Part shown: piece after piece, positions 1 to 64,000 of the stretch
How positions within the stretch are numbered: the stretch's first letter is position 1
How the letters are laid out: the number at the start of each line of letters is the position of its first letter
Source of the DNA: a bacterium
GTDB taxonomy: Bacteria; UBA8248; JACPRG01; G963555815
Assembly: GCA_965218795.1 (NCBI GenBank)
Contig: OZ244653.1
Coordinates: forward strand, 3,136,001 to 3,200,000
Length of the DNA stretch: 64,000 bases
Direction of reading: 5' to 3'
Notes under the pieces: model-generated
Told to the model about the DNA's origin: nothing
Database searches by the model: none
What the model saw: only the letters and a program-made list of their open reading frames with translations
Program-made: the position numbers and the translations under genes

Positions 1-478
1 CGGGGATTTCTTTATCGGTTTCAACGACCAGCTCGGGATCCTCCGGTTCCTCGTAGGGATCGGATACGCCGGTGAAGTTCTTGATTTCCCCACTGAACGC
101 CTTGGCGTACATCCCCTTCACGTCCCTGCGGGCGCACTCCTCCACCGGGCACTTGACGTAGACCTCCACGAAATTTTCGATCTGCTCGCGAACCTGTGTC
201 CGGATTTCGCTGTAAGGCGAGATGACTGCCGTGATGGTGGGCACCCCGTTTCGGTTGAGAAGGTGATTGAGGAAACCGACCCGAAGAATGTGAATGTCGC
301 GGTCCTTTTTTGAAAACCCCAATTCCGAGCTCAGGCGCCTGCGAACCTCATCACCGTCGAAGACTTCGACGTGAGGAAAATCCCTGGCGTACAATCTGTC
401 CTTGAGGATCAAGGAGAGTGTGCTTTTGCCCGAGCAAGGCAATCCGGTCATCCATACGGTAAAGCTCGATGAACCCAT
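1..478 (-). CDS. cysC: adenylyl-sulfate (APS) kinase, 3' end beyond window edge
   Basis: Not in ORF track; manual translation from ATG at 478 gives MGSSSFTVWMTGLPCSGKSTL (P-loop)...DGDEVRRRL..ELGFSKKDRDIHILRVG...ISPY...DVKGMY...FTGVSDPYEEP; directly downstream of sat. Confidence 0.93.
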   Translation of the reverse strand, partial: MGSSSFTVWMTGLPCSGKSTLSLILKDRLYARDFPHVEVFDGDEVRRRLSSELGFSKKDRDIHILRVGFLNHLLNRNGVPTITAVISPYSEIRTQVREQIENFVEVYVKCPVEECARRDVKGMYAKAFSGEIKNFTGVSDPYEEPEDPELVVETDKEIP

Positions 479-518
479 AGGCGTCCCTTCTTTTCGCTCG
501 ATCGGATCAGCGGTGAAC

Positions 519-1694
519 TCAGCCGACGCGTTGCGTGTCGCCCGCATAGGCTTGAATCAAGATCTTCGCCACCTCGGCCCGCGTCCATTCGGGGGACGGC
601 ATCTCTCCTTTTCCCAGCATCTCCCGGACTCTGGTGCCGCTCAGAAAGACGCGGTTTTCCGGTTCGTGGGGACAGGTCTTCGTCGTCGCCATCCCTTCGC
701 AGACGGTGCAGAAAAAGGAGTGATCGAACAAAAGCGGCTGGATGCCGATGGCCTCCGGATCAAATTCCTTGAAGATGTGGTGTGCGTCGTAGGTTCCGTA
801 ATAGTTGCCCACTCCGGCGTGGTCTCGGCCGACGATGAAGTGGGTGCAGCCGAAATTTTTCCGCACAATCGCGTGGAAGACGGCCTCCTTCGGTCCCGCG
901 TAGCGCATGGCGGCGGGAAATACGGACAGAACCGCCCGATCGTCGGGAAGGTATTTGTCCAGTATCACCTGGTAACAGTCCATGCGGACATTGGCGGGGA
1001 TGTCGTCGTCCTTGGTCGCTCCGACGAGCGGATGGATCATCAATCCGTCCACGCACTCCAGGGCCACCTTCATCAGGTATTCATGCGCCCGGTGGATGGG
1101 GTTCCGCGTTTGGAAGGCCACGACGGTCTCCCAATTCCGTAGCTGGAAGAGCATCCGCGTCTCTTTAGGCTCCAGATACCTGTGAGCCCATTCGGGGAAG
1201 GCGTTCCTGCGCAGCAACCTCACGGGACCGCCGAGAAGTACTTCACCCCTGCGGCGGAGCGTCTGAACGCCCGGATGATCGTCGTCCGCGGTCCGGAAGA
1301 CTTCCTGGGCCTCCTTGTCGAGATCGGCCGAAAACCGCTCCTCGACAGTCATCACCCCGACCCGGCTTCCGGTCTCTTCGTCAGCGAGGGCCACCTCATC
1401 GCCCTCGGAGACTCCGGCCGCTGTCCCGGCATCCGCGCCCAATACGATGGGGAGCGTCCAGGGCAGCCCCGACGAGGCCAAGTGACCCGTCTCCACCACG
1501 CTCTCGTAATCGGCCTTCCCCATGAACCCGCTGAGCGGGCTGTAGGCTCCGGTCGAGATCAACTCCAGGTCCGCCCGCTCCATCATCGTTAAGGGGACCC
1601 AAGGGAACTCTTCGGACCTTTCGAGAATGTCGGGCAGTTCTTCTTCGGAAACCGTTTGATCAATCAGCAGACCGCCGTGCGGCCTAATCGGCAT
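519..1694 (-). CDS. sat: sulfate adenylyltransferase (Sat type ATP sulfurylase)
   Basis: Motifs GAYSPLSGFM, AFQTRNPIHRAHEY, MRYAGPKEA, HFIVGRDHAGVG, LSGTRVREML. Confidence 0.97.
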   Translation of the reverse strand: MPIRPHGGLLIDQTVSEEELPDILERSEEFPWVPLTMMERADLELISTGAYSPLSGFMGKADYESVVETGHLASSGLPWTLPIVLGADAGTAAGVSEGDEVALADEETGSRVGVMTVEERFSADLDKEAQEVFRTADDDHPGVQTLRRRGEVLLGGPVRLLRRNAFPEWAHRYLEPKETRMLFQLRNWETVVAFQTRNPIHRAHEYLMKVALECVDGLMIHPLVGATKDDDIPANVRMDCYQVILDKYLPDDRAVLSVFPAAMRYAGPKEAVFHAIVRKNFGCTHFIVGRDHAGVGNYYGTYDAHHIFKEFDPEAIGIQPLLFDHSFFCTVCEGMATTKTCPHEPENRVFLSGTRVREMLGKGEMPSPEWTRAEVAKILIQAYAGDTQRVG

Positions 1695-1797
1695 CGTTCC
1701 GTCTCATGCAGGATAGGAAATAAGCGCGGGGAGAGCCCCCGGCTCGATATTACGCGCGTGTTCCGTTAACGCTATTCACACACCGCCCCAGAACCCG

Positions 1798-3096
1798 TCA
1801 AGACGCAACTGGAACGGGCTGACGGTAATGCGATTCCCGAATACTGAAGCTCAGGATGGAGGCCGTGACCAACAAAACGGCGGCCACGACAAACACAGGT
1901 GTATAGGAACCCGTCAGATCGAATACATACCCGCCGGCGAAGGCTCCGACGGCCGATCCAATCTGATGGATTCCGGAGATTGACCCGTACAGGAAGCCCA
2001 CGTTCCGGGAGCCGTAGATCTCGCGGGTCAGGGTCGCTGTCGGCGGCACGGTCGCAAACCAGGAGAATCCGGTCGCTATGGCGAAGATGTACAACGTCAG
2101 GTAGTTTTGCCATAAGGCGAAGAAGAGGAACGACATGCCCCGGATAAAATAGGTGACCGCCAAGGGATTTTTTCTGCCAACCCTGTCCGATATCCACCCT
2201 GAAAAGAGGGTTCCGAATACGTTGCAGAATCCGGCAGCGGCCACAGCCACGGCAGCTACACTGATGTCGAAACCCGCGTCCGTAACGTAGGAAGGGAAGT
2301 GAACAGCGAACAGCATGACGGTAAATCCGCATGTGAAGAAAGAACACGCAAGCAGCCAGAAGGGCGTGGTTCTCAATGCCTCGCGTCCGGTCAGGTGCTC
2401 CAGGTTATTGGAGCGAACGGCCGTTCTCGCCGAGGCGGAACCGGCGGTCCCCTCCCGGACGACTTCTCCATCCGGTAAGAGACCCATATCTTCCGGCTTG
2501 TTGCGAACAATCAGAAGAACCAGTGGAAATGCCGTTGCCAAAAGGATGATCCCCAAGAGCGGAAACGCCCATCTCCAGCCTATGGCCAGAATCAGGAAGC
2601 TCGACAGCGGGACGACGATCAACTGTCCCAGCGGCGCTCCGGCGTTGCAGATCCCGACGGCGGTTCCCCGCTTCTCGTGGAACCACTGCATGACGCACGT
2701 CGCACTGGGGACGAAGCTGGTGGAGGCGGCGCCGACGGCGACGATGACCCCATAGAACAGGTACACCATCCAAAGGTTCTGCGTGAGCCCCAGGAGCATA
2801 TAGCCCAGCGCAATCAAGGTGATTCCCGACGTGATCACCGGCCTGGACCCATACCTGTCGAGACAATGACCGATGAAGGGACTCAGCAAGGCAATCAGAA
2901 AATAGGCCAGCGAGACGGAGCCCGAAAGCTCGGTCCGGTTCCAGCCGAATTCATTCAGAAGCGGTTTGAAGAAAAACCCGATGGAAGCCGTCGTTCCAAA
3001 GGTCATGCATAAGGAAAACGTCAGTGTCGCCAGGACAAACCAGCCGAAAAAGATCCTGCGGCTCGGCCTGCCTTTGGATGTCATATCGGATGCCAT
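1798..3096 (-). CDS. MFS transporter (OFA/MCT-like)
   Basis: About 12 hydrophobic segments, motif A GHCLDRYGSR and GWISDRVGRK, WF..KRG.A.G, PEDMGLLPDG loop. Confidence 0.9.
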   Translation of the reverse strand: MASDMTSKGRPSRRIFFGWFVLATLTFSLCMTFGTTASIGFFFKPLLNEFGWNRTELSGSVSLAYFLIALLSPFIGHCLDRYGSRPVITSGITLIALGYMLLGLTQNLWMVYLFYGVIVAVGAASTSFVPSATCVMQWFHEKRGTAVGICNAGAPLGQLIVVPLSSFLILAIGWRWAFPLLGIILLATAFPLVLLIVRNKPEDMGLLPDGEVVREGTAGSASARTAVRSNNLEHLTGREALRTTPFWLLACSFFTCGFTVMLFAVHFPSYVTDAGFDISVAAVAVAAAGFCNVFGTLFSGWISDRVGRKNPLAVTYFIRGMSFLFFALWQNYLTLYIFAIATGFSWFATVPPTATLTREIYGSRNVGFLYGSISGIHQIGSAVGAFAGGYVFDLTGSYTPVFVVAAVLLVTASILSFSIRESHYRQPVPVAS

Positions 3097-3099
3097 GCC

Positions 3100-4386
3100 T
3101 TATCCCTCTGCCGGGACCATATCCCGGTACTTGGATTCCTGAATCAGAAAGCTCACGAAGGCCGCGCCCATCAAGAGGATGAAGGCCATGATGTAAGCCC
3201 CCTGGTACGACCCCGTCCGATCGAACACGAGTCCGCCAAGGTAGACCCCGGTCGCGGATCCCACTTGGTGCACCCCCGTCATGGCCCCATAAATCACACC
3301 CATGTTCCTGAGACCGTAGATGTCTCCCGCCAAACCCGCCGTCAAGGGGACCGTCGCAAAATAGGAGAACCCAATGACGGCGGCGAATGCGAACAGCGTG
3401 AACACATTCTGCCACACCAAAAAGATCAAAAACGAGAGACCCCGGACAAAGTAGGTGATGGCCAGGATGTTCTTTCGGCCCACCCGGTCGGAGACCACCC
3501 CGGCCGTCAACGTTCCGAGGACATTGAAAAACCCGGAAAAGGATACGGCAGCGGCGGCCGTCAGCGAGTCAAAACCCAGGTCGGTGGCATAAGGGACGGT
3601 GTGGATGCTGAACATCGTGACCGTAAATCCGCAAACGAAATACCCCCCCGATATCAGAAAAAAAGGGGATGTCTTCATGGCTTCCCGCCAGCTGAGGTGC
3701 GCCAAACTCCTCGACGGAGCGCCGGAGCTCCCCATCTTGGCAGCGGACGCATTCTCCGCCGGGCGGCCGTCGGGGCGCAGCCCCAGATCCCGGGGGTCAT
3801 TCCTGATGACGACAAGGATGACCGGCAGCGTGGTCACGGCCAAGATCACCGCACTGTAGACGAAGGCCTGCCTCCACCCCACTTGCTCAATCAAGAATGC
3901 CGCAAGATAGATCACCAACAGGAGGCCGAGCGCGCCCCCGGCATTCCCGATGCTGAGGGCCATTCCCCGCCGTTTCTCGAACCATCGGACCACCGTGGCC
4001 GAAACGGTGACAAAGGTGGTTGACGCCCCGCCCAGCGCCACCAAAACGCCGTAGTAGAAATACACGTGCCACAGCTTCGAGACGACGGACATCAGCCCGA
4101 AGCCGACGGCCATCAGAATGATTCCGACCACGAATACGGTACGAACGCCGAACCGATCGACGATTCGCCCGACGATGGGGCAGGAAATCGCAAACAGAAG
4201 AAACCCAACCGAGATACCCAGGGACAGATCGGCCCGAAGCCAGTTGAATTCCTCGATAATCGGCTTGAAGTACACGCCGATGGACGTACTGGTGCCGAAC
4301 GACATGCAAAGCACGAACGTCGTCGCGGCCAAGACATACCAGCCGTAGAAGACGCCAGTTCCGGATTTTGAACCGCTTGTCGTCAT
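3100..4386 (-). CDS. MFS transporter (OFA/MCT-like), paralogue of 1798..3096
   Basis: GRIVDRFGVR, VSDRVGRK, PRDLGLRPDG; visibly collinear with the adjacent MFS. Confidence 0.9.
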   Translation of the reverse strand: MTTSGSKSGTGVFYGWYVLAATTFVLCMSFGTSTSIGVYFKPIIEEFNWLRADLSLGISVGFLLFAISCPIVGRIVDRFGVRTVFVVGIILMAVGFGLMSVVSKLWHVYFYYGVLVALGGASTTFVTVSATVVRWFEKRRGMALSIGNAGGALGLLLVIYLAAFLIEQVGWRQAFVYSAVILAVTTLPVILVVIRNDPRDLGLRPDGRPAENASAAKMGSSGAPSRSLAHLSWREAMKTSPFFLISGGYFVCGFTVTMFSIHTVPYATDLGFDSLTAAAAVSFSGFFNVLGTLTAGVVSDRVGRKNILAITYFVRGLSFLIFLVWQNVFTLFAFAAVIGFSYFATVPLTAGLAGDIYGLRNMGVIYGAMTGVHQVGSATGVYLGGLVFDRTGSYQGAYIMAFILLMGAAFVSFLIQESKYRDMVPAEG

Positions 4387-4565
4387 GGAGATCTACGCAA
4401 TGTGAACATCCAGTCGGGTATTCGTCACTCGGAACAAACCCATCGTAACACGGAAAAGCCTCTCAAATCCCGTACCCCAGGTGGGGAAACAGAGAATTGT
4501 ACAATCCGTGCAGGCCGTGCAGGCTCAAGCGGCCTCAGGGACCGCCACAGGAGGGGACCGGTTCT

Positions 4566-5555
4566 TCAGCCGTCCAGCTTGAAGAGCCGGACCGCGTTCT
4601 CGCCCAGGGTCTTCTTCGTTTCGTCGTCTGGCCGTCCCCAGTCCTTGATGCTCGTGACCGACCTGTCGAGGTCTCCGATCCGAAACGGGAAGTCGCTTCC
4701 CAGCATCATTTGGTCCGCCCCCGCCAGGGCGTAGGTGCAATCAAGGGCGGGCTTGTAAAAGCTGGTGGTGTCGTAATAAAGCATCCCGTAATACTCGTGG
4801 GGATTCTTCGGGATGTTCTTCTCCGTATCCGGGTAGTTGTACCCCCAGCTGATCCGCTCGGCCAAAAACGGAAGCGCGCCGCCCAGGTGGGTGGCGATCA
4901 TCTTGAGATTCGGAAACTCCTCGAAGATTCCCTGATAGATGAGCTTGGAGTAATGGATGGTAATCTCGAACATGAACCCGATCAACGCCCCGAAATGATG
5001 GTCCTTGAGAAGCGGATGCTTCGCACCCACCGTCGGATGAAAGATGATCGGGACGTCCAGCTCGGCGGCCTTGGCGATAACGGGTCGGAACCGCTTGTCG
5101 CTGGCGGGAGTCCCCGCGATGTTGGCGAAAGTGAAAAGACCCTTCAGGCCGAGCTCCTTCACGGCACGCTCGAGCTCTTTGGCCCCTTCCTCCGGCTCCT
5201 GCATGTAGACGGAAGCAACGCCCGCGAAGCGATCCGGACGTTTGGCGCAGACCTCCGCCATCTCGTTGTTCAGGTCCCGGCACAAGGCGATTCCTTCCTC
5301 CGGGCCCAGAAGCTCTCCGTTGGGGAAGCCGTTGGTCAGGATTTGCATATCCATCCCGGCCTGATCCATCTGCCGAATGCGCTGCGCAGGGTCAAAGGCG
5401 GGCTCTACGATCGGGCCGTAGTCGATCCCGTTCCAGTAAATCGTCGGCAGGCCGGATTCTCCGTACCTGACCTCGAATTCGTGGCTCGAGCTGAGCGCAT
5501 CGAGGCGGGGAATGTACATCTTCGGGTAGATGTGCGTATGTACGTCGACAATCAT
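4566..5555 (-). CDS. amidohydrolase_2 family protein (ACMSD/IDCase-like metal-dependent decarboxylase or hydrolase)
   Basis: N-terminal DVHTH, IFHP, THLGGALPF, YYDT, LGSDFPF. Confidence 0.85.
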   Translation of the reverse strand: MIVDVHTHIYPKMYIPRLDALSSSHEFEVRYGESGLPTIYWNGIDYGPIVEPAFDPAQRIRQMDQAGMDMQILTNGFPNGELLGPEEGIALCRDLNNEMAEVCAKRPDRFAGVASVYMQEPEEGAKELERAVKELGLKGLFTFANIAGTPASDKRFRPVIAKAAELDVPIIFHPTVGAKHPLLKDHHFGALIGFMFEITIHYSKLIYQGIFEEFPNLKMIATHLGGALPFLAERISWGYNYPDTEKNIPKNPHEYYGMLYYDTTSFYKPALDCTYALAGADQMMLGSDFPFRIGDLDRSVTSIKDWGRPDDETKKTLGENAVRLFKLDG

Positions 5556-5800
5556 TGGGAAGCCCCTTCCACCAAAGTTCCGTAACCATTCGCCTCACCC
5601 CGGCATCTCGAGAATCAGCGATTGCAGGTGTCGAGATGGGATCCTCTTCGAGGACGAGCTTCTCAGCCTCGGCAACGCCGACAAGGCCAAGACCACGAAA
5701 CAAGACTTTGGTTCCGGTGATCGAATGCAGCACCGGCGGGTGTCGATATCGACACTCTAAGCGAGCCGCGTAGCGGTGAGCGGGCAGGTGGAACGCGTTG

Positions 5801-6076
5801 TCAGGCAGCGCCCTCGATCGTCCGCCCGCAGAATCGGCACACTCGCGCCTCCAGCTTTATGACTTCAGCGCAATGAGGGCACTTACGGCGCGTTCCACCC
5901 GACAACTGCTGAGCCTCAAGAGCGGTAACATTGGGCTTGGCCAGAAGCGCGTGGGGTAGCGCCACGATGAAAAGAAGTGCGCCGTAGATCCAGAATCCGA
6001 AAAAGCTCCGACCCTTGCGCCGCGCGATCGCCGCCGGAATAAGACCAAGGACCACAGGGAGTAAAAGAATCTCCAT
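5801..6076 (-). CDS. small membrane protein with C-terminal zinc ribbon
   Basis: Two hydrophobic segments (IARRKGRSFFGFW) then CPHC...CRFC; GGAGA RBS upstream. Confidence 0.75.
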   Translation of the reverse strand: MEILLLPVVLGLIPAAIARRKGRSFFGFWIYGALLFIVALPHALLAKPNVTALEAQQLSGGTRRKCPHCAEVIKLEARVCRFCGRTIEGAA

Positions 6077-6112
6077 GCAGAGCTATCTCCAGTAAGTGTG
6101 ACCACCGGTGGA

Positions 6113-6400
6113 TCACAAGTAAAGGGTCTCGCTGCATGGCAGCCTCGCGATGATGACATCTTGGTTTCCAAGCTTCGCGAGAACGGCACCCCGACAGAGC
6201 AGATTCACGCCCCCCATCTGACGCTCACACCAGGCATCGGCGCTATCTACGAACTTCATCGTATTGAGACGCCAGATGACCAGGGTGCGGCCTTCAGGCA
6301 CCGCGCCGAGCGGCTGCACGACGAAGAGCGTTAGCTGCGTCGTCACAAAGATGACAGCGGCGGCTATACCGATGAGCATGACGACACCTGAGAACTTCAT
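6113..6400 (-). CDS. small hypothetical membrane-anchored protein, possibly truncated by a premature TGA
   Basis: N-terminal TM, VVQPLGAVPEGRTL...DSADAWC...LLCRG; frame continues after the TGA as STGGHTYWR to TAG at 6083. Confidence 0.6.
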   Translation of the reverse strand: MKFSGVVMLIGIAAAVIFVTTQLTLFVVQPLGAVPEGRTLVIWRLNTMKFVDSADAWCERQMGGVNLLCRGAVLAKLGNQDVIIARLPCSETLYL

Positions 6401-6665
6401 CGAAGTTGCCGTCCGGCTTCGAGTTCTTGCAGGTCGCAGGACTCCATAATCTGATGGCTCCCGCCGATCACATCAGCAACTTGGGTGCAAATGGACCGGA
6501 GGCAACTTGGTTTCTCAAATCATAACATCAAGTGAAGGGCGAAGCCGAAAGGGTTCCAGTGATATTCCAAGCCGTGCGGTCCTTCGCCCTCGGAAACAGC
6601 CGCAACCCATGAATCATGAAGAGATTATTGAATTCGCTCATCCGTGAGCGATGCCGGCCGCCGTC

Positions 6666-8147
6666 CTAATGCCCGGTCGCCTCTTCCAGGTTGACCTCGA
6701 TGAATTCAGCAATAGAAGGATGAACGCGCTGCACCTCGTGGAACATCTGCTGAGCCACCCGCCGATAGGTGAAATGGCCGTTCGGGGCGCTCCTCAGCTT
6801 GACGACGTGCATGATCTCGCGGAGGTTGAGCGTCCAGAGCAGTCGGCGCCGGTGGGCGTTCAGGACGAAGTAACGCGCCTCGTTGGGGAAATCCTTCGAG
6901 TACCTGTCAAAACAGGATTCCGCCTGTTCAACCCCCGCCATGTAGTCCTCGCGGGCGTCTGCGTCATCAATGAGTTCGGGAGTGACGAACCCGTGCCGGA
7001 TGGTCGGCGGCTGGACGCTCTGCGTACACATCCTGTGCCGTTTGAGGTCCAGGTAGGCGCCCTGGTCGACCAGGCACTCGAAGGTGTAGGTCAGGTGCTC
7101 CATCTGGCGGAGGGGAATGTCGAAGCGATCAAGCCGCCGGAGGGCTTCTTCGATGACGGCGCGTTTTCGATCGTCGGGCAGACCCGCCACGCGCCCGCGA
7201 AGCTCCTCATAGGGAACGTCGGTATGGGGATACAGGATGGCGGCCGCGAGGCTGGATTCCGGATCTTCGGGATATTCAAGGAGACGGGTGTAGCTCTCCT
7301 CATCCGATACGGGTTCCGAGGCGGCCATGTCTTCCGCCAGCAATTGCACCGCCTCCCGGGTCTCCGACATGTAGGCGTTGTAGTCGGCATATTTCACGAG
7401 CGTGGGCACGGCCTGCTGGCAGACCTCTTTCAAGGTATCGCCGATTTGACGGATCTCGCTCAGCTCGTGACTTACCATCTTGCGGATGGCGTGCTCCAGC
7501 ACCCGGGCGTTGGCCGTCATGCCCACGTTGGCCAGCGCGGAAACGGGCAGGAGGAACCTCGCGCGGTCCAGGGCGTAAGCCCGCACGCGCACGCCGTAGC
7601 CCCGGTCGGATTCGCCTTCGCGCCGGGGAAGCCGCCCGGACCTCCGAAGGAAGGCGTCCAGCTTGTTCTGGAGGCCGAGGTAGTTTTCGAACATCCAGCG
7701 GGTCGCCTCCCGGTACTCTCCGGCCAGGGGGGAGGCGTCGATCTCCTCTGGAACGTAATAGTCGTCCACCGAGAAGATCTGGTAGCGGGAGGACTTCTCT
7801 GTATAGGAGGCGAGCCGGTTGGCCTCGATGACTTCGGTGGCGTACCGGCTCACGTTCTCGATGGCGATGGAGAGGACGGCGTGCTCGGCGACCGAGGCGT
7901 GCCCGTAGCCCACCACCCATTTCTCGTGAAACCGGGCGGAGGACTCATCCGTCAGCTCTTCGGCAATCTCATCGAAGGCCTTCGGCGACCGGCTCGTCTT
8001 GGCAAAGGCGACCGCCACGATTTCGGGCGGAAGATCCTTCAACAAATATACCCGACGACTTTTGCCTGTTTGTGGACTGCCGGGGTTTTGGGGGGCAGGG
8101 TTTCCGATGGAGGATTTCGCAACCGACGCCGACTCTGGGCTCATCAC
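6666..8147 (-). CDS. thyX: FAD-dependent thymidylate synthase, tandem two-domain form
   Basis: GHASVAEH, RLASYTEKSSRY, ARFLLP in domain 1; DLKRHR and NLRE..H..KLRS in domain 2; about twice single ThyX length. Confidence 0.88.
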   Translation of the reverse strand: MMSPESASVAKSSIGNPAPQNPGSPQTGKSRRVYLLKDLPPEIVAVAFAKTSRSPKAFDEIAEELTDESSARFHEKWVVGYGHASVAEHAVLSIAIENVSRYATEVIEANRLASYTEKSSRYQIFSVDDYYVPEEIDASPLAGEYREATRWMFENYLGLQNKLDAFLRRSGRLPRREGESDRGYGVRVRAYALDRARFLLPVSALANVGMTANARVLEHAIRKMVSHELSEIRQIGDTLKEVCQQAVPTLVKYADYNAYMSETREAVQLLAEDMAASEPVSDEESYTRLLEYPEDPESSLAAAILYPHTDVPYEELRGRVAGLPDDRKRAVIEEALRRLDRFDIPLRQMEHLTYTFECLVDQGAYLDLKRHRMCTQSVQPPTIRHGFVTPELIDDADAREDYMAGVEQAESCFDRYSKDFPNEARYFVLNAHRRRLLWTLNLREIMHVVKLRSAPNGHFTYRRVAQQMFHEVQRVHPSIAEFIEVNLEEATGH

Positions 8148-8335
8148 ACCGCTGCTTTCAGGAAGGGATTCTGCGAGGCTGAATTTCTGCAGGCGGAGAG
8201 GCCTGCGCTTCTTATATCAGATGGCGTTTCCGGGAGCAAATTCGAGCCGCCAATTGACATGCCGGCGGCAACTGGACGACGAGTGCGGGGCTTTCAGGCG
8301 ACTCCCCGACTGAGACTCTCGGGGGCATGGGAGGC

Positions 8336-9820
8336 CTAATGGGCCAAGGCGACGGCGGAGAGACCTTTCAAGAGTCCGGCCACGGAGGTCTGGGCGGCGC
8401 TGAAGAAGGGATGAGGATACAGCCCGATGAACAGGACGCCGATCACCATGATCGCGATGCCGACCGTCAAGGGGAAGGAATTCGACGTCTGAATCCGGCC
8501 CGTCGGTTCTTCCATATACATCAGCATGACGACGCGGAAGTAGTAATAAAGCGATATCGCGCTGTTCAGCATCCCGATGATGGCCAGCCAAACGAACCCG
8601 GCATCAATCGCCGCCGCAAAGAGGTAGAACTTGCCCACGAAACCTCCGGTCGGCGGGATTCCCGTCAAGCTGAGGAAGAAGATCACCAAAGCCAGGGAGG
8701 GCCAGGGATGCTCCCGGGCGAAACCCCGGAAGTCCTCCAGGTTGTCTCCCCGCATGTTCGGCCGGCAGAGGAGGATGATCAGCGCGAAAGCCCCGAGGTT
8801 CGTAAAGAGATAAGCCGCCATGTACAGCATGATGCTGGCGATCCCGGTGCTCGTCGCCACGACGAGCCCGATCAGGATATATCCGGCGTGCGCGATGCTG
8901 GAATAGGCCAACAGCCGCTTGAGGTTGGACTGGACGAGAGCGCCAATGTTGCCCCAGGTCATCGTGACCACCGCCAGGAGCCAGAGCAGGATGGTCCACT
9001 CGTCCTGGGAGCGGCCGAGGCCGACCATAAAAACCCGCACCAGAGCGGCGAAGGCGGCCGCCTTGGTCCCGACGGACATGAAGGCCGTAATGGGGGTGGG
9101 GGCTCCCTGATAGGCGTCCGGCGCCCACATGTGAAACGGCACCAAAGCCACTTTGAAGGCAAATCCGGCCGTCAGCAGGATGATGGACAGGGTCAGCAGG
9201 GGACTGGAGCCCGAGGGCTTTCCCAGGAGGGCCTCGCGGATGCCGTCCAGATAAATCGTTCCGGTGTATCCGTAAATGAGCGCGATCCCGTACAGGACGA
9301 TGGCCGAGCTGAATATCCCAAGCAGGAAATACTTGATGCCCCCTTCCTGCGACGCCAAGTCGCGCTTGAGAAAGCCCACCAGAATGTAAACGGGGATGGA
9401 GAGCAGCTCCAGGCCGATATAAATGGTCAACAGGTCGTTGCCCGAAGCCATGACCATCATGCCGATGGTCGAGAACAGCAGGAGGGAATAGTATTCACCC
9501 AGATTGATCTCTTCGATCTTCAGATAACGGAAGGAGATCAAGACGGTCAGGAAGGTGACGCCCAAAAAGATGAACTTGAAAAACGTGGAGAAATCGTCTA
9601 CCCGGTACATTCCGCCGAACGCCCGAGTGTCCTGTCCCACCATCCGGGCCAAAAAAATTCCAGTGACGACCAGTCCCACCAAAGTGAGGAACCCCACGAA
9701 GCCCTTTCGGGAGGGTGAGAGGAACAGATCCACCAGGATCACCAGGCAGACCAGGGCCGTCATGATGATCTCGGGCAGGATCGGGCCCAACTGAACCGTT
9801 GGCAGGAGAATGGGTTCCAT
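8336..9820 (-). CDS. nuoN: NADH-quinone oxidoreductase subunit N (operon 1)
   Basis: EGGIKYFLLG, FKVALVPFHMWAPDAYQGAPTP, KRLLAYSSIAHAGY. Confidence 0.95.
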   Translation of the reverse strand: MEPILLPTVQLGPILPEIIMTALVCLVILVDLFLSPSRKGFVGFLTLVGLVVTGIFLARMVGQDTRAFGGMYRVDDFSTFFKFIFLGVTFLTVLISFRYLKIEEINLGEYYSLLLFSTIGMMVMASGNDLLTIYIGLELLSIPVYILVGFLKRDLASQEGGIKYFLLGIFSSAIVLYGIALIYGYTGTIYLDGIREALLGKPSGSSPLLTLSIILLTAGFAFKVALVPFHMWAPDAYQGAPTPITAFMSVGTKAAAFAALVRVFMVGLGRSQDEWTILLWLLAVVTMTWGNIGALVQSNLKRLLAYSSIAHAGYILIGLVVATSTGIASIMLYMAAYLFTNLGAFALIILLCRPNMRGDNLEDFRGFAREHPWPSLALVIFFLSLTGIPPTGGFVGKFYLFAAAIDAGFVWLAIIGMLNSAISLYYYFRVVMLMYMEEPTGRIQTSNSFPLTVGIAIMVIGVLFIGLYPHPFFSAAQTSVAGLLKGLSAVALAH

Positions 9821-9823
9821 GGT

Positions 9824-11461
9824 TTACTTTTCCGGCGCGCTCCGGAAGGCCTTTGAAACGATCTCTCGGACTTCCCGGGCCGACCCGGGCGGCGACTTGG
9901 GCACGACAGGACGCGCGAACGCCTTGCCGTCGATGGGCTTGCCCGCTTTCGCCAGTTCCATCTGCTTCACGAGGTTTTTGACCGCGGGCTCCATCAGGTT
10001 GATGAACGGTTTCGGATAGATTCCGATCCAGAACATGAGGAGAATAATCGGCATCATGTAGACGACTTCCCGCACGTTCAGATCCGTCAAATTCTGGTTC
10101 TCGGGCTTATCGAGGTTTCCGAACATCATCCGTTGGAAGAGCCAGAGCATGTATGCCGCCCCCAGGACAATACCCGCCACCGCAAAGCCCGCATAGACCT
10201 TGCTGACCTGGAATGCGCCCACCAGGATCAGGAACTCACCGATAAATCCGTTCAGCCCCGGCAGGCCGATCGAAGAGAACATGGTGATCGCGAAGATGAC
10301 GGTGAAGATTGGGACGACCTTCGAGAGGCCGCCGTAATCGGCGATCAACCTCGTATGACGCCGCTCATAGATGATTCCGACAATCAGGAAGAGCGCCCCC
10401 GTGGAGAGACCGTGGTTGAGGTTTTGAAGGAGAGCGCCCACCAGCCCCTGAGAGTTGAGGGCGAATATGCCCAGCATGACAAAGCCCAAGTGACTCACTG
10501 AGCTGTAGGCCACGAGCTTCTTGACGTCCTGCTGCGCCATGGCGACCAGAGCCCCGTAAATGATGCCGACAATGGCCAACAGCGCCATGAACGGGACCAT
10601 CGTCTCACTCGCCTGCGGCACCAACGGCAAATTGAAACGGACGAAACCGTAGGTTCCCATCTTCAGCAGCACGCCCGCCAGGATCACACTCCCGGCCGTG
10701 GGAGCCTCCACATGCGCGTCGGGCAGCCACGTGTGGAATGGAAACATGGGAACCTTGATGGCGAACCCCACGAAGAGCGCCAGGAAGACCCAGAACTGGT
10801 AGTCCGCAGGAAGCCTGGGCGCCATCCGATAAAGCTCGAGGAGATTGAACGTCAGCTCGCCCGAGCCGTACGCCGGGTTGGCGTTCAGGAAATACAGGGC
10901 CAGGAAGCCCAGCAGAAGGAGGACGCTGCCCACCAGCGTATACAGAAAGAACTTGATGGCCGCGTAAAGCTTTCTGGGCCCGCCCCAGATCCCGATCAGG
11001 AAGTACATCGGGACGAGCATCACCTCCCAGAAGATATAGAACAGGAACAGATCCAGCGAAACGAAGACGCCCAGCATCCCTGTCTCGAGAATGAGGAGGC
11101 TGATGTAGTACTCTTTTTCACGTTCCCCAATGGCTTTGTAGGAACAAAGAATCGAGATCGAGGAGAGAAGGGTCGTCAAGAGAATCAGAAGGATGCTGAT
11201 GCCGTCCAGGCCCATGAAGTAGGTGACGCCGATGGACGGGATCCAAGTGTATTGCTCCACAAACTGCATTCGGACGTTGTTGGCGTCGAAGGCCGGCAAC
11301 AGCCAGAGGGAAAGGGCCAGGGTGATCAGCGATACGATCAGGGTGAAGTTCCTGATGGCCGCCGCCTTCTCCCGGGGGAAGAAGAGCATCACGATGAAGG
11401 CCCCGATGATGGGGACAAAAACCATATAGGTCAAAACCGGGAAACCCAGAACGTTCGTCAT
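9824..11461 (-). CDS. nuoM: NADH-quinone oxidoreductase subunit M (operon 1)
   Basis: FWEVMLVPMY, AIKFFLYT, KVPMFPFHTWLPDAHVEAPT, LLKMGTYG; basic C-terminal extension. Confidence 0.96.
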   Translation of the reverse strand: MTNVLGFPVLTYMVFVPIIGAFIVMLFFPREKAAAIRNFTLIVSLITLALSLWLLPAFDANNVRMQFVEQYTWIPSIGVTYFMGLDGISILLILLTTLLSSISILCSYKAIGEREKEYYISLLILETGMLGVFVSLDLFLFYIFWEVMLVPMYFLIGIWGGPRKLYAAIKFFLYTLVGSVLLLLGFLALYFLNANPAYGSGELTFNLLELYRMAPRLPADYQFWVFLALFVGFAIKVPMFPFHTWLPDAHVEAPTAGSVILAGVLLKMGTYGFVRFNLPLVPQASETMVPFMALLAIVGIIYGALVAMAQQDVKKLVAYSSVSHLGFVMLGIFALNSQGLVGALLQNLNHGLSTGALFLIVGIIYERRHTRLIADYGGLSKVVPIFTVIFAITMFSSIGLPGLNGFIGEFLILVGAFQVSKVYAGFAVAGIVLGAAYMLWLFQRMMFGNLDKPENQNLTDLNVREVVYMMPIILLMFWIGIYPKPFINLMEPAVKNLVKQMELAKAGKPIDGKAFARPVVPKSPPGSAREVREIVSKAFRSAPEK

Positions 11462-11558
11462 TGCAATCGGTCCTTTACATCGCGTCCGGGCGACGGGTCT
11501 TTTCCGACGTCATGCCCGAGAGCTCAGTCATCCGTCCAGTGCGGATTCCGTCCCTCCG

Positions 11559-13595
11559 TTATCCATACAAGAGGTACAAACTCAGAATGATGAATACACC
11601 GATGAGCATGGCGAGGGCATAGTTCTGAACAGCCCCGGTCTGAACCCGCCGGAGGCCCCGCCCCCAATTCGTCAGGATCACACCGATCCCGTTGACGGCC
11701 CCGTCCACCGTCCGCAGGTCAAAGACACCTGACAACCTGCTGGACCAAACGGTCACCCAGGAGGTCCCGTTGACGGCCCCGTCCACGCCCTTGGAGTCCA
11801 CCCAAAACAGGGCCCGCATCAGCCAAAGTATCGGTCGGATGATGCAGGCATCGTAAATCTCGTCCACCCAATACTTGTTCAGCAGCAGGCGATAGGTGCC
11901 CTGGAATCTATCGGTCAGGCGATTGGCCAGATCCAGGTTCTTCGTGTACATGTGCCGGGCGAGCATCCACCCGCTGACCCCGACGACAACGGAGACCGCC
12001 GCCAGAATCCAATGCAGCGCGCCCGATGAACCGCCCCCCGCCGCCGCTGCCAGCTGAATTCCCGCAGGCGCCGCGGCATGGGAAGAAGCCCTGAAAACGG
12101 GCGCCATATAATCCGAAAACCAGTGCAGCCCCGGCATATCCACCCAACCGCCAATCGCCGCCAAAACCGCCAGGATCATCAACGGGATCGTGATGACCGA
12201 TGGTGACTCGTGCAGATGGTGCGCCGCCTCATGGCCCACCCGAGACTCGCCGTAAAAGGTCATGTAGATCAGCCGGAACATGTAAAAAGCCGTCATGAAC
12301 GCCCCGATCAGCCCGATCACGTAGAGCGTGTAATGGCCCGATTCGAACGTCCCGGCCAGAATGGAGTCCTTGCTGAAGAAACCCGCGAACGGGGGAATCC
12401 CCGCGATGGCCAGCGCACCGATGTAGAACGTGATCGCAGTGACGGGCATGTGCTTGCGGAGCCCGCCCATATAACGCATGTCCTGCCGCCGCGCCTCGTC
12501 CGGATCCCCGTGGAGGGCGTGGATGACGCTCCCCGATCCCAGAAAGAGCAGTCCCTTGAAGAAGGCGTGAGTCATCAGGTGAAAGATCGCGAAGGAAAAG
12601 GCTCCCACGCCGCAGCCCAGGAACATATAGCCCAACTGACTCACGGTCGAATAGGCCAGGACCCGTTTGATGTCGTTCTGCACCAGCCCGATAGCCGCCG
12701 CGAATATCGCCGTCAGCCCGCCGATAATCGCCACGATTTCCATTGAGACGGGAGCCAGCAGGTACAGGGCGCTGGATCGGGCCACCATATAAACCCCCGC
12801 CGTCACCATGGTGGCGGCATGGATGAGCGCGCTGACGGGAGTCGGGCCTTCCATGGCGTCGGGCAGCCACACATACAGCGGAATCTGCGCCGATTTTCCG
12901 ACCGCGCCGATGAACAGACAAATCGTGATGAAGGTGGCGGAGGAGGCGATGGCGGAGCCGGGCCCCGCGGCCCGGGCCTGATCGATCACCCCGTCCCCGC
13001 CAAAATAAGCGAGGGTGCCGAAGACCTGGAAGATCATGAACACGCCCAGGAGGAAACCCGCGTCACCGATTCGGTTGACGATGAAGGCCTTCTTCCCCGC
13101 GTCGGACGCGGACTTCTTGTGGTACCAGAAACCAATCAGCAGATAAGAGCACAGCCCCACGCCCTCCCAGCCGACGAACATCAGCAGGTAGTTGTTCCCC
13201 AGGATCAGGATCAGCATGGCGAACATGAAGAGATTCAGGTACGTGAAGAACCGTGCGTAACCCGGATCGCCGTGCATATAGCCGATGGAATAGACGTGGA
13301 TCAGGAAGCCCACACCCGCTACGACAAGCAGCATGACCGAGCTCAGCGGATCGAGACGAAAGCCCACTTCCGTTTTCAGCGTTCCAGCCAGAACCCAGTC
13401 GAAAAGGGTGACTTCGATCGTCCTGCCCTGCAGGATCGTCTGGTTGAGGACGATCAGGGCGAAGAGAAGCGAGAGGGCCGTCGACAGGATGGCGATCCAG
13501 TGCGCCTTCCTGCCGGTCCACCGGCCGAAGAGACCGTTGATCAGGGCTCCCAGACCAGGCAACGCGACAATCCAAGGAATGAGTTGTTCGGCCAT
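11559..13595 (-). CDS. nuoL: NADH-quinone oxidoreductase subunit L (operon 1)
   Basis: GWEGVGLCSYLLIGFW, KAFIVNRIGD, KSAQIPLYVWLPDAMEGPTPVSALIHAATMV. Confidence 0.96.
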   Translation of the reverse strand: MAEQLIPWIVALPGLGALINGLFGRWTGRKAHWIAILSTALSLLFALIVLNQTILQGRTIEVTLFDWVLAGTLKTEVGFRLDPLSSVMLLVVAGVGFLIHVYSIGYMHGDPGYARFFTYLNLFMFAMLILILGNNYLLMFVGWEGVGLCSYLLIGFWYHKKSASDAGKKAFIVNRIGDAGFLLGVFMIFQVFGTLAYFGGDGVIDQARAAGPGSAIASSATFITICLFIGAVGKSAQIPLYVWLPDAMEGPTPVSALIHAATMVTAGVYMVARSSALYLLAPVSMEIVAIIGGLTAIFAAAIGLVQNDIKRVLAYSTVSQLGYMFLGCGVGAFSFAIFHLMTHAFFKGLLFLGSGSVIHALHGDPDEARRQDMRYMGGLRKHMPVTAITFYIGALAIAGIPPFAGFFSKDSILAGTFESGHYTLYVIGLIGAFMTAFYMFRLIYMTFYGESRVGHEAAHHLHESPSVITIPLMILAVLAAIGGWVDMPGLHWFSDYMAPVFRASSHAAAPAGIQLAAAAGGGSSGALHWILAAVSVVVGVSGWMLARHMYTKNLDLANRLTDRFQGTYRLLLNKYWVDEIYDACIIRPILWLMRALFWVDSKGVDGAVNGTSWVTVWSSRLSGVFDLRTVDGAVNGIGVILTNWGRGLRRVQTGAVQNYALAMLIGVFIILSLYLLYG

Positions 13596-13605
13596 GCTCA
13601 GCGAC

Positions 13606-13908
13606 TCACCACTTGAGGATGTTGATCTCGTCCACGTTCAGCGTGGCTTTTCTACGGTTCAGTGAAATGATGAAGGCCAGACCGACCGCCGCCTCGACGG
13701 CGGCAACCGTGATCACGAAGATGACGAACATCTGCCCCATCATGTTTCCGTTCATTTTGGCGAACGCGATGAACGTCAGGTTGACGGCGTTCAGCATCAA
13801 CTCAATCGACATCAGAATCATGATGACGTTCCGCCGCGTCACGACGCCGATCCCGCCGATGACAAAGACCATCCCGGCGAGGGCCAGGTAGTATTCGCCC
13901 GGTACCAT
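13606..13908 (-). CDS. nuoK: NADH-quinone oxidoreductase subunit K (operon 1)
   Basis: [30 protein letters not shown]; start moved to ATG at 13908. Confidence 0.95.
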
Positions 13909-13978
13909 CAGCGTTTCTCTCCCCGAAGGTCGCACGGGCCGGGCAGGCAAACCGGTTGAAGTCTCGCTTGTGTGGTCA

Positions 13979-14497
13979 TCACTCGATATTTCGCTTCGCC
14001 ATGACGATTGCGCCGATCATGGCCGCCAACAGCAACAGCGAAGTCACCTCAAAGGGAAAAAGGAACTGGGTGTAGAGCGTGGCGCCGAACGCCTCGGTGT
14101 TTCCCCCATATGCGTTCAAGACCGATTTCGCGGCTTCGGCCGTCTTCGCCGAAGGGGCCGCGATGCCCTTCGCAAAGATGGCCAGAAGCTCTACGGCGAG
14201 CAGAACCCCGATCACGGCCGCCGCAACCTTCTGGCGGTGCCACTGCCGCTCGGCCATCGACTCCCGGACGTTGATGAGCATGATGACAAAGACATAGAGC
14301 ATCATGATGGCGCCGGCGTAAATCAGCACCTGAATCGCCGCCAGGAATTCCGCTTCGAGCATGACGTACAGGGCGGCCGCGCAAAAGAGCGTCAGCAGCA
14401 GATAGAGCGCCGCGTGAACGACGTTTCGTCGCGTGATCACCAGCACCGAAGCGATCAGCATGACGCCGCCAAAGAGTATGAAGAAGGCCCATTCCAT
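13979..14497 (-). CDS. nuoJ: NADH-quinone oxidoreductase subunit J (operon 1)
   Basis: [40 protein letters not shown]. Confidence 0.95.
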
Positions 14498-14557
14498 CAA
14501 TTCGACCGTCCTTTGCGCTTTCGATCCACCCCGGTCTGCGCGCCGCGCTCGGGCCGA

Positions 14558-15511
14558 TCAGACCAGGTACATCAAAAGTCCAGTCGCGAAGATATTGGCC
14601 AGAGCAAGGGGAAACATGATCTTCCATCCCAATCGCATGAGCTGGTCGTACCGGAACCGCGGCAACGTCGCACGGAGCCACATCATGAAGAACATGCCGA
14701 GGAACACCTTGATGATGAACCAGTGAACGCCCGGAACGATGGGGCCCAGGTAGCCGCCGAAGAAGACGACGGCGGCGACGGAGCAGACGATCAGCATGTT
14801 GGCGTACTCGGCCAGGAAGAAGAAGGCGAACTTCATCCCGCTGTATTCGGTATGGAACCCGGCCACCAGTTCGGTTTCAGCTTCGGGCAGGTCGAAAGGC
14901 ACCCGGTTGGTCTCCGCAAGTCCGGCGATGAAGAACAACACGAAGGCCAGAGGCTGGTAAAAGATATACCAAGCCTCTTGCTGACCCTCGACGATTCCCT
15001 TCATATTCAGAGTGCCCGCAACCATCAATGGCCCGATGAGGGCAAATCCCAGGAAAATCTCATAGGAGATCATCTGCGCAGCCGCTCGGAAGGCCCCGAG
15101 CATTGAATACTTGCTTCCCGAGGCCCAGCCCGCCATCACGACGCCGAATATCCCCAATGAGGAGACACCGACGATAAACAACAGACCAATGTTCAGGTTG
15201 GCGATAATGAACCCTTCGGAAAACGGGATCACGGAATAGACGACGAAGGCGGGGATCAGCGCAAGGAGAGGCGCGATCAGGAAGACCGCCTTGTCGGACT
15301 CCCGCGGAATGATGTCTTCCTTCAAAAAGAGCTTGAGTCCGTCGGCGATTGGCTGCAACAGCCCATGCGGTCCGACGCGCATCGGCCCCAGACGCACCTG
15401 CATATGGCCGATCACCTTCCTCTCCATATACGTCATATAGGCCACCACCAGGGACACGGTCCCCCACACGACGACGATCTTAATCACGGCAAAAACGGTT
15501 TCGACCCACAT
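14558..15511 (-). CDS. nuoH: NADH-quinone oxidoreductase subunit H (operon 1)
   Basis: [47 protein letters not shown]. Confidence 0.96.
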
Positions 15512-15550
15512 CCCTGGTCTGCTGACTCCCTTGCCGGACTGAGGCCTTGG

Positions 15551-16681
15551 TTAGCGGTCTACCTCGCCCAGGACAATGTCGATGCTCCCGATGGCCGCGA
15601 TGGCGTCGGCCACGAGCTGGTCCTGCAACATAAAGGGCAGGGCCTGAAGGTTGATGAAGGAAGGGGGCCGGATCCGCAGCCGGTAGGGCCGGTCCGTCCC
15701 GTCGCTCACAAGGTAATAGCCCAACTCCCCCTTCGGACTCTCGATCCGGTGGTAGACATCCCCCAGCTTCGGCTTGAGCGTCCTCGGCACCTTGGCCATC
15801 GTTCGTCCGGTCGGCAAATCGGAGACTGCCTGATCGATGATGTAGCAGCTCTGACGCATCTCTTCCAATCGGACGAGATAACGATCATAGGTGTCGCCGT
15901 TTTTCCCCACCGGAACGGTAAAGTCGAAATCCTCATAGGCGGCATACGGCTCGGCTTTGCGAATGTCGAACGGGACGCCGGCCCCCCGGATGATGGGCCC
16001 GCTGACGCCCAGATTGGTCGCGTCTTCCGCATTGAGCACCGCGACCCCGCGCGTGCGCTTCTGCCAGATCCGGTTCTCCGTCAGGAGGTCCTCGTAGTCG
16101 TACATCGCCCGGGGGAAATAGCGGACAAAATCTTCGCAGGCGAGGAAAAACTCGGTCGGCGGATCTTCAAAAATTCCACCGACACGGAAGCTGTGAACGG
16201 TGAGTCGCGCCCCGTAGGCGGTCTCAAACAGGTCCAGGATTTTCTCCCGGTCCCGGAAGCAATAGAGAAACACCGTCATGGCCCCGATATCCAGGGCGTG
16301 GGTGCCCAGCCAGAGCAGGTGGCTCGCAATACGGGTCAACTCCGCCGTGATGACGCGAACGTATTTGGCCCGGATGGGAACGTCCAGCTCCAGGAGCTTT
16401 TCGACGGTCTCAACGTAGCCCTCGTTGCCGGTGGGAGAGGCGACGTAGTCCGTTCGATCCGTATAAGGGACAAATTGGCCGTAGGCGAGATTTTCCCCGA
16501 TCTTCTCCACTCCGCGATGGAGGTAACCGATGTCGCAGTCGGTATGCTTGATGGTCTCACCGTCCAACTGGAGGATGACCCGGAGAACACCGTGGGTGCT
16601 GGGGTGCTGGGGCCCCATGTTCACCACCAGTTCTTCGGTCTGCGGAACGATGGGGTCGGTTTTCTCAGGCGCCTGAACCAC
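15551..16681 (-). CDS. nuoD: NADH-quinone oxidoreductase subunit D (operon 1, short form about 376 aa)
   Basis: NMGPQHPSTHGVLR, GYLHRGVEK, DRTDY, DIVLGEVDR; GTG start at 16681 behind GAGAGGA RBS; no NiFe CxxC motifs. Confidence 0.95.
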   Translation of the reverse strand: MVQAPEKTDPIVPQTEELVVNMGPQHPSTHGVLRVILQLDGETIKHTDCDIGYLHRGVEKIGENLAYGQFVPYTDRTDYVASPTGNEGYVETVEKLLELDVPIRAKYVRVITAELTRIASHLLWLGTHALDIGAMTVFLYCFRDREKILDLFETAYGARLTVHSFRVGGIFEDPPTEFFLACEDFVRYFPRAMYDYEDLLTENRIWQKRTRGVAVLNAEDATNLGVSGPIIRGAGVPFDIRKAEPYAAYEDFDFTVPVGKNGDTYDRYLVRLEEMRQSCYIIDQAVSDLPTGRTMAKVPRTLKPKLGDVYHRIESPKGELGYYLVSDGTDRPYRLRIRPPSFINLQALPFMLQDQLVADAIAAIGSIDIVLGEVDR

Positions 16682-16694
16682 TTGGGGTGTCCTC

Positions 16695-17384
16695 TCAGCC
16701 CTTGGACTGGACGGGCCGACTGTCCGGGGGGATCTGCCGTTGCACCCAAGACAATCCGAAACCGTCGCCGGGGAGGGGGTATTCCTTCCGTAGGGGAAAT
16801 CCTTCCCAATCCGCGGGAAGCAGAATCCGGCGCAGGTCGGGATGACCTTCGAACTCAATCCCGAACATGTCGAAAGCTTCCCGCTCGAGCCAGTTCGCTG
16901 TCCGCCAAACGCCCTGAACCGACGAAACGGCATCACCCTCGGCCAGCCGCACCTTCAGCCGGAGGCGCTCGGAGCGCTCGATCGAAAACAACTGATAGAC
17001 GACCTCCAGAGGCTTTTCCCGCTCCGGATAGTGGACCCCGCACAGGTCCGACAGGAAATCGAAGCCATGTTCCTCTTTGAGGAAGCGGCACAATACCAAA
17101 ATCCGGCCAGCGGGCACGACCATGGAGACCTCATCGGGACCTTCCGTAAACGAGGTGACCTCTTCGACTTCGTCTCCGATCAGGCTCCGGACGGCCTGCA
17201 CCCCTCGCAGGGACTCGATGGGATCCTCCGGCTCTTCGGACGGTTCCTCAGGGGGCGCAGCTTCGCCTTCGCCGCCTCCCGCGGAAGCGGCTTCTTCCGT
17301 GTTTTCTTGAGTTTCCGAGGACGGTTCCGACTCGGCAGCGGAGGGAGCCCCTTCTTCCTCCTCCGTCTGATTCTCTTCGGCCAT
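16695..17384 (-). CDS. nuoC: NADH-quinone oxidoreductase subunit C (operon 1) with acidic N-terminal extension
   Basis: ANWLEREAFDMFGI, GHPDLRRILLP, GFPLRKEYP. Confidence 0.95.
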   Translation of the reverse strand: MAEENQTEEEEGAPSAAESEPSSETQENTEEAASAGGGEGEAAPPEEPSEEPEDPIESLRGVQAVRSLIGDEVEEVTSFTEGPDEVSMVVPAGRILVLCRFLKEEHGFDFLSDLCGVHYPEREKPLEVVYQLFSIERSERLRLKVRLAEGDAVSSVQGVWRTANWLEREAFDMFGIEFEGHPDLRRILLPADWEGFPLRKEYPLPGDGFGLSWVQRQIPPDSRPVQSKG

Positions 17385-17399
17385 AAGTTTCCTGAATTG

Positions 17400-17876
17400 T
17401 TACGCGCGCAGGAACTTCTCCTGCTGAATCTTTTCCTGGAGTTTCAATACCCCCCACATCAGGGCTTCAGGACGCGGCGGGCACCCGGAGATGTAAATGT
17501 CTACCGGAACCACCTGGTCCACCCCCTGAAGAGTGGAGTAGGAGTTGAACGGTCCGCCGGCGGTCGAACAACTCCCCATCGAAATCACCCATCTCGGCTC
17601 GGGCATCTGGTCGTACACCTTTCGGAGCACCGGAGCCATCTTGTACGTGACCGTCCCGGCGACGATCATGACGTCCGACTGTCGCGGCGTCGCGCGGAAG
17701 ATCACACCGAACCGGTCGAAGTCGAAGCGCGAGGCTCCCGACGCCATCATCTCGATGGCACAGCAGGCCAATCCGAACGTCATGGGCCACAAGGCCGACT
17801 TCCGCGCCCAGTTCACCAGATAATCCAGCGTCGTGGTGAGAATGTTCTCCTGAAATCGGTGTTCGACTATACCCAT
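17400..17876 (-). CDS. nuoB: NADH-quinone oxidoreductase subunit B (operon 1)
   Basis: [30 protein letters not shown] (N2 cluster); start at ATG 17876 overlapping nuoA. Confidence 0.96.
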
Positions 17877-18259
17877 TCCAGGGCTCCCTTCTTCCAGGCG
17901 TAAACGTATCCTACGAGCAGGATCAAGAGGAAGAGCATCATCTCGATGAACCCGAACAGACCGATACGGTCGTAGACCACGGCCCACGGAAAGAGAAATA
18001 CGCCTTCCACATCGAACAAGAGAAACAGGATGGCAACGATATAGAATCGGATGGAGAAATGCTCGCGCGCCCGGATTAAGGGAGGAATTCCGCATTCATA
18101 AGGTGAAAGTTTTTCCGGATCAGGTCGATGGGGGCGCACAATCGCGGCGATGATCAGCGTTCCTCCTCCGAAGGCCGCCGCCACCAGCAGAAAGATAAAG
18201 ACGGGTATAAATGGATGTATCGACGTATAGTCGCTGAAAAAGCGGCTCAGTAATTCCAC
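17867..18259 (-). CDS. nuoA: NADH-quinone oxidoreductase subunit A (operon 1)
   Basis: [24 protein letters not shown]. Confidence 0.95.
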
Positions 18260-18337
18260 GCTGACAGACCCTCGACTTGAATTGGATAGCAGACAGTCGA
18301 AATGTCACCGGATTGGGTACCACCAGAACGTAACGAA

Positions 18338-18366
18338 ATTATAATCCTTCCTCCACCCTCGTAAAA
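18338..18366 (-). promoter_or_regulatory. putative sigma70 promoter for nuo operon 1
   Basis: Minus-strand TATAAT at 18343-18338 with TTTACG/TTTTAC 16-17 nt upstream, in the AT-rich gap between nuoN2 and nuoA1. Confidence 0.5.
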
Positions 18367-18403
18367 GGGCAAATCGTAAATATTTGCACTTTTTTTCACA
18401 AGC

Positions 18404-19900
18404 TCAAAACCCCCCGGCGGCGGCCCATCTGGCCAGCGCCAAGGCCTGTGAAGGGAATATCCCGAGCTGAAGCGTCCCCCAGCCCGCGATCAGGAGACCC
18501 GCGGCGGTCAGGACACCGACCCGGAGGACCGCGGCGCCCGGGCCGGCTTCCATTTTCGCATCACCGGCCACAGCGCCCTCCGGCTCCCGCATGTACAGGT
18601 GGACGACGACACCCAGGTAGTAAGTCACGGCCGCCACGCTGTTCAGCACGGCGATGATCACCAGCCAGGTGTAACCGGCCTGCACCGCCGCACTGAAGAT
18701 GTAGACCTTGCCCATGAATCCGGCCGTCGGCGGAAGTCCTGCAAGGCTGAACATGAACAGGGCCAGGACGAATCCCAAAACCGGATGGCGGAACCCCAAC
18801 CCGTCGTATTCGGACAGCTCGAGCGATTCACGGCCGTCCCGATTCATCGCACCCAAAGCAATGATGACCCCGAAGGCTCCGACCGTGCTCAGCGTGTACT
18901 GGAACAGGTAGAACAGGAGACCACCGGAGCCGGTCTCATTCAGAGCAACCAGCGCCACGAGGAGATAGCCGGCATGGGCGATGCTCGAGTAGGCCAGCAT
19001 CCGCTTGATGTTGCGCTGGGTGATGGCAGCCACATTCCCCAAGGTCATGGTCAGGACGGCCATCACCCATAGAATTCCGCCCCAATCCACATGAAGGGCG
19101 GCGAGCGGGCCCGCGAAGACGCGGAACAGAGCAGCGAAGCCCGCGGCCTTGACAGCGGCCGCCATAAACCCCGTGACCGGAGTGGGCGCGCCTTCGTACA
19201 CGTCGGGGGCCCACATATGGAACGGCACCGCAGCCACTTTGAACCCGAACCCCACCACCAGCAACCCGATGCCCACCAGCAGGAGCCAGTCGGCGCCGCC
19301 CGATTGGCCGGCCAGCCTCTCGCTCAGGATGGCGTGGTCCAGGCTTCCGGTGCTGCCGTAGATCAGGGCGATTCCATAAAGCAAAAAACCGCTGGCAAAG
19401 GCCCCCATCAGGAAGTACTTCATGGACGCCTCGCTGGAGGCGACCCTCGTCTTGAGCAATCCCGCCAGGACATAGGAAGCAATGGACATCACCTCGAGAC
19501 CGAGGAAGATTGTGACCAGGTTCGTCCCGCCCGCCATCATGACCATCCCCGCAGCCGCAAAAAGCAATAGGGCGTAATACTCGCCCCCGGCGATTCCTTC
19601 GCGCGCCGTATAGTTGTAGGACAGAAGCCATGTGAGGGCAGTCCCCAAGACGAAGATCAACGTAAAGGCCTGGGTCACCCGGTCGGAGGAGAACATCCCG
19701 TTGAAGACCCGCTGGGGCGTATCCCAAATCGCGATGGCCGACGCCGCCGTTCCCGCCAAAATCACCAGGCCCAGTCCCGCGAGCCAGCCGCGGGCATCCT
19801 TCATGAAGACATCCACCATCAATACCGCAATGGCGCCCAGGCAGAGCCACACCAGGGGCAGAACGGCGGTCAGGTTAACGCTGGGAATTTCGGGCAACAC
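18404..19900 (-). CDS. nuoN: NADH-quinone oxidoreductase subunit N (operon 2)
   Basis: EASMKYFLMG, FKVAAVPFHMWAPDVYEGAPTP; GTG start at 19900 with GGGAG RBS. Confidence 0.95.
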   Translation of the reverse strand: MLPEIPSVNLTAVLPLVWLCLGAIAVLMVDVFMKDARGWLAGLGLVILAGTAASAIAIWDTPQRVFNGMFSSDRVTQAFTLIFVLGTALTWLLSYNYTAREGIAGGEYYALLLFAAAGMVMMAGGTNLVTIFLGLEVMSIASYVLAGLLKTRVASSEASMKYFLMGAFASGFLLYGIALIYGSTGSLDHAILSERLAGQSGGADWLLLVGIGLLVVGFGFKVAAVPFHMWAPDVYEGAPTPVTGFMAAAVKAAGFAALFRVFAGPLAALHVDWGGILWVMAVLTMTLGNVAAITQRNIKRMLAYSSIAHAGYLLVALVALNETGSGGLLFYLFQYTLSTVGAFGVIIALGAMNRDGRESLELSEYDGLGFRHPVLGFVLALFMFSLAGLPPTAGFMGKVYIFSAAVQAGYTWLVIIAVLNSVAAVTYYLGVVVHLYMREPEGAVAGDAKMEAGPGAAVLRVGVLTAAGLLIAGWGTLQLGIFPSQALALARWAAAGGF

Positions 19901-21455
19901 GAGTCGGCTCCCGCATCGAATCAACAGACCATGAACCATTTCGGAGCGATGCCGTGCGTTCAGCCTTGGAGGCATTTTCCTTCAGAACTTGCACGACGGA
20001 CGCTTCCATCTTCTGCAAGAATGGTTTGGGGGCCAGTCCGATCCAAAAGACAAACAGGACGATGGGGACCAGAACCGCCCACTCCCTCGGATTGAGGTCG
20101 GGGAGTGACCGATTTTCATCCTGCGTCAACTCTCCGAAGATCACTCGCTGAACCATCCAGAGCATATAGACGGCTCCCAGGATGATCCCCAGCGCGGCCC
20201 ACGCGGTCGCCCAGCGGTGCACACGGAATGAACCCATCAAAAGGGTGAATTCACCGATGAACCCGTTCAGCCCCGGAAGCCCGATCGAAGAAAACGTAAT
20301 AATGAGAAAAATGACCGAGTAGGCCGGAATGATCTTGGCCAGCCCTCCGTACTGCGCCATGAGACGGGTATGCCGTCGCTCGTAGAGAATCCCGACCAGA
20401 AGGAACAAGGCACCGGTCGACAGCCCGTGATTCACCATCTGAAGGATTCCGCCTTCAATCCCCTGGACGTTTACCGCAAACAAACCCAACATGACGAACC
20501 CCAAGTGACTGACCGAGCTGTATGCCACCAATCGTTTGATATCTTCCTGGACAAAGGCCATCAAAGCTCCGTACAGGATCCCGATGACCGACAGAGCGAC
20601 GATGAACGGAGTAAAATCTCTTGCGGCCAGCGGAAAGAACGGAATCGCGAAACGAATGAAGCCATACGTCCCCATCTTCAGGAGGACGCCCGCCAGGATT
20701 ACACTCCCCGAGGTGGGGGCCTCCACATGGGCGTCCGGAAGCCAGGTATGGAATGGAAACATGGGGACCTTGATGGCGAAGGCCAGGAAAAACGCTCCAA
20801 ACAGCCACCACTGGACGTCGCCCGCGAGTCCGAGCCGATTCAGCGTGAAATAATCGAAGGTCAAGGCGCCGGTAGCCTTGTAATTCAGATACACCATCAC
20901 CAGAAGAGCGACCAGCATCAGGACGCTTCCGGCCATGGTGTAGAGAAAAAACTTCACTGCCGCGTAGATCCTTCGCTCCCCCCCCCAAACGCCGATGAGC
21001 AGCGCCATGGGAATCAGCATGACCTCCCAGAACACGTAAAAGAGGAACATGTCGAGGGCAACGAAGACCCCCAGCATGGCCGACTCGAGGACGAGCATGG
21101 CGATATAGAACCCCTTAATGCGGCGCTGGATCTCCCGCCAGGAGCTCAGGATGGCAAGCGGTGTCAGGAACACCGTCAGCAACACCATCCACAAACTGAT
21201 TCCATCCACCCCCAATCGATAGCCAATCCCGAAGGTGGGGATCCACTCGACGTTTTCCGAGAACTGCATCGCTGCCACATCTGGGCGGAATGAGATACAG
21301 AGGATCACGCCCAAAACAAACGTCGCCGTCGAGAAAATCAGGGCGATTCCCTTTAGCGTCGACGGCTCCCGGCGGCTCCATCCGCCCACCAGAAACGCGC
21401 CCGCCAGGGGAAGAAAAACAATCCAACTCAAAATGGGAAATTCCATCGAATCCAA
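19875..21455 (-). CDS. nuoM: NADH-quinone oxidoreductase subunit M (operon 2)
   Basis: FWEVMLIPM, AVKFFLYT, KVPMFPFHTWLPDAHVEAPT. Confidence 0.96.
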   Translation of the reverse strand: MDSMEFPILSWIVFLPLAGAFLVGGWSRREPSTLKGIALIFSTATFVLGVILCISFRPDVAAMQFSENVEWIPTFGIGYRLGVDGISLWMVLLTVFLTPLAILSSWREIQRRIKGFYIAMLVLESAMLGVFVALDMFLFYVFWEVMLIPMALLIGVWGGERRIYAAVKFFLYTMAGSVLMLVALLVMVYLNYKATGALTFDYFTLNRLGLAGDVQWWLFGAFFLAFAIKVPMFPFHTWLPDAHVEAPTSGSVILAGVLLKMGTYGFIRFAIPFFPLAARDFTPFIVALSVIGILYGALMAFVQEDIKRLVAYSSVSHLGFVMLGLFAVNVQGIEGGILQMVNHGLSTGALFLLVGILYERRHTRLMAQYGGLAKIIPAYSVIFLIITFSSIGLPGLNGFIGEFTLLMGSFRVHRWATAWAALGIILGAVYMLWMVQRVIFGELTQDENRSLPDLNPREWAVLVPIVLFVFWIGLAPKPFLQKMEASVVQVLKENASKAERTASLRNGSWSVDSMREPTRVARNSQR

Positions 21456-21493
21456 CCCGTCCCTATCCGGGATCGGCGCTCCGCTTCATTCCC

Positions 21494-23416
21494 TCAGCGC
21501 CACGTGTAAAACAGAGTAATCGCCAACACCCCAATCAACATCGAAAGCAGATAGGTCTTCGCGTAACCCGTTTGGAGAGTTCGAAAATATCCCGAAAAGT
21601 TTCGGAAGGTCCCGCCAATCCCATTCACCAGACCATCGACGATAATGACATCCACCCTCGCCCAGAGCGCATGGGCGACCGTTCCTAAAGGTACAACGAA
21701 GAGCGCGTCGTACATCTCATCCACATAGAATTTGTTGACGAACAGCCGGTAGAAACCCGGCAGCCTGTCCGCCGCACGCTTTGCCAGCTCGGGCCGGACC
21801 AGATACATCCGATTGGCCAGATAAATCCCCAATAGGGCCACGGCCAGGGAAATCAGCATCAAACCCAACTCCAGCCCCACGCTGCCGTGAGACGGCCCGT
21901 GGGCGCCGGGCAGTTTCGCCGCGCCCGCGAACACTGGTCCCAGGAAATCCCCGAACACATCGGCGCCGTGGATGATGGGAACCCCGATCCACCCACCGAT
22001 GACGGCCAGCACGCTCAGAACAATCAGTGGAAGGGTCATCACGGCGGGCGATTCGTGCGGACTGGGCGCCGCCGCCCCGCCAAACCGGAAGGACCCGTGG
22101 AATGTCAGAAACGTGCACCGAAACATGTAGAACGCCGTCAGGCCCGCCACGAGCACGCCGAAGATCCAGAAAACCGGATTCCCCTGCGACCATGCGTTCC
22201 AGAGGATGGCGTCCTTACTGAAAAACCCGGCCAGTGGAAAAACGCCGGCCAGTGCCAAGCCACCCGCTACAAAGGTCCAATACGTGGTCGGCATCTTTTT
22301 CCGCAGGCCGCCCATCTTCCGGATGTCCTGCTCCCCTCCCATCGCGTGGATGACGCTTCCCGAGCCCAGGAAAAGGAGGGCTTTGAAGAACGCGTGCGTC
22401 ATGAGGTGAAAAATGGCCGCGCCGAACGCGCCCACACCGCACGCCAGGAACATGTACCCCAGCTGGCTGATGGTGGAATACGCGAGAACTCGCTTGATAT
22501 CGGTCTGAACCAGGGCGATCAGAGCCGCCAGGAGAGCCGTGGCGGTCCCGATGACGGCAATCGTCATCAGCGCCGCCGGAGACAGAAGGAACAGAACGTG
22601 GGTCCGGGCGACCATGTAGACGCCAGCCGTCACCATGGTGGCCGCGTGAATCAAGGCGCTGACCGGCGTCGGTCCCTCCATGGCGTCGGGGAGCCAGGTA
22701 TAAAGAGGGATCTGCGCGGATTTTCCCGTGGCCCCCAGAAAGAGCAGAAGCGCAATGGCGGTCACGACCGCGCTTCCCGCGGCCAGCTTTTCGGGCGCGG
22801 CGGCGAAAACCTCTTTGAAATCCAGCGTTCCAAGGGTGGAGAAGAGCAGGAAGATCGCGATAGCGAATCCGAAATCCCCAATTCGATTGACGATGAAGGC
22901 CTTCTTCCCCGCGTCCGAGGCGGATTTCTTCTCGAACCAGAACCCGATAAGCAGGTAGGAGCACAGGCCGACACCCTCCCAGCCGACGAACATCAGGAAG
23001 AAGTTGTCAGCCAGCACCAGCAGCGACATGGCGAACAGGAACAGGTTCAGGTATGCGAAGTAGCGTGGCTGACCCGGATCGTCATGCATGTACCCGACGG
23101 AATATACGTGAATGACAAAGCCTACCCCTGTGACCACCAGAATCATGACGGCGGAGAGGGGGTCCAGAAGCAGAGAGGCTTTGATGACGAAATCCCCTGA
23201 GGCGATCCAGGTGTAGAGCGTGTGGTGAATCGAGCGTTCCGACGGCTCCAGGCTCAGAAGGCTGAAGAAGATCCATAAGGCCGCCGCGAAGCTCAATCCC
23301 GACGCAATGCAGGCGATGGCGCCCGCTCGCCGGGCTCCAGTCCAACGGCCGAACAGTCCGTTGACGACGGCGCCCAGGGCGGGGAACAGCGGAATCAGCC
23401 AGAGGTTTTCTTGCAT
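21494..23416 (-). CDS. nuoL: NADH-quinone oxidoreductase subunit L (operon 2)
   Basis: GWEGVGLCSYLLIGFW, KSAQIPLYTWLPDAMEGPTP; start at ATG 23416. Confidence 0.96.
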   Translation of the reverse strand: MQENLWLIPLFPALGAVVNGLFGRWTGARRAGAIACIASGLSFAAALWIFFSLLSLEPSERSIHHTLYTWIASGDFVIKASLLLDPLSAVMILVVTGVGFVIHVYSVGYMHDDPGQPRYFAYLNLFLFAMSLLVLADNFFLMFVGWEGVGLCSYLLIGFWFEKKSASDAGKKAFIVNRIGDFGFAIAIFLLFSTLGTLDFKEVFAAAPEKLAAGSAVVTAIALLLFLGATGKSAQIPLYTWLPDAMEGPTPVSALIHAATMVTAGVYMVARTHVLFLLSPAALMTIAVIGTATALLAALIALVQTDIKRVLAYSTISQLGYMFLACGVGAFGAAIFHLMTHAFFKALLFLGSGSVIHAMGGEQDIRKMGGLRKKMPTTYWTFVAGGLALAGVFPLAGFFSKDAILWNAWSQGNPVFWIFGVLVAGLTAFYMFRCTFLTFHGSFRFGGAAAPSPHESPAVMTLPLIVLSVLAVIGGWIGVPIIHGADVFGDFLGPVFAGAAKLPGAHGPSHGSVGLELGLMLISLAVALLGIYLANRMYLVRPELAKRAADRLPGFYRLFVNKFYVDEMYDALFVVPLGTVAHALWARVDVIIVDGLVNGIGGTFRNFSGYFRTLQTGYAKTYLLSMLIGVLAITLFYTWR

Positions 23417-23420
23417 GCCG

Positions 23421-23723
23421 TTACAAGCGGAGCAGGTTGACTTCGTCCACGTCAACCGACTGCTTATGCCGATAAATCGAGATGATAATGACGAGCCCCA
23501 CGGCGGCCTCAGCCGCCGCGACCGTCATCACAAAGAAAACGAGAATCTGCCCGTCCAAGGTTTGCAGAAATCGGGAAAACGCGACGAGCGTCAGGTTGGC
23601 CGCGTTCAGCATCAACTCGATGCACATGAAGATCACGATGGCATTTCGACGCAGGAGCACACCGATAACGCCGATCCCAAAGAGGATCGCGCTCAAAATC
23701 AGGTAGTGTGAGAGAGGAACCAA
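23421..23723 (-). CDS. nuoK: NADH-quinone oxidoreductase subunit K (operon 2)
   Basis: [29 protein letters not shown]; TTG start behind GGAGG. Confidence 0.94.
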
Positions 23724-23827
23724 CTCGTCTTTCCTCCGCTTTTCTCCGATTCCATGCCGAATCGATTCAGGTTGCCCTGGAACGACTTCCGAGGCGTCCA
23801 CCGGTAAATCGTTAACGCGGGGAGCGC

Positions 23828-24343
23828 CTAACCGGGACTCCGCCGGGCCAGGACCACTGCCCCGATGATCGCGACAAACAGTAAGATGGAAGTGATCTCA
23901 AAGGGCAGGAGATAGTCGGTGAACAGGAGCCAACCGATGGACTTCACTCCGCCAATCTCGGCCAACCGCTCCGGAGAGAAAGCTCCGACCGCTTCCGGAT
24001 TCTTCACGCCACGCATCCGAGCAAGAACGAAAATCAATAAACCGAGGGCAAAAACCAAGCCCGCGATTTTCTGGCCTTTCAGCCTGAGCGGCGTCCGCTT
24101 CTCCCGGCCGACGTTGAGCAACATGATGACAAACAAAAAGAGCACCATGATGGCCCCGGCGTAGATCAGCACTTGAATAGCGGCGAGGAATTCAGCGTGG
24201 AGGAGCAGGAAGATACAGGCCAGGCTGAACAGGGTCCCGATGAGGTACAGGGCGCTGTACACCGCGTTTTTCGAACAGAGCACCATCAGCGCCGTCACGA
24301 CTGAGATCACCGCAAAGACGTAAAACAGGATCATCGGCATCAT
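23828..24343 (-). CDS. nuoJ: NADH-quinone oxidoreductase subunit J (operon 2)
   Basis: [29 protein letters not shown]. Confidence 0.95.
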
Positions 24344-24861
24344 GGGGCCGGGTTCTCTGATTTGGGGACACGCCTCCCACCGATCGGGACGGTGTCATGC
24401 TTGGGCTCGGGCTCTTTTCGGAGAGATTCCGGCATCGGCACCAAGAGCCTATCCTTCGTGTACAGCATCGACTCGCGGGTATAGTCGCAGAACTCGTACG
24501 CTTCCCCCATGACGATGGCGTCCACCGGGCAGGCCTCGTCGCACATCCCGCAATAAATACATCGCAGCTCGTTGATCTCATATACCGAGGCGTATCGTTC
24601 CCCGGGCGATACCCGGTTTTCCGCCGTGTTCTCCTCCGACTCGATATAGATGCAATCCACCGGGCAGGCGGCCTGGCAAAGCTTGCAGCCGATACAGCGT
24701 TCCATGCCCGCATAGGGGCCGTCTTCATACCGCATCAGCTTGTGGAGCCCGCGGTATCCCGGCACCATGGGCGCCTTTTCTTCCGGATATTGAACCGTGA
24801 TGGGTTTTTTAAAAAGATGCCGGAACGTCAGGGCCAGCCCTTTTCCCAGTTCGGTAATCAT
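24340..24861 (-). CDS. nuoI: NADH-quinone oxidoreductase subunit I (operon 2)
   Basis: TVQYPEEK, two ferredoxin motifs [12 protein letters not shown] and [12 protein letters not shown]. Confidence 0.96.
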
Positions 24862-24889
24862 CCTGCCGCCCTCCTGAGCGGCGTCGCCC

Positions 24890-25873
24890 TCAACCCCAGA
24901 ACGCCAGCACCGCACTCGTGATCAGGATGTTGGCCAGGGACAGCGGCAACAACACCTTCCAACCGTAGTCCATCAACTGGTCGTAACGGAGCCGAGGAAA
25001 CGTGGCCCGCAGCCAGATGAAAAAGAACAGAAAGCAAAATGTCTTGATGAGAAACCACACCACGGGCGGCAAGAGGGGGCCTCTCCATCCGCCCAAAAAC
25101 AAAGTGGAAGCCAAGGCCGAAATGGTGATCATAGCCGCGTACTCGCCCATAAAGAACATGGCAAATTTCATGCTGCTGTATTCCGTGTGATACCCGGCGA
25201 CCAGCTCCGTCTCCGCCTCCGGCAGATCGAAGGGAGCCCGATTGACCTCGGCCACCCCTGCAACCACGAACAGAAGAAATCCCAGAGGCTGCAACAGCAA
25301 GAAGGGAACCTTCGACTGAGCGTTCACAATCTCCACCAAGCTCAGGGAACCGGCCATCATGATAACGCCCACGGTCGATAACCCGAGGGTCAGCTCATAG
25401 CTAATCATCTGGGCCGAAGACCGGAGACCCCCGAGCAGGGAATATTTGCTGTTGGACGACCATCCGGCCATGACAAAACCCAGCACCCCCAGAGACGATA
25501 GCGCAAAGAAATACAGGAGCCCTACGTTGACATCCGCGATGACCAGATCGATGGACATGCCCATGACCTTCACGGAGCTGCCAAAGGGAATAATGGCGAA
25601 GGACGCGAGGGCGGGCACAAGGGTGACCATCGGGGCCACCACGAAGATTGCCTTGTTGGCCTCCCGCGGGATAACGTCTTCTTTGAAAAAAAGCTTGATG
25701 CCGTCGGCAATCGGCTGGAGGAGGCCGTGGAAGCCAACGCGCATCGGTCCCAGCCGCACCTGAATGCGCCCGAGCAATTTCCGCTCCACATACGTCATGT
25801 AAGCAACGGTGAGCAGGAGGATATGGAAGACGATGAGAATCTTCACCACCGTCGCGAGTACGAAGGCCATCAT
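24890..25873 (-). CDS. nuoH: NADH-quinone oxidoreductase subunit H (operon 2)
   Basis: [39 protein letters not shown]. Confidence 0.96.
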
Positions 25874-28443
25874 CCGGGGAGCGCCTCCAGCACATCGGTC
25901 GGCTCCATTCCGGCAGTCGGGACCATTTCCTCAGGCGACAAGAGAGCGTTGGAAGGACTTTTCCCCACCCCGCTCGGCACATACACCAACCCCGGGGGCG
26001 TCTTGCGATCGACCCGAACCGTGACGGGTATCCGCCCCCGATTCGTGAAAAGGGTCACGAAATCTCCATCCGCAAGACCCATGGAATCCGCTGTCTCCGG
26101 ATGCAATTCCCCGTAGGCCTGGGGACCGGCCGCCTGAATCGCGCGCGATTCCGCGACCATCGGACCCGAGGCAAACAGCTGCGGAGAGGTCATGAGTCTT
26201 AGCGCGGAACCGTCTGACGAGCCTCTCGGCGTCTCCCTCGCAGATGGCTCCGGCACTTCGAGGGTTCCCCCCCTCAGGTCTTCCGCCTCCCATTGGCAGC
26301 CGCCATCTCCCAAGCCGTGATTCGCCAATCCCGCATAAGCCGGAACGACACGGGCGATTTCCTCCTGGACACCCTTCAGACCGCCTGAGAGTTGAGGAGC
26401 GCCCATCTGGTGGATCAATTCCAGAATGACCTCCCACTCCGGCCGCGCGGCGGATTTCGGAAGGAGAGCAACGCCAAGGGCCTGAACCTGCCGTCCCAGC
26501 CCGGTGACTGTCCCTTCCATCTCCGTAACCGTCCTGGCGGGGAGAACCGCATCGGCAAATTCCGCACAGGCGTTCGGCAAACTGTCCTGAACCACGAGAA
26601 AGTCGAGTCTGGAAATCGCGCTGCGAAGGCTCTCCGGATCCGGGCAATCCCGCAGGGGGTCGGCGCTCAGAAGATAGAGACCCTTGATTCGGCCTTCTCG
26701 GATTCCCGCCGCAATGCCGCCCGTGTCGAGACCTGCCCGTTCCGGGTACTTCAGGATGCCCGCCTCGAAAAGCTCGTTATCCCGCCCCACCGGCCGGTAC
26801 CCGGGGAAGGCATACGGCAGACAACCCATATCCATCGCGCCCTGGAGATTCGGGCCCGTGTGGAGATAACCGCCTTTGGCTTCCGGAAGGGCCGCCTCCA
26901 AGCGGGCAAAAGAGGAGGCAGCGATCGGGTCTCCCACTCCGGGTCCCATCAATAGGGCGCACCCGGGCGCTTCCCCGAGAATTTCCGCCGCGCGCCGCAG
27001 GTCTTCAGTCTTCACGCCGGCCGATTCCGCATGTCCTTCCACCGAGCCCTCCGACCCGGCGGGCAACGTCAAATCAGAGTGCGCCTCGCCCAGGGCGCAC
27101 CACAGACCGGACACCAGAGCCCGTTCCGCCCCGGGGGCATACATCAGACGAACGGCCACCGGCGCGTTGATCGAAACGCGCCTCGGGTGGGCCATGACAA
27201 GGGGGGCCCCTGCCTTGACGGCCTTCCTCAAGCGAATGGCCAGGATCGGATGTTCGTAGAAAAGATCGGAACCGATCAGAAAAACGGAGGAAACGGTTTC
27301 CAAATCCTCGAAGCTCAAGCTCATCCCGGGGTATCCCCGGGCGGCGTTGAATCCATCCGTCCCCGCGATATCGAATGGCCGCGTCCGCGCATCGACATGA
27401 TTTGTTCCCAGCGCGCCCCGGAGGAACTTTTGAAACAGATAGGCGGCCTCATTGGTGGATCGGCCCCCCCCAATCCCCGCGATCGCCTCGGCGCCGTGCG
27501 TCTCCCGAACCTGACGGAACCCCTCCACCACGCGGGTCAGACACTCCTCCCACGTCTTCCCCGATCGGTCCCCTTTTCGGCCGAGGGCCGGGGTCCGAGA
27601 ACGGTTCGGACTGCATACGAACTCCATCCCCCAGCGTCCGGCGTCACAGATCCACGTCTCGTTGACGGCTTCATTGAATCCGGCCGTCACGCGTTTGATG
27701 TCGTTTTCCCGGGTCCACACCCTGCTTTGGCATTGGACAGGACATAAAAGGCAGGGCGTCTCAACTGAATCCATCTCCCAGACGCGGGCCTTGAATCGGT
27801 AGGGCTTGTTGGTCAGCGCGCCAACGGGGCAAATGTCAATCACGTTGCCCGACACCGTGGACTTCACGGAAACGTCGAAATCATGGTACGTGTCGACCAT
27901 CGTCCGGTCCCCGCGCTCCACGAAACCGAACTCACTGGCTCCGTCGATCTCCTCGCTGAAACGGATGCAACGGGTGCAGTGGACACAGCGGTTCATCTCC
28001 GGCTCGATGAAGGGGCTGATGTCCAGCTTCGGATAGGTTCGCCGCACAAACTCATTCCGTGTCAGCGAATCGCCGAACCCCAGGGTGATGTCCTGGAGCG
28101 GGCATTCGCCTCCCTGGTCGCAAATCGGGCAATCCAGAGGGTGATTCAAGAGGAGGAATTCGACGACCGCCTTCTGGGCCTGGACGGCGACATCCGATTT
28201 CGTCGAAACCACCATCCCATCGGCCACGGGAGTCGAGCAGGCAGTAAAAGGGCGGGGAGCCGCGCCGGGAGGCGGAGCGGGCTGCTGGATCTCCACCATG
28301 CACTGGCGGCACTGGGCGACCACCGAGAGCTTCGGGTGGTAGCAGAACCGGGGGATATAGATCCCCAGCCGATCGGCCGCCTGGATGATCGTCGAGCCCG
28401 GCTCGACCTCGGTGGTCTGCCCGTCAATGGTGACGGTCGGCAT
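25870..28443 (-). CDS. nuoG: NADH-quinone oxidoreductase subunit G (operon 2)
   Basis: PRFCYH..CRQC (N1b), HPLDCPICDQGGEC (N5), CVHCTRC...DICPVGAL (N4), CLLCPVQC...C (N7). Confidence 0.95.
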   Translation of the reverse strand: MPTVTIDGQTTEVEPGSTIIQAADRLGIYIPRFCYHPKLSVVAQCRQCMVEIQQPAPPPGAAPRPFTACSTPVADGMVVSTKSDVAVQAQKAVVEFLLLNHPLDCPICDQGGECPLQDITLGFGDSLTRNEFVRRTYPKLDISPFIEPEMNRCVHCTRCIRFSEEIDGASEFGFVERGDRTMVDTYHDFDVSVKSTVSGNVIDICPVGALTNKPYRFKARVWEMDSVETPCLLCPVQCQSRVWTRENDIKRVTAGFNEAVNETWICDAGRWGMEFVCSPNRSRTPALGRKGDRSGKTWEECLTRVVEGFRQVRETHGAEAIAGIGGGRSTNEAAYLFQKFLRGALGTNHVDARTRPFDIAGTDGFNAARGYPGMSLSFEDLETVSSVFLIGSDLFYEHPILAIRLRKAVKAGAPLVMAHPRRVSINAPVAVRLMYAPGAERALVSGLWCALGEAHSDLTLPAGSEGSVEGHAESAGVKTEDLRRAAEILGEAPGCALLMGPGVGDPIAASSFARLEAALPEAKGGYLHTGPNLQGAMDMGCLPYAFPGYRPVGRDNELFEAGILKYPERAGLDTGGIAAGIREGRIKGLYLLSADPLRDCPDPESLRSAISRLDFLVVQDSLPNACAEFADAVLPARTVTEMEGTVTGLGRQVQALGVALLPKSAARPEWEVILELIHQMGAPQLSGGLKGVQEEIARVVPAYAGLANHGLGDGGCQWEAEDLRGGTLEVPEPSARETPRGSSDGSALRLMTSPQLFASGPMVAESRAIQAAGPQAYGELHPETADSMGLADGDFVTLFTNRGRIPVTVRVDRKTPPGLVYVPSGVGKSPSNALLSPEEMVPTAGMEPTDVLEALPG

Positions 28444-28446
28444 TGG

Positions 28447-29736
28447 CTATCCACCCCCTTGGGCGATCGCGGGCGCCCGCCGAATATAGGCTTCAAACTC
28501 ATGGCGAAATTTTCGGATACCGCTTTCGAGGGGTCCGCAGGCGGCATCCCCCAGCGGGCACAAGCAACGGCCGCCCTTGATGTTCGCCGCCATTTCCAGC
28601 AGCAGATCCTGATCTTCCTGTCTCCCTTCCCCATCCAGAATCCGCCTCAGGATGCGATACGACCAACCCGTGCCCTCGCGGCAGGGCGTGCATTGACCGC
28701 AGGATTCGTGACGGAAGAACCGGAGCAGGATGTAGGTGGCGCGAACGATGTCGGTGGTCTCGTCCATGACGATGACCGCTCCCGAGCCGCCCATGGTCCC
28801 AATGGCGGCGAGTGTGTCGAAGCCCATCTGCACGTCAATCTCATCAGCCGTGATCATCGGCGCAGACGCCCCGCCGGGGATCACCGCTTTGAGCTGCTTT
28901 CCGCCGGGTATCCCGCATGCATGGCCGTAGATGAGTTCGCGGCAGGTGACGTTCAGCGGAAGCTCGTAGCAACCGGGACGCTCGACGTGGCCGCTGACGG
29001 CGAATACGCGCGTTCCCGTATTCCGCTCGAATCCGATACCGGCGAACCACTCCGGACCGTTGTTGATGATGGAGGACAGAAAGCAAAGCGTCTCCACGTT
29101 GTTGACGACGGTCGGACTTGCGTAAAGACCCTGGAGCGCAGGAAACGGCGGTTTCGGCCGGGGCTGGCCGCGCTTGCCCTCCAGCGATTCGAGAAGGCCC
29201 GTCTCCTCCCCGCAAATATAGGCCCCCGCGCCCCGGTGGAGATGGATTTCCACGTTCAGCCCCTTTCCGAGGATGTCCCGGCCCAGGAGGCCCGCCTGGT
29301 ACGCCTCCTCCACGGCGGCTCGAATTCGGCGGTAGGCCAGTCCGAATTCCCCCCGGACATAGAGGTAAGCGGTTGGGATGCCGACGGCATAGCAGGCGAT
29401 CAGGATTCCTTCCAGGAGCAAATGGGGGTCTTCTTCCATCAGCAACCGGTCCTTGAAGGTTCCCGGCTCGCTCTCGTCGCCGTTCACGCAGAGGTACTTG
29501 GGCCCGGGGTGGTCCTTCGGGACAAAGCCCCACTTCACACCCGTGGGGAAACCCGCGCCCCCCCGTCCGCGCAGACCGGAGGCCTTGACCGTCTCGATGA
29601 CTTCCCCTGGGTCGCGCCGTTCGTCCAAGATATTCTGAATCGCCTGGTACGCCCCGTTGGCCCGTGCGCCCTCCAGCGTGTGGCTGCCTTCCAGGTGGAC
29701 GTTCTTTGTGACGATCGGGAGAATTTCCACGCTCAC
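28447..29736 (-). CDS. nuoF: NADH-quinone oxidoreductase subunit F (operon 2)
   Basis: GLRGRGGAGFPTGVKW, DESEPGTFKDR, GAGAYICGEET, ESCGQCTPCREG; GTGA overlap with nuoE stop. Confidence 0.96.
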   Translation of the reverse strand: MSVEILPIVTKNVHLEGSHTLEGARANGAYQAIQNILDERRDPGEVIETVKASGLRGRGGAGFPTGVKWGFVPKDHPGPKYLCVNGDESEPGTFKDRLLMEEDPHLLLEGILIACYAVGIPTAYLYVRGEFGLAYRRIRAAVEEAYQAGLLGRDILGKGLNVEIHLHRGAGAYICGEETGLLESLEGKRGQPRPKPPFPALQGLYASPTVVNNVETLCFLSSIINNGPEWFAGIGFERNTGTRVFAVSGHVERPGCYELPLNVTCRELIYGHACGIPGGKQLKAVIPGGASAPMITADEIDVQMGFDTLAAIGTMGGSGAVIVMDETTDIVRATYILLRFFRHESCGQCTPCREGTGWSYRILRRILDGEGRQEDQDLLLEMAANIKGGRCLCPLGDAACGPLESGIRKFRHEFEAYIRRAPAIAQGGG

Positions 29737-30344
29737 GGTGACTCTTTCCCCCCGGACGATTCGGGCGAGGAATCCCCTCCGTCTTCCCCGGATGGAATGG
29801 CTTTCGGACCGGCATCGGCCTCCGCCGTCCCTCCGTTGGCCGTTCCTTTTGACCATTGGTCGATCAATTCATCCAGTCGTTCCGGCGTCAGGTCCACAAT
29901 CAACTCGTCATTGCACCACATCATCGGAGCCCGATCGCAGGCCCCCAGGCATTCGGCCCGCGCCAGGGAAAAACGACGGTCCCGGGAGACCCCTCCCACC
30001 CGAATCCCGAGTTTTCCCTCCAGGTGCTTGATGATGTTCTCCGCCCCCGCCAGGAAACAACTCAGGTTGTGACAGACCCACAGATGGCGCTCGCCGACCG
30101 GCTCGGTGTGAAGCATCTCGTAGAAGCTGGTCACGCTGAGCACATCCATCGGGGAAAGCTCCAGAAGGTCGGCGACGTACTGGATGGCCGCCGGGGAGAG
30201 ATGGCCAAACTCCTCCTGTGCGAGGCGCAGCGTCGGGATCAGCGCGGACCTTCTCCGGTCTTCCGGATACCGGGCGCAGATTCGCTCGAATTCGGCCGTG
30301 CCGTCATCGGAGAACCTCATGGCGGTTCCGTGGCTGTCACTCAA
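29733..30344 (-). CDS. nuoE: NADH-quinone oxidoreductase subunit E (operon 2)
   Basis: VTSFY, VCHNLSC, ECLGACDRAP (N1a); low-complexity C-terminal tail. Confidence 0.94.
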   Translation of the reverse strand: MSDSHGTAMRFSDDGTAEFERICARYPEDRRRSALIPTLRLAQEEFGHLSPAAIQYVADLLELSPMDVLSVTSFYEMLHTEPVGERHLWVCHNLSCFLAGAENIIKHLEGKLGIRVGGVSRDRRFSLARAECLGACDRAPMMWCNDELIVDLTPERLDELIDQWSKGTANGGTAEADAGPKAIPSGEDGGDSSPESSGGKESP

Positions 30345-31579
30345 CGATCGACCTCTCCCAGGACGAAGTCCAAGCTGGCGATGATGGCCACGACGTCCGC
30401 CATCAGCTTTCCGACCATCACCTTTTCCAGGGCCTGAACACTGATGAATGACGGTGGACGGAGCTTGGCTTTATAGGGCTTCGGCCCCCCATCGCTCACG
30501 ATGTAGAACCCCGCCTCTCCCCTTGGTCCCTCAATCGGGACGTAAGCCTCGCCCTTGGGGACGTCAAAACCATGGGTGAAAATCAGGAAGTGATGAATGA
30601 GGGCCTCCATATCGTAACGGAGGCGCTCTTTCGGAGGCGGGACGATCTTGGGCGCGTCCGCGAGGACGGGTCCGTCCGGCAGCCGGGCCAGCGCCTGTCT
30701 GACGATCTTCGCGCTCTCCCTCATTTCCGCCATCCGGACGCGATACCGGTCATAGACGTCGCCTCCGTCCAGGACGGGTACCTCAAAGTCGTAATTCTCG
30801 TATCCGCAATACGGATTCGCCCGTCTCAAGTCGTGCGCGACACCGCATGCGCGAAGATTGGGACCGGTCAGCCCGAGATCGATCGCTTCCTCTACGGTAA
30901 ACGCGCCCACGCCGACCGTCCGCCTTTTGAAGATCGGGTTTTCCGTGAGCAGGGTTTCGTATTCATCCACACGGTCCGGGAAGGCGTTGATGAACGCCCA
31001 AATCTCTTCTTCGAACTCGGGGTAGAGCGGCCGGGCCAGCCCGCCGATTCGGAAATAGCTCGTCATCATCCGAACGCCGGAGACCCGTTCGAAGATTCGG
31101 AGGATCTGCTCCCGTTCCCGAAAGCAGTACAAGAAGACCGTCATGGCGCCCAGGTCGAGGGCGTGCGTTCCCAGCCAGACCAGATGGCTCGCGATCCGCG
31201 TCAATTCGGCCAGGATCACGCGGGCCGTCTCCGCCCGAGGCGGAATCTCCAGCCCCAGAAGCTTTTCCACCGGCAAAACATACGCCAGGTTGTTGGACAG
31301 GGGGGCGAGGTAATCCATTCGGTCCGTGACGGTGATGGCCTGGGTGTACGTTTTCGCCTCCATCGTCTTCTCCATACCGGTATGGAGATAGCCGATGTCG
31401 GCCTCTGCCTTGACCACCGTTTCGCCGTTCAGCTCCAGCGCCAGGCGCAACACCCCATGGGTGCTGGGGTGTTGGGGGCCCATGTTGAGCATCATGGTTT
31501 CGGACTGGAGGCCGGATTCGTCCCCGACGGCCGCGCCTTCCGTCCAGGGCGCTCCAATATCGTCCAGGATCTCAGCCAT
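30341..31579 (-). CDS. nuoD: NADH-quinone oxidoreductase subunit D (operon 2, long form)
   Basis: NMGPQHPSTHGVLR, DRMDY, MEALIHHF, DFVLGEVDR; ATG at 31579. Confidence 0.96.
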   Translation of the reverse strand: MAEILDDIGAPWTEGAAVGDESGLQSETMMLNMGPQHPSTHGVLRLALELNGETVVKAEADIGYLHTGMEKTMEAKTYTQAITVTDRMDYLAPLSNNLAYVLPVEKLLGLEIPPRAETARVILAELTRIASHLVWLGTHALDLGAMTVFLYCFREREQILRIFERVSGVRMMTSYFRIGGLARPLYPEFEEEIWAFINAFPDRVDEYETLLTENPIFKRRTVGVGAFTVEEAIDLGLTGPNLRACGVAHDLRRANPYCGYENYDFEVPVLDGGDVYDRYRVRMAEMRESAKIVRQALARLPDGPVLADAPKIVPPPKERLRYDMEALIHHFLIFTHGFDVPKGEAYVPIEGPRGEAGFYIVSDGGPKPYKAKLRPPSFISVQALEKVMVGKLMADVVAIIASLDFVLGEVDR

Positions 31580-32231
31580 CGTCCGACTCTCTTTTTGGCC
31601 CCGGCCCGGAGGACTCCGGCTCCCGATACTCGTTGACGTATTCTTCGATGGTGGTTTTGTGCCGGGCCCGAACATACGCCTGCCCTTCGGTGAATTGCAC
31701 CGGCTCGTCCCCCGTATCGAAGTCCCTGCGGTGGGGATGCCCTTCGAAGCCCTCCGGCGTCAGGATGCGTTCCAGATGGGGGTGCCCCTTGAATTCGATG
31801 CCCATCAGGTCAAAGGCCTCCCGTTCGTGCCAGTTCGCGGAAGTCCACATCGAAACGACCGAATCCACCGCCGGCGGGTCTCCATCGACGCAGGCCTTCA
31901 GCCGAAGCCGCCGGTGATGGGGAATGGAATAAAGGTTGTAGACCACTGCGAAGCGCGGGCCGTCCACGCCCAGGTCCAGTCGATCCAGACCGCACAGATC
32001 GGCCAACAGGTTATACCGGAGATCGGCGTGGTCCCGCAGGAAGCCGCAGACCTCAAGAAGCCGGCCGGGATCGATCTCAACGGTGGTTTCGTCGCGAAAG
32101 TAGTCGACCGCCCGAATCGCATCACCGAACCGGCCGCGGAGCAAGTCCACCGTGGTTCGGGACAGCGCGACGGCCGGCTCTTCCGCCTCCGGGACTTCCG
32201 TCTGCGATTCGGGTTCCTGGATTTCGGACAT
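31572..32231 (-). CDS. nuoC: NADH-quinone oxidoreductase subunit C (operon 2)
   Basis: ANWHEREAFDLMGI, GHPHLERIL, GHPHRRDF. Confidence 0.95.
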   Translation of the reverse strand: MSEIQEPESQTEVPEAEEPAVALSRTTVDLLRGRFGDAIRAVDYFRDETTVEIDPGRLLEVCGFLRDHADLRYNLLADLCGLDRLDLGVDGPRFAVVYNLYSIPHHRRLRLKACVDGDPPAVDSVVSMWTSANWHEREAFDLMGIEFKGHPHLERILTPEGFEGHPHRRDFDTGDEPVQFTEGQAYVRARHKTTIEEYVNEYREPESSGPGPKRESDDG

Positions 32232-32250
32232 CTTCGATCTGAAACCCCTT

Positions 32251-32268
32251 ATGTGAAATTTATCACAA
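32251..32268. promoter_or_regulatory. Rex/CRP-type palindromic operator inside nuo operon 2 (between nuoB and nuoC)
   Basis: ATGTGAAATTTATCACAA matches 12 of 14 defined positions of Rex TTGTGAA-N4-TTCACAA and contains an exact TGTGA-N6-TCACA; abuts the nuoC RBS. Confidence 0.55.
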
Positions 32269-32359
32269 GCGTTTCGCCGGAAAGGCTCTCCGAAACGAGT
32301 CTGGGCTGGACCGGGGCGACCCCGAACTCATCCCAAGCGTCGTTTCGCGGGTGTCAGGA

Positions 32360-32842
32360 TTACGCCTTCGCTTCTTTCAGGGATTCTTTCTCGATTTTGG
32401 CCTGGAGCTTCAAAATGGAATCGATGAGGGTTTCCGGTCTCGGAGGGCAGCCCGGCACATAGACATCCACCGGGATGATCTGATCCACTCCCTGCACGAG
32501 CGCATAGTTGTTGAACACGCCCCCCGTCGACGCGCAGGCGCCCATGGAGATGACCCATTTCGGCTCAGGCATCTGCTCATACAGCCGCTTGACCACCGGC
32601 GCCATCTTCTTTGAGACCCGGCCCGCCACGATCATCACGTCCGCCTGCCGCGGGGACCCGCGGAAGACCTCCGCGCCAAACCGGGAAAGGTCGAATCGAG
32701 AGGCGGAGGTGGCCATCATTTCGATGGCGCAACAGGCTAGACCGAACAACGCAGGCCACAGGGAGTTCTTCCGGGCCCAGTTCACCAGATCATCCAACCG
32801 GGCCAGGACGACATTGTCTTTAAGATGTTCTTCCAGTCCCAT
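32360..32842 (-). CDS. nuoB: NADH-quinone oxidoreductase subunit B (operon 2)
   Basis: [25 protein letters not shown]. Confidence 0.96.
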
Positions 32843-32846
32843 CAGG

Positions 32847-33203
32847 CTATTTCCAATTGAGTGCGCCCCTGCGCCAGACGTACACCAACCCCATCGCGAG
32901 GATACCGATAAACACGGCCATCTCCACGAACCCGAACACCTTCAGGTCGCGGAAAACCACCGCCCAAGGGTACATGAACACGGCTTCGATGTCGAACAGG
33001 ATGAAGAGCACGGCAATGATGTAGAACTTGACGGAGAAACGGATGCGAGCGTTCCCAATCGCTTCCATTCCGCATTCGTAGGGGCTGTCTTTGACGGCTG
33101 TGCGGCGCCTCCGTCCAATCAGGGCGGAGATGAGAATAGTCGTTGCGGCGAAACCCACGACGACGACGAGCATAACGAAGATCGGGAAATAATCCGATAG
33201 CAT
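32847..33203 (-). CDS. nuoA: NADH-quinone oxidoreductase subunit A (operon 2)
   Basis: [23 protein letters not shown]. Confidence 0.95.
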
Positions 33204-33250
33204 GTCCTATTCCCGGCGGGGCTGAACGGATTCCGCCCGCCTGTGTCCAC

Positions 33251-33279
33251 ACCCTATCCGCGCCCCTTCCGCCTGTCAA
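33251..33279 (-). promoter_or_regulatory. putative sigma70 promoter for nuo operon 2
   Basis: Minus-strand TTGACA (33279-33274), 17-nt spacer, TAGGGT (33256-33251), about 50 nt upstream of nuoA. Confidence 0.55.
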
Positions 33280-33547
33280 GAGACCTTCCCTGCGTCCCAC
33301 TCCTTGGAACCGTGACAGGTCAAAATAATTTCTGATCGACGGAGTCGGCACGCTCCCCACACCGGCCGCGCTGTCCAAGACCATGGCACGGGACCCATTC
33401 TTTATTTTTTACTATTTTAGTGATGAGTCTGGATATTTCCAGTTCTACTTGGGCGAGGGGATGAGTTTGCGTTATCATGGAACCCATGACCGAAGTTCCC
33501 GCCCTCGAATTTCATTGCCCGGACCGGAGCATCGTTGAGAAATCGAC

Positions 33548-35209
33548 ATGCTGATTGACGACCTCAAAGCCATCCAGGAACTCCACGGCTACCTTCCGGA
33601 AAAAGAGCTCCGGGAACTTTCCGCGAAGAGCCGCACGCCGCTTTATGATATTCAAGGCGTTGCCTCCTTCTACCCCCATTTCCACTTGGGGCCCCCGCCT
33701 CCCGTGCGGGTGGAAGTGTGCGCGGATTTGGCCTGCCACCTGTGCGGGGCCGGCGCGCTCAAGGATCGGATTCAGGGCGATATTCCGGCCGTGGATCGGG
33801 ACAAAGTGCGCGTGAACACGGTCTCCTGTATCGGACGATGCGACCGGCCATGCGCGATATCCGTGAATGATCGCATTTACGAGAATATCCAGTCTCAAGA
33901 GGTCATGGCGCTCGTCCGCTCCGCTCTGGAAGGTGAAGACCTGACCGGAAAACCGCCGGAGATGACTCCTGGTCCCTGGAAGCTGGACCCCTACCGGAAC
34001 GGGGATAGGTATCAGGCGCTTCGCAAACTTCTCGCGGACCAGCCGCGGGAAGAAACCATTCAGGGGGTCGAAGCCGTCATCGAAAAGCTCAAGCTCGCCG
34101 GTCTCCGCGGGATGGGCGGCGCCGGCTTCCCCGCTGGACTGAAATGGGAGATCGTCCGCAAAGCCGAAGGCTCGCCCAAATACGTGGTCTGCAACGCGGA
34201 TGAGAGCGAGCCCGGAACCTTCAAAGACCGGGTCATCCTGGAATCGCTCCCCCACCTGCTCGTGGAGGGGATGATCATGGCGGGCCTGACAATAGAATCC
34301 GAAGAGGGGATTATTTATCTGCGTCATGAATACAACCACGTTCTTCCGGCCCTGGAGCGGGAGTTGAACGAGGCGCGGGAGGCGGGCCTTCTCGGCGCGG
34401 ATATCCTGGGGACAGGGCACACGTTTGATATCACCACCTTCATCAGCCCGGGCGGCTACATCTGCGGCGAGGAAACGGCCCTGCTCGAGGCCCTGGAGGG
34501 AAAACGGGCCGAGCCCCGGAACAAGCCCCCTTACCCCGGGAACGTGGGTTTGTGGGGGAAGCCGACCCTCATCAACAACGTCGAGACCTTCGCCCATGCG
34601 CCGGCCATCTACCTGAACGGGGCTGAATGGTTTATTGAACAAGGCGAAGGGGAGGCCGCCGGCCTGAAGTTCTTCGCTCTGTCCGGAGACGTAAACCGTC
34701 CCGGCGTCTATGAAGTTCCGATGGGCATCTCCGCAAGCAGACTGATCGAGCAATACGGCGGCGGTGTCTCGGAGGGCCGGGAACTCAAGGCGATCATGCC
34801 GGGTGGAACCTCCTCGGGCTTCCTTCCGGCTTCCATGGCCGACATTGCGCTGAACTTCAAACCCCTGGAACAGGTCGGATCCATGCTTGGATCCGGGGCC
34901 GTGGTTGCCATCGCCGAGGGCCGCGACATGCTGGACCTGGCCTTCAACGCCATGCGGTTTTTCCGAAACGAATCCTGCGGGAAATGCGTTCCCTGCCGGA
35001 CGGGAACCGAGAAGATCGTCGACATCCTCCAGGGCGCGCTGACCGGGAAAGGGCGTGAGGAGACCAGAGTCTTGATCGAGGAGCTGTCGGCCGCCATGCT
35101 GGAAACGTCCATCTGTGGTCTGGGGCAGGCCGCTCCGAACCCCATCCTGTCCGTCATCCGCCATTTTCCGGAGGAAGTCCTGGCCCGGATTGAGGGTCAG
35201 GCCTCATAG
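33548..35209 (+). CDS. NAD-linked formate dehydrogenase diaphorase subunit; NuoE-NuoF (FdsG-FdsB) fusion
   Basis: N-terminal ASFY, CADLAC...CIGRC ([2Fe-2S]); then GLRGMGGAGFPAGLKW, DESEPGTFKDR, YICGEET, SCGKCVPCRTG, ICGLG. Confidence 0.88.
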   Translation: MLIDDLKAIQELHGYLPEKELRELSAKSRTPLYDIQGVASFYPHFHLGPPPPVRVEVCADLACHLCGAGALKDRIQGDIPAVDRDKVRVNTVSCIGRCDRPCAISVNDRIYENIQSQEVMALVRSALEGEDLTGKPPEMTPGPWKLDPYRNGDRYQALRKLLADQPREETIQGVEAVIEKLKLAGLRGMGGAGFPAGLKWEIVRKAEGSPKYVVCNADESEPGTFKDRVILESLPHLLVEGMIMAGLTIESEEGIIYLRHEYNHVLPALERELNEAREAGLLGADILGTGHTFDITTFISPGGYICGEETALLEALEGKRAEPRNKPPYPGNVGLWGKPTLINNVETFAHAPAIYLNGAEWFIEQGEGEAAGLKFFALSGDVNRPGVYEVPMGISASRLIEQYGGGVSEGRELKAIMPGGTSSGFLPASMADIALNFKPLEQVGSMLGSGAVVAIAEGRDMLDLAFNAMRFFRNESCGKCVPCRTGTEKIVDILQGALTGKGREETRVLIEELSAAMLETSICGLGQAAPNPILSVIRHFPEEVLARIEGQAS

Positions 35210-35339
35210 ACGCGGGAGAATTCCGGACGCAAAGAATCGGGGGAGGACGAGTTGTGAATCGGGCCCGCAACAGACTGCCGCTGGACCCGACGGGTCCCCG
35301 GCTTCCGAACGGATCCTCAGAGGAAGGAAAAATCCAACA

Positions 35340-38078
35340 ATGGCCATTGCAGAAGCCATTCAGACCATCACCGTAACAATTGACGGCGAGGAGGTATCCG
35401 TTCCCGAGGGGACGACCCTCTATGACGCCGCCCTTTCCATCGGCGCCGAAATCCCCACACTGTGCCATGAAACCAAGCTGAACCCTGTGGGGGTCTGTCG
35501 GGTCTGCGTCGTCGAGGTGGAAGGAGGCCGCGTCCTTGCGCCTTCATGTTGCAGGACGGTCGAGGAAGGCATGGTCGTCAAGACGGCCTCCGAGCGGGTC
35601 AAGAATTCGCAGAAGATGCTCGTCGAGCTTCTGATGGCGGATCATCCGGCTCCCTGCGAAAGGCACCGGAAAACGGGCGACTGCGAGCTGGAGGTTCTGG
35701 CCGATCGGCTGGGCCTGACGGATTCCAGATTCGCGCCCCGTGCTCACGAAAACGGCCGTGATACCTCCTCCAAAGTCATCGACGTCGACCACGACGCCTG
35801 CATCCTTTGCGATCGGTGCATCCGGGCCTGCACGGACCTTCAGTCCAACGACGTTATCGGCCGGACGGGCAAGGGCTTTCCGGCGAAGATCAGCTTCGAC
35901 TTCGATCTGCCGATGGGCGGATCGACCTGCGTTTCCTGCGGGGAATGCGTGGCCGCCTGTCCCACCGGCGCACTGACCGAGAAGCCGTTGGTCGCCGAGC
36001 GCAGGGAAACCGCAAATCAGGTGGGCTCCGTCTGCCCCTACTGCGGGGTCGGATGCTCCATTACTTACCACGTGGAGGACAACCACATCGTCGGCGTCAC
36101 GGGCAGGGAAAGTCCGGTGAACCACGGGCGCCTCTGCGTGAAGGGCCGCTACGGATACGACTACGCCCACCACAAGGACCGGCTAACGGTCCCCCTGATA
36201 CGCAAGGACGGCGCGCCCAAGTCCCCCGAATCCCTCGACCACCCCATGGACGCCTTCCGCGAAGCCACCTGGGAGGAAGCCATGGATCGGGCGGCCTCCA
36301 GCTTCCTGCGAACCAAGCGGGCACACGGCTCTGACGCGCTGGCGGGTTTCGGTTCCGCCAAGTGCTCGAACGAGGACAACTACCTCTTTCAGAAACTGAT
36401 TCGCGCGGTCTTCGGGACCAACAACGTCGACCACTGCACACGGCTCTGCCATGCCTCTTCCGTGGTCGCACTGATGGAGCAGATCGGCAGTGGCGCCGTG
36501 TCCAACGTGTTCGCCGACGTGGGCCTGGCCGACGTGGCGCTGGTGGCCGGCTCCAATGCCGAGTCCAACCATCCAGTGGCGGCGACCTTCATGAAGGAAG
36601 CGCAAGAGTCCGGGATGAAGCTGATCGTGGCCGACCCGCGCAAGGTTTCCCTCGCGCGGCGCGCCGACTACTATGTCGGCTTCCGGCCGGGGACGGACGT
36701 CGCATTCTTCAACGGCATGCTGCACGTCATCTTCCGGGACGGGCTGGAAAACAAGAAGTTCATTGCAATGCGGACAGAGGGTTTCGAGGCTCTCCGCCGG
36801 CTGGTCGCCGATTATCCGCCCGGTCGCGTGGAGAAGATCACAGGCGTCAAGGCCGAGCTCATCGAAGAAGTCGCCCGGGTGTACGCCACGGCGGAGCGGG
36901 CCATCACCTTCTGGGGCATGGGGATCAGCCAGCATACCACCGGGACGGACAACACACGCTGCCTCGTCGATCTGGCCCTGGTGACCGGCCACATCGGCCG
37001 CCCCGGAACGGGCCTGCACCCGCTGCGCGGGCAGAACAACGTTCAGGGCGCTTCGGACGTGGGTCTCATTCCCACAGTCTACACGGACTATCAGTCGGTG
37101 AAAGATCCGCAGGTCAAGGAAAAGTTCGAGAAGGCTTGGGGCGCCTCCCTGAGCGACAAGCCGGGGCTGACGGTCGTCGAAATCATGCATCAGGTCCTCG
37201 ACGGCAACATCAAGGCCATGTACATCATGGGCGAGAACCCCCTCCTCTCCGACCCCAACACCAATAAGGTCAAAAAGGCGCTCGCCGCGATGGAGTTCCT
37301 GGTCGTCCAGGATATCTTCCTGACCCAGACCGCACGGTACGCGGACGTCGTCCTTCCAGCCACCGCATTTCCGGAAAAGACCGGGACATATACCAACACG
37401 GACCGCCGCGTCCAGGTCGGAGAGAAGGCGCTCGTTCCGCCCGGACAGGCCCGCACGGACTGGGAGGTGGTCGCGGACATGGCGCGCCGGATGGATTACC
37501 CCATGAAATACGATTCGGTCGAAGAGATATTCGAGGAAGTCCGCGCCGTCACGCCCAGCATGGCGGGCCTGACGTACGATCGGCTCCGGGAGACCGGGGG
37601 CATCAACTGGCCCGCGCCCGATGAGGACCATCCGGGGACAAACGTCCTCTTCGAGGAAGAGTTTCCCAACGGCAAGGGAAAGCTGGTCGCTTGCGAATGG
37701 AAACCGGCCTTCGAGGTCGAAGACGATGAGTATCCGCTCATCCTCAACACCGGACGCATGCTCGAGCACTGGCACACGGGCGTCATGACCCGCCGGTCCA
37801 AGGCCCTGCACGGCATCCAGCCCGAAGCTCTGGTGGAGATGCACCCGGACGACCTGGAGGAACTGGGAGTGAAGAGCGGGGATTTCGTCCGGGTGAGCTC
37901 CCGGCGCGGTGAGATCCGCCTGAAGGCAATCGGGACGGACTACACGCCGAGAGGCAGCGTGTTCATCCCCTTCCATTTCGAAGAGGCGGCGGCCAACCTC
38001 CTGACCATCGACGCTCTCGATCCGTACGGAAAGATCCCCGAGTTCAAGTACTGCGCCGTCAAGGTCGAACCGGCGTAG
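35340..38078 (+). CDS. fdhF: formate dehydrogenase alpha subunit (Mo/W-bis-PGD, FdsA/FdhF type, Cys ligand)
   Basis: NuoG-like Fe-S N-terminus, CPYCGVGC, GRLCVKG, NNVDHCTRLCHASS, PLRGQNNVQGASD, GKIPEFKYCAV. Confidence 0.93.
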   Translation: MAIAEAIQTITVTIDGEEVSVPEGTTLYDAALSIGAEIPTLCHETKLNPVGVCRVCVVEVEGGRVLAPSCCRTVEEGMVVKTASERVKNSQKMLVELLMADHPAPCERHRKTGDCELEVLADRLGLTDSRFAPRAHENGRDTSSKVIDVDHDACILCDRCIRACTDLQSNDVIGRTGKGFPAKISFDFDLPMGGSTCVSCGECVAACPTGALTEKPLVAERRETANQVGSVCPYCGVGCSITYHVEDNHIVGVTGRESPVNHGRLCVKGRYGYDYAHHKDRLTVPLIRKDGAPKSPESLDHPMDAFREATWEEAMDRAASSFLRTKRAHGSDALAGFGSAKCSNEDNYLFQKLIRAVFGTNNVDHCTRLCHASSVVALMEQIGSGAVSNVFADVGLADVALVAGSNAESNHPVAATFMKEAQESGMKLIVADPRKVSLARRADYYVGFRPGTDVAFFNGMLHVIFRDGLENKKFIAMRTEGFEALRRLVADYPPGRVEKITGVKAELIEEVARVYATAERAITFWGMGISQHTTGTDNTRCLVDLALVTGHIGRPGTGLHPLRGQNNVQGASDVGLIPTVYTDYQSVKDPQVKEKFEKAWGASLSDKPGLTVVEIMHQVLDGNIKAMYIMGENPLLSDPNTNKVKKALAAMEFLVVQDIFLTQTARYADVVLPATAFPEKTGTYTNTDRRVQVGEKALVPPGQARTDWEVVADMARRMDYPMKYDSVEEIFEEVRAVTPSMAGLTYDRLRETGGINWPAPDEDHPGTNVLFEEEFPNGKGKLVACEWKPAFEVEDDEYPLILNTGRMLEHWHTGVMTRRSKALHGIQPEALVEMHPDDLEELGVKSGDFVRVSSRRGEIRLKAIGTDYTPRGSVFIPFHFEEAAANLLTIDALDPYGKIPEFKYCAVKVEPA

Positions 38079-38265
38079 GGGCTTTCGGTTTCGCCCTCAA
38101 AGACCCGGGCATGCCACCAGAAAAACCGGTTGCTGAATCATTCGCGCGGATGGAATCTCACGTCCATTCCGCGGGTCTTCACTGCGCCGTCCGATCCAGA
38201 GGCGGGATGAAACACATCGGGTCTTCCGGGCGCCGCTCGCGCACCGCTGCCGAAAATGATGGAGG

Positions 38266-38853
38266 TTGAATTTCACCGTGGCCTGGGTGTTCCCCCCCGA
38301 AGAGCTTCAGCGGCTCATCCACCCCCGGAGGTTTCGGTGGAGCCCGCCGTACAAGACACTACGGCGCATCGGCCTGAGGAAGGGCATGGACGTCGTGGAC
38401 GTGGGATGCGGGCCCGGCTTCTGGACGCTGCCGGCCGCGAAGATCGCCGGGCCGTCATCGCAGGTGTTCGCGTCCGATATCTCACCCAAGATGCTGGCGG
38501 CGGCCAGGCAGCGGGCGGCCGGGGCCGGACACTTCAACATCCGGTTCAAGCGGTCTCGAGTCTACGGGGTTCCCTTCGAATCGGGCTGCGCCGACTTCTG
38601 CATGATGCACTACGTCCTCCATGAAGTGGATGACCCGGCCCGGCTCATAACCGAAGGGGCGAGGGTGCTGCGGCCGGGTGGGTTGCTCTCGGCGTACGAG
38701 TGGGCCAAAGTCGAGAGCGATGCGGGCCCGCCTTATTCCGACCGAATCCCGGATTCGAGGATGATGAAGCTGTTCCGTTCGGCCGGACTCAGGCCGAAGG
38801 ATTTCTGGATGCCCGATCCCCTCAACTATATTCTGGTCGGCGAAAGGGTGTGA
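38266..38853 (+). CDS. class I SAM-dependent methyltransferase
   Basis: VVDVGCGPG, SDISPKML, LHEVDD, RVLRPGG. Confidence 0.88.
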   Translation: MNFTVAWVFPPEELQRLIHPRRFRWSPPYKTLRRIGLRKGMDVVDVGCGPGFWTLPAAKIAGPSSQVFASDISPKMLAAARQRAAGAGHFNIRFKRSRVYGVPFESGCADFCMMHYVLHEVDDPARLITEGARVLRPGGLLSAYEWAKVESDAGPPYSDRIPDSRMMKLFRSAGLRPKDFWMPDPLNYILVGERV

Positions 38854-39019
38854 CGATGGATAAGGGAAGCGGAAGGCGTCCGGTCGTCCCCTCAGACTCC
38901 CCCCGAAAACTTTTATTTCGCGATGACGAGCAAAGCACGCCATCGCAGCAACTTCGGGCGTGCCGTCGGGGTTTCCTGCGCCATCCCGCTTTTCTGAGAC
39001 AACGATTCAAACCCTGCAA

Positions 39020-39061
39020 AAAGGAAAGGGAAGACAGCACATGCTGTCTTCCCTTTCCTTT
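39020..39061. terminator. perfect 20-bp inverted repeat between convergent genes, probable bidirectional terminator or miniature palindromic element
   Basis: AAAGGAAAGGGAAGACAGCA-CA-TGCTGTCTTCCCTTTCCTTT. Confidence 0.6.
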
Positions 39062-39185
39062 GAGGGCTGGATGAGCGACGGGGCTCATCCAGGCCGATAA
39101 ATCGGCGAGAACGAATCGAGACGCCGGCAGGGAGAAGAACGTCGTCCCGATCCGAACGATTCGCCGGCACCGTTTTTCAGGCCGC

Positions 39186-39626
39186 TTATTCGACGGCTAC
39201 GGCGATCTTTTTGGCCACCGCCTTGGGGGTCTTGGGCAGCCTGATGGTGAGGACACCGTTCCTGTTCTTGGCGTTCACCCTGTCCACCTCGATGGAATTC
39301 GGCAGCGTAAAAGACCGCTGGAACTTTCCGAAGCTCCGCTCGACGCGGTGGTAGCTTCCTTCTTGGACCTCATGCGCGCGCTTGCGCTCGCCGGAGAGGG
39401 TGAGGACGTTGTCCTTCACTTCCACGGCGATGTCCTTCTCGTCGATCCCGGGCAGCTCGGCCTCGATGACGATTTCCGTCTCATTGTCATAGACGTCGAC
39501 GGTTGGGGAAAATCCGGCGCAGAGACCGTCATCGATTCGCCTGAGGAACCGGTCGCCGAAGAGGCGGTCCATCGATCTCTGCATATCGGTCAACTCTCTG
39601 AAAGGATCCCATTTCACCAATGCCAT
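39186..39626 (-). CDS. small heat shock protein, Hsp20/alpha-crystallin family
   Basis: WDPFREL, AELPG, LTLSGER, ERSFGKFQRSF, NGVLTIRLPK, C-terminal IAV motif. Confidence 0.95.
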   Translation of the reverse strand: MALVKWDPFRELTDMQRSMDRLFGDRFLRRIDDGLCAGFSPTVDVYDNETEIVIEAELPGIDEKDIAVEVKDNVLTLSGERKRAHEVQEGSYHRVERSFGKFQRSFTLPNSIEVDRVNAKNRNGVLTIRLPKTPKAVAKKIAVAVE

Positions 39627-39694
39627 TGTTCTTCCTCCTTCTCATTTGCAAAGCCCATGAATTGGGTTGCTTATTGTGTCTGGCTTCGATTTGG

Positions 39695-39724
39695 AATATA
39701 ATATCTTAGTCTATAAGTGTCAAG
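39695..39724 (-). promoter_or_regulatory. hsp20 promoter with overlapping HAIR-like (HspR) operator
   Basis: TTGACA (39723-39718), 17 nt, TATATT (39700-39695); TCTTAGTC-N5-GTGTCAAG overlaps it versus HAIR CTTGAGT-N7-ACTCAAG. Confidence 0.6.
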
Positions 39725-40251
39725 TTATTTTATGAATTTCTTTTATATAACTGATTTTTCGTGCTGTTATTTGAAAATCGGCGTCCTTCGGGGATTGAAA
39801 TTCAGTCCGCAGGATCAGTTTTCTCCACATCTGAATATCGCCCGTCCCGTCAAAATCACTGTCGAAATGACCAGCGCCTGCACAATCATGCCATCTTGCA
39901 GAACGCCAGCCAACCCGGTCCGTGGAGCGCGCGAGCTCTTTCCGTGCCCTGAAGGACTTCATCCGGCGCAGAATGGTTCGTTCCTTGAGCGGCTTGGCTT
40001 CTTTACCGGGCTTTGCCTGGCATTGAAGGGATCAGGATATCCGGATGGAGTCGCCATGCTGTCAAAATGGACATCCGGTGTACCGGAAAAAACGTCTCCA
40101 ACCCCCCTTCCGCCCCTTCAGTGATCAAAGAATTCAGGGCGTTCCCCTTTTCTAGGGACGGGTTTATGATCCAGAATGATCTGAGCGGCGCATGTCGCCG
40201 AATCAAACCCAAGGCGGGAACGAACCCGATGATGCAGACGAGAAGCAGCCC

Positions 40252-41493
40252 ATGGACGAAAAACTCAAATCATTCCTGAAGCGATTGGAACGGGCCGACC
40301 TCCGCCGCTCCATCCTGCCCTTCGAAGGTCCTACCGGGCCAACCGGCCGACTGGACGGGCGGGAGTATATCGTCCTCTGCGGAAACGACTACCTGGGACT
40401 CGCGGGCGACCCCCGCTTGGCCGAGGCCGCCCACAACGCGATCGCCCGCGAAGGTTTCGGTACGGGCGCCGCTCGCCTGGTATCGGGCTCCCGCACGGCC
40501 CATCACGAGTTGGAAGAGGCCCTGGCGCGCTTCAAGCGCGCCGAGGCATGCCTGTTGTTCAATTCCGGTTACACGGCAAACGTCGGGGTCGTTCCAGCGC
40601 TCACCGGGCCCGGAGGCGTGATCTACAGCGATGCCCTCAATCACGCCTCCATCATCGACGGCGCCAGATTGAGCCGGGCCGGCGTCCGGGTGATCCGTCA
40701 CAACGACCCCGGTCATCTCGAGGAGCTGCTCTCCGGACCGGACGGCGCGTCTCCGGATGCGGATGGCGAAAGACCGGTCCGCCGGTTGATCGTCACGGAG
40801 GGGGTCTTCAGCATGGAGGGGGACCTCGCCCCGCTCGACCGCGTCGTCCCCCTGGCGCGTCGCCACGGAGCGGCCGTCATGGTCGACGACGCGCACGGGA
40901 CCGGCGTGCTGGGTGAAGGCGGCCGGGGAACGGCCAGCCGACTCGGCGTGGATTCATTGATCGACATCCAGATGGGAACCCTCGGCAAGGCCTTCGGCGC
41001 CTTCGGGGCCTATGTGTGCGGGTCCCGCGCACTGATCGATTACCTGATCAACACCTGCCGGTCGTTCATCTATTCGACCAGCCTGCCCGCGTCCGTGGCC
41101 GCGGGGGCGAGGGAAGGTCTGCGGATCGTCGAGAGCGAGCCCGACCGGATCGAGCGCCTCCACCGGAACATCGACCTCTTCCGGGAAGGGCTCCGAGCCC
41201 TCGGCTACGCCGTGCGGCCGAACCCCACCCCCATCATTCCGGTCGTTGTGGGCGACGTCCGCAAGGCCCTGGCGCTGGCCGAAGGCCTGCTTGAGCGGGG
41301 GGTGTTCGCCCGCGCCATCCGCCCGCCCACGGTCCCCCAGGGAACCGCCCGCGTCCGCGTAACGGTCTCCTCCGCCCACCAAACCAGTCATTTGGAACGG
41401 GCCCTGGACGCCTTCGAGCAGGCCGGGCGGACCCTCGGCCTGTTGGCCTCGCCGGTCTCCTCAGCCGCTCCGTCCGGTCAGCAGGATGGCTGA
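40252..41493 (+). CDS. bioF: 8-amino-7-oxononanoate synthase
   Basis: GNDYLGL, NSGYTAN, LNHASIIDG, EGVFSMEGD, DDAHG, GTLGKAFG, AIRPPTVP. Confidence 0.95.
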   Translation: MDEKLKSFLKRLERADLRRSILPFEGPTGPTGRLDGREYIVLCGNDYLGLAGDPRLAEAAHNAIAREGFGTGAARLVSGSRTAHHELEEALARFKRAEACLLFNSGYTANVGVVPALTGPGGVIYSDALNHASIIDGARLSRAGVRVIRHNDPGHLEELLSGPDGASPDADGERPVRRLIVTEGVFSMEGDLAPLDRVVPLARRHGAAVMVDDAHGTGVLGEGGRGTASRLGVDSLIDIQMGTLGKAFGAFGAYVCGSRALIDYLINTCRSFIYSTSLPASVAAGAREGLRIVESEPDRIERLHRNIDLFREGLRALGYAVRPNPTPIIPVVVGDVRKALALAEGLLERGVFARAIRPPTVPQGTARVRVTVSSAHQTSHLERALDAFEQAGRTLGLLASPVSSAAPSGQQDG

Positions 41494-42850
41494 CTCCGAA
41501 ATCTCCTATCGCCGGACCGATCTCCGGCATCTGTGGCACCCGTTCACCCAGATGCGGGAGTGGGAGCGCGAGGACTTTCCCGTCATCGTCCGCGGCGAAG
41601 GGATTGAGCTGATCGACGAAGCGGGCAGGCGCTACATCGACGGGGTTTCCTCCCTCTGGTGCAACGTCCACGGCCACGGCCACCCGAAGATCCTCGATGC
41701 CATCCGACGCCAGGCCGCGGAACTCGATCACTCCACCCTTCTGGGGCTCGCCCATCCGCCCGCCATTCGCCTCGCCGAAATGCTCGTAAACCTCGCGCCG
41801 GACGGATTGACGCGGGTCTTCTACTCGGACAGCGGCGCCACGGCCGTGGAGGTCGCCCTGAAGATCGCCTTCCAGTACCAGTCCCAACGGACGCCGACCC
41901 GACCCGAAAAGAAAAAGTTCATCGCCCTGAAAGAGGCCTATCACGGCGATACCATCGGAGCGGTGAGCGTGGGCGGCATCGACCTTTTCCACGAGATCTA
42001 CCGGCCCCTGCTTTTTGAGACCATCCAGGTGGACTCGCCAAACGCCTACCGCCGGCCGGCGGACGTGGATCGCAAGGAGTGGGAAGAGGGCTGCATCCTG
42101 GCAATGGAGGAGACCGTCCGCCGACACGCCGACGAGACCTCGGCCTTTATCATCGAGCCGATGATTCAAGGCGCGGGCGGGATGATCACCGCGCCCAAAG
42201 GCTACCTGCGGCGGGTCCGCCGGGTCTGCGACGAGTGCGACGTCCTGCTCATCGCCGATGAGGTCGCGACGGGGTTCGGCCGAACGGGGAAGATGTGGGC
42301 CTGCGATCACGAGGGCGTCACGCCGGACCTCATGGCCGTCGCCAAAGGGATCACCGGAGGCGTCCTTCCCCTCGCCGCCACGCTTGCCAAAGAAGAGATC
42401 TACGACGCCTTCCTGGGCGATTACGCCTCGATGCGGACCTTCTTTCACGGCCACACGTATACGGGCAACCCCATAGCCTGCGCCGCCGCCATCGCCAACC
42501 TGGAAATCTTCGAGGAGGAGAAAACCCTCGAGAAGCTGCCGGGGAAAATCGACCTGCTTGCCGAAGAGCTCGACCGGATGCGGTCACATCCGCACGTGGG
42601 CGATGTCCGGCAGTACGGCCTCATGGCCGGGATCGAGCTGGTCGCCGACAAGGAGTCGAAGGAGCCACACCCATTTGAGCAGCGCATCGGACACAAGGTG
42701 ACGCTGGAGGCGAGGGAGCGCGGTCTCATCCTCCGCCCGCTCGGAAACGTCGTCGTCCTCATGCCGCCTCTCTCCACTCCGGATGAGGCGGTGAGAGAGA
42801 TTGTCCGAATGACATTTGAAAGTATCGAGGCCGCGATCGGGGAATCGTAA
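41486..42850 (+). CDS. bioA: adenosylmethionine-8-amino-7-oxononanoate transaminase
   Basis: LWHPFTQM, SSLWCNVHG, YSDSGATAVEVALK, YHGDT, DEVATGFGRTG, AKGITGG, HGHTYTGN. Confidence 0.96.
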   Translation: MADSEISYRRTDLRHLWHPFTQMREWEREDFPVIVRGEGIELIDEAGRRYIDGVSSLWCNVHGHGHPKILDAIRRQAAELDHSTLLGLAHPPAIRLAEMLVNLAPDGLTRVFYSDSGATAVEVALKIAFQYQSQRTPTRPEKKKFIALKEAYHGDTIGAVSVGGIDLFHEIYRPLLFETIQVDSPNAYRRPADVDRKEWEEGCILAMEETVRRHADETSAFIIEPMIQGAGGMITAPKGYLRRVRRVCDECDVLLIADEVATGFGRTGKMWACDHEGVTPDLMAVAKGITGGVLPLAATLAKEEIYDAFLGDYASMRTFFHGHTYTGNPIACAAAIANLEIFEEEKTLEKLPGKIDLLAEELDRMRSHPHVGDVRQYGLMAGIELVADKESKEPHPFEQRIGHKVTLEARERGLILRPLGNVVVLMPPLSTPDEAVREIVRMTFESIEAAIGES

Positions 42851-43196
42851 TCTATCAGGTGCGGCCTCATGATAGACTCTCTCCTTCTATCGAATGCAAG
42901 CGGCATTCAACCCGAACGAAGGGAATATCCCGACGACGGCTGAAGAAGAAAGCAAGAAGCGTGCAGAGATGATCGCGAAAACCGTGGACGTTCGGAACCG
43001 GCAATCCGGGGCAATCATCGCCAAGGCATGGACCGAATGAAGACTTCAATGAGGCTTTTTTTATCCCGGCATGAAACCCTCCTGATGACCGTCAGGCTGT
43101 AACCGTATCGCGAATGCGCTTAGCGAACGGCCCGACGAGGCGACCCGGGCCGGTCCCGACCATCCTCTCCGGAACTGACCCCCTCAGGAGGCCATC

Positions 43197-44036
43197 GTGG
43201 CGCACAAAGGATTCATCCAGCCGAGGTATCTCATCACGCCCGGCGAGCTCGGCGGCCGGCTGGGCGAGGTGACGCTCATCGACGTCCGGCCCGGAGAGGA
43301 TTATGCCAACGGCCACATCGAAACCGCCCTTCATTTCGATTTCTACGGCATCAGCCTGAACGACACGTCCGAAGCTCCGCTGAACGCCTTTCTGTGGATG
43401 GTCGAGAACCTGTTCGGGTTTCACGGGGCGGCCAGGGACAAAACGGTCGTCTTCTACGACCATGAGTCCGGCGAGCGCGCGGCGCGCGGCGTCTGGCTGC
43501 TCGAAGTGTTCGACCACCCGGACGCGAAGCTCCTGGACGGGGGCCTCCAGGCCTGGGAGGCGGCGGGCCATCCCCTCACGACCGAAGCCGCAGGCGTCGA
43601 GCGGGTCAGCTTCGAGGAGAACCCCCGCCGGATGGACCGCTTGGCGACGCGGTTCGACATGCGCGCGGCTATCGACAACCCGGACATCATCCTGCTCGAT
43701 ACCCGGCGGGAATCCGAATACATCGGGACGGAAAAGCGGGCCCGGCGGGTCGGGACGATACCGGGTTCTGTCCACATCTTCTGGCGGGAGCATCTGGATG
43801 AGAATGGAGCCTACCGGCCAGCCGATGAAATCCGGTCGCTCTATGAATCCAGGGGCGTCACGCCCGACAAGATCATTCTCCCTTACTGCCAGGGCGGGTA
43901 TCGATCGGCGAATACGTATCTTGCCCTGAAGATGCTGGGGTACCCCAACGTGAAAAATTATCTCGGGTCATGGTGGGAGTGGGGGAACCGCGACGATTCG
44001 GTCATCGCCCTTCCGCCAAAAGACTCATCACAATGA
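43197..44036 (+). CDS. tandem rhodanese sulfurtransferase (SseA/TST-like)
   Basis: DVR..Y..GHI, LLDGG, DTR..EY.G, GTIPGS, catalytic loop YCQGGYRS, YLGSWWEW; AGGAGG RBS. Confidence 0.92.
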   Translation: MAHKGFIQPRYLITPGELGGRLGEVTLIDVRPGEDYANGHIETALHFDFYGISLNDTSEAPLNAFLWMVENLFGFHGAARDKTVVFYDHESGERAARGVWLLEVFDHPDAKLLDGGLQAWEAAGHPLTTEAAGVERVSFEENPRRMDRLATRFDMRAAIDNPDIILLDTRRESEYIGTEKRARRVGTIPGSVHIFWREHLDENGAYRPADEIRSLYESRGVTPDKIILPYCQGGYRSANTYLALKMLGYPNVKNYLGSWWEWGNRDDSVIALPPKDSSQ

Positions 44037-44094
44037 GTTTGCAAAGGCAAAAAGGGGAGAGGTTGGTTTTTCAGGTCCCGGGCGGCGGTGCTCG

Positions 44095-44892
44095 TTGAGT
44101 GCCGCGGATTCGCAAAGACACGTTGCCTCCAGAATGTCTCCCCAGCGAATATCGATGTTCATCATCGGAACGGATACCGGCGTCGGGAAGACACTCGTTA
44201 CGGGCGGTTTGGCGGGCGCGTTTCGGGAGCGGGGTTATCGCGTCGGGAACATGAAGCCGGCGGAAACGGGGTGCCGGGAGGAGGACGGCGGACTCGTACC
44301 GGAAGACGCCCTGTTCGTCAGACGGCTTTCGGGCTGCGAGAGTCCGCTGGAAGCGATCTGTCCCTACCGGTTTCGGGAGCCCCTCGCCCCGTCGGTCGCC
44401 GCCGGCCGGGAAGGGAAATCCATCGACCCGGAGAAGATCCTCTCGGCCTTCGAGGAAATCCGGTCAGGGCACGACGTGACGTTGATCGAGGGGATCGGCG
44501 GATTCCACGTTCCCATCACACAGGATTTCCGGGTTTCGGAAATGGCAGAACGGCTCGGGCTGCCGATTCTCGTCGTGGCCCGCCTGGGATTGGGAACCCT
44601 GAACCACACGCTGCTGACCCTGGAGGCGGCCGCCAAGCGCAGTCTCCACGTACTCGGCGTTGTCCTCAATACCGTCACCCCGCCCCTGTCGATCGCGGAG
44701 AAAACCAACCCGACCGCCCTGGGTTCGCTGACGGACGTTCCCCTCCTCGGCGTTCTGCCACACCTGCCCGCCGGGCGGGAAGGAATGCCCGACCCCGAAT
44801 CGCTGATCGACTCAGTGGAAAAACACCTGGACGTGCAGGTCGTCGAGGCGGCCCTCGGACTCAGTGCTGAAAAACGATTTCGACGCCCGTGA
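44095..44892 (+). CDS. bioD: dethiobiotin synthase (start uncertain, alternative ATG at 44134)
   Basis: GTDTGVGKT, MKPAETG, EPLAP, IEGIGG, LGTLNHTLLT. Confidence 0.94.
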   Translation: MSAADSQRHVASRMSPQRISMFIIGTDTGVGKTLVTGGLAGAFRERGYRVGNMKPAETGCREEDGGLVPEDALFVRRLSGCESPLEAICPYRFREPLAPSVAAGREGKSIDPEKILSAFEEIRSGHDVTLIEGIGGFHVPITQDFRVSEMAERLGLPILVVARLGLGTLNHTLLTLEAAAKRSLHVLGVVLNTVTPPLSIAEKTNPTALGSLTDVPLLGVLPHLPAGREGMPDPESLIDSVEKHLDVQVVEAALGLSAEKRFRRP

Positions 44893-45109
44893 TTCAGCCT
44901 CCCATGTCATGCTGCGCGAGGGGTCATCGACCCAAGGTCATCGACCCTCGCGAAGGATCTTCCTCAACTCGGGGGGCGTCCTCCAAAGCAAAGCGTTTCG
45001 CGCTTTCAGGGATGGCGGCGCGTAAGGTCCAACCCTTGCGCAATAAGGTGAACCATCGATTTTTTCCCCGCAGCCTCTCAAAACGGAAATCCGGGCGCGT
45101 TCTGATCAG

Positions 45110-45931
45110 TCACAAGTCGTTGCGAAATACGCAAGGCCGTCCCACTCCTTTTTCCACGGCCCAATCGTACGCCCATTTCCCCACCGCGGCGTCCCACATC
45201 CCCATGCCCTGTGACGGGCAAAGCGTGATCTCGTCCTTCTCCCGGCGGCCCGGATCCTTGCCCGCGATCACGTCGCAGAGATCCACGACGTCCTCATCCT
45301 TCAGGTCGCCTGAAGCCTTCAGGCTCCCATAGGGCTCCATCGGGGGGGGGGGGGGTCGCAGAGGATCTGCTCCTTCCAGACGGGAAAGACTCTGGATCGC
45401 CGGACCGTTTCCCCGTCGATCTCGCCGCGGGCCACTTGCGTGACGTGCGTTCCGGGCTCGAGCCATTCCCCCTGGAAGACCGGCCTTCCGGCGTTCGTGC
45501 AAGTGACGACGATATCGCATCCCCTGACGGCGTCCTCAGGGGCGTCCACGGGTATCACGGACTGGGCGATTTCTCTGGAGAGCCTGGACACAAGGGCGTC
45601 CCGCCTGGAAGGCGTCCGCCCGCAGAGCCGGACCTCCCGTATACCGGGCCGCTCGTTCAGCACCGCGTTGATCTGCGCGCTAGCGTGCCGTCCGGCGCCG
45701 AAGAATCCCAGAACGTGGAATCCTTACGGGAGAGATAGCGGACCGACAGGGCCGTCGGTGCGACGGTCCTCGCGTTCATCAGCAGGTAATGACTCATGAT
45801 GGCGAGAAGCTTCATCCCGCTCATTGAGGATGAGCGTGGGTTCTCCTTCCCGGGGCTCACTTTGTGATCGAATCACCCGATGGACTCCGAAGGAACCGAA
45901 ATGGGGGAAGGGGAATAGATATGGGTTTCAC
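45110..45931 (-). pseudogene. ornithine cyclodeaminase / mu-crystallin family gene, frameshifted and N-terminally degraded
   Basis: Three frames join: NARTVAPTALSVRYLSRKDS | VLGFFGAGRHASAQ...CDIVVTCT...GEWLEPGTHV | ...DVIAGKDPGRREKDEITL..SQGMGMWDAA; shifts near 45715 and at a 14-nt G tract (45342-45355). Confidence 0.8.
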
Positions 45932-47617
45932 CTAGCGCCGCCTGCCCAGAAGCTCCTGTTCGAGCAGGTTGATCAATTCCGCCGCCAGCTGGGACATGTC
46001 CTCAACAACGACGTGGTTGGGATAGATCTCCCGCACGTAAGCGTCCTCGATTCCCACGGCGATGATCCGGAAACCCCGCCGCTCGAGCTCTTCCACCGCA
46101 TCGATCAGATTGCGCACGTTGCCGTTGGGCTGTCCGTCCGAAATGATGATGATCGCCTTGACGTTCTCGGGCCTTCTCGCCAGTCGCCGCGCCGCGAATG
46201 CCAGATGCTCCTCGTCCCAGTTGTTGAACCGGGGAGCGATGTGGACGAGCCGTGTCCGGACGGTCCGGTAGGCATCCTCGAAGGTCTTGTAGAGGCGGTG
46301 TTCCAGCCGGCTGTGCCGGATGTGCCGAAACTGGAAGACCGGCACGTGGCCGTAGTTGTGGGCCATGACGGCTTCGGAAGCCTGGGTGGAATACCCGATG
46401 ATCTCGAAGGGGACGGAGATCCCTTCCAGGGCCTCGGCACAAAGGACCGACGCTTGGCGGGCCACCAGAAACTTCTTCTTGCGGTTCATGCTGCCGCTTT
46501 CGTCCACCAGCAGCGTGAAGGCCACATCCAGCCGGTCGGGTTCGACCCTCCTCTGGAACAGGCGGAAGTTCCCCGTCCGCTGTTTCCAGACCTTGGCCAG
46601 ATTCAGCCTGCCCGAGCGATAAGACCCGGCGTAGCGCACGTACTGCCGCTCGCGGATCATTCGCTGGAGGCGGCGGATCATGACCAACACTTCATGGCTC
46701 GATTCGGCGAGGACCTCCAGGTACTCCTCGAGGCTCCCGTCCGGCGGAATCAACCAGGTCCGCTCATCCGGGGCCATCGCGTCCGGGTGGATCTCCTTCG
46801 TCTTCGCGTTCCGGTCCAGCCAAGGGGCCCCGCCGAAGGCCAGGTTCGCCATATCCTCCCACTGGAGGGAAGCCCAGGCGTCCTGCTCCTCGCCCTCCGC
46901 CTCGCCGGCCTCCTCGGCTTCGCCCTCCGCCTCGATCCGGATATGCTCCTGGGCATCGGAATCCCCGTCCACGTCAGGCCCCCGGGTGAACTCCTCCTCC
47001 GGCAGTTCCAGGATCGGAGAGCAGGAACAGAGGATTTCCAACGCGGTATCCGCGGCTTCCTCCGGCGTTTCACAGGCCACGCCGCGCTTCACCAACGGCC
47101 CGATGACGCCCATAGCCAGCCGTATGTCTTCATCCAGGCGCACCGCCCCCGTCCCCCGGCCTGTCTCATAGATCCCCCAGGCCAGCCGGACCAGCAGATG
47201 AAGACCCCCGCCTTCCGTCTCCCGGCAGGCGTCGTTTTCGGCGCGTGAAACGAGAAAAAGCTCGGCGCCCGGGTATCTCTTCAGGAAGGCGTTCTCCGCC
47301 CTGGCGTCTTCCAGAGCGTGCCAAAGGAGATGGAGCGCCGCCCCTTCGGCGGGACGGAAACCGGCCGACAGTTCGGCGATCCGCCGGCTTCCCCGAAGGC
47401 TTTCAGCCGTCAGATGGGCCGCCTCATGAAGGGTCTCTCCCCGCTCGGTGAGAGAATCCCTTCCGGGCTGAATGCTCACCCGGTCTCCGTCGTTTCCGTG
47501 ACCGGGGCCGAATTCGAGTTTCAGGCCGAACCGGTGGGACGTGAGCTGGGCCAGGCGCTCCCATCGGAGCCGGCGGATGTTTTGAATATCGGATGACGGC
47601 GACTTTGAAGGAACCAC
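45932..47617 (-). CDS. von Willebrand factor A domain protein (NorD/CbbO/CobT-like architecture)
   Basis: N-terminal HEAAH and ALEDARAE, acidic linker, SGRLN, MIDAS LLVDESGSM, IISDGQP. Confidence 0.85.
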   Translation of the reverse strand: MVPSKSPSSDIQNIRRLRWERLAQLTSHRFGLKLEFGPGHGNDGDRVSIQPGRDSLTERGETLHEAAHLTAESLRGSRRIAELSAGFRPAEGAALHLLWHALEDARAENAFLKRYPGAELFLVSRAENDACRETEGGGLHLLVRLAWGIYETGRGTGAVRLDEDIRLAMGVIGPLVKRGVACETPEEAADTALEILCSCSPILELPEEEFTRGPDVDGDSDAQEHIRIEAEGEAEEAGEAEGEEQDAWASLQWEDMANLAFGGAPWLDRNAKTKEIHPDAMAPDERTWLIPPDGSLEEYLEVLAESSHEVLVMIRRLQRMIRERQYVRYAGSYRSGRLNLAKVWKQRTGNFRLFQRRVEPDRLDVAFTLLVDESGSMNRKKKFLVARQASVLCAEALEGISVPFEIIGYSTQASEAVMAHNYGHVPVFQFRHIRHSRLEHRLYKTFEDAYRTVRTRLVHIAPRFNNWDEEHLAFAARRLARRPENVKAIIIISDGQPNGNVRNLIDAVEELERRGFRIIAVGIEDAYVREIYPNHVVVEDMSQLAAELINLLEQELLGRRR

Positions 47618-47654
47618 GGAAGATCATCCGGGGATGGAGGGCGTCGAACGCTCT

Positions 47655-48563
47655 CTATTTGGACTTCGCCGGCTTCTTGGCGGGACCGAAATAGTTGTCG
47701 ACCATATCCTGAATGACCTGCGCGTCAAAGGGGGGAACCTTGCTGATAAGGGTATGCCGGGCGGCCTCCTGTGGGCCGAACTGCATGGCCATCCGGGCCC
47801 AGTCGATGACCCGTCGGGTGCTGCATGACCCGAAAAGCTTCTCTTCGGATATAGCGGCCCGCAGATCTCCCGCGCACCGGACCATCTTTCGTACCGATTC
47901 CCGGTCCGGATGTCCGCTCTGAACGGCGACGGCCTCCACTTCCGCGTCCTCCAAAAGATAGCTCATTCGGATCGTCATGGGAAAGCGGTCCAGCAGGGCC
48001 TCGTTCAGAGGTTTGGTGCCTCCGTACTTGCGCTCCTCTGAGGGATTCATCGTGGCGAAGAGGCGAAAATTCGGATGGGGACGGATCACGCGGCCGTCGT
48101 ATTCGGTCAGGACGATCATCCGGTCGTCATCGAGCAGGGAGTGGAGACAAAAGGCGATCTCCGGAAGACAGGCGTTGATCTCGTCGATGAGAAGCCAGTC
48201 GCCCGCCTGCATGGCCTGAACCAGAACGCCGTCCGACCAGTACGTCCCGGCCTCGTTGATCATGAGTTTGCCGACGAATTCATCCACCGTCGTCATCCCG
48301 TTCAGGTTGACGCGGCGAAGTCCGTTGTGGGTCTCGTGAGCCAGATGCCGGATGGCGAGGGTCTTACCGACCCCCGTCTCCCCGATCAGCAGGACGGGGA
48401 GCCGGCGGCCGACCGCCCACATGATCTTTTCCAGCGCGCCGTCGGCCGGAATGTAGAACTGGGGGGGCGGCACGAATTCGCTCGACCCTTCCTGACGGAC
48501 GGGGAGCTCCACGGAGCCGTACGAAAAAACCGCTTCTGAACGCGCTGCTTTCGGACGGGTCAT
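47655..48563 (-). CDS. MoxR-type AAA+ ATPase, CbbQ/NirQ/NorQ/GpvN-like
   Basis: Walker A GETGVGKT, Walker B LLIDEIN, ATMNP, ALLDRF, C-terminal STRR. Confidence 0.9.
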   Translation of the reverse strand: MTRPKAARSEAVFSYGSVELPVRQEGSSEFVPPPQFYIPADGALEKIMWAVGRRLPVLLIGETGVGKTLAIRHLAHETHNGLRRVNLNGMTTVDEFVGKLMINEAGTYWSDGVLVQAMQAGDWLLIDEINACLPEIAFCLHSLLDDDRMIVLTEYDGRVIRPHPNFRLFATMNPSEERKYGGTKPLNEALLDRFPMTIRMSYLLEDAEVEAVAVQSGHPDRESVRKMVRCAGDLRAAISEEKLFGSCSTRRVIDWARMAMQFGPQEAARHTLISKVPPFDAQVIQDMVDNYFGPAKKPAKSK

Positions 48564-48580
48564 TCAGACAATCAGGCGGA

Positions 48581-49396
48581 TCAGCCGGCCACGCCCTTCT
48601 TCGCCGTCAAAAACATGAGGATCGCTTCCAGGACGCCGCCCCCGATGGCACGCGCCTTATCGGATATGGTGAAACAGTGCTCTCTGCGGCATCGGGGATC
48701 GACATCCGCCACCTTGAAGCCTCCGGTCACGGAGAGCCCGTCCCGCAACAGGCCGCGCAGTATGCCGTCGATCCGGGTCACGACCGGCAGGCCAGCGACC
48801 TCGGCCACCGTCTCTCCGGCCTGAACCTGGTCTCCAATTCGCCGAACGCCTCGGAAGAGGCCTTCGCCGGGGGCGCGGAGCACCCGTTCATCGGTTTTTC
48901 CGCCCACGCTGCCCGGCACGCCGGTATTGGGCTCGGCCGCACCCTCGAGGATCAATCGGGCGAGGTCGTGACCCCGGTTGGTTTCGATCACCACGTCCAC
49001 GTCTTCGCCGGCGGAAAATCCCGGCCCCAGACCAATGACCACATCGGCCATTCCTCGCCGTGTACCCAGATTTTTCTTGGCCAGGATGGCATCGACCAGC
49101 GCAAACGGATTCAGCCGCTCCGTGATACCCGCCTCCGGGTCGGCAATAATGGGAACCATGCCCTCCTGGCAGATTTGCAGCGCCTGGTCCGGGGAATCCG
49201 CCCTTCGCGCAGTCATTCCCTCGACTGTCGCCTCTCCCCGCCATATGGCTTCGGCGAATGCGACCGTACGACGGATAACGGTCGGATTGTCAATATCGGT
49301 GGCGATAACCGGAAAGCCGGAACGAACCAGCCGGTGAATGACACCGGTGGCCAGGTCTCCCGCCCCTCTCACGACAACGAAGGTGTCTTCAAACAC
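48581..49396 (-). CDS. yqeB: selenium-dependent molybdenum hydroxylase system protein, YqeB/EF2563 family (short form without XdhC part)
   Basis: VRGAGDLATG, IRRTVAF, DAILAKKNLGT, GLGPGF, ETNRGH.L.R, PNTGVPG, ERVLRAP, DVDPR, ISDKARAIGGGVLEA. Confidence 0.92.
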   Translation of the reverse strand: MFEDTFVVVRGAGDLATGVIHRLVRSGFPVIATDIDNPTVIRRTVAFAEAIWRGEATVEGMTARRADSPDQALQICQEGMVPIIADPEAGITERLNPFALVDAILAKKNLGTRRGMADVVIGLGPGFSAGEDVDVVIETNRGHDLARLILEGAAEPNTGVPGSVGGKTDERVLRAPGEGLFRGVRRIGDQVQAGETVAEVAGLPVVTRIDGILRGLLRDGLSVTGGFKVADVDPRCRREHCFTISDKARAIGGGVLEAILMFLTAKKGVAG

Positions 49397-49618
49397 GCAA
49401 ACTCTCCTGCTGAATCGAATAGACCTGGAAAGCGAATGAAATCATATCATTGCAAGAAGATTCACTGCAATTGATTGAATCATTTATATATAGTCTGTAT
49501 ACAGAATAGCTCACAATTGCAAATTGAGCATTATTCAGGAAGGGCTCGGAACGCGGGGAGGGTTTCCAATCCTTCCAAGTCATCGCAACGGAAGGTCGTT
49601 CCATTGGGTGCGCAGAAG

Positions 49619-50110
49619 GTGAGACTGCCCGTACACATAAGGGAAATGCGGGATTCCGACATGAACGACGTCATGGCGATCGAAGCGGAGGCTTTTTCCG
49701 TTCCCTGGATCCGCGACCATTTTCTTCAAGAACTCGACCTGCCGGGGATCTCCAACCTGCTCGTGGCGGAAGCTGAAGGTTCATCCGGCACGATGGCCGG
49801 CTACGCTTGCTATTCCCTCATCGTGGACGAAGCGCACATCACGAATTTCGTCGTCCGGGACATCTATCGGCGAAAGGGGATCGGAGAACAGCTCCTGCAC
49901 CATCTGCTTGACCGGGCGACCCGCCAGGGGGCCCGGTGCGCGACCCTCGAGGTTCGGTTGTCCAATCAGGCCGCCCGCTGGCTCTACGAAAAATTCGGTT
50001 TTGCCCCGGCCGGTATCCGCAGAGATTATTATCCGGACAACAAAGAAGATGCCCTGGTGATGTGGGCCAATCTTTCGAAAGAGGCCTTTGACACATGTTC
50101 TACCGGTTGA
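49619..50110 (+). CDS. rimI: ribosomal protein S18 alanine N-acetyltransferase
   Basis: IE..AFSVPW, EAHITN, RRKGIG, TLEVRLSN..A..LYEKFGF...GIRRDYY....EDALVM; GTG start inferred. Confidence 0.9.
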   Translation: MRLPVHIREMRDSDMNDVMAIEAEAFSVPWIRDHFLQELDLPGISNLLVAEAEGSSGTMAGYACYSLIVDEAHITNFVVRDIYRRKGIGEQLLHHLLDRATRQGARCATLEVRLSNQAARWLYEKFGFAPAGIRRDYYPDNKEDALVMWANLSKEAFDTCSTG

Positions 50111-50235
50111 ACCCTTTCCTGACCTATGGTTAAGTAGAAATGGGAAGATGTGTTCTTGTCCGAGTCTTTGATTGGCTTGAAGCCCGGGAGTGGGCACAGT
50201 TGTCATGGACCAGCCGCTGAAAGCGTTGATCACCG

Positions 50236-50424
50236 ATGACGATGAAGAATGAGGCCCTCCTCGAAGCTGTCATGGAAGGCGGCGAACTGACCTTGCACAT
50301 CGGGATTGTCGAATTCGTGAACGGCGACAAACCGCAAGACCTGGTTCGACTCGCGGACCAAGCCGTTTGCCGGGCGAAAAACGGCGGCGGTCATTGCATC
50401 AGCAGCCACGTCACCCAATCTTAA
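50236..50424 (+). pseudogene. C-terminal remnant of a GGDEF-like domain
   Basis: LTLHIGIVEF...DLVRLADQAVCRAKNGG resembles the vTvSiG...ADxALYxAKxxG end of GGDEF domains; no GGDEF motif, upstream frame has stops. Confidence 0.45.
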
Positions 50425-50454
50425 GCTTTACCCCATACACTCATTGAGACGCGG

Positions 50455-51105
50455 ATGTATTGGCTGGATATTGTCATTCTCGGAACCCTCGGTATCAGCG
50501 TTATCTACAGCTTCGTCCGAGGCGTTATCCGTGAAGTTTTCTCCTTTCTCGCCATCATTGCGGGCTATATGGTGGCCACACGGGTCTATGGATACGGAAC
50601 TCCACATCTGAAATGGGCCGTGTCCGATCCGCGGATAGCCGGGATCATCAGCTTTGTCGCCGTTTTCATCGTCATCAGCCTTTTGGTCGGCGCTCTGGGG
50701 AGGATGGTCCACACCGCGACCAAGAAAGCAAAGCTCTCTTTCGCGAACCGGATTCTGGGCGGCTTTTTCGGTTTCGTCAAGGGGGTCATCTTTGTCTCCG
50801 TTTTACTGTTGCTGATTCCCGTGTTCTCGCGCTCCGCCTCTCAAGGCCAACTCCTCAAGGATTCCGTCGTCGCGCCTTTTTTCGATGTAGCCACTGAAGC
50901 CCTCGCTTTGGTATTTCCAACGAAAAAATACGGCTTGCTGGATAACCGACTCACCAACGAGCTTCGTCAGTTCCGCGAAAGCCACAGCGACACCTTTTGG
51001 ACGGCCATCTCCCGCATGATTCAGCGAAAGCGGCCCGCTGATTCGAGCGATCCGGGTCAGACCGAAGAGGAAGAGCGCGAGATGCAGAAAATTCTCAAGG
51101 AGTGA
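50455..51105 (+). CDS. cvpA: CvpA family membrane protein
   Basis: WLDIVIL, RGVIRE, NRILGGFFGFVKG, S.VAP. Confidence 0.88.
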   Translation: MYWLDIVILGTLGISVIYSFVRGVIREVFSFLAIIAGYMVATRVYGYGTPHLKWAVSDPRIAGIISFVAVFIVISLLVGALGRMVHTATKKAKLSFANRILGGFFGFVKGVIFVSVLLLLIPVFSRSASQGQLLKDSVVAPFFDVATEALALVFPTKKYGLLDNRLTNELRQFRESHSDTFWTAISRMIQRKRPADSSDPGQTEEEEREMQKILKE

Positions 51106-52036
51106 CTCATCCCGGACAGAATTTTTGCCGAACACAACCCCCTGGCTCAAAGATCTCGAGGCGGACCCTCTCCGCGGAGCGACCGAGTTGGCGGGCCCCC
51201 TACACCAATGGCCTCAACGCTTCGCTCTCTGAACTCTCTCTTGCCCCGAAACCAGGCTTTCTGGCAACACTGACCGATCTTGCGGGCTCGATCCGTCGGT
51301 CTCAGCCCCCGATGGAGTCCCTCTTCCACCTTGCCAACGCCGCGCTGCCTGCGGCCGAGGCCGCCCCGGATCCAACCGTAAAGTGCAGACGGCCCTCCGG
51401 GGGTTCATTCGGGTCCAGCAGACCATGGGAGCCCAAGCGGTCCGGAGGAACCTCCCACTGTTGCGGCCGGGCAGCCGAATCTTCACACACTCGGCCAGCA
51501 GCCTGGTTGAAACGGCCATTCGCCGGGCGGATCGAAGACAACGGGGCGGGGTGAAGGGTATCCGGGTCATCTGCACGGAGTCGCGCCCTGCCGGAGAAGG
51601 CATTGGGCTCGCCCGGCGGCTTTTTCAGGCCGGAATCTTCACCACGCTCGTTACGGACGCGGCCGCCGGGGAAGCGCTCGGCGAAGCCGACTTGTTTCTG
51701 ACAGGCGCGGACAGCGTGACGCAAGAAGGAGTCATTCACAAGGTGGGAACCTCCCTGATTGCGGAAATGGCCAAGAAAAAGGGAATCCCCTGCTTTGCCC
51801 TGACAACGCCGCAGAAACTCCTCCCGGAGAGGCTTTTGTCCCTATCCTGGCGTGCGCTGCGGGAGGCGGATGAGATCCTGCGAACTTCCTCTCGCCGTCT
51901 CATGGTCCAAAATCCGACCTTCGACCGGACTGCGTGGAACCGGCTGACGGCCGTCGTCACCGAAGAGGGTCCGATGTTGCAGGGGGAGGTATTCCGTCAT
52001 TTGCGGGCGCTGCGGATTGTAAAAAGCTGGACATAA
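51102..52036 (+). pseudogene. eIF-2B alpha / ribose-bisphosphate isomerase-like protein with two frameshifts
   Basis: Three frames join: DLEADPLRGATELA | IRRSQPPMESLFHLAN | THSASSLV, ESRPAGEG, TDAA, GADSV, HKVGT, NPTFDRT, VTEEG. Confidence 0.75.
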
Positions 52037-52133
52037 CGTTCCGGTGGGGAACGGTTGGCGGTCAAACGTGCAATTTTATATACTTGCCCGCTGTCGGCTC
52101 GGCTGGACTGATTTCTCGTCAAAGGGAACGAGC

Positions 52134-53251
52134 ATGCAAATACTGGTCACAGGGGGGGCCGGATTCATTGCCTCCTTCATCGTTGACGAGCTGGTTCGCC
52201 GAGGACATCAAGTCCGGATCTTCGACAACCTCACCGATCAGGTGCATCCGGGCAACCAGCCCCCCGATTACCTGAATCCCGCCGCCGAATTCATACGGGG
52301 GGACATCTCCGCGATCGGGACGGCCTGCGCGATGCGCTCGACGGCGTAGAGACCGTCTTCCATAAAGCGTCGGCCGTTGGCGTTGGTCAGTCCCAATACG
52401 AGATTAAGCACTATGTGGACGTGAACATCGGCGGAACAGCCAACTTGCTGGATATCATGGCCAATGAAGACCACAAGGTGAAAAAAATCATCGTTGCCGC
52501 ATCGATGAGCAGTTACGGCGAAGGATGTTACGAAAACGTGAGCGGAGAGATTGTCCGTCCACTGCTGCGGACGCCTGAACAGATGGCCGGGAAGGAGTGG
52601 GAGCTTCTGGACCCTGGAGACGGCTCAACGCTCGATCCCGTTCCCACCAGTGAACAGGCGGTCTATCATCCCAATTCGATCTACGCCATCACGAAGGGCG
52701 CCCAGGAAGAAATGGTTTTGAATTTCGGCCTCACGTACGACATTCAGGCGGTCGCCCTGCGTTATTTCAATGTCTACGGGCCCCGCCAGTCTCTTCATAA
52801 CCCTTATACGGGCGTCGCGGCCATATTCTTGAGCCGCCTCAAGAATGGGAACCAGCCTATCGTATACGAGGATGGAAGCCAGACACGCGATTTCATCTCG
52901 GTTCACGATATCGTCCGCGCAAACATGCTGGCCATGGAGCGCGATCTGGACCGGCCCTCCAGCTTCAATATCGGGACGGGGAACCCGCAGCGGATCGCCG
53001 GTATTGCGGAGACCCTGGCCGAGTTGCTCGAAGTGAGGATTCAACCAGACATTACGCAGACCTTCCGAAAGGGAGACGTGCGGCACTGCTTTGCGGACAT
53101 TGCCAAGGCCCGCAACGCCCTGGGCTTCGAGCCACAGGTCAGCTTCGAGGAGGGGATGAGGGAATTGATCCAGTGGTCTTTGGGAACGGAAGCCGTCGAC
53201 CGGGTCGATCAGGCCACCGAGGAGCTCAGGAAGCGAGGCCTGGTTTCATAA
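52134..53251 (+). pseudogene. NAD-dependent epimerase/dehydratase (extended SDR) with one frameshift, possibly a sequencing indel
   Basis: MQILVTGGAGFI...GDI then extra TC at 52308-52309; removing it restores RDRDGLRDALDGVETVFHKASAVGVGQSQY; YAITK, LRYFNVYG, RDFISVHD. Confidence 0.85.
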
Positions 53252-53342
53252 TGCGACAGCCAGGGATGGATTGAACCAAGCGTCCGGTTCAGGCCGCGCG
53301 GGAAACTCCGCCCCGCCGAATCAGGCATATCGCCCTTCCTGC

Positions 53343-54755
53343 TCAGACGGTGAAGATCTGAACCAGATTGGTCGGCCCGCCATCCGCGACGGGTGAGCGG
53401 CCGACGATGACGATGTTGTCCCCCCTCCGCACCATTCTCTTTTTCTTCAGGTCCGTCACGACGAATTCGATCATGGCATCCAGCCGTTTTGCGTAGGGGA
53501 TGTGGCAGCCCGTCACGCCCCAGTCCAGAGACAATTGCCGGAGGACCGCCGCCTCCGGAGTGTAGGCCATGATCCTGACCCGCGGCCGGTGCTTGGCGAG
53601 AAGGCGGGCGGTCAGCCCTGATCGGGTGAAAGCCACAAGGGCGGGCGCCGACACCTCCTCGGCCGCGTGGCAGGCTTCATTCGCGATGATGGAGGACGGC
53701 GTCCTGACGAAATCCGGAAAATCCCGGAAACAGCTATCGGAACAGGACTCCGTTTCTTCGATGATCCGCGACATCATTTTGACCGCCTCCACGGGGTACT
53801 TCCCCGTCGCGGTCTCCCCCGAGAGCATCACGGCATCCGTCCCATCCAATATCGCGTTCGCCACGTCGGATGCTTCGGCCCTGGTCGGCTTGGGATTCTC
53901 CGTCATTGAAAACAGCATTTCCGTCGCCGTGATGACGGCGTATCCCCGTACATTGGCCGCCTCGATGATCGCCTTCTGAATCAGGGGGACTCTCTCGGGC
54001 GGGAGCTCGACGCCGAGATCACCCCGCGCCACCATGATCGCATCGGCCTCTTTGAGAATGGTCTCGAGGTTATCCACCGCCTGGGGCTTTTCGATTTTCG
54101 CCACGAGCGGGACCTTTCCCCCTTGCCTCCGCATCAGCCGCCGTACCGACTGAATATCTTTCGCGGACCTCACGAAGGAGACAGCGAGGTAATCCACCCC
54201 CGCCTGAAGGCCGCAGGCGAGACCGAGGCGGTCCCTCTCCGTCAGGGAAGGGATGGACAGGGCGGAACCGGGAAGATTGATCCCTTTTTGACTGCGGAGG
54301 ACTCCACCACAGTCAATCCGGCAGCGGATGTCTCGGCCGCTTCGGCTGCGAACCCGCAGTTGTATTCTCCCATCGTCGATGAAGATCATATCCCCCGGCT
54401 TCACCTCCTTGGCCAGGTTGGGATAAGTGGAAGAGATGCGATGCTCGTTACCCAGGACGCGGCGTCCGGTCAGGACGATTTCACGGCCGGCCGTAAGCCC
54501 GACCTGCCCCCCGGCAACATCGCCGACCCGGATCTTCGGACCCGGCAGATCCATCAGTATAGCCACCGCCTTGCCGAGCTCCCTGGCCGCGCGCCGCACG
54601 TTCCGTACGGTCTCCCGATGCTGTTCCACCGTTCCATGCGAGAAGTTCAAGCGCGCCACGTCCATCCCGGCCCGCATTAATCGTTTGATCATGGCGAAGG
54701 AAAACGTGGCCGGACCGAGGGTGCAGACAATTTTCGCCCGCCGATGGATGGCCAT
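53343..54755 (-). CDS. pyk: pyruvate kinase
   Basis: KIVCTLGPA, ARLNFSHG, DLPGPKIR, AKIEK, MVARGDLGVE, TRAEASDVANAILDGTDAVMLSGET. Confidence 0.97.
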   Translation of the reverse strand: MAIHRRAKIVCTLGPATFSFAMIKRLMRAGMDVARLNFSHGTVEQHRETVRNVRRAARELGKAVAILMDLPGPKIRVGDVAGGQVGLTAGREIVLTGRRVLGNEHRISSTYPNLAKEVKPGDMIFIDDGRIQLRVRSRSGRDIRCRIDCGGVLRSQKGINLPGSALSIPSLTERDRLGLACGLQAGVDYLAVSFVRSAKDIQSVRRLMRRQGGKVPLVAKIEKPQAVDNLETILKEADAIMVARGDLGVELPPERVPLIQKAIIEAANVRGYAVITATEMLFSMTENPKPTRAEASDVANAILDGTDAVMLSGETATGKYPVEAVKMMSRIIEETESCSDSCFRDFPDFVRTPSSIIANEACHAAEEVSAPALVAFTRSGLTARLLAKHRPRVRIMAYTPEAAVLRQLSLDWGVTGCHIPYAKRLDAMIEFVVTDLKKKRMVRRGDNIVIVGRSPVADGGPTNLVQIFTV

Positions 54756-54784
54756 ATTCCGATCTTCCTTATGGGAGAAGGGAT

Positions 54785-56128
54785 TCAGGGCCCGACCAGG
54801 AGGATCCGAACGTCCATGACGTTCGTCCGGGTCGGACCCGTGATGAGGAGATCCCCCAGCTCTTGAAAGAAGGGGTAGGCGTCATTTTCATCAAGCGCAG
54901 ACCTCGGATCCAGGCCCATCGCCGCCGCGCGCGCCACTGTGGTTCCGTCGACGACGGCGCCCGCCGCGTCTGTGGGTCCGTCCGTCCCGTCCGTCCCGAC
55001 GCTCATTAAAACAACGCCCGGTATGCCCGACAGATCGATGCCCGCCGCCAGCGCGAACTCCTGATTTCGGCCGCCCTTTCCCGGGCCGCGGATGGTGACC
55101 GTGGTCTCCCCGCCGGACAGGATGCATGCCGGAGGCGGAATCGGATGGCCGCTGACCCGGCACTCGCTGGCGATGGCGGCATGCATTCGCGCCGCCTCCC
55201 GCGTCTCCCCCTCGATGCGCGAGGACAGGATCAAGGGCCGGTATCCCCTGAATTGAGCGGCCTCGGCCGCCGCCCGAAGGGCAAGGGCGTTATGGCCTAC
55301 GAGTACGTAATGCGTCCGAGCGAACGCGGGATCGCCGGCTTTAGGGGTTTCGGGCCGCCCGCCCTCGACGCCGGCCTCCAAATGCTCCAGGACGGGTTCG
55401 GGCAACTTGCTACGGATTCGGAAGCGGTCGACCGCCTCCAGACAAGTTGCATAGGTCGTACCGTCCGGAACCGTGGGCCCGGAGGCGATGGTATCCGGGT
55501 CGTCTCCCACGACGTCGGATAAGACCAACGAAACCATAGTCGCCGGATAAGCCATACGGGCCAATTGCCCGCCTTTGACCCGGGACAGGTGCTTTCGCAG
55601 TGCGTTCATCTCGTGAATCGAGGCCCCCGCGTCGAGAAGGGCCTGCGTCGCTGCGCTTTTGTTGGCAAGAGAGATTCCGTCTACGGGCAGGGGAAGAAGA
55701 GCGGACCCGCCGCCCGAGATCAGGCAAATTACGAGATCCTCCTCCCCGAGGGATTCCAAGGTTCCGGCGATCTCCCCGGCCGCGTTCAGCCCGCGCTCAT
55801 CCGGGAGCGGATGAGAGGCCTCCACCACCCGAACCCGCTTCAGCGGGAGGGTATGACCCTCCTTGACCGTGACGATTCCCCCGGCAATCCGGTCTCCAAG
55901 GATCTCTTCGGCGGCATGGGCCATGGACGCGGCGGCCTTCCCGAACCCGACCACATGGACGCTTGACGGGCAGTCCAGCTCTTGTTCACCCGCAAACACG
56001 CGGTTGCCCTCAAGCCTTAGATGACGACAAACCGCTTCATAGGGGTCTACGGCGGCCAGAGCGGCCTTGAGGATTCCCGATGCATCCTGGCGAAGTTGTT
56101 CCAACGATTCCTCGCTAGCCCTGGTCAT
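54785..56128 (-). CDS. glycerate 2-kinase (MOFRL / TtuD family)
   Basis: GFGKAA, ASHPLPD, LISGGGSAL, KGGQLA, SDVVGD, IASGPT, GGETTV, GGRNQE, GTDGTDG, TGPTRTNVMD. Confidence 0.93.
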   Translation of the reverse strand: MTRASEESLEQLRQDASGILKAALAAVDPYEAVCRHLRLEGNRVFAGEQELDCPSSVHVVGFGKAAASMAHAAEEILGDRIAGGIVTVKEGHTLPLKRVRVVEASHPLPDERGLNAAGEIAGTLESLGEEDLVICLISGGGSALLPLPVDGISLANKSAATQALLDAGASIHEMNALRKHLSRVKGGQLARMAYPATMVSLVLSDVVGDDPDTIASGPTVPDGTTYATCLEAVDRFRIRSKLPEPVLEHLEAGVEGGRPETPKAGDPAFARTHYVLVGHNALALRAAAEAAQFRGYRPLILSSRIEGETREAARMHAAIASECRVSGHPIPPPACILSGGETTVTIRGPGKGGRNQEFALAAGIDLSGIPGVVLMSVGTDGTDGPTDAAGAVVDGTTVARAAAMGLDPRSALDENDAYPFFQELGDLLITGPTRTNVMDVRILLVGP

Positions 56129-56267
56129 ACTGCAAAGAGAGCCGGACAGCAAAGATGATTTACACAAGGAAAGAAAGCGAGAATATCACAAACTACCAGC
56201 GATCATCATTCGATAGACGAAATCTGGAAACCAAGTCAACGGCTGTGAAACAGGGTTACGCGGGTAT

Positions 56268-56434
56268 TGGATTCCCACCGCAGCCTGTCCCGTCGGGAAA
56301 TGGATTCCTGCTTGCGCAGGAATGACAGGACAGGACCATGCAGACCCCCCGTCTTGTCATTCCCACCCCCGACGAAAGCCTTCGGGGACAAGCCCCCTGC
56401 CGGATACATGCAGGGGCAGGCCAGCAGGAATCGA
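56268..56434. repeat. cluster of small palindromic repeats (GTCATTCC...GGAATCC type) with nested hairpin insertions
   Basis: TGGATTCCTGCTTGCGCAGGAATGAC (56301-56326); inverted copy GTCATTCCC...GCAGGAATC interrupted by CCCCGA..TTCGGGG and CCCCTGC..GCAGGGG. Confidence 0.65.
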
Positions 56435-56595
56435 GGCAACATAGGGCGAGCCGAGAGGGAAATATCTGGACGAGTACCTGTCTGCCGACAAGACAGGCCT
56501 GAAGTTCTACAACAACGAGCGTCCTTGTTCACGCTAGCGGGGCTCACGCTTCTTGGCCGGGCGCTGCGCTATCGGACAACCGGAAATCCCCCCAC

Positions 56596-56623
56596 AAAAA
56601 AGGGCCGGCTGCGCAGCCAACCC
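56596..56623 (-). terminator. intrinsic terminator
   Basis: GGGUUGGCU-GCGC-AGCCGGCCC followed by U6; two G-U pairs fix the strand. Confidence 0.7.
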
Positions 56624-56775
56624 ATCAACACGGGCAAGAGGTTTATCCAACCTGTCGGGAATGAAGACCGGTCATACAGCTTTACAGGCAGATGGCCCCT
56701 GTCTCTCCAAGGTCGAGGCTTGACGTGTACGACTAGCATCTTCCAGGCATAACCGGCCGGAACTCGGCTGGCGAT

Positions 56776-56976
56776 CTAATTGTCGGATGTCGTTTCCAGC
56801 AATTGCAGGCCCTTCCTGTTTTCCAAATGAAAAGGCAGGGCCTGTTGCTGGCCTATCATGTCCTGAATCCGGCAAAGGTTTTCCCGCCATTCTTCCTTTT
56901 CGATCTCGCCTTCGAGATAGCGATTCAAATTACGAATGCAAAGCAACGCCACTTGTTTGTCTTTCAGCGTCTCCAT
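56776..56976 (-). CDS. small hypothetical protein (66 aa)
   Basis: GGAG RBS before ATG at 56976 (METLKDKQ...); helical, charged sequence; no motif recognised. Confidence 0.45.
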   Translation of the reverse strand: METLKDKQVALLCIRNLNRYLEGEIEKEEWRENLCRIQDMIGQQQALPFHLENRKGLQLLETTSDN

Positions 56977-57178
56977 TGCTCCGCTCTCCCTTCCCCCATC
57001 TCTCCAATCAGCCCAATGAGGGTGTCTTCCATGAATCAATATAGTCCCTGCTCGATTGCCTCGCTCCGGTAACCCATTGAAAGAAAAAGGTTGATAATAG
57101 AAGAGAAACATCGATTGAAAACGAAATCCGGAAAATTCAACAGACGGGACGCTGTTGAACGTGGGGGGGGAGAACAGG

Positions 57179-57874
57179 CTAGAGGGTCTGAAATCGACGC
57201 TCCACGGCTCTCTTCCACTTGGTGTTCTGTTTTTCGTCGAACAGGATGTCCTGATCGGCAGGTGCGGTATACCAGTCGCCGCGCCTCATCTCCGCGTCCA
57301 ACTGGCCCGGCCCCCACCCGGCGTAGCCGACGGCGAACACAATCCGCCGGGGACCTTCCCCCAGCGCGATGGCCCGCAGGATTGCATTCACGGGACTCAC
57401 GCCTACGGTCTCGCTCACCCGGAATCCAGGTTTCGCCTCCCGTTCGAGGGAGTGAACAACGAACCCGGACTCCGGATCCACGGGTCCGCCATAATGCACG
57501 TTGATTTCTCCGACATCTTCCGGCGCCTTGAGGTCAAGCCCCTTGAGCAGCCGGGCCAGTTTCACTTTGCCGACCACCCGGTTCAGGACCAGCCCGAAGG
57601 CGCCTTTTCGGCTGTGTCGGACGAGTAGAATGACGGTTTTTCGGAACCTCGGATCCCGCATCCGCGGGGTCGCTACCAACAGCTCTCCCGCGTGGGACGT
57701 CCCAATACGATCCGGACTCCCCGCGCCGGGCCGCTCCACCACCTGGGACGGAGCCACAACAGGCAGCAAGACCAACCCAGCCGCGAGGCCCGCCAAGAAG
57801 GGGCGAGGGGAAGTCTTGCTCAAGAGAGACCGCGAGCGGCCAAAGAGAGAATATCGCCGGATTGATGTTGCCAT
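57179..57874 (-). CDS. YqgE/AlgH (DUF179) family protein with hydrophobic N-terminal extension
   Basis: LLVATP.M.DPRF..TVIL, GAFGLVLNR, YGGPV, GYAGWGPGQLDAE...GDW. Confidence 0.9.
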   Translation of the reverse strand: MATSIRRYSLFGRSRSLLSKTSPRPFLAGLAAGLVLLPVVAPSQVVERPGAGSPDRIGTSHAGELLVATPRMRDPRFRKTVILLVRHSRKGAFGLVLNRVVGKVKLARLLKGLDLKAPEDVGEINVHYGGPVDPESGFVVHSLEREAKPGFRVSETVGVSPVNAILRAIALGEGPRRIVFAVGYAGWGPGQLDAEMRRGDWYTAPADQDILFDEKQNTKWKRAVERRFQTL

Positions 57875-58020
57875 CAGACCTCCCGAGGGTGTGCCGAGCC
57901 CCCGCAACGCGGAGTCTATTCGAAAAATGATCGACCCGGCGCGGCCTTCCGATCTTATGGCGAGAAATCGCTGCGATACAACCAGACCCGGGTGGAATAT
58001 TCGTCCCGTTCAGGCTCCTG

Positions 58021-58815
58021 TCAGACCCGACGCCCCCCGGCAACCCAGACGGCCGCAAGAAAGATCACCAGGGAAAAGGCAAGCGTGACCATCACGGACA
58101 GGCTCATGGGAGGAAGGCCGTCCAGTAGTTGTACGCCGGAGGGAGATTGCGCCCCCCAATACATGGAGCGCCGGACAGCCGCTACGCCGTAAGTCACCGG
58201 ATTGACGCGCATGATCCACGTCAGCCAGATGGGCGCTCCCCCTGCAGGGAAAACGGCCCCAGAGAGGAGCCACAGAGGCATCAGCAACAGATTCATGATA
58301 GCGTGAAACCCCTGGACCGAATCCATCCGCCAGGCAATGACCAATCCCAGGCTGGTCATTCCGAAAGACAAGGCCGCCATCAGCGACAGCGACAGGATCA
58401 GGGAAAAGAATCCCACATGGAACCCGGCCAGCGGGGAGAGGATCAGAAGGAGCAGCCCCTGGAGAAGGGCCAGCGTGGTTCCCCCCAGGGCTTGTCCCAG
58501 AACGATCCCGGACCGGGGAACGGGAGCCACCAGAGCCCCCTGCAGAAATCCTTCGTTGCGGTCCTGAACGGTCGATATTGTTGCAAATATGGCCGTGAAC
58601 AAAAGGACCAGGCAGACGACGCCCGGATAAAAATACTCGGCGTATGCGATCCCCTTCGGGGCTCCGGGCAACTGAAAGCTAGACTTGAAGCCGCTGCCCA
58701 GGAGGAGCCAGAACAGAAGCGGCTGGGCCAGCGATCCAACGACGCGGCTCCGCTGACGCAGGAACCGGAGCATCTCCCGCCACCAGAGGGAGAGAACGGG
58801 CAGCCAGAACCTCAC
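58021..58815 (-). CDS. ABC-2 type transporter permease
   Basis: Six hydrophobic segments, DRNEGFL...LVAPV, LSGAVFP, NPVTY. Confidence 0.9.
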   Translation of the reverse strand: MRFWLPVLSLWWREMLRFLRQRSRVVGSLAQPLLFWLLLGSGFKSSFQLPGAPKGIAYAEYFYPGVVCLVLLFTAIFATISTVQDRNEGFLQGALVAPVPRSGIVLGQALGGTTLALLQGLLLLILSPLAGFHVGFFSLILSLSLMAALSFGMTSLGLVIAWRMDSVQGFHAIMNLLLMPLWLLSGAVFPAGGAPIWLTWIMRVNPVTYGVAAVRRSMYWGAQSPSGVQLLDGLPPMSLSVMVTLAFSLVIFLAAVWVAGGRRV

Positions 58816-59801
58816 GCCCCCTTCCTCCCTAAATGGGTGTCATCCCCTTCCGAATCTTCGCGGATGGTCTGCCCGGTCAAGTGGATGAATACGTCCTCCA
58901 AGGTCGGCTTGCCGAATGTGATCGACCGAACCTCCCGGGGAAAGGCATCGACCAACTCCCGGACGAATTCGTGGCCGTTGGGACGCTCCACCCGCAATGC
59001 GCCGAGGACCGCCTGGGCCTCTGAGCCGAACCGATCGCGGATCTTCAGGCGCAACCCCTCGGGATCTTCGCACTGGATCGCCACCACGTCTCCGCCGACG
59101 CGGGATTTCAATTCATCCGGTGCGCCCAATGCCACTATTCCGCCGCGATGCAGAAAGACCACCCGATCGCAACGATCCGCTTGCTCGAGAAAATGCGTCG
59201 TCAGAAGGACGGTCGTCCCCTCCGTTTGACGCAGATCCGCCAGATAATCGTCAAAGGCCTTCCGGGCTCCAGGGTCCAATCCGGTTCCAGGCTCATCCAG
59301 GATGAGGACATCCGGCCGATGCAGCAGGGCCTTGGCCAGCTCGGCCCTCCGCTGAAGTCCTCCGGAGAGGGTCTCCGCGCGGTCGCGGCCACGTTCCGCA
59401 ATTCCGAGACGTTCGAGATTTCTCCCAATTCGCTCCTCAAGATTTTTCCCCCGCATCCCGTAGAGGCGGGCCTGGTGCGCAAGGTTTTCCCTGACCGTGA
59501 GCTTGGCGTCCAGGCTCGGATGCTGAAAAACGACGCCAATGCGCCGACGGACGACTTGAGGTTGGGCCACGAGATCCTGACCGAAAATGGACGCCCGGCC
59601 CATGGAAGGGGGCATCAAAGTCGAGAGAATCTTGAACAGCGTCGTCTTTCCGCCGCCGTTTTCTCCCAAGACTCCGAAAATCTCGCCGCGGCGAACCGAA
59701 ATCGTCACATCCTGAAGCGCCACGCGGGTGCCATACGCATGGCGAAGTCCGTGTGTGCTGACGGCAGGGGTTTCTTCCCCTTGAGGAGGAGGAATCGTCA
59801 A
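58812..59801 (-). CDS. ABC transporter ATP-binding protein (DrrA/NodI-like)
   Basis: GENGGGKT, LSGGLQRR, LILDEP, TTH, PTLEDVF. Confidence 0.92.
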   Translation of the reverse strand: MTIPPPQGEETPAVSTHGLRHAYGTRVALQDVTISVRRGEIFGVLGENGGGKTTLFKILSTLMPPSMGRASIFGQDLVAQPQVVRRRIGVVFQHPSLDAKLTVRENLAHQARLYGMRGKNLEERIGRNLERLGIAERGRDRAETLSGGLQRRAELAKALLHRPDVLILDEPGTGLDPGARKAFDDYLADLRQTEGTTVLLTTHFLEQADRCDRVVFLHRGGIVALGAPDELKSRVGGDVVAIQCEDPEGLRLKIRDRFGSEAQAVLGALRVERPNGHEFVRELVDAFPREVRSITFGKPTLEDVFIHLTGQTIREDSEGDDTHLGRKGA

Positions 59802-60193
59802 TTCAAACCCTCCTTCGGCGAAATTTCTCCGTCAGACGGGTTGAAGATAAAATCGAAGCTCAACCAAAGGCTCTTGGAATACCGGAAAAAAATCAATGGA
59901 AAAAGGGCGCAAAAGCCGGCCCACAGCAAGATTTGCCAGTTCAGCGAGATGCTTGTGTAGACATCGAGAATGAAATACCCGGCCAAGGCGATCAGCGTAG
60001 TCAACCCGTAATTGATGTATATCGCCCCAACGTAGTACCCCATTTCCGGCTCACAAGGGAGCCCGCATTCGGGACACTCCGGAACCATCGAGAACAGGGT
60101 GTGGTAGAGCCTCCCTTTCCCGCATCGGGGGCACACGAGACGCAAACCCCGCTTCAGAATCGTCATCGCCCGTGACGGATCCAATCTTCCCAC
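59798..60193 (-). CDS. DUF983 family membrane protein
   Basis: CPRCGKG.L, CPECG, E.GYY.GA.YI, two TM segments. Confidence 0.8.
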   Translation of the reverse strand: MGRLDPSRAMTILKRGLRLVCPRCGKGRLYHTLFSMVPECPECGLPCEPEMGYYVGAIYINYGLTTLIALAGYFILDVYTSISLNWQILLWAGFCALFPLIFFRYSKSLWLSFDFIFNPSDGEISPKEGLN

Positions 60194-60248
60194 TGCGTCA
60201 AGATACCCCTTCGGCTCGGAAAACCGACCTTCCGTAATTCGAAGCCTG

Positions 60249-60704
60249 TTATCCGCCTCCTGCGGGTACTCCAGGTCCCTGCGGGCCGAAAATTTTGTAG
60301 AGCATCAGATAGATGACCACGCCGGTGATCGATACGTAAATCCAGATGGGAAGGGTCCACCGGGCGATTCGCCGATGTTTGTCGAACTGCTCTCTCCAGG
60401 CCCGGTACAGCGTGATCAATACCAACGGGACGATGGCGGCCGCCAGGATCGTGTGGGAGATCAGGATGGTGAAATACAGGGGCCGCGCCCAGCCTTGTCC
60501 TCCAAACCGGACGGAGCCTACATGAAAATGGTAGGTCAGGTATGAAATCAAGAAAAGGATGGAAACCGCGAACGCCGAGAGCATGCATGCCTTATGGGCG
60601 CGGACCTGCTTCCGGCGGATGAAGACAAAACCGCAAATCAGAAGAAGAGCGCTGATCGAGTTGAGCGTGGCATTGACTGCGGGCAAAGAAGTAACGGAAA
60701 GCAC
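60249..60704 (-). CDS. DUF420 family membrane protein (oxidase cluster associated)
   Basis: LPAVNATLN, FLISYLTYH, YF.ILISH, HRRIARWT.PIW.YVSITGV. Confidence 0.88.
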   Translation of the reverse strand: MLSVTSLPAVNATLNSISALLLICGFVFIRRKQVRAHKACMLSAFAVSILFLISYLTYHFHVGSVRFGGQGWARPLYFTILISHTILAAAIVPLVLITLYRAWREQFDKHRRIARWTLPIWIYVSITGVVIYLMLYKIFGPQGPGVPAGGG

Positions 60705-60819
60705 AAGTGGACCATCTCAGGGGTCGTTGACTACGCAGACGCCTTCATTCGCAACGGAGGCACGGCATCAGGAGGATGGCGCAATTCTACCGGCACCCGA
60801 ACTTCGCGGCGGGGGCGGG

Positions 60820-61215
60820 CTAGTCGTCCTCTTCTTCTTCTTCTTCTTCGTCGTCGTCCTCATCCTCGTCTTCGTCTTCATCCTCCGCATCGTCGCTGTC
60901 CGCAACCTGCTCGACGCCCCATGTCTTCGAGGTCTGGTGGTCGACCGTCAACAGATCCGGGAAGAGCATCAGCAAAAGGAATATGCAGAGCACAAGCGGG
61001 GTCAGGACGATGGCGCCCATGGTCTTTTTCTCAAAACGCAGGTGCATGAAGTACATGGCGACAAGGCCGGCCTTGCCCAACGCCATGATGACCAGAAGGA
61101 TGACCTTGGCTATCTTGGCAATCGGCGCGATTGCGGCGAGGATCTCGAGAACAGTCAGGACGAACAACCATCCGAAGATGGCCATGTAATTGGGTTCTTG
61201 GTGCTCTTCTGCCAT
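60820..61215 (-). CDS. cytochrome c oxidase subunit IV family protein with poly-Asp/Glu tail
   Basis: L.VLTVLE, KAGLVAMYFMHLRFE; ATG at 61215. Confidence 0.85.
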   Translation of the reverse strand: MAEEHQEPNYMAIFGWLFVLTVLEILAAIAPIAKIAKVILLVIMALGKAGLVAMYFMHLRFEKKTMGAIVLTPLVLCIFLLLMLFPDLLTVDHQTSKTWGVEQVADSDDAEDEDEDEDEDDDEEEEEEEDD

Positions 61216-61246
61216 TGAGAATTTCCTTTGCGAAAAAGCCGGGATA

Positions 61247-61855
61247 TTACAGCAGGTACACGAATGTGAAGACCAGGATCCAGACCAGATCGACGAAATG
61301 CCAATACAGCCCGGCCACTTCAACCCGCTGGAATTTCCCACCGTCATACCGTCCGGTCTTGCCCTCAAAGTAGACGCAGAGCAGATAGATGACCCCGCCG
61401 GTCACATGCGCCCCGTGAAATCCCGTGATGGCGAAAAAGGTCGCGCCGAACAAAGAAGAGCCCCAAGGGTTCGACCATAACGCCAAGCCCTGGTGCATCA
61501 GGTGGGCCCACTCATAGGCCTGTAGACACAGGAAGATGAATCCTCCGCCGGCGGTCAACAAGATGAAGCGGTCGAAACGCTTCCTATCGCCGTGCCTTAC
61601 GGCCGAAAGGGCTTTGACCATGGTGACACTGCTGCAGATCAGCAGAAACGTCATAAACCCCGGCAGGTTGACGCCGAGAAGCTGGGGGGCATTGGGCCAA
61701 TCGACGCTGCCGATCCGGATCGCGCCGTAACACGCCAGCAGACCGCCAAAGGTCATGGCGTCTCCAACCAGGAAAAGCCACATCCCCAGTTTTCCCCAGC
61801 TTTCCGGGGTCAGGGGAGATTGATACGCCTCCTCGTGAGTTGCCGCATGTTGCAT
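61247..61855 (-). CDS. cytochrome c oxidase subunit III family protein
   Basis: GKLGMWLFLVGDAMTF, TFLLICSS, FFAITGFHGAHV, GLYWHFVDLVW. Confidence 0.92.
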   Translation of the reverse strand: MQHAATHEEAYQSPLTPESWGKLGMWLFLVGDAMTFGGLLACYGAIRIGSVDWPNAPQLLGVNLPGFMTFLLICSSVTMVKALSAVRHGDRKRFDRFILLTAGGGFIFLCLQAYEWAHLMHQGLALWSNPWGSSLFGATFFAITGFHGAHVTGGVIYLLCVYFEGKTGRYDGGKFQRVEVAGLYWHFVDLVWILVFTFVYLL

Positions 61856-62169
61856 CAGTAGCCGCTCTCCTCTTGGGTCAGGGCCGGGCGCCGCGGGGGG
61901 CCGTTCAGGTCCCGGGACTGTCCCCGACGATACATTCGAACCAGCCAATAGGCAATGGAACCAATCACGGCAAACGGCATCAAGACCAAGAATGCCCAAC
62001 TGACGATGAATCCCGTCAGCGGTTCGCCGTCACCGAAGCACACCGCACATGCCTGGGCGGTTCCACGACCGATCCACCATGAGCAAAAAGCCGCCGGAAT
62101 GGACACTCGAATCAACCTGAACCGTGCCGAATTCACCTTCCGCTCCGTTGACGTGCGGGCCGCCCGCAA
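61855..62169 (-). CDS. small membrane protein in oxidase cluster
   Basis: AQACAVCFG followed by one TM segment; stop overlaps the next ATG. Confidence 0.55.
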   Translation of the reverse strand: MRAARTSTERKVNSARFRLIRVSIPAAFCSWWIGRGTAQACAVCFGDGEPLTGFIVSWAFLVLMPFAVIGSIAYWLVRMYRRGQSRDLNGPPRRPALTQEESGY

Positions 62170-62173
62170 GGTT

Positions 62174-62866
62174 TCAACTCAAATAGACAAGACCGAATAG
62201 AACCGGCCACAGTCCAACGACGAAATACCAGTATATCGCGCACAATTCAAGCCTCGTCCGGGAACGGGACCCGAAAGGCGCGTCGCGCAAGACGAAGAAA
62301 ACGCTGACCAGCCAGACGACCGCGCCCAGGACGTGCAAACCGTGAAATCCAATCAGCGTATAAAAAGTTCCCCCGTAGACCCCGCTGGAGATTGTCAACC
62401 CGAAGTGAATCAGCCGGGCCCATTCGCTGCCTTGGACCACCAGGAAGACAAGGCCGAGAACGGATGTCAGCAACAGATATCGTACGGACTTCGGCCGGTT
62501 CCCACACTTCCATGCGATCGACGCCCGCACCATGGTCCACGCGCTCAAGAGCAGCACCGCCGTATTGACCGACGTGATACCAAGCGGCAGGCGCGGCTGG
62601 AAGGGCGGAGGCCAAATCTGGCTCCCGTAGCGAAACACCAGGAATGCGCCGATCAGCCCGGCAAAAAACATCGCCTCGGCGCCGAGAAATACCGCTATTC
62701 CGATATACCCATTGCCGACCACCGGCCGCGGGAAATCCCCTTCGGGCTCAGGTCTCGGACCGTCTCCGCCCGCCGGCGGGTCTCCGGGCGGAACGGGAGG
62801 CCCCTGCCCGAAATCCTCCAGGCTCTCCTCGGCGATAGCCTCTCCGACGGGTACGGTACCGACCAT
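62174..62866 (-). CDS. cytochrome c oxidase subunit III family protein (second paralogue)
   Basis: FLGAEAMFFAG, NTAVLLLS, FYTLIGFHGLHV, YWYFV. Confidence 0.9.
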   Translation of the reverse strand: MVGTVPVGEAIAEESLEDFGQGPPVPPGDPPAGGDGPRPEPEGDFPRPVVGNGYIGIAVFLGAEAMFFAGLIGAFLVFRYGSQIWPPPFQPRLPLGITSVNTAVLLLSAWTMVRASIAWKCGNRPKSVRYLLLTSVLGLVFLVVQGSEWARLIHFGLTISSGVYGGTFYTLIGFHGLHVLGAVVWLVSVFFVLRDAPFGSRSRTRLELCAIYWYFVVGLWPVLFGLVYLS

Positions 62867-63047
62867 GCTTCATGACTCCGGCCCCTCGGCATGAGAGGGG
62901 GGCGTCAAACGGATTTCCAGCCGATCAATTCAACGTCACGATTCCGACGACAGCGAGCGTAAACATCAACGCGAGAACGAGCAGAATGATCCGTCCCATC
63001 CGCCGGTTGCGCGTCTTGACATCCGCTCCAATCATTCACTGACCCAA

Positions 63048-63953
63048 TCAGGCCGCAATCTTGTCCAACACCATCAAGAAGAGAAGCAACGGCAGATGAA
63101 CCAACGAACCCAACAGCAACACCCTCGCCTTCATCACGCTCAAGGAAACCGCCGCCGATATTCCGCACGCCAAAAAGCCCAGGCCGGCGGCCAGCGCGGC
63201 GAAGAAATACCCCTGTCCGGCCAATCCCAGCAGGGTCGGCATGAGGCTCAAAACGAGCAGGGCCAGGCAGTTGATGAGAATCTGCCGGCCAACGCCCCGC
63301 GGGTCGGCATCTTTGCTGACGATATGGTGGACGCCCGCGCGCGCGTATTCCTCCTTGTAAAGCCAGCCGATGGCCAAGAGGTGCGGAAACTGCCAAACGA
63401 ACATGATGGCAAACAGGATCCAGGCTTCCAGGGGCAAACTCCCCGCAGCCGCGGCCCATCCGACCAGCGGCGGAAGCGCGCCGGCCACGGCCCCCGGCAA
63501 ATTGCAAAATTCCGTCTTCAGCTTCATCGGGGTATACATCAACAGGTACGTCACAACGATGACAGCGGTCAGCAATCCGGTCAGGCCATTGACGGCAAAG
63601 GTCACATACACCAATCCCGCAGTCGTCATCAAAAGCCCGAAAGCCAAGGCCTCGCCGGTCTTCAATCGTCCGTCCGGCAGCGGTCTCAGGCGTGTCCGAT
63701 CCATTCGGCCGTCCACCTCCCGCTCCAGATATTGGTTGAGGGCGAGGGTCCCCGAGGTCGTCAACGCCATGGCCAACAGCGTCTGGAACAGCATCCAGTA
63801 ATCCACCGCGCCCCGTGACCCCATGTAAAAACCGACCAGGATGGCCGTGAGCACCATCAGGACGACGCGGGGTTTGCTCATCGCCAGAAAATCGGCGGCG
63901 CGCCTCCGCACACTGGTGTTGCCAGCCTCGATGAATTGCGCTCGGGTCGTCAT
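63048..63953 (-). CDS. ctaB: protoheme IX farnesyltransferase (heme O synthase)
   Basis: KPRV, NQYLEREVD..M.RT..RPLP, YTPMK, GALPPLVGW, WQFPH, EEYARAG. Confidence 0.95.
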   Translation of the reverse strand: MTTRAQFIEAGNTSVRRRAADFLAMSKPRVVLMVLTAILVGFYMGSRGAVDYWMLFQTLLAMALTTSGTLALNQYLEREVDGRMDRTRLRPLPDGRLKTGEALAFGLLMTTAGLVYVTFAVNGLTGLLTAVIVVTYLLMYTPMKLKTEFCNLPGAVAGALPPLVGWAAAAGSLPLEAWILFAIMFVWQFPHLLAIGWLYKEEYARAGVHHIVSKDADPRGVGRQILINCLALLVLSLMPTLLGLAGQGYFFAALAAGLGFLACGISAAVSLSVMKARVLLLGSLVHLPLLLFLMVLDKIAA

Positions 63954-64000
63954 GCGGGCACCTGCTCCGTCACCCAGCTCCGGGCTTCGGCGGGCGTCCT
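63950..64000 (-). CDS. 3' end of upstream gene (identity unknown; heme A synthase is a guess from context)
   Basis: Open frame ...RTPAEARSWVTEQVPA* ending in an ATGA overlap with the ctaB start. Confidence 0.4.
   Translation of the reverse strand, partial: RTPAEARSWVTEQVPA

Follow-up and report, generated by a model that had tools for sequence, protein, structure and literature searches.

The window, the 64 kb stretch of bacterial DNA analysed here, contains a ten-gene complex I cluster that has neither nuoEFG nor nuoI. Its product would be a complex I-like quinone oxidoreductase that pumps protons and has no NuoEFG; the ten genes encode its complete membrane arm (NuoA, H, J, K, L, M and N) together with NuoB, NuoC and NuoD of the quinone module. 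The fourth subunit of that module, NuoI with its two [4Fe-4S] clusters, would be part of the enzyme but encoded outside the cluster. Judging by related bacteria, NuoI would be supplied in trans, most likely from a stand-alone nuoI; we give this reading a probability of about 0.5. If other NuoEFG-less enzymes are a guide, it probably has an electron donor or acceptor of the ferredoxin type.

Gene content of the cluster

The cluster spans positions 8336–18259 as ten intact ORFs on the minus strand in the order nuoA-B-C-D-H-J-K-L-M-N (Table 1). Pfam assigns each of the ten proteins to one complex I family (10/10) and NCBIfam naming agrees. The initial annotation had described this order, with ten intact genes and short D–H and H–J gaps, and the observation holds; the two spacers (39 nt and 57 nt) leave no space for nuoEFG or nuoI, and the second contains no ORF and no Cys motif. 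nuoB1 begins inside nuoA1, the two genes sharing 10 nt. The GTG start chosen for nuoD1 lies 9 nt past a GAGG; a longer ORF reaching 16936 would overlap nuoC1, and the closest database relative of NuoD1 (98% identical) also has 376 aa. The N-terminal extension of NuoC1 (~75–88 aa) is acidic and of low complexity. It contains no Fe-S motif, is also found in nuoI-containing relatives and was set aside as a lead.

Table 1. Features of the ten-gene cluster and its neighbourhood (window coordinates).
Feature	Position	Strand	Description
nuoN1	8336..9820	-	494 aa; PF00361; TIGR01770 469 bits
nuoM1	9824..11461	-	545 aa; PF00361; TIGR01972 643 bits
nuoL1	11559..13595	-	678 aa; PF00361 + PF00662; TIGR01974 760 bits
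nuoK1	13606..13908	-	100 aa from ATG 13908; PF00420; NF004320 111.8 bits (cutoff 57)
nuoJ1	13979..14500	-	173 aa; PF00499
nuoH1-nuoJ1 spacer	14501..14557	-	57 nt, nuoH stop 14558 / nuoJ TTG 14500; site of nuoI in related clusters
nuoH1	14558..15511	-	317 aa; PF00146 E 2e-128, profile positions 1-297 of 298
nuoD1-nuoH1 spacer	15512..15550	-	39 nt, nuoD stop 15551 / nuoH ATG 15511; site of nuoEFG in 14-gene operons
nuoD1	15551..16681	-	376 aa from GTG 16681; PF00346; TIGR01962 491 bits (cutoff 459)
nuoC1	16695..17384	-	229 aa; PF00329 matches residues 89-206 only
nuoB1	17400..17876	-	158 aa from ATG 17876; PF01058; TIGR01957 244.6 bits (cutoff 142.7)
nuoA1	17867..18259	-	130 aa, GTG start; PF00507 E 2e-40; NCBIfam NuoA models
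sigma-70-like promoter match	18338..18365	-	TTTACG-16-TATAAT, 10/12, in the 144-nt nuoN2-nuoA1 spacer
nuoI2	24340..24861	-	173 aa, two CxxCxxCxxxCP motifs; Fer4 families; TIGR01971 142.7 bits (cutoff 113)

Relatives and descent

A related cluster (L001), carried by a 1.4 Mb contig from a different assembly, shows the same gene order, with an H–J spacer of ~16 nt. NuoD is 78% identical between the two, and the concatenated subunits are 71% identical. The flanks of L001 are syntenic with those in the window (methyltransferase 52% and ThyX 70% identical). L001 has no adjoining 14-gene nuo operon; in the window the nuo14+fds block (18404–38078) sits between the anchors that adjoin the cluster in L001. 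The gene block of the formate dehydrogenase, whose N-terminus had been considered as a possible partner, is also absent beside the cluster in L001. A third locus (L009) has the order D-H-J-K-L-M-N with ~49 nt between nuoH and nuoJ. Exact copies of the NuoB1 of the window are present on 13 contigs and of NuoH1 on five (up to 5.17 Mb). The initial annotation had allowed for an assembly deletion between nuoH and nuoJ; since independent assemblies share the order, the missing nuoI is not such a deletion.

In a NuoD tree (48 of 82 rows), NuoD1 and its L001 counterpart pair with a support of 100 inside a 96-supported clade that contains ABCDHIJKLMN clusters, and NuoD1 groups with NuoEFG-less clusters of Acidobacteriota and Aquificota. 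The concatenated D-H-J-K-L-M-N tree agrees with this placement. The cluster is thus nested among NuoEFG-less clusters that have nuoI, and nuoI therefore left it secondarily. A single loss shared by the window, L001 and L009 was rejected, since an AU test excludes the three-member clade (p 1.4e-44), a figure to be read with the provisos that the group was chosen in view of the finished tree, that the tree was a quick one and that L009 has a long branch and an odd composition. Database relatives of NuoD1 (63–64% identity) have the NCBI label Nitrospinota, as have those of NuoI2 and NuoF2 (80–86%).

Redox and quinone-site residues

NuoB1 retains the four N2 cysteines C38, C39, C103 and C132 (tandem CC, GxC and GCPP), which are invariant in 15/15 aligned NuoB sequences, as the initial annotation had read from NuoB1 itself. 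Its best matches among solved structures are the mammalian complex I subunit NDUFS7 (PSST). Beside the fourth cysteine, the proline at residue 130 of the PGCPP motif is replaced by serine. Ser or Thr at this position is common to both nuoI-less lineages (window and L001), and proline is kept in 44/44 other NuoB.

In NuoD1, H33, Y82 and D134 are invariant (16/16) and presumably correspond to the quinone-site residues H38, Y87 and D139 of the Thermus enzyme; the C-terminus reads DIVLGEVDR and the NiFe cysteine motifs are absent, as expected of a quinone-reducing NuoD. The protein is of the short form, its best one-stretch NCBIfam match being the 366-residue NuoD model NF008974, and it shows a 25-residue gap relative to NuoD2. 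This deletion was rejected as a correlate of NuoI loss, because it is present in all 15 short-form NuoD, 12 of which come from nuoI-containing clusters.

Selection and constraint

Every gene of the cluster is under purifying selection, with dN/dS from 0.03 (nuoB) to 0.23 (nuoC and nuoN), and all ten ORFs are intact in both the window and L001. The window proteins were scored against columns at least 95% identical among relatives and deviate at very few of them (NuoA 1/13, NuoB 1/57, NuoC 1/16, NuoD 1/105, NuoH 1/65, NuoJ 1/10, NuoK 0/14, NuoL 2/147, NuoM 1/88, NuoN 1/58). That the cluster might be a decaying or non-redox remnant, or an artefact of assembly or binning, has nothing in its favour beyond the absent nuoI; the intact reading frames, the selection on them, the retained catalytic and near-invariant residues and the recurrence of the order in independent assemblies all speak against it, and we regard it as very improbable.

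Derived changes at conserved columns that are shared by the window and L001 number one in NuoB, two in NuoC, eight in NuoD and three in NuoH, as against 0–2, 1–4, 2–12 and 0–22, respectively, in seven control pairs from nuoI-containing clusters. Measured against the expectation from NuoL, NuoM and NuoN in 170 control pairs, the window–L001 identities of NuoB, NuoC and NuoD give z values of 0.7, 0.1 and 0.1; NuoH, at z −1.6, has evolved a little faster than expected. By these sequence measures the Q-module surface of the nuoI-less lineage shows no relaxation or remodelling, with NuoB, NuoC and NuoD evolving as they do in nuoI-containing clusters.

Search for a NuoI-type sequence

At E ≤ 0.001, 0/10 cluster proteins match a Fer4 family in Pfam. 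Scanned in six frames for CxxCxxCxxxC, the 64 kb contain five matches: NuoI2 and the formate dehydrogenase alpha subunit have two each, and the fifth lies in a frame of 43 codons. The motif scan revealed no nuoI in the window apart from nuoI2, and the stretches examined of L001 (21 kb) and L009 (11 kb) yielded none either. A 43-residue insertion in the NuoH of L001 was considered as a vestige of NuoI and rejected, as it is free of cysteine and the NuoH1 of the window lacks it.

A profile of sister-clade NuoI gave 14,196 matches at E ≤ 0.001 among 1.84 billion representatives, of which the best 150 were inspected. Seventy-five of these were placed in a tree with 27 reference NuoI, and the eight candidates picked from it are proteins of Aminicenantes or Acidobacteriota, none linked to the genomes of the window or L001; eight are a tiny share of the candidates, and the negative result is a weak one. 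The nine closest clusters of NuoI2 relatives (63–99% identity) have no member linked to the L001 lineage among the members listed (15 of 26 for one cluster), and a very incomplete search with NuoF2 at the level of representatives gave no member linked to that lineage.

Clusters without nuoI among relatives

Of 69 related loci with a visible H–J junction, 29 have no nuoI there (gaps of 16–193 nt). In 27 of the 29, nuoB is missing too (A-to-C gaps from −25 to 194 nt, measured at 25 loci), and all 27 carry nuoEFG. NuoB, which holds cluster N2, is indispensable yet encoded off-cluster at these 27 loci, and supply in trans is therefore the rule there. Stand-alone nuoB and nuoI genes are indeed recorded on ‘other’ scaffolds of Acidobacteria genomes, SbA1 having three clusters and two off-cluster nuoI (Table S2b of Hausmann et al., 2018); an Acidobacteria preprint puts missing nuoI down to MAG incompleteness. 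No description of the order nuoABCDHJKLMN was found in the literature searched. The cluster without nuoI that the initial annotation pointed to is real and conserved; its premise that such an arrangement is unusual is weakened, as nuo clusters without nuoI are frequent among relatives and a nuoI placed elsewhere in the genome is already on record in related bacteria.

Comparison with known systems

Gene set and order are those of the 11-subunit or NUO11 type, nuoABCDHIJKLMN (Moparthi and Hagerhall, 2011; Degli Esposti, 2015), except for nuoI, and the short NuoD, the N2 cysteines and the quinone-site residues are common to both. Unlike in NUO11-type enzymes, nuoI is found neither between nuoH and nuoJ nor elsewhere in the window cluster; the lack of an in-cluster NuoI with two CxxCxxCxxxCP motifs concerns the gene cluster, not the assembled enzyme. 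The split clusters of Acidobacteriota (Hausmann et al., 2018; 27 loci here) likewise lack nuoI and have an H–J spacer too short for it. They differ in lacking nuoB and carrying nuoEFG (27/27), whereas the window cluster keeps nuoB between nuoA and nuoC and has no nuoEFG.

The NUO-2 of Nitrospina gracilis is described as scattered genes (nuoACHIJKLMN, nuoEGD and lone nuoB2 and nuoF2) with a proposed quinol–ferredoxin link (Luecker et al., 2013). As described there, NUO-2, like the window cluster, is additional to a canonical complex I. The likeness is one of description, and NUO-2 has nuoI in its cluster and nuoB and nuoD outside. Complex I relatives without canonical NuoI have precedents in the Mbx-like and Ehr complexes; the NuoI-type subunit is replaced in the former, and the Ehr complex reportedly lacks it. 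A complex of this kind would be expected to have a substitute redox gene in its cluster or to have lost N2 or quinone-site residues; the window cluster has no extra gene in the place of nuoI, keeps these residues and encodes a NuoB and a NuoD typical of quinone-reducing enzymes.

The source of NuoI

The three options given in the initial annotation, namely NuoI2, a distal nuoI and another ferredoxin-type partner, form the right set. The neighbouring cluster (18404–33203) is a complete nuoA–N set, and its nuoI2, the sole NuoI-type gene of the window, is a possible donor in trans. One NuoI would then serve both the NADH-oxidizing complex and the ten-gene complex. The two clusters lie on the same strand, 144 nt apart, and no terminator-like hairpin was found in the spacer; sharing is also conceivable from Acidobacteria that have several clusters without nuoB and nuoI and few stand-alone copies of these genes, as in SbA1. 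A promoter-like site ahead of nuoA1 points the other way; 11 kb contain two matches of this kind where shuffled sequence would give 3.0, so that alone it is not significant, and only its position is suggestive. Cross-fit is also not a given: NuoB1 and NuoB2 are 62% identical, NuoD1 and NuoD2 49%, and the NuoI that the sister clusters encode themselves show no more than 27–39% identity to NuoI2 (tblastn). The failure to find the L001 lineage among the listed NuoI2 relatives counts weakly in the same direction. In L001 the cluster stands without a neighbouring nuo14 operon, and such an operon therefore cannot be a general source of NuoI. Borrowing from the adjacent operon, as the initial annotation had proposed, is weakened accordingly, and we consider a shared NuoI2 rather unlikely.

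The enzyme could instead truly work without NuoI, N2 of NuoB exchanging electrons directly with a soluble 2[4Fe-4S] ferredoxin or other redox protein docked at the usual place of NuoI. In favour of this, the nuoI-less order has been kept under purifying selection over the divergence between the window and L001, the two share the replacement of Pro130, their NuoH has changed slightly faster than expected, and no nuoI was found near either cluster. Yet the neighbouring genes conserved between the two include no candidate partner, and NuoB, NuoC and NuoD show no excess of change despite a large interface that would have been freed or re-used, which leaves the docking of another partner on NuoB and NuoD, as first suggested, unsupported. 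Moreover, among the related energy-converting complexes compared, a NuoI-type gene is missing only where nuoB also lies off-cluster, and Acidobacteria with the same pattern are explained by off-cluster genes. Operation without NuoI is thus improbable; the more specific picture of a proton pump with N2 wired to a soluble partner, the Ser/Thr replacement being part of a re-shaped docking site, we hold to be quite improbable. A NuoI encoded elsewhere on the chromosome by a stand-alone gene, as in related Acidobacteriota, would remain the most likely source, ahead of NuoI2.

Implications

Only if no NuoI serves the enzyme would the picture of electron uptake by complex I relatives change; among quinone-reducing members of the family it would then be the first to have just one Fe-S cluster. 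If nuoI lies elsewhere, the cluster would be a further case of dispersed nuo genes and a caution against reading the composition of an enzyme from the content of its operon. It raises the question of whether Fe-S subunits encoded off-cluster, NuoI in this case and both NuoB and NuoI in Acidobacteriota, are dedicated to a single isoenzyme or serve several complex I isoforms of the same cell. The window, with nuoI-less and complete clusters side by side, and L001, with the nuoI-less cluster alone at its locus, would form a convenient pair for that question.

Gene content and conservation of cluster 1

Cluster 1 consists of ten ORFs. Pfam and NCBIfam assign each of them to a single complex I family, which gives the gene order NuoA, B, C, D, H, J, K, L, M, N. 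A ferredoxin-type domain is found in none of the ten proteins (E ≤ 0.001). Across all six frames of the 64 kb window the motif CxxCxxCxxxC has five matches: NuoI2 of the neighbouring 14-gene operon and the alpha subunit of formate dehydrogenase have two each, and the fifth falls in a frame of 43 codons. All four N2 cysteines, invariant across 15/15 aligned NuoB, are present in NuoB1. The His, Tyr and Asp columns invariant in 16/16 NuoD, which we take to be the quinone-site residues of Thermus Nqo4, are likewise kept in NuoD1, and the C-terminus of this protein (DIVLGEVDR) is not a NiFe cysteine motif. The observation of the initial annotation, which described a ten-gene complex I lacking both the N-module and NuoI, is borne out in every point. 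The conserved domain of NuoC1 is preceded by a low-complexity extension; comparable extensions occur in L001, the closest related locus, and in L003–L005.

Features of the window and of related loci
Locus	Feature	Position	Strand	Remark
Window	ThyX	6666–8147	−	493 aa, roughly double the usual length; two stretches match Thy1
Window	Cluster 1	8336–18259	−	nuoA-B-C-D-H-J-K-L-M-N
Window	nuoH1–nuoJ1 spacer	nuoH stop 14558, nuoJ start 14500	−	57 nt, read from sequence
Window	nuoD1–nuoH1 spacer	nuoD stop 15551, nuoH start 15511	−	39 nt, read from sequence
Window	nuoD1, most likely start	16681		GTG, 9 nt 3' of GAGG; 376 aa, as in the closest database relative (98% identical)
Window	NuoC1 N-terminal extension	~17120–17384		acidic, Glu/Pro/Ser-rich, ~75–88 residues
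Window	NuoB1 residue 130	17487–17489		Ser
Window	Promoter-like site TTTACG-16-TATAAT	spacer before nuoA1		2 matches in 11 kb vs 3.0 expected
Window	Complete nuoA–N operon incl. nuoI2	18404–33203	−	ends 144 nt upstream of cluster 1, same strand
Window	NuoE–NuoF fusion gene (553 aa) and FdsA-type formate dehydrogenase alpha subunit (987 aa)	33548–38078	+	divergent from 14-gene operon
Window	UbiE-like methyltransferase	38266–38853
Window	CbbQ/NorQ-like AAA ATPase adjoining VWA (CobT_C) protein	45932–48563	−
Window	IF-2B-family and epimerase/dehydratase ORFs	51383–53251	+	profile positions 101–277 of 280 and 137–331 of 332
Window	COX4, two COX3 paralogues, UbiA-family prenyltransferase	60820–63953	−
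L001	NuoH	11147–12229		360 aa (317 aa in window)
L003	Extra gene between nuoB and nuoC	7578–8912
L004	Extra gene between nuoB and nuoC	7851–8894		PF02636, E 2e-46
L005	Extra gene between nuoB and nuoC	7922–8965		alike to L004 by eye
L031	nuoA-C-D-E-F-G-H-J-K-L-M	9065–17261

L001 (NuoD 78% identical) comes from a different assembly, the one that includes contig CAUVWX020000001.1; it lies on a contig of 1.4 Mb and has exactly the order A-B-C-D-H-J-K-L-M-N, with an H–J gap of ~16 nt. All ten genes are intact in both window and L001, and dN/dS between them runs from 0.03 (NuoB) to 0.23 (NuoC, NuoN) at a dS of 1.2–2.5, which is near saturation. Nearly all columns that are almost invariant among relatives are kept. 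Exact NuoB1 is found on 13 public contigs and exact NuoH1 on 5, the longest being 5.17 Mb (5,174,045 nt). Given the intact genes, the dN/dS values, the kept columns, the order in L001 and these exact matches, it is hardly credible that cluster 1 is a decaying remnant or an artefact; an assembly deletion between nuoH and nuoJ, raised in the initial annotation, is contradicted by the last two.

Synteny and expression

Downstream, window and L001 share ThyX (70% identical; the L001 protein, at 472 aa, is also of the long form) followed by ATP sulfurylase. Upstream, L001 has a UbiE-like methyltransferase 52% identical to that of the window; in the window, the 14-gene operon and the genes for formate dehydrogenase stand between this gene and nuoA1. 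This 19.7 kb block (18404–38078) is missing from the syntenic position in L001; as it parts anchors in the window, it is an insertion in one genome or a deletion in the other, and the side-by-side placement of the nuo clusters is not a conserved feature. The FdsA-type alpha subunit within the block has a NuoG-like Fe-S N-terminus. Elsewhere in the window, the ORFs of the IF-2B family and of epimerase/dehydratase type align with their Pfam profiles over the C-terminal portion only; they may be truncated, or their start codons may be wrongly assigned.

Matches like the promoter-like site before nuoA1 are no more frequent than expected in the 11 kb scanned, so its position alone counts, and the search for a terminator-like hairpin downstream of nuoN2 was negative. 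Cluster 1 may be expressed independently or by read-through.

Origin of the order without nuoI

A single scan of species-representative genomes with NuoD1 gave 80 loci, the gene order of which was mapped by tblastn and blastp with the window's 24 Nuo proteins as queries. In the NuoD tree (48 of 82 rows, 34 near-duplicate Acidobacteriota-type rows being left out) NuoD1 and L001 pair with a support of 100, within a 96-supported clade that includes Acidobacteriota clusters of the order A-B-C-D-H-I-J-K-L-M-N; an Aquificota group with this same order adjoins the clade. A quick tree of concatenated D-H-J-K-L-M-N from 15 clusters agrees, and places L009, a nuoI-less Acidobacteriota cluster whose contig begins inside nuoD, with nuoI-containing Acidobacteriota and not with the window. 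The AU test rejects the three nuoI-less clusters as one clade (p = 1.4e-44), for a group that was named after the tree had been seen and that includes L009, a long branch of odd composition. On these placements and the AU test, loss of nuoI from the cluster is secondary and probably happened twice. The neighbouring operon's NuoD2 falls in a separate clade, of 14-gene operons; its closest named relatives carry the NCBI submitter label Nitrospinota, as do those of NuoI2 and NuoF2 (80–86% identity).

Of the 80 loci, 69 show the H–J junction, with nuoI present in 40 and absent in 29 (H-to-J distance 16–193 nt, median 69), so that a cluster without nuoI is not unusual among these relatives. The original observation is both correct and robust, and the order ABCDHJKLMN itself recurs in L001. 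Besides L001 and L009, the 29 comprise 27 Acidobacteriota-type clusters (e.g. L031, L040 and L044) of the order A-C-D-E-F-G-H-J-K-L-M, which resemble cluster 1 in the absence of nuoI but differ from it in having nuoEFG and in lacking nuoB (A-to-C distance −25 to 194 nt, median 59, in the 25 measurable loci). NuoB holds cluster N2 and contributes half of the quinone site, so in these organisms it must be expressed from a gene at another locus. Three Acidobacteriota clusters (L003–L005) have an extra gene between nuoB and nuoC, which in L004 matches a SAM-dependent methyltransferase family, the one to which NDUFAF7/MidA, an assembly factor of mitochondrial complex I, belongs.

Scattered subunit genes have published precedents. 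Peatland Acidobacteria have nuoACDHJKLMN operons with nuoB and nuoI under 'other' scaffolds; outside its clusters, MAG SbA1 has three copies of nuoB and two of nuoI (Hausmann et al., ISME J 2018, Table S2b), and SbA5, besides one cluster that holds both genes, has another, distal pair (Hausmann et al., 2018). The second complex I of Nitrospina gracilis is scattered over nuoACHIJKLMN, nuoEGD and lone nuoB2 and nuoF2 (Luecker et al., 2013), 'split' and 'NUO14minus' operons have already been named (Degli Esposti, 2015), and a 2025 survey credits most Acidobacteriota with a complete subunit set. No description of the order ABCDHJKLMN as such was found in the literature searched.

Source of NuoI

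Cluster 1 encodes a NuoEFG-less proton pump driven by redox chemistry. Its electrons would pass from NuoI (N6a, N6b) through N2 of NuoB to quinone where NuoB, D and H meet, and this path would be coupled to L, M and N, the antiporter-like subunits. Enzymes without NuoEFG are thought to use ferredoxin-type donors. The reverse direction, quinol to ferredoxin, has been proposed for Nitrospina (Luecker et al., 2013).

If NuoI had been dispensed with, the NuoI-sized interface on NuoB, C, D and H would be freed or re-used, and extra change would be expected there.

Conservation of cluster 1 proteins. Deviations: window residues differing at columns ≥95% invariant among relatives. Shared derived: substitutions common to window and L001, counted where ≥70% of the remaining sequences are conserved, with the range in 7 control sister pairs from nuoI-containing clusters. 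Identity: window/L001, observed vs expected from L, M and N identity (170 control pairs)
Subunit	Deviations	Shared derived (controls)	Identity (z)
NuoA	1/13
NuoB	1/57	1 (0–2)	0.87 vs 0.85 (0.7)
NuoC	1/16	2 (1–4)	0.61 vs 0.60 (0.1)
NuoD	1/105	8 (2–12)	0.76 vs 0.76 (0.1)
NuoH	1/65	3 (0–22)	0.73 vs 0.77 (−1.6)
NuoJ	1/10
NuoK	0/14
NuoL	2/147
NuoM	1/88
NuoN	1/58

NuoB, C and D have no extra change relative to the control pairs. The only hints of a re-shaped site are the small identity deficit of NuoH (z −1.6) and residue 130 of NuoB, which in the PGCPP motif immediately precedes the glycine and the fourth N2 cysteine and is Ser in the window, Thr in L001 and Pro in 44/44 other NuoB. As a whole, the protein comparison does not point to an enzyme without any NuoI, which we regard as improbable. 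NuoD1 also lacks a 25-residue stretch (alignment columns 312–336) present in NuoD2 and mitochondrial 49-kDa subunits; the gap is common to all 14 other short-form NuoD (L001–L014), those of nuoI-containing clusters included, and was therefore rejected as NuoI-linked. L001 NuoH has a 43-residue cysteine-free insertion in the loop before the last two helices.

That cluster 1 shares NuoI2 with the neighbouring operon is somewhat less doubtful, if still unlikely. Exact matches place nuo proteins of the L001 lineage on contigs of 2,152,400, 1,419,664, 881,271 and 272,636 nt. No contig of these lengths carries a listed member of the nine closest NuoI2 clusters (63–99% identical; 15 of 26 members listed for the 85% cluster, the others in full) or, at representative level, a NuoF2 relative, a weak hint that the long contigs of L001 are without a nuoI2-type gene. 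A sister-clade NuoI profile gave 14,196 hits (E ≤ 0.001) among 1.84 billion representatives; in a tree of 75 of the best 150 hits and 27 reference NuoI, the 8 proteins branching at the expected cognate position are from Aminicenantes or Acidobacteriota, none on a contig of a length matching those of the window or L001 lineage. Supply of NuoI from a stand-alone gene elsewhere is given a probability of about 0.5.

The 'unusual modular quinone reductase' of the initial annotation is possible and gains nothing further from the data, as NuoB, C and D show no excess change and nuoI is commonly absent among relatives. Cluster 1 fits best as a further member, with a gene order of its own, of the known family of NuoEFG-less complex I-like clusters in which the gene for the Fe-S subunit lies, here probably, outside the cluster.

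Follow-up and report, generated by a model that had tools for sequence, protein, structure and literature searches.

FDH1 of Methylorubrum (Methylobacterium) extorquens AM1 (Fdh1AB, MeFDH1 or FoDH1; PDB 7E5Z, 7VW6, 7XQW and 8J83) is a tungsten-containing, NAD-linked formate dehydrogenase (FDH) of two subunits. Its alpha subunit joins a NuoG/HoxU-like N-terminus, which holds [2Fe-2S] and [4Fe-4S] clusters, to a Cys-ligated bis-MGD domain, and its beta subunit is a single fusion of NuoE-like and NuoF-like parts. Passages of PMC10869683 describe the enzyme as a purified alpha-beta heterodimer assayed from formate to NAD+ and give Cys436 as the W ligand. FdsABG(D) of Rhodobacter capsulatus and Cupriavidus necator (PDB 6TG9/6TGA and 6VW7) belongs to the same soluble NAD-linked Mo-FDH family, related to NuoEFG. 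On the side of complex I, the 11-subunit enzymes (nuoABCDHIJKLMN; cyanobacterial and chloroplast NDH-1, Desulfitobacterium hafniense) do without NuoE, NuoF and NuoG. According to passages of PMC11238625, the electron donor of the bacterial form is not established and ferredoxin has been proposed. Lastly, the 2M-type complex I of Nitrospira (Chadwick et al. 2018, as excerpted in the citing papers PMC6606698 and PMC8115632) is a second complex I lacking NuoE and NuoF beside a canonical one, with a proposed role as a quinol-ferredoxin link; it is defined, in the relevant passage of PMC6606698, by a second NuoM and a lengthened NuoL.

The window analysed here is a 64,000-nt stretch of DNA from an uncultured bacterium, in which positions 8336-38078 hold a reduced nuo operon, a full nuo operon and an FDH gene pair side by side, the two nuo operons on the minus strand and the FDH genes on the plus strand. 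We consider it very probable that this 30-kb stretch encodes three separate, individually known machines, with the FDH simply feeding the canonical complex I. This explanation is based on gene content, homology, cofactor and active-site motifs, synteny and the phyletic pattern in a comparison sample of 50 genomes of the class. The first-pass annotation had offered two interpretations; the simpler one, a soluble NAD-linked FDH supplying the full complex, stands, whilst the idea of the FDH pair as the missing input module of the reduced complex is not supported.

The full operon (18404..33203, minus strand) contains the 14 genes nuoA-N by Pfam and NCBIfam, in the same gene order as in relatives, and encodes a canonical NADH:quinone oxidoreductase. 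It comprises nuoA (32847-33203), nuoB (32360-32842), nuoC (31572-32231), nuoD (30341-31675), nuoE (29733-30344), nuoF (28447-29856), nuoG (25870-28443), nuoH (24890-25873), nuoI (24340-24915), nuoJ (23828-24343), nuoK (23421-23801), nuoL (21494-23455), nuoM (19875-21455) and nuoN (18404-19975); these coordinates are ORF limits, and for several genes the true start is probably internal to the ORF. The reduced, or headless, operon (8336..18259, minus strand) was delimited with the same profile sets and consists of the ten genes nuoA (17867-18259), nuoB (17400-17876), nuoC (16695-17384), nuoD (15551-~16681), nuoH (14558-15511), nuoJ (13979-14500), nuoK (13606-13950), nuoL (11559-13595), nuoM (9824-11461) and nuoN (8336-9820). 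Subunit by subunit the two sets share 41-62% identity and are true diverged paralogues, which bears out the initial description of two diverged operons arranged head to tail. No nuoE, nuoF or nuoG was detected by Pfam or NCBIfam between nuoD and nuoH of the reduced operon, and nuoI is also missing from it, given that only 57 nt separate nuoH from nuoJ. The order B-C-D-H-J is kept in 30/30 loci from 30 genomes, one locus ending before nuoJ, and nuoD is directly succeeded by nuoH in every one of these headless loci. Seen in the N-termini only, the reduced-operon NuoB bears a 10-residue motif and its NuoD bears GPQHPSTHGVLR; these are candidate N2-cluster and quinone-site motifs.

The headless subunit set is that of the 11-subunit enzymes once a distant nuoI is added. 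Of the two NuoI proteins in the window genome that exceed the profile cut-off, one is encoded within the full operon and the other at C1:4702373-4702741, adjoining trxB and 1.5 Mb from the reduced operon (TIGR01971, 124 bits against a cut-off of 113). This orphan NuoI shares 72-73% identity with the one NuoI of two family members, G002 and G005, that have only the headless operon, and 54-55% with orphan copies in three further relatives (G009, G011 and G020), compared with 37-40% for the NuoI encoded within the full operons of the latter three and the window genome. It is orthologous to the NuoI of the headless-only genomes and is predicted to belong to the headless complex, and from the phyletic pattern we infer an enzyme of 11 subunits, ten from the operon and one from the distant nuoI. 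Outside the class the nearest NuoD relatives (58-61%) sit in stand-alone A-B-C-D-H-I-J-K-L operons of MAGs labelled Acidobacteriota, Terriglobia, Solibacteraceae, Aquificota/Aquificales, Thermodesulfobacteriota and Thermosulfidibacter. Unlike other 11-subunit enzymes, however, nuoI in this class lies outside the operon, beside trxB, and the headless operon is fixed directly downstream of the full one.

An assignment to the Nitrospira 2M type, with which the locus shares a second complex I devoid of NuoE and NuoF beside a canonical one, was considered and rejected. The reduced operon encodes NuoM (545 aa), NuoN and NuoL once each, and this NuoL (678 aa) is not markedly lengthened against the 653 aa of its full-operon counterpart. 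Moreover, no orthologue was found in the three Nitrospira genomes searched, where the best NuoD match reached 54% as against 62-65% in class relatives.

Headless NuoD was found in 49/50 class genomes, and the headless operon accompanies the full one wherever the latter is present. Where both lie on one contig (36/36 genomes), the two nuoD genes are 14.6-15.8 kb apart on one strand with the headless copy downstream. Such a tandem would be explained if the headless core borrowed NuoEFG from the upstream operon, making a second NADH dehydrogenase isoform with other membrane and quinone-site subunits. A scan that revealed no terminator-like site between the full-operon nuoN and the reduced-operon nuoA is in keeping with this idea, as is the fact that the full operon never occurs without the headless one. 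We nevertheless regard a borrowed head as improbable. G002 and G005, which are 95% complete, retain the headless operon together with its distant nuoI, lack the full operon and gave no Complex1_51K match at all; therefore the headless core works without NuoEFG, at least there. The stand-alone 11-gene operons of the closest out-of-class relatives argue in the same direction, as does a promoter-like region that the reduced operon has of its own.

This putative control region (18338..18401, minus strand) begins 3 nt past the stop of the full-operon nuoN, directly behind the full operon. A consensus scan found a -35-like TTTACG (18365-18360) and a -10 TATAAT (18343-18338) ahead of the reduced-operon nuoA, the pair matching consensus at 10/12 positions. 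In an alignment of five genomes from three genera (alignment A2), the 18-nt block TTGTGAAAAAAAGTGCAA at 18401-18384 and the pattern TATA.T are invariant, and this conservation suggests a control function. At the other end of the full operon, nuoA and fdhB are separated by a divergent intergenic region of exactly the 344 nt first reported (33204..33547). Here a candidate nuoA promoter, TTGACA-17-TAGGGT (~33280-33252, minus strand), is likewise conserved in five genomes of three genera (alignment A1), so that the candidate promoter originally proposed for each nuo operon is now backed by more than a match to consensus. A weaker site was picked up by consensus scan at 33441-33414, and the FDH-side half of the gap is not conserved across the family. 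Contigs from RNA libraries match genes of the full operon and the fdh genes exactly; being short and of low depth, they count as weak evidence.

The FDH pair itself agrees with the first description of a NuoE-NuoF fusion next to an FDH with a NuoG-like Fe-S N-terminus, now by Pfam and TIGR01591. FdhB, the diaphorase subunit (553 aa; 33548..35209, plus strand), combines in one ORF the domains 2Fe-2S_thioredx (PF01257), Complex1_51K (PF01512), SLBB and NADH_4Fe-4S (PF10589), so that a NuoE-like [2Fe-2S] part and a NuoF-like FMN/NAD/[4Fe-4S] part form a single chain, with cysteines at 58/63/94/98 and 477/480/483/523. The catalytic subunit FdhA (912 aa; 35340..38078, plus strand) has a probable ATG at 35340 within an ORF of 35115-38078, and its orthologues in G041 and G011 measure 912 and 913 aa. 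It contains Fer2_4, Fer4_Nqo3-like, Molybdop_Fe4S4, Molybdopterin and Molydop_binding domains (Pfam), which amount to a NuoG/HoxU-like Fe-S N-terminus and a Mo/W-bis-MGD domain with a Cys-His active site, and it scores 823.8 bits with TIGR01591 (cut-off 666). Its Cys clusters, in 912-aa numbering, are 42/53/56/70, 154/157/160/164, 197/200/203/207 and 232/235/239/266. As the gene has no in-frame stop, FdhA is not a selenoprotein.

Both subunits share the two-subunit design of MeFDH1. FdhA aligns co-linearly and with few gaps to the alpha subunit (PDB 7vw6_A/7e5z_A, 1036 bits over 907 residues), and it shares with the solved enzyme, residue for residue, the CTRLCHASSV (Cys-His) and PLRGQNNVQG (Arg) motifs of the active site. 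FdhB can be aligned to the beta subunit along its entire length (residues 1-542 against 51-561 of 7e5z_B, 366.8 bits), lacking the ~50 N-terminal residues that precede chain residue 51. A further difference from MeFDH1 is the divergent placement of the fdh genes towards a nuo operon. Matches to FdsA (692.6 bits) and FdsB (255-332 bits) were also obtained; FdsG (NuoE-like) and FdsB (NuoF-like) are, however, separate chains and FdsD is present in that system, whereas here E and F are fused. Neither fdsD, fdsC nor fdhD was found beside the fdh genes, and an FdhD homologue lies at 2.456 Mb in the window genome. The gap between fdhB and fdhA is 130 nt in the window against ~15 nt in class relatives. 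No extra domain or membrane-like segment was detected in FdhA or FdhB, whose maximal 19-residue hydropathy is 1.5 compared with 2.5 in NuoA and NuoH. By homology, FdhAB is expected to be a soluble-type, cytoplasmic, Cys-type Mo/W FDH of the M. extorquens FDH1 kind and to be NAD-linked.

Could this FDH instead be the head of the headless complex? FdhAB would then dock through its NuoG-like Fe-S domain on NuoI/NuoB/NuoD, giving a proton-pumping formate:quinone oxidoreductase or, in reverse, a CO2 reductase. The homology of FdhA and FdhB to NuoEFG is compatible with such docking, and FdhB is the sole NuoF-like protein encoded outside the full operon. The three units also stay together in five genomes of three genera, and a passage of PMC11238625, citing Moparthi and Hagerhall 2011, proposes the 11-subunit enzyme as a docking platform for several donors. 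However, FDH and the 10-gene operon do not co-occur, which is the outcome that the first-pass annotation had itself named as counting against docking: FdhA was found in 30/50 class genomes, and all 20 that lack it keep the headless operon, among them G002 and G005 with no NuoF-like domain of any kind. This wide phyletic pattern means that FdhAB cannot be a general or obligatory partner of the headless complex. Nor does synteny tie the FDH to the reduced operon. FDH adjoins the full operon in the window genome and G001, G003, G004 and G006, which all belong to one family. Within the window it abuts the promoter side of that operon, ~15 kb from the promoter of the reduced one. In sister family f2, FDH and nuo are separated by 1.0 Mb or more in all 12 same-contig cases, a count that leaves aside 14 f2 genomes with FDH and nuo on different contigs. 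Moreover, the solved enzyme to which FdhAB is co-linear is a soluble heterodimer, FdhAB carries no additional domain for docking, and passages of PMC11238625 report for D. hafniense an FdsABG-like FDH, mis-annotated as nuoEFG, that shows no proteome co-variation with the 11-subunit complex. We therefore hold docking to be highly improbable.

The chance is just as slight for a lineage-specific add-on, whereby FdhAB in the window's family would additionally dock on the headless complex by way of its distant NuoI, a use that would keep the block intact. If true, this would be a facultative proton-pumping formate:quinone oxidoreductase and the first protein donor to be named for the bacterial 11-subunit enzyme. 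Separately, a membrane-bound FDH-complex I assembly of the formate hydrogenlyase type was considered and set aside, FdhA being present in 30/50 genomes against 49/50 for the core and unlinked in f2.

Under the preferred reading of three machines, formate would be oxidised at the bis-MGD site of FdhA, and electrons would travel down its NuoG-like Fe-S clusters to the fusion subunit FdhB, whose FMN would pass them to NAD+. The resulting NADH would be re-oxidised by the neighbouring canonical complex I. That the adjacency is family-specific and on the full-operon side indicates a producer and a consumer of NADH and no physical head-and-body pair. The headless complex would draw on an electron partner outside the cluster, likely ferredoxin, reduced for instance by 2-oxoacid:ferredoxin oxidoreductases; ferredoxin is a guess here, because the passages of PMC11238625 cited above treat the donor of any bacterial 11-subunit complex I as not established. 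POR_N-type ferredoxin oxidoreductases are encoded in 5/5 genomes checked, including G002 and G005.

The direction of flux assumed above could also be the opposite. FdhAB would in that case act as an NADH-driven CO2 reductase whose formate passes to formate-tetrahydrofolate ligase for C1 assimilation, with reverse flow through complex I supplying the NADH. We judge this unlikely, if somewhat less so than a borrowed head. Under ordinary conditions the reduction of CO2 by NADH is thermodynamically unfavourable, and the characterised M. extorquens homologue serves formate oxidation in methylotrophy; its reported assay likewise ran from formate to NAD+ (a passage of PMC10869683). On the other hand, the window genome encodes a formate-tetrahydrofolate ligase (849.6 bits), FdhA is its only FDH alpha subunit above the cut-off, and no formate channel of the FocA/NirC family was found in it. 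Enzymes of the FdhAB type are, moreover, described in published abstracts as reversible catalysts.

Two observations count against the simple reading of three machines. One is that the window genome encodes no NuoF-like protein besides FdhB and the NuoF of the full operon. The other is the retention of the FDH-nuo-nuo block across three genera of the family, which could mean more than a hand-over of NADH.

We identified two nuo operons on the minus strand of the window using ORF listing together with Pfam and NCBIfam scans. The reduced operon comprises 10 genes, nuoA-B-C-D-H-J-K-L-M-N (8336-18259), and upstream of it on the same strand lies a complete nuoA-N operon (18404-33203), beginning with a nuoA ORF of 118 aa (32847-33203). 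Between the complete operon and two plus-strand genes lie exactly 344 nt (33204-33547). The first, fdhB (33548-35209), encodes a 553-aa protein in which a NuoE-like [2Fe-2S] domain is fused to a NuoF-like FMN/NAD/[4Fe-4S] domain. The second, fdhA, encodes a formate dehydrogenase (FDH) alpha subunit whose N-terminus is NuoG-like and holds Fe-S sites; the frame is open from 35115 with a likely ATG at 35340, from which FdhA is 912 aa, the same length as the orthologues of two relatives, G041 and G011. The two operons, the divergent gap and the FDH pair were all confirmed where the first-pass annotation had placed them. The neighbouring genes are unrelated: thyX lies below this region, and above it are hsp20, aminotransferase genes and a gene for a generic SAM methyltransferase. 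The thyX ORF (6666-8147, minus) is 493 aa, approximately twice the usual length, and the ThyX domain is matched there in two segments between residues 39 and 253.

Within the reduced operon nuoD is followed directly by nuoH, therefore nuoE, nuoF and nuoG are absent, and only 57 nt lie between nuoH and nuoJ, therefore the operon also lacks nuoI. The two nuo sets are old paralogues, showing 41-62% identity subunit against subunit. A 231-aa ORF for NuoB of the reduced operon overlaps nuoA; its apparent N-terminal extension was rejected, as the first 73 residues look like off-frame sequence, and because homology begins only at residue 74 we took the ATG at 17876 as the start. NuoC of the same operon carries a very acidic, Glu/Pro/Ser-rich N-terminal tail of ~55 residues (17220-17384, minus), the sequence of which is not conserved, with tblastn matches in relatives beginning only at residues 54-87.

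FdhA and FdhB were compared with all solved structures. The best match to FdhA was the alpha subunit of the tungsten-containing formate dehydrogenase of Methylorubrum extorquens (7vw6_A/7e5z_A), at 1036 bits over ORF residues 81-987 with few gaps, and both the active-site motif CTRLCHASSV and the arginine-bearing motif PLRGQNNVQG are identical in the two proteins. FdhB aligned over its full length with the partner subunit 7e5z_B (366.8 bits, query 1-542). According to PMC10869683, the M. extorquens enzyme was purified as an alpha-beta heterodimer of ~169 kDa, its beta subunit combines the counterparts of FdsB (NuoF) and FdsG (NuoE), and its assay follows formate-dependent reduction of NAD+. 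Compared with this plan, FdhA and FdhB of the window have no added domain, and we found no membrane-like segment in either. Judged by sequence, the FDH pair is a known kind of enzyme. It is of the Cys type and related to an enzyme that has been investigated as a CO2 reducer; a mainly CO2-reducing role is unlikely for the pair.

Fused NuoE-NuoF proteins are common: the best 5 of 30 Atlas matches to FdhB are clusters with between 56 and 337 members, most or all of which have the three Pfam domains (PF01257 in 73-100%). The commonest label in the nearest cluster is Planctomycetota; RpoB, scanned by pattern, matched many phyla at only 52-66%, and neither result places the lineage. Nitrospira records recovered by a pattern scan for FdhB, which had at first suggested a Nitrospira-like class, proved to be ordinary adjacent nuoE and nuoF genes rather than fusions; with no counterpart of the headless NuoD in three Nitrospira genomes either, that affiliation was rejected. 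A single-chain FdhB-FdhA fusion in relatives, suggested by open frames of ~1480 aa, was rejected after ORF listing in G041 and G011 gave two separate ORFs. In the window's own genome a single FDH alpha exceeds the family cut-off, and FdhB and NuoF of the full operon are the only two proteins of NuoF type. FdhD is present, unlinked to the FDH genes, and none of fdhD, fdsC, fdsD or mobA was adjacent to fdhBA in the flanks examined.

The reduced operon belongs to a "headless" complex I of 11 subunits, the probable nuoI of which lies apart from the other genes. A second NuoI over the cut-off is found outside the window at G000:C1:4702373-4702741 (locus L010 8332-8790, minus), with a thioredoxin reductase gene (TIGR01292, 370 bits) 80 nt upstream and a nicotinate phosphoribosyltransferase gene 41 nt downstream of it. 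This orphan NuoI is 40% identical to NuoI of the full operon, 54-55% identical to the orphan NuoI of three other relatives (G009, G011 and G020), and 72-73% identical to the sole NuoI of G002 and G005, relatives that have the reduced operon alone. Moreover, the trxB-nuoI pair is conserved in 5/5 class genomes checked. The reduced NuoD has its closest out-of-class relatives (58-61% identity) in MAGs labelled Acidobacteriota, Terriglobia, Solibacteraceae, Aquificota/Aquificales, Thermodesulfobacteriota and Thermosulfidibacter. These have ordinary A-B-C-D-H-I-J-K-L operons with nuoI in place, whereas the window's reduced operon is without it. The reduced operon has one NuoM and an unremarkable NuoL and is therefore not of the 2M type, as described for Nitrospira; no orthologue of the headless NuoD was found in three Nitrospira genomes, the best match being 54%.

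A neighbouring NuoEFG-like FDH may seem an attractive candidate donor, and the first-pass annotation had suggested the FDH pair as the missing input module of the headless complex. Our search covered 60 relatives, of which 50 belong to the window's class; the class as a whole offers a natural test of this idea. Reduced-type NuoD occurs in 49 of the 50 (62-96% identity), the exception being a 79%-complete genome. The best 30 loci all read B-C-D-H(-J), and the D-H and H-J intervals hold no other gene; one locus is cut off by a contig edge before reaching J. In all 36 genomes that carry both NuoD types on one contig, the full-type and reduced-type copies share a strand and are 14.6-15.8 kb apart (of the remainder, 11 have them on different contigs, two have the reduced type only and one gave no match). 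This tandem is therefore a class-wide fixture, whatever FDH does. FdhA, by comparison, is found in only 30/50 genomes, 4/6 in the window's family and 26/42 in the sister family, f2, always adjoining FdhB. In f2 the FDH was never found near nuo, lying at least 1.0 Mb away in 12/12 same-contig cases and on different contigs in the other 14. An FDH divergent to nuoA is confined to the window's family (its own genome, G001, G003, G004 and G006), where it faces the full operon. Thus neither co-occurrence nor synteny, the proposed check, ties FDH to the 10-gene operon.

The reduced operon is kept in all 20 class genomes without FdhA. Moreover, no Complex1_51K domain was found in G002 and G005 (95% complete; 6 and 2 contigs), yet both retain the reduced operon together with its NuoI. 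The headless complex therefore needs neither this FDH nor a NuoF-type module. Docking of the FDH on the headless core is thus unsupported and extremely improbable, given 20/50 class genomes that keep the operon without FdhA and two without any NuoF-like protein. The fixed tandem favours a headless core that borrows NuoEFG from the upstream full operon, but G002 and G005 speak against this too, and we regard it as very unlikely. Both belong to the window's family, have genomes of ~2.1 Mb, and lack the full nuo operon and FdhAB. In G001, of the same genus as the window, the reduced-operon NuoD is 96% identical to that of the window; its locus L034 (G001:C3:38814-42920, against window 14054-18160) has 49% G+C vs 59% in the window's genome.

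The negative outcome cautions against over-reading such synteny. Two small facts are new: full and headless operons stand in tandem across the class, and nuoI has been relocated to a site beside trxB. They give later work a cleaner starting point, a headless complex I kept in place behind a canonical one while its nuoI sits elsewhere; G002 and G005 are natural material for finding the headless enzyme's real electron donor. The electron source of the bacterial 11-subunit complex I is a long-standing question, and an FdsABG-like FDH of Desulfitobacterium hafniense that was originally annotated as nuoEFG showed no co-variation with the 11-subunit complex (PMC11238625 for both).

Most likely, a soluble FdhAB would oxidise formate and reduce NAD+, with NADH re-oxidised by the canonical complex I. 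This simpler reading, which the first-pass annotation had also offered, gains support from the M. extorquens-type sequence of the FDH and its position adjoining the full operon. The headless complex would separately let electrons in or out by way of a low-potential carrier, most likely ferredoxin; 2-oxoacid oxidoreductases that depend on ferredoxin occur in 5/5 genomes checked, among them the two that lack NuoF altogether. The formate may be produced intracellularly: the window's own genome has a formate-tetrahydrofolate ligase and no FocA-type channel was found in it. Two tandem MFS transporters akin to L-lactate and oxalate/formate family carriers (1798-4386, minus) lie ~30 kb from the FDH and score under the family cut-offs (204-209 bits vs 320).

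DNA of this uncultured lineage is present in public runs, two of which are RNA libraries labelled 'sponge metagenome'; a literature search returned no paper that combines sponge symbionts with both complex I and nuoEFG. Four runs were examined as contigs: two are recorded as RNA libraries, and for the other two this is a guess. They contain a small number of short, exact contig pieces at low depth on nuoN, G, B, F, E and D of the full operon and on fdhB and fdhA; the reduced operon lay outside the stretch compared, and uncovered parts are uninformative. These pieces are at most a weak hint of transcription and cannot rank or prove expression.

Lastly, we aligned the control regions. A shared bidirectional element in the 344-nt gap was rejected, as nothing is conserved across the whole gap; the conserved part is a TTGACA-17-TAGGGT block ~50 nt before nuoA of the full operon, and the FDH-side half differs between genera. 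A scan found no terminator-like site between the two nuo operons. The spacer between nuoN of the full operon and nuoA of the reduced operon was aligned for five genomes of 3 genera, and contains an invariant 18-nt block, TTGTGAAAAAAAGTGCAA (18401-18384, minus), beginning 3 nt past the nuoN stop and followed by the -35-like hexamer of the reduced operon and then its -10-like, invariant TATA.T (18343-18338). The 18-nt block might serve as an UP element or as the site of a regulator.

What the first reader, a model, noticed from the sequence alone, without database searches (positions are those of the whole stretch)
45932..49396. yqeB - CbbQ/NorQ-type AAA+ ATPase - VWA protein operon: candidate selenium/Moco insertion chaperone
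Seen: three intact co-directional genes with gaps of 17 and 37 nt; no nor, cbb, cob or cox structural genes nearby. Known: YqeB marks selenium-dependent molybdenum hydroxylases and its mechanism is poorly defined; MoxR-VWA pairs remodel metalloenzymes (NorQD inserts non-heme iron into NOR, CbbQO activates Rubisco, CoxD/E with XdhC-like CoxF mature the Mo-S-Cu site of CO dehydrogenase, RavA-ViaA contact complex I subunits). Inference: an undescribed ATP-driven system that opens a Mo-hydroxylase for labile selenium or cofactor loading, parallel to CoxDEF. Alternative clients are the nearby FDH or complex I.
Basis: partly seen in the sequence, partly recalled or inferred. Interest (0 to 1): 0.75.

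Follow-up and report, generated by a model that had tools for sequence, protein, structure and literature searches.

The report
Chelatase-like motor for molybdoenzyme maturation
A three-gene operon joins YqeB, a marker of selenium-dependent molybdenum enzymes, to an ATP-driven motor and adaptor related to the cobalt-chelatase motor; dozens of uncultured bacteria keep this pairing, which probably helps load or finish the metal cofactor of xanthine-dehydrogenase-type enzymes.

Summary
Three intact minus-strand genes lie at 48581-49396, 47655-48563 and 45932-47617, with gaps of 17 and 37 nt. They encode YqeB (TIGR03309, above its cut-off), an AAA+ ATPase (AAA_5 + CbbQ_C) and a VWA protein.

The motor pair is best described as a CobS/CobT paralogue. 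CobS and CobT are its closest solved relatives, but it scores far below the cobaltochelatase cut-offs and no CobN lies nearby.

- All 38 Nitrospinota-type loci with upstream DNA keep yqeB-AAA-VWA.
- 37 of 37 of these with downstream DNA continue into yqeC and xdhC.
- In Chloroflexota, 21 of 22 loci place the pair downstream of a four-subunit molybdenum hydroxylase. Its split Mo subunit best matches nicotinate dehydrogenase (3HRD).
- Nearby formate dehydrogenase and complex I are not conserved partners.

My literature searches found no description of this linkage.

Most likely it is an ATP-driven maturation machine for xanthine-dehydrogenase-family enzymes, analogous but not homologous to CoxD/CoxE.

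Still untested: selenium dependence (selD could not be checked), the direct client and the mechanism. The window itself holds no hydroxylase, xdhC or yqeC. I rate it a new variant of a known kind, of moderately high interest.

The parts
48581..49396 (-). yqeB (271 aa), stand-alone form without the XdhC fusion. The model shows a Rossmann-like N-terminal half (GAGDLATG near the start), a barrel-sandwich C-terminal domain and a C-terminal helix.
   Evidence: TIGR03309 scores 377.9 bits against a cut-off of 220. It is 51-61% identical to XdhC-fused YqeB proteins named by NCBI. AF2 model pLDDT is 91.3. Foldseek gives only partial matches.
48674..48679 (-). Invariant His240-Cys241 of YqeB (motif DPR..HCxTISDK). 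I infer it is a candidate S/Se-carrying cysteine.
   Evidence: Both residues are invariant in 20 of 20 aligned YqeB sequences. The role is inference only.
47655..48563 (-). AAA+ ATPase (302 aa) of the CbbQ/NorQ/CobS group, the motor subunit.
   Evidence: AAA_5 at 94.6 bits and CbbQ_C at 31 bits. Best single-ring PDB hits are CobS 96 bits, NorQ 84 and CbbQ 77. It is 62-84% identical across all three clades.
48360..48383 (-). Walker A motif GETGVGKT (residues 61-68).
   Evidence: Read from the translation. Invariant in 28 of 28 aligned sequences.
48180..48185 (-). Walker B Asp127-Glu128.
   Evidence: N173, R193 and R250/R251 are also invariant; I assign these to sensor 1, the arginine finger and sensor 2 by position, from recall of the AAA+ pattern.
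45932..47617 (-). CobT-like adaptor (561 aa): N-terminal helical domain, acidic disordered linker, shaft-equivalent segment, then a VWA domain with MIDAS.
   Evidence: CobT_C at 67 bits and VWA at 35.6 bits. The family profile matches CobT 9uka_G with E=3.3e-29 over profile positions 81-574. AF2 model.
47018..47596 (-). N-terminal domain (residues 8-200): one helix, a small beta-sheet, then seven helices, with the conserved WHALEDARxEN motif. It has the same layout as CobT_N (the M48C-like domain).
   Evidence: Secondary structure. Motif invariants W99, L102, D104, R106 and E108. The motif aligns with CobT. The CobT_N description comes from bioRxiv 10.64898/2026.07.21.739949.
46817..47002 (-). 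Acidic, disordered linker (residues 206-267).
   Evidence: pLDDT is below 50. The sequence is rich in E and D. CobT has a disordered linker too.
46541..46642 (-). Highly conserved but low-confidence segment (residues 326-359). Its position matches the CobT 'shaft' that enters the CobS ring.
   Evidence: R328, G331, R334, G336, W344, Q346, R347, L353, F354 and R356 are invariant. pLDDT is below 50. It lies 13-46 residues before the MIDAS Asp, whereas the CobT shaft Q373-R413 lies before D422. The role is inference.
45947..46540 (-). VWA domain (residues 360-557) with an intact MIDAS: D372-x-S374-x-S376 (46490-46504), T411 and D494.
   Evidence: D372, S376, T411 and D494 are invariant and S374 is at least 90% conserved. 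The top fold matches are the NorD VWA and Rea1 MIDAS domains.
49397..49474 (.). 78-nt divergent intergenic region between yqeB and a GNAT acetyltransferase gene (49475-50110, +). I infer it holds the promoter.
   Evidence: The consensus scan found no promoter in it. The GNAT neighbour is conserved only in clade A.

Best explanation
The three genes form one operon encoding a dedicated ATP-driven maturation machine for xanthine-dehydrogenase-family molybdenum hydroxylases.

Proposed mechanism:
- The AAA+ protein forms a hexameric ring, as its relatives CobS, NorQ and CbbQ do.
- The 561-aa CobT-like protein is its adaptor. Its N-terminal domain docks on the ring and a conserved flexible segment (residues 326-359) enters the pore.
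- Its VWA/MIDAS face holds a client.
- ATP hydrolysis then remodels the client so that the molybdenum cofactor can be inserted, or its labile terminal ligand (S or Se) installed.
- YqeB acts in the same step as the cofactor- or chalcogen-handling partner. Relatives add YqeC and XdhC.

What is shown: gene identities, intact catalytic motifs, CobS/CobT-like architecture, and conserved linkage to yqeB, yqeC, xdhC and hydroxylase structural genes.

What is inferred: ring formation, pore insertion, the identity of the client, and which chemical step is powered.

Selenium involvement follows only from the YqeB and YqeC family assignments and from published genetics in other organisms.
For: 1.

2. 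The pair is a CobS/CobT paralogue.
- Best solved relatives are CobS at 96 bits and CobT.
- The family profile matches CobT nearly end to end (E=3.3e-29).
- The AF2 model reproduces the CobT layout.

3. Linkage across 68 family loci:
- AAA lies next to VWA in 60 of 60 loci.
- yqeB lies upstream in 38 of 38 clade A+B loci.
- yqeC and xdhC lie downstream in 37 of 37 clade B loci. yqeC scores 166.6 bits on TIGR03172 against a cut-off of 73, and the xdhC product carries XdhC_CoxI + XdhC_C.
- Genes for FAD, 2Fe-2S and split Mo subunits lie directly upstream on the same strand in 21 of 22 clade C loci. The gap is 62-290 nt in 18 of the 20 measured.
- xdhC lies 5.7-7.1 kb downstream in 13 of 25 clade C loci.

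4. The clade C Mo subunits best match nicotinate dehydrogenase chains 3hrd_A and 3hrd_B end to end, at 233 and 226 bits against 164 and 169 for the next hits.

5. yqeB and the AAA gene overlap by 4 nt in 31 of 38 loci.

6. YqeB occurs fused to XdhC, YqeC, MocA-like, class-V aminotransferase and SelD-type domains.

7. Deleting yqeB in C. difficile mimics selD loss on xanthine and urate (PMC11448449, abstract).

8. There is precedent for an AAA+/VWA/XdhC-like trio maturing a Mo hydroxylase: CoxD/E/F (PMC4240915, abstract).
Against: - The window's 64 kb hold no Mo hydroxylase, xdhC, yqeC or selD.
- Within the window's own clade, only 2 of 4 loci (L003, L004) have a hydroxylase operon nearby. It lies 3.4-4.6 kb away, beyond oppositely oriented genes.
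- On the quick tree, the yqeB label needs just one change (35 rows against 16). The yqeB linkage may therefore descend from a single ancestral event, and the independent lines of evidence number two or three deep clades, not 38.
- Clade C has no yqeB or yqeC (0 of 25 by tblastn and by HMM). The motor is therefore not selenium-specific.
- No fusion joins the motor to YqeB, XdhC or a hydroxylase. This rests on the top 120 of 1055 long YqeB relatives; the search for long AAA relatives was swamped by midasin.
- CoxD and CoxE belong to other AAA/VWA subfamilies (VWA_CoxE scores 21.1 bits, below its cut-off of 26.4). The parallel is by analogy only.
- All loci come from uncultured genomes, and nothing has been tested experimentally.
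Confidence: 0.6

Rival explanations
1. It is a chelatase-like enzyme rather than a protein-remodelling chaperone. YqeB (with XdhC or YqeC where present) plays the part that CobN plays for CobST. It holds the molybdenum cofactor, and the motor drives a chemical step on the carrier-bound cofactor, such as exchanging the terminal oxo or sulfido ligand for selenide, or inserting the metal. Only afterwards does the cofactor go to the enzyme.
For: The pair's closest characterised relatives are the motor of a class I chelatase. [quoted passage not shown] In clade B the pair is embedded among carrier and maturation genes (yqeB, yqeC, xdhC), with no structural gene within 10 kb. yqeB and the AAA gene overlap by 4 nt in 31 of 38 loci.
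Against: Clade C keeps the pair without yqeB or yqeC and places it directly after the enzyme's structural genes. That placement fits an enzyme client better. YqeB (271 aa) bears no resemblance to CobN, and no solved fold matches its whole length.
Confidence: 0.2
2. It is a general MoxR-type chaperone with an unrelated client, for example the nearby formate dehydrogenase-like enzyme or complex I. On this view it sits next to yqeB only through inherited gene order.
For: The window has an FdhA-like gene at 35115-38078 and complex I genes at 8336-31675. L001 and L004 also carry molybdopterin-oxidoreductase genes or fragments in their flanks. The yqeB linkage maps to one branch of the tree.
Against: Neither FDH-type nor complex I genes recur beside the pair in clades B or C. 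The pair is separately linked to xdhC and hydroxylase structural genes in a second phylum. Linkage persists while the adaptor diverges to 34-44% identity. From recall: bis-MGD enzymes such as FDH are not known to use XdhC-type factors.
Confidence: 0.1
3. It is a genuine cobaltochelatase CobS/CobT pair for aerobic vitamin B12 synthesis, or a NorQ/NorD or CbbQ/CbbO activase.
For: CobT_C and CbbQ_C Pfam domains are present. CobS, NorQ and CbbQ are the nearest solved relatives.
Against: The scores are 87.6 against a cut-off of 558.55 for CobS and 47.8 against 759.05 for CobT. No CobN, nor or Rubisco genes were found in the window ORFs scanned or in the recurrent flank gene clusters. The family is a narrow separate group: nine representatives score 460 bits or more, and the next scores 316 or less, among 1.84 billion proteins.
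Confidence: 0.02

Closest known systems
CobS/CobT, the AAA+/VWA motor of the aerobic cobaltochelatase CobNST
   Same: It is the closest in sequence: CobS at 96 bits, and CobT is the only solved relative of the adaptor. The adaptor has the same architecture: an M48C-like N domain, a disordered acidic linker, a flexible segment before the VWA domain, and an intact MIDAS. Walker motifs are intact.
   Different: It falls far below the CobS and CobT equivalog cut-offs. There is no CobN nearby. Its neighbours are molybdenum-cofactor maturation and hydroxylase genes instead of cobalamin genes. It forms a small separate family.
CoxD/CoxE/CoxF of Oligotropha carboxidovorans (maturation of the Mo-S-Cu site of CO dehydrogenase)
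   Same: The logic is the same: an AAA+ ATPase, a VWA protein and an XdhC-like protein encoded with a xanthine-oxidase-family enzyme and needed to finish its active site (PMC4240915, abstract; PMC2997495, passages).
   Different: The subfamilies differ. VWA_CoxE scores below its cut-off (21.1 against 26.4) and AAA_5/CbbQ_C scores better than AAA_3. There is no copper-site context. The partner here is YqeB or YqeC.
The YqeB/YqeC/SelD 'third selenium trait' (selenium-dependent molybdenum hydroxylases)
   Same: YqeB here, and YqeC in clade B, pass the curated family cut-offs. In clade B they are linked to xdhC, as reported for other organisms (PMC2276186 and PMC2432076, passages).
   Different: None of the papers examined mentions an AAA+ or VWA partner. 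The hosts here are Nitrospinota-type uncultured bacteria rather than Clostridia or Enterobacteria. selD presence is unknown.
NorQ/NorD and CbbQ/CbbO (MoxR-VWA activators of nitric oxide reductase and Rubisco)
   Same: The AAA+ subgroup is the same (CbbQ_C domain; NorQ 84 bits and CbbQ 77 bits). The best fold matches of the VWA domain are NorD chains in NorQD complexes.
   Different: No nor or cbb genes were found. By sequence the adaptor is CobT-like, not NorD- or CbbO-like.

Membership tests
YqeB (TIGR03309, selenium-dependent molybdenum hydroxylase system protein) | Score above the curated equivalog cut-off over the full model | tested here: met
   377.9 bits against 220, model positions 1-255 of 256.
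YqeB (TIGR03309) | Occurs in genomes that encode selD (Haft and Self 2008, passage seen) | not testable with these tools
No AIRS-domain ORF turned up in the window ORFs scanned.
YqeB (TIGR03309) | Linked to yqeC, xdhC or molybdenum hydroxylase genes | tested here: inconclusive
   Not met in the window. Met in relatives: 37 of 37 clade B loci have yqeC + xdhC, and 2 of 4 clade A loci have a hydroxylase operon within 5 kb.
CbbQ/NorQ/CobS-group (MoxR-type) AAA+ ATPase | AAA_5 core with Walker A and B motifs, sensor and arginine residues, plus a CbbQ_C lid domain | tested here: met
   AAA_5 at 94.6 bits and CbbQ_C at 31 bits against a cut-off of 20.6. GETGVGKT, D127-E128, N173, R193 and R250/251 are invariant in 28 of 28 sequences.
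Cobaltochelatase CobS (TIGR01650) | Equivalog cut-off score | tested here: not met
   87.6 bits against 558.55.
Cobaltochelatase CobT (TIGR01651) | Equivalog cut-off score | tested here: not met
   47.8 bits against 759.05.
Cobaltochelatase CobNST | A CobN catalytic subunit encoded with or near the motor | tested here: not met
   No CobN-type domain was found in the window ORFs scanned or in the recurrent flank clusters of 80 loci. The rest of the genomes was not seen.
CobT-like adaptor architecture | M48C-like N domain, disordered linker, pre-VWA flexible segment, and a VWA domain with MIDAS DxSxS..T..D | tested here: met
   compared with the description in bioRxiv 10.64898/2026.07.21.739949.
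CoxD/CoxE CO-dehydrogenase maturation pair | VWA_CoxE-family VWA protein and a CoxD-type (AAA_3/MoxR-proper) ATPase. The assignment of CoxD to AAA_3 is from recall. | tested here: not met
   VWA_CoxE scores 21.1 bits against a cut-off of 26.4. AAA_3 at 37.8 bits is weaker than AAA_5 at 94.6.
NorQ/NorD or CbbQ/CbbO activases | Encoded with nor or cbb (Rubisco) structural genes | tested here: not met
   None was found in the window ORFs scanned or in the recurrent flank clusters.

The most novel reading that the evidence does not exclude
The YqeB-CobS-like-CobT-like trio is a previously unrecognised third kind of class I 'chelatase'. On this reading it is an ATP-driven machine whose catalytic partner is YqeB instead of CobN or ChlH. 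It would use motor energy to place the labile selenium (or sulfur) ligand on the molybdenum of the cofactor. That would be the long-sought selenium-insertion step of selenium-dependent molybdenum hydroxylases, with the NDH-like split enzyme of Chloroflexota as one natural client.
Probability: 0.15. Interest if true: 0.85.

Novelty: new variant of a known kind. Interest (0 to 1): 0.68.

Why it matters
How the labile selenium or sulfur ligand and the cofactor reach the buried active site of xanthine-oxidase-family enzymes is only partly understood. According to the 2024 C. difficile study (PMC11448449, abstract), the genes responsible for inserting and maturing the selenium cofactor lack characterisation.

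A conserved operon that joins YqeB, YqeC and XdhC to an ATP-driven motor supplies defined candidate components for in-vitro reconstitution. It suggests that energy input is needed at this step. It also extends the CobS/CobT chelatase-motor family to a non-tetrapyrrole cofactor.

For genome annotation, it warns that 'CobT-related' and 'CbbQ/NorQ' calls in Nitrospinota and Chloroflexota do not indicate B12, NO-reductase or Rubisco functions.

Tried and rejected
1. Metalloprotease idea. The adaptor's N domain carries HEAAH (residues 64-68) in the window. The motif is not conserved: clade B has IExxH and clade C has HLxxH, and only H68 is kept. I rejected a catalytic role. CobT_N is described as an M48C-like fold.

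2. Rosetta-stone fusions. Among long YqeB relatives, the top 120 of 1055 are fused to XdhC, YqeC, MocA-like, aminotransferase or SelD-type domains, and none to AAA or VWA domains. Long relatives of the AAA protein were almost all midasin and told me nothing (36 hits).

3. Predicted complex of the adaptor with YqeB. One job was accepted after the queue had repeatedly been full, and collected. The result was 'no answer' (score 0.00 in two runs, controls not run). This is evidence neither for nor against binding.

4. Fold search of the whole adaptor model. It returned only VWA-domain matches, so the N domain could not be placed that way. The YqeB model has no full-length structural neighbour (TMq 0.30 or less) and no PDB sequence relative.

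5. Promoter and terminator scan of 45300-49800. Counts were at chance level and no promoter was found in the yqeB-GNAT spacer.

6. Careful maximum-likelihood tree. It did not finish in the time allowed, so the quick tree was used.

7. Search for selD, mocA or further Mo genes in flanks. Pfam scans of 76 flank ORFs from 7 loci found none.

8. Literature on Nitrospina molybdenum hydroxylases. The two searches that included Nitrospina terms returned no paper containing them. The nicotinate dehydrogenase structure paper (PMC2708692) is not held.


Full report
**Observation**

- 48581-49396 (271 aa)
- 47655-48563 (302 aa)
- 45932-47617 (561 aa)

They are separated by 17 and 37 nt. An AGGAG lies 7-8 nt before the yqeB GTG. 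No convincing terminator separates the genes; terminator-like sites in the region occur at the chance rate.

- The first ORF is YqeB. It scores 377.9 bits on NCBIfam TIGR03309 against a cut-off of 220, over the full model. It has no Pfam family.
- The second has AAA_5 plus the CbbQ_C lid domain.
- The third has CobT_C and VWA domains.

The 55 window ORFs scanned include no xanthine-dehydrogenase-family, CobN, Rubisco or NorB-type gene.

**What the motor pair is**

That holds at the Pfam level, but the nearest characterised relatives are CobS and CobT.
- Among single-ring solved proteins, CobS scores 96 bits, NorQ 84 and CbbQ 77.
- The only solved relatives of the 561-aa protein are CobT chains.
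- A profile of 26 family members (A1) matches CobT 9uka_G with E=3.3e-29 from profile position 81 to 574. The match starts at the invariant WHALEDARxEN motif.

The AF2 model has mean pLDDT 75.7. It shows:
- a helix, a small sheet and seven helices (residues 8-200)
- a disordered acidic linker (206-267)
- a highly conserved but low-confidence segment (326-359)
- a VWA domain

The MIDAS residues D372, S374, S376, T411 and D494 are conserved.

This is the layout reported for CobT in two 2026 preprints. They describe an M48C-like N domain that docks on the CobS lid, an unseen linker, and a 'shaft' (Q373-R413, just before MIDAS D422) that is disordered until it enters the ATP-bound CobS ring. CobN sits between the two CobT domains, beside the MIDAS. 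I read the abstract and outline of 10.64898/2026.10.09.757910, and the abstract, sections 9 and 10 and passages of 10.64898/2026.07.21.739949.

The ATPase has invariant Walker A, Walker B, N173, R193 and R250/251 in 28 of 28 sequences.

The pair is nevertheless not CobS/CobT proper.
- It scores 87.6 against 558.55 and 47.8 against 759.05 on the equivalog models.
- In a search of 1.84 billion representatives, the family stands apart. Nine representatives score 460 bits or more and the next scores 316. In total, 1286 proteins have E of 1e-30 or better.

**Neighbourhood test**

The genome-collection scan used A1 as query. It found 202 encoded relatives and kept the best 80.

I set aside L069-L080. 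Eleven of these match only the VWA domain at 25-31% identity, and L070 is a 97-aa fragment. That leaves 68 family loci from 67 genomes (L066 and L067 are two contigs of one genome).

I used tblastn with the window's proteins, ORF clustering, Pfam and NCBIfam scans of cluster representatives, tblastn with those representatives, a tally and HMM searches of six-frame translations. The results:
- The AAA gene adjoins the adaptor gene in 60 of 60 loci with at least 1 kb upstream. The other 8 loci have no upstream DNA.
- **Clade A** is the window plus L001-L004, with the adaptor 67-74% identical. It has yqeB-AAA-VWA in 5 of 5 and no yqeC or xdhC. L003 and L004 have a FAD-subunit/Mo-subunit/2Fe-2S hydroxylase operon 3.4 and 4.6 kb downstream, beyond oppositely oriented genes. 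The window and L001 have none.
- **Clade B** is 39 loci titled Nitrospinota, Nitrospinaceae or 'bacterium', with the adaptor about 39-44% identical where full-length. It has yqeB upstream in 34 of 34 loci with upstream DNA. yqeC and xdhC follow in 37 of 37 loci with downstream DNA. yqeC scores 166.6 bits on TIGR03172 against a cut-off of 73. The usual order is RidA-yqeB-AAA-VWA-yqeC-xdhC-ComF-like phosphoribosyltransferase.
- **Clade C** is 25 Chloroflexota loci, including two left unassigned (L041, L047), with the adaptor about 34-38% identical where full-length. It has no yqeB or yqeC (0 of 25). Hydroxylase genes (FAD subunit, 2Fe-2S subunit, Ald_Xan_dh_C + MoCoBD_1 subunit, MoCoBD_2 subunit) lie directly upstream on the same strand in 21 of 22 loci with at least 1.3 kb upstream. 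The exception, L047, ends 2 kb upstream. The gap from the last Mo-subunit gene to the AAA gene is 62-290 nt in 18 of 20 loci. xdhC lies 5.7-7.1 kb downstream in 13 of 25 loci, and 8 loci with at least 9.8 kb of downstream DNA lack it.

yqeB and the AAA gene overlap by 4 nt in 31 of 38 loci, by my start-codon choices.

**Two further links to the selenium enzymes**

- The split Mo subunits of clade C match chains A and B of 3HRD end to end. These are the nicotinate dehydrogenase large and medium molybdopterin subunits. The scores are 233 and 226 bits, against 164 and 169 for the next hit. Nicotinic acid hydroxylase is one of the classical selenium-dependent molybdenum hydroxylases (PMC11448449, introduction passage). 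[quoted passage not shown] I could not read that paper, and my link of it to 3HRD is from recall. Similarity does not show that the Chloroflexota enzymes use selenium.
- Long relatives of the window's YqeB (51-61% identical) are fused to XdhC, YqeC, MocA-like, class-V aminotransferase and AIRS (SelD-type) domains. This is based on the top 120 of 1055.

**Limits of the comparative evidence**

A quick tree of concatenated AAA+VWA sequences was built from 51 rows. Loci without both full-length genes were left out, and the careful search did not finish. It places all yqeB-linked rows on one side of a single branch with SH-aLRT 100. The yqeB linkage may therefore be one ancient event that has since been kept.

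The independent support comes from three facts:
- It has been kept across 38 species.
- The adaptor has meanwhile diverged to about 40% identity.
- The pair is separately linked to hydroxylase structural genes and xdhC in another phylum.

The ATPase is 62-84% identical across clades while the adaptor is 34-74% identical. That fits a constant motor with an adaptor that follows its clients.

The window itself shows only the triad. Its other neighbours are:
- a divergent GNAT gene
- CvpA
- a convergent bioF-bioA-rhodanese-bioD operon
- an FdhA-like gene
- complex I genes

These are shared at most within clade A.

**Mechanism**

The best-supported reading is an ATP-driven maturation machine for xanthine-dehydrogenase-family enzymes.
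- A CobS-like ring is engaged by a CobT-like adaptor through its N domain and a pore-inserted segment.
- The adaptor's MIDAS face holds the client.
- YqeB, and elsewhere YqeC and XdhC, handle the cofactor or its labile S/Se ligand.

Published facts that frame this:
- XdhC-type proteins bind and insert the cofactor (PMC2997495, passages).
- CoxD, CoxE and CoxF mature CO dehydrogenase (PMC4240915, abstract).
- Deleting yqeB mimics selD loss in C. difficile (PMC11448449, abstract).
- YqeB, YqeC and SelD co-occur with selenium-dependent purine degradation (10.1101/2025.04.24.650524, passages).

Ring formation, pore insertion, the client and the powered step are all inferred.

The main rival is that the carrier-bound cofactor, not the enzyme, is the substrate, which would be a chelatase-like reaction with YqeB in CobN's place. 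FDH or complex I as clients, and true CobST, NorQD or CbbQO functions, are poorly supported.

**Novelty**

None of my searches found this linkage described.
- 40 papers hold 'YqeB' or 'YqeC'. In the seven relevant papers I searched for AAA, von Willebrand/VWA, CobT, MoxR or ATPase terms, none occurs in this context. In PMC2997495, AAA+ refers only to CoxD.
- No paper holds both 'XdhC' and 'CobT'.
- No paper holds both 'selenium-dependent molybdenum' and 'MoxR'.
- Only two papers hold at least three of 'molybdenum hydroxylase', 'AAA+', 'von Willebrand' and 'XdhC', and both concern CoxDEF or XdhC.

The library lacks most subscription journals, and I did not read supplements. The claim 'not in print' is limited accordingly.

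I classify this as a new variant of a known kind: MoxR-type AAA+/VWA maturation of a metalloenzyme, here with a chelatase-motor paralogue and YqeB/YqeC/XdhC partners.

Noticed in passing
window 52044-53251 (+): An NAD-dependent epimerase/dehydratase gene is split by a frameshift near 52301-52307. The intact L001 orthologue aligns with residues 2-63 in one frame and 61-376 in another. This is either a pseudogene or an assembly indel.
   Followed up: partly
window 51102-52036 (+): An IF-2B-family gene matches only profile positions 101-277, in ORF 51383-52036. It is preceded by an overlapping ORF in another frame (51102-51554), so this is probably a second frameshift right beside the first. L001 has no gene between CvpA and the epimerase.
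   Followed up: partly
L038, L042-L067 (for example L043:5333-8986): The Chloroflexota hydroxylase next to the motor pair has its Mo subunit split into 436-aa and 335-aa proteins. These match nicotinate dehydrogenase chains 3hrd_A and 3hrd_B end to end. It sits among sugar-acid or aldehyde-type genes: KduI/IolB, DHDPS, aldehyde dehydrogenase, 2-hydroxyacid dehydrogenase and a transketolase-like gene.
   Followed up: partly
window 47414-47428 (adaptor residues 64-68): A complete HExxH (HEAAH) is present only in the window's clade A. Clade B has IExxH and clade C has HLxxH. It may be a remnant metal site of the M48C-like fold, and whether it binds metal in clade A is unknown.
   Followed up: partly
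window 43197-44036 (+): A tandem-rhodanese sulfurtransferase gene lies inside the bioF-bioA-[rhodanese]-bioD operon, 1.9 kb from the adaptor gene. L001 has an ORF in the same position between its bioA-like and bioD-like ORFs, which I did not annotate. A role as sulfur or selenium donor is pure speculation.
   Followed up: no
window 8336-13950 and 17400-31675 (-): There are two sets of complex I genes. One is a partial set (NuoK/L/M/N-type). The other is a longer set that includes NuoB-, D-, F-, G-, H-, I-, J-, K-, L- and M/N-type genes.
   Followed up: no
window 35115-38078 (+): A 987-aa formate-dehydrogenase-like bis-MGD enzyme carries an N-terminal NuoG-like 2Fe-2S/4Fe-4S module. L001 has the orthologous region.
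   Followed up: no
L006-L037 and others (clade B), for example L009:7826-8233 and L009:13844-14599: In clade B the maturation operon is bracketed by a RidA/RutC-like gene upstream and a ComF/GntX-like phosphoribosyltransferase with a double zinc ribbon downstream. Acyl-CoA dehydrogenase and amidohydrolase genes lie further upstream. The function of these in this context is unknown.
   Followed up: no
L071-L080: More distant VWA relatives (25-31% identity over the VWA domain only) occur in Bacillota gut genomes, inside a different conserved gene block. I did not annotate them.
   Followed up: no
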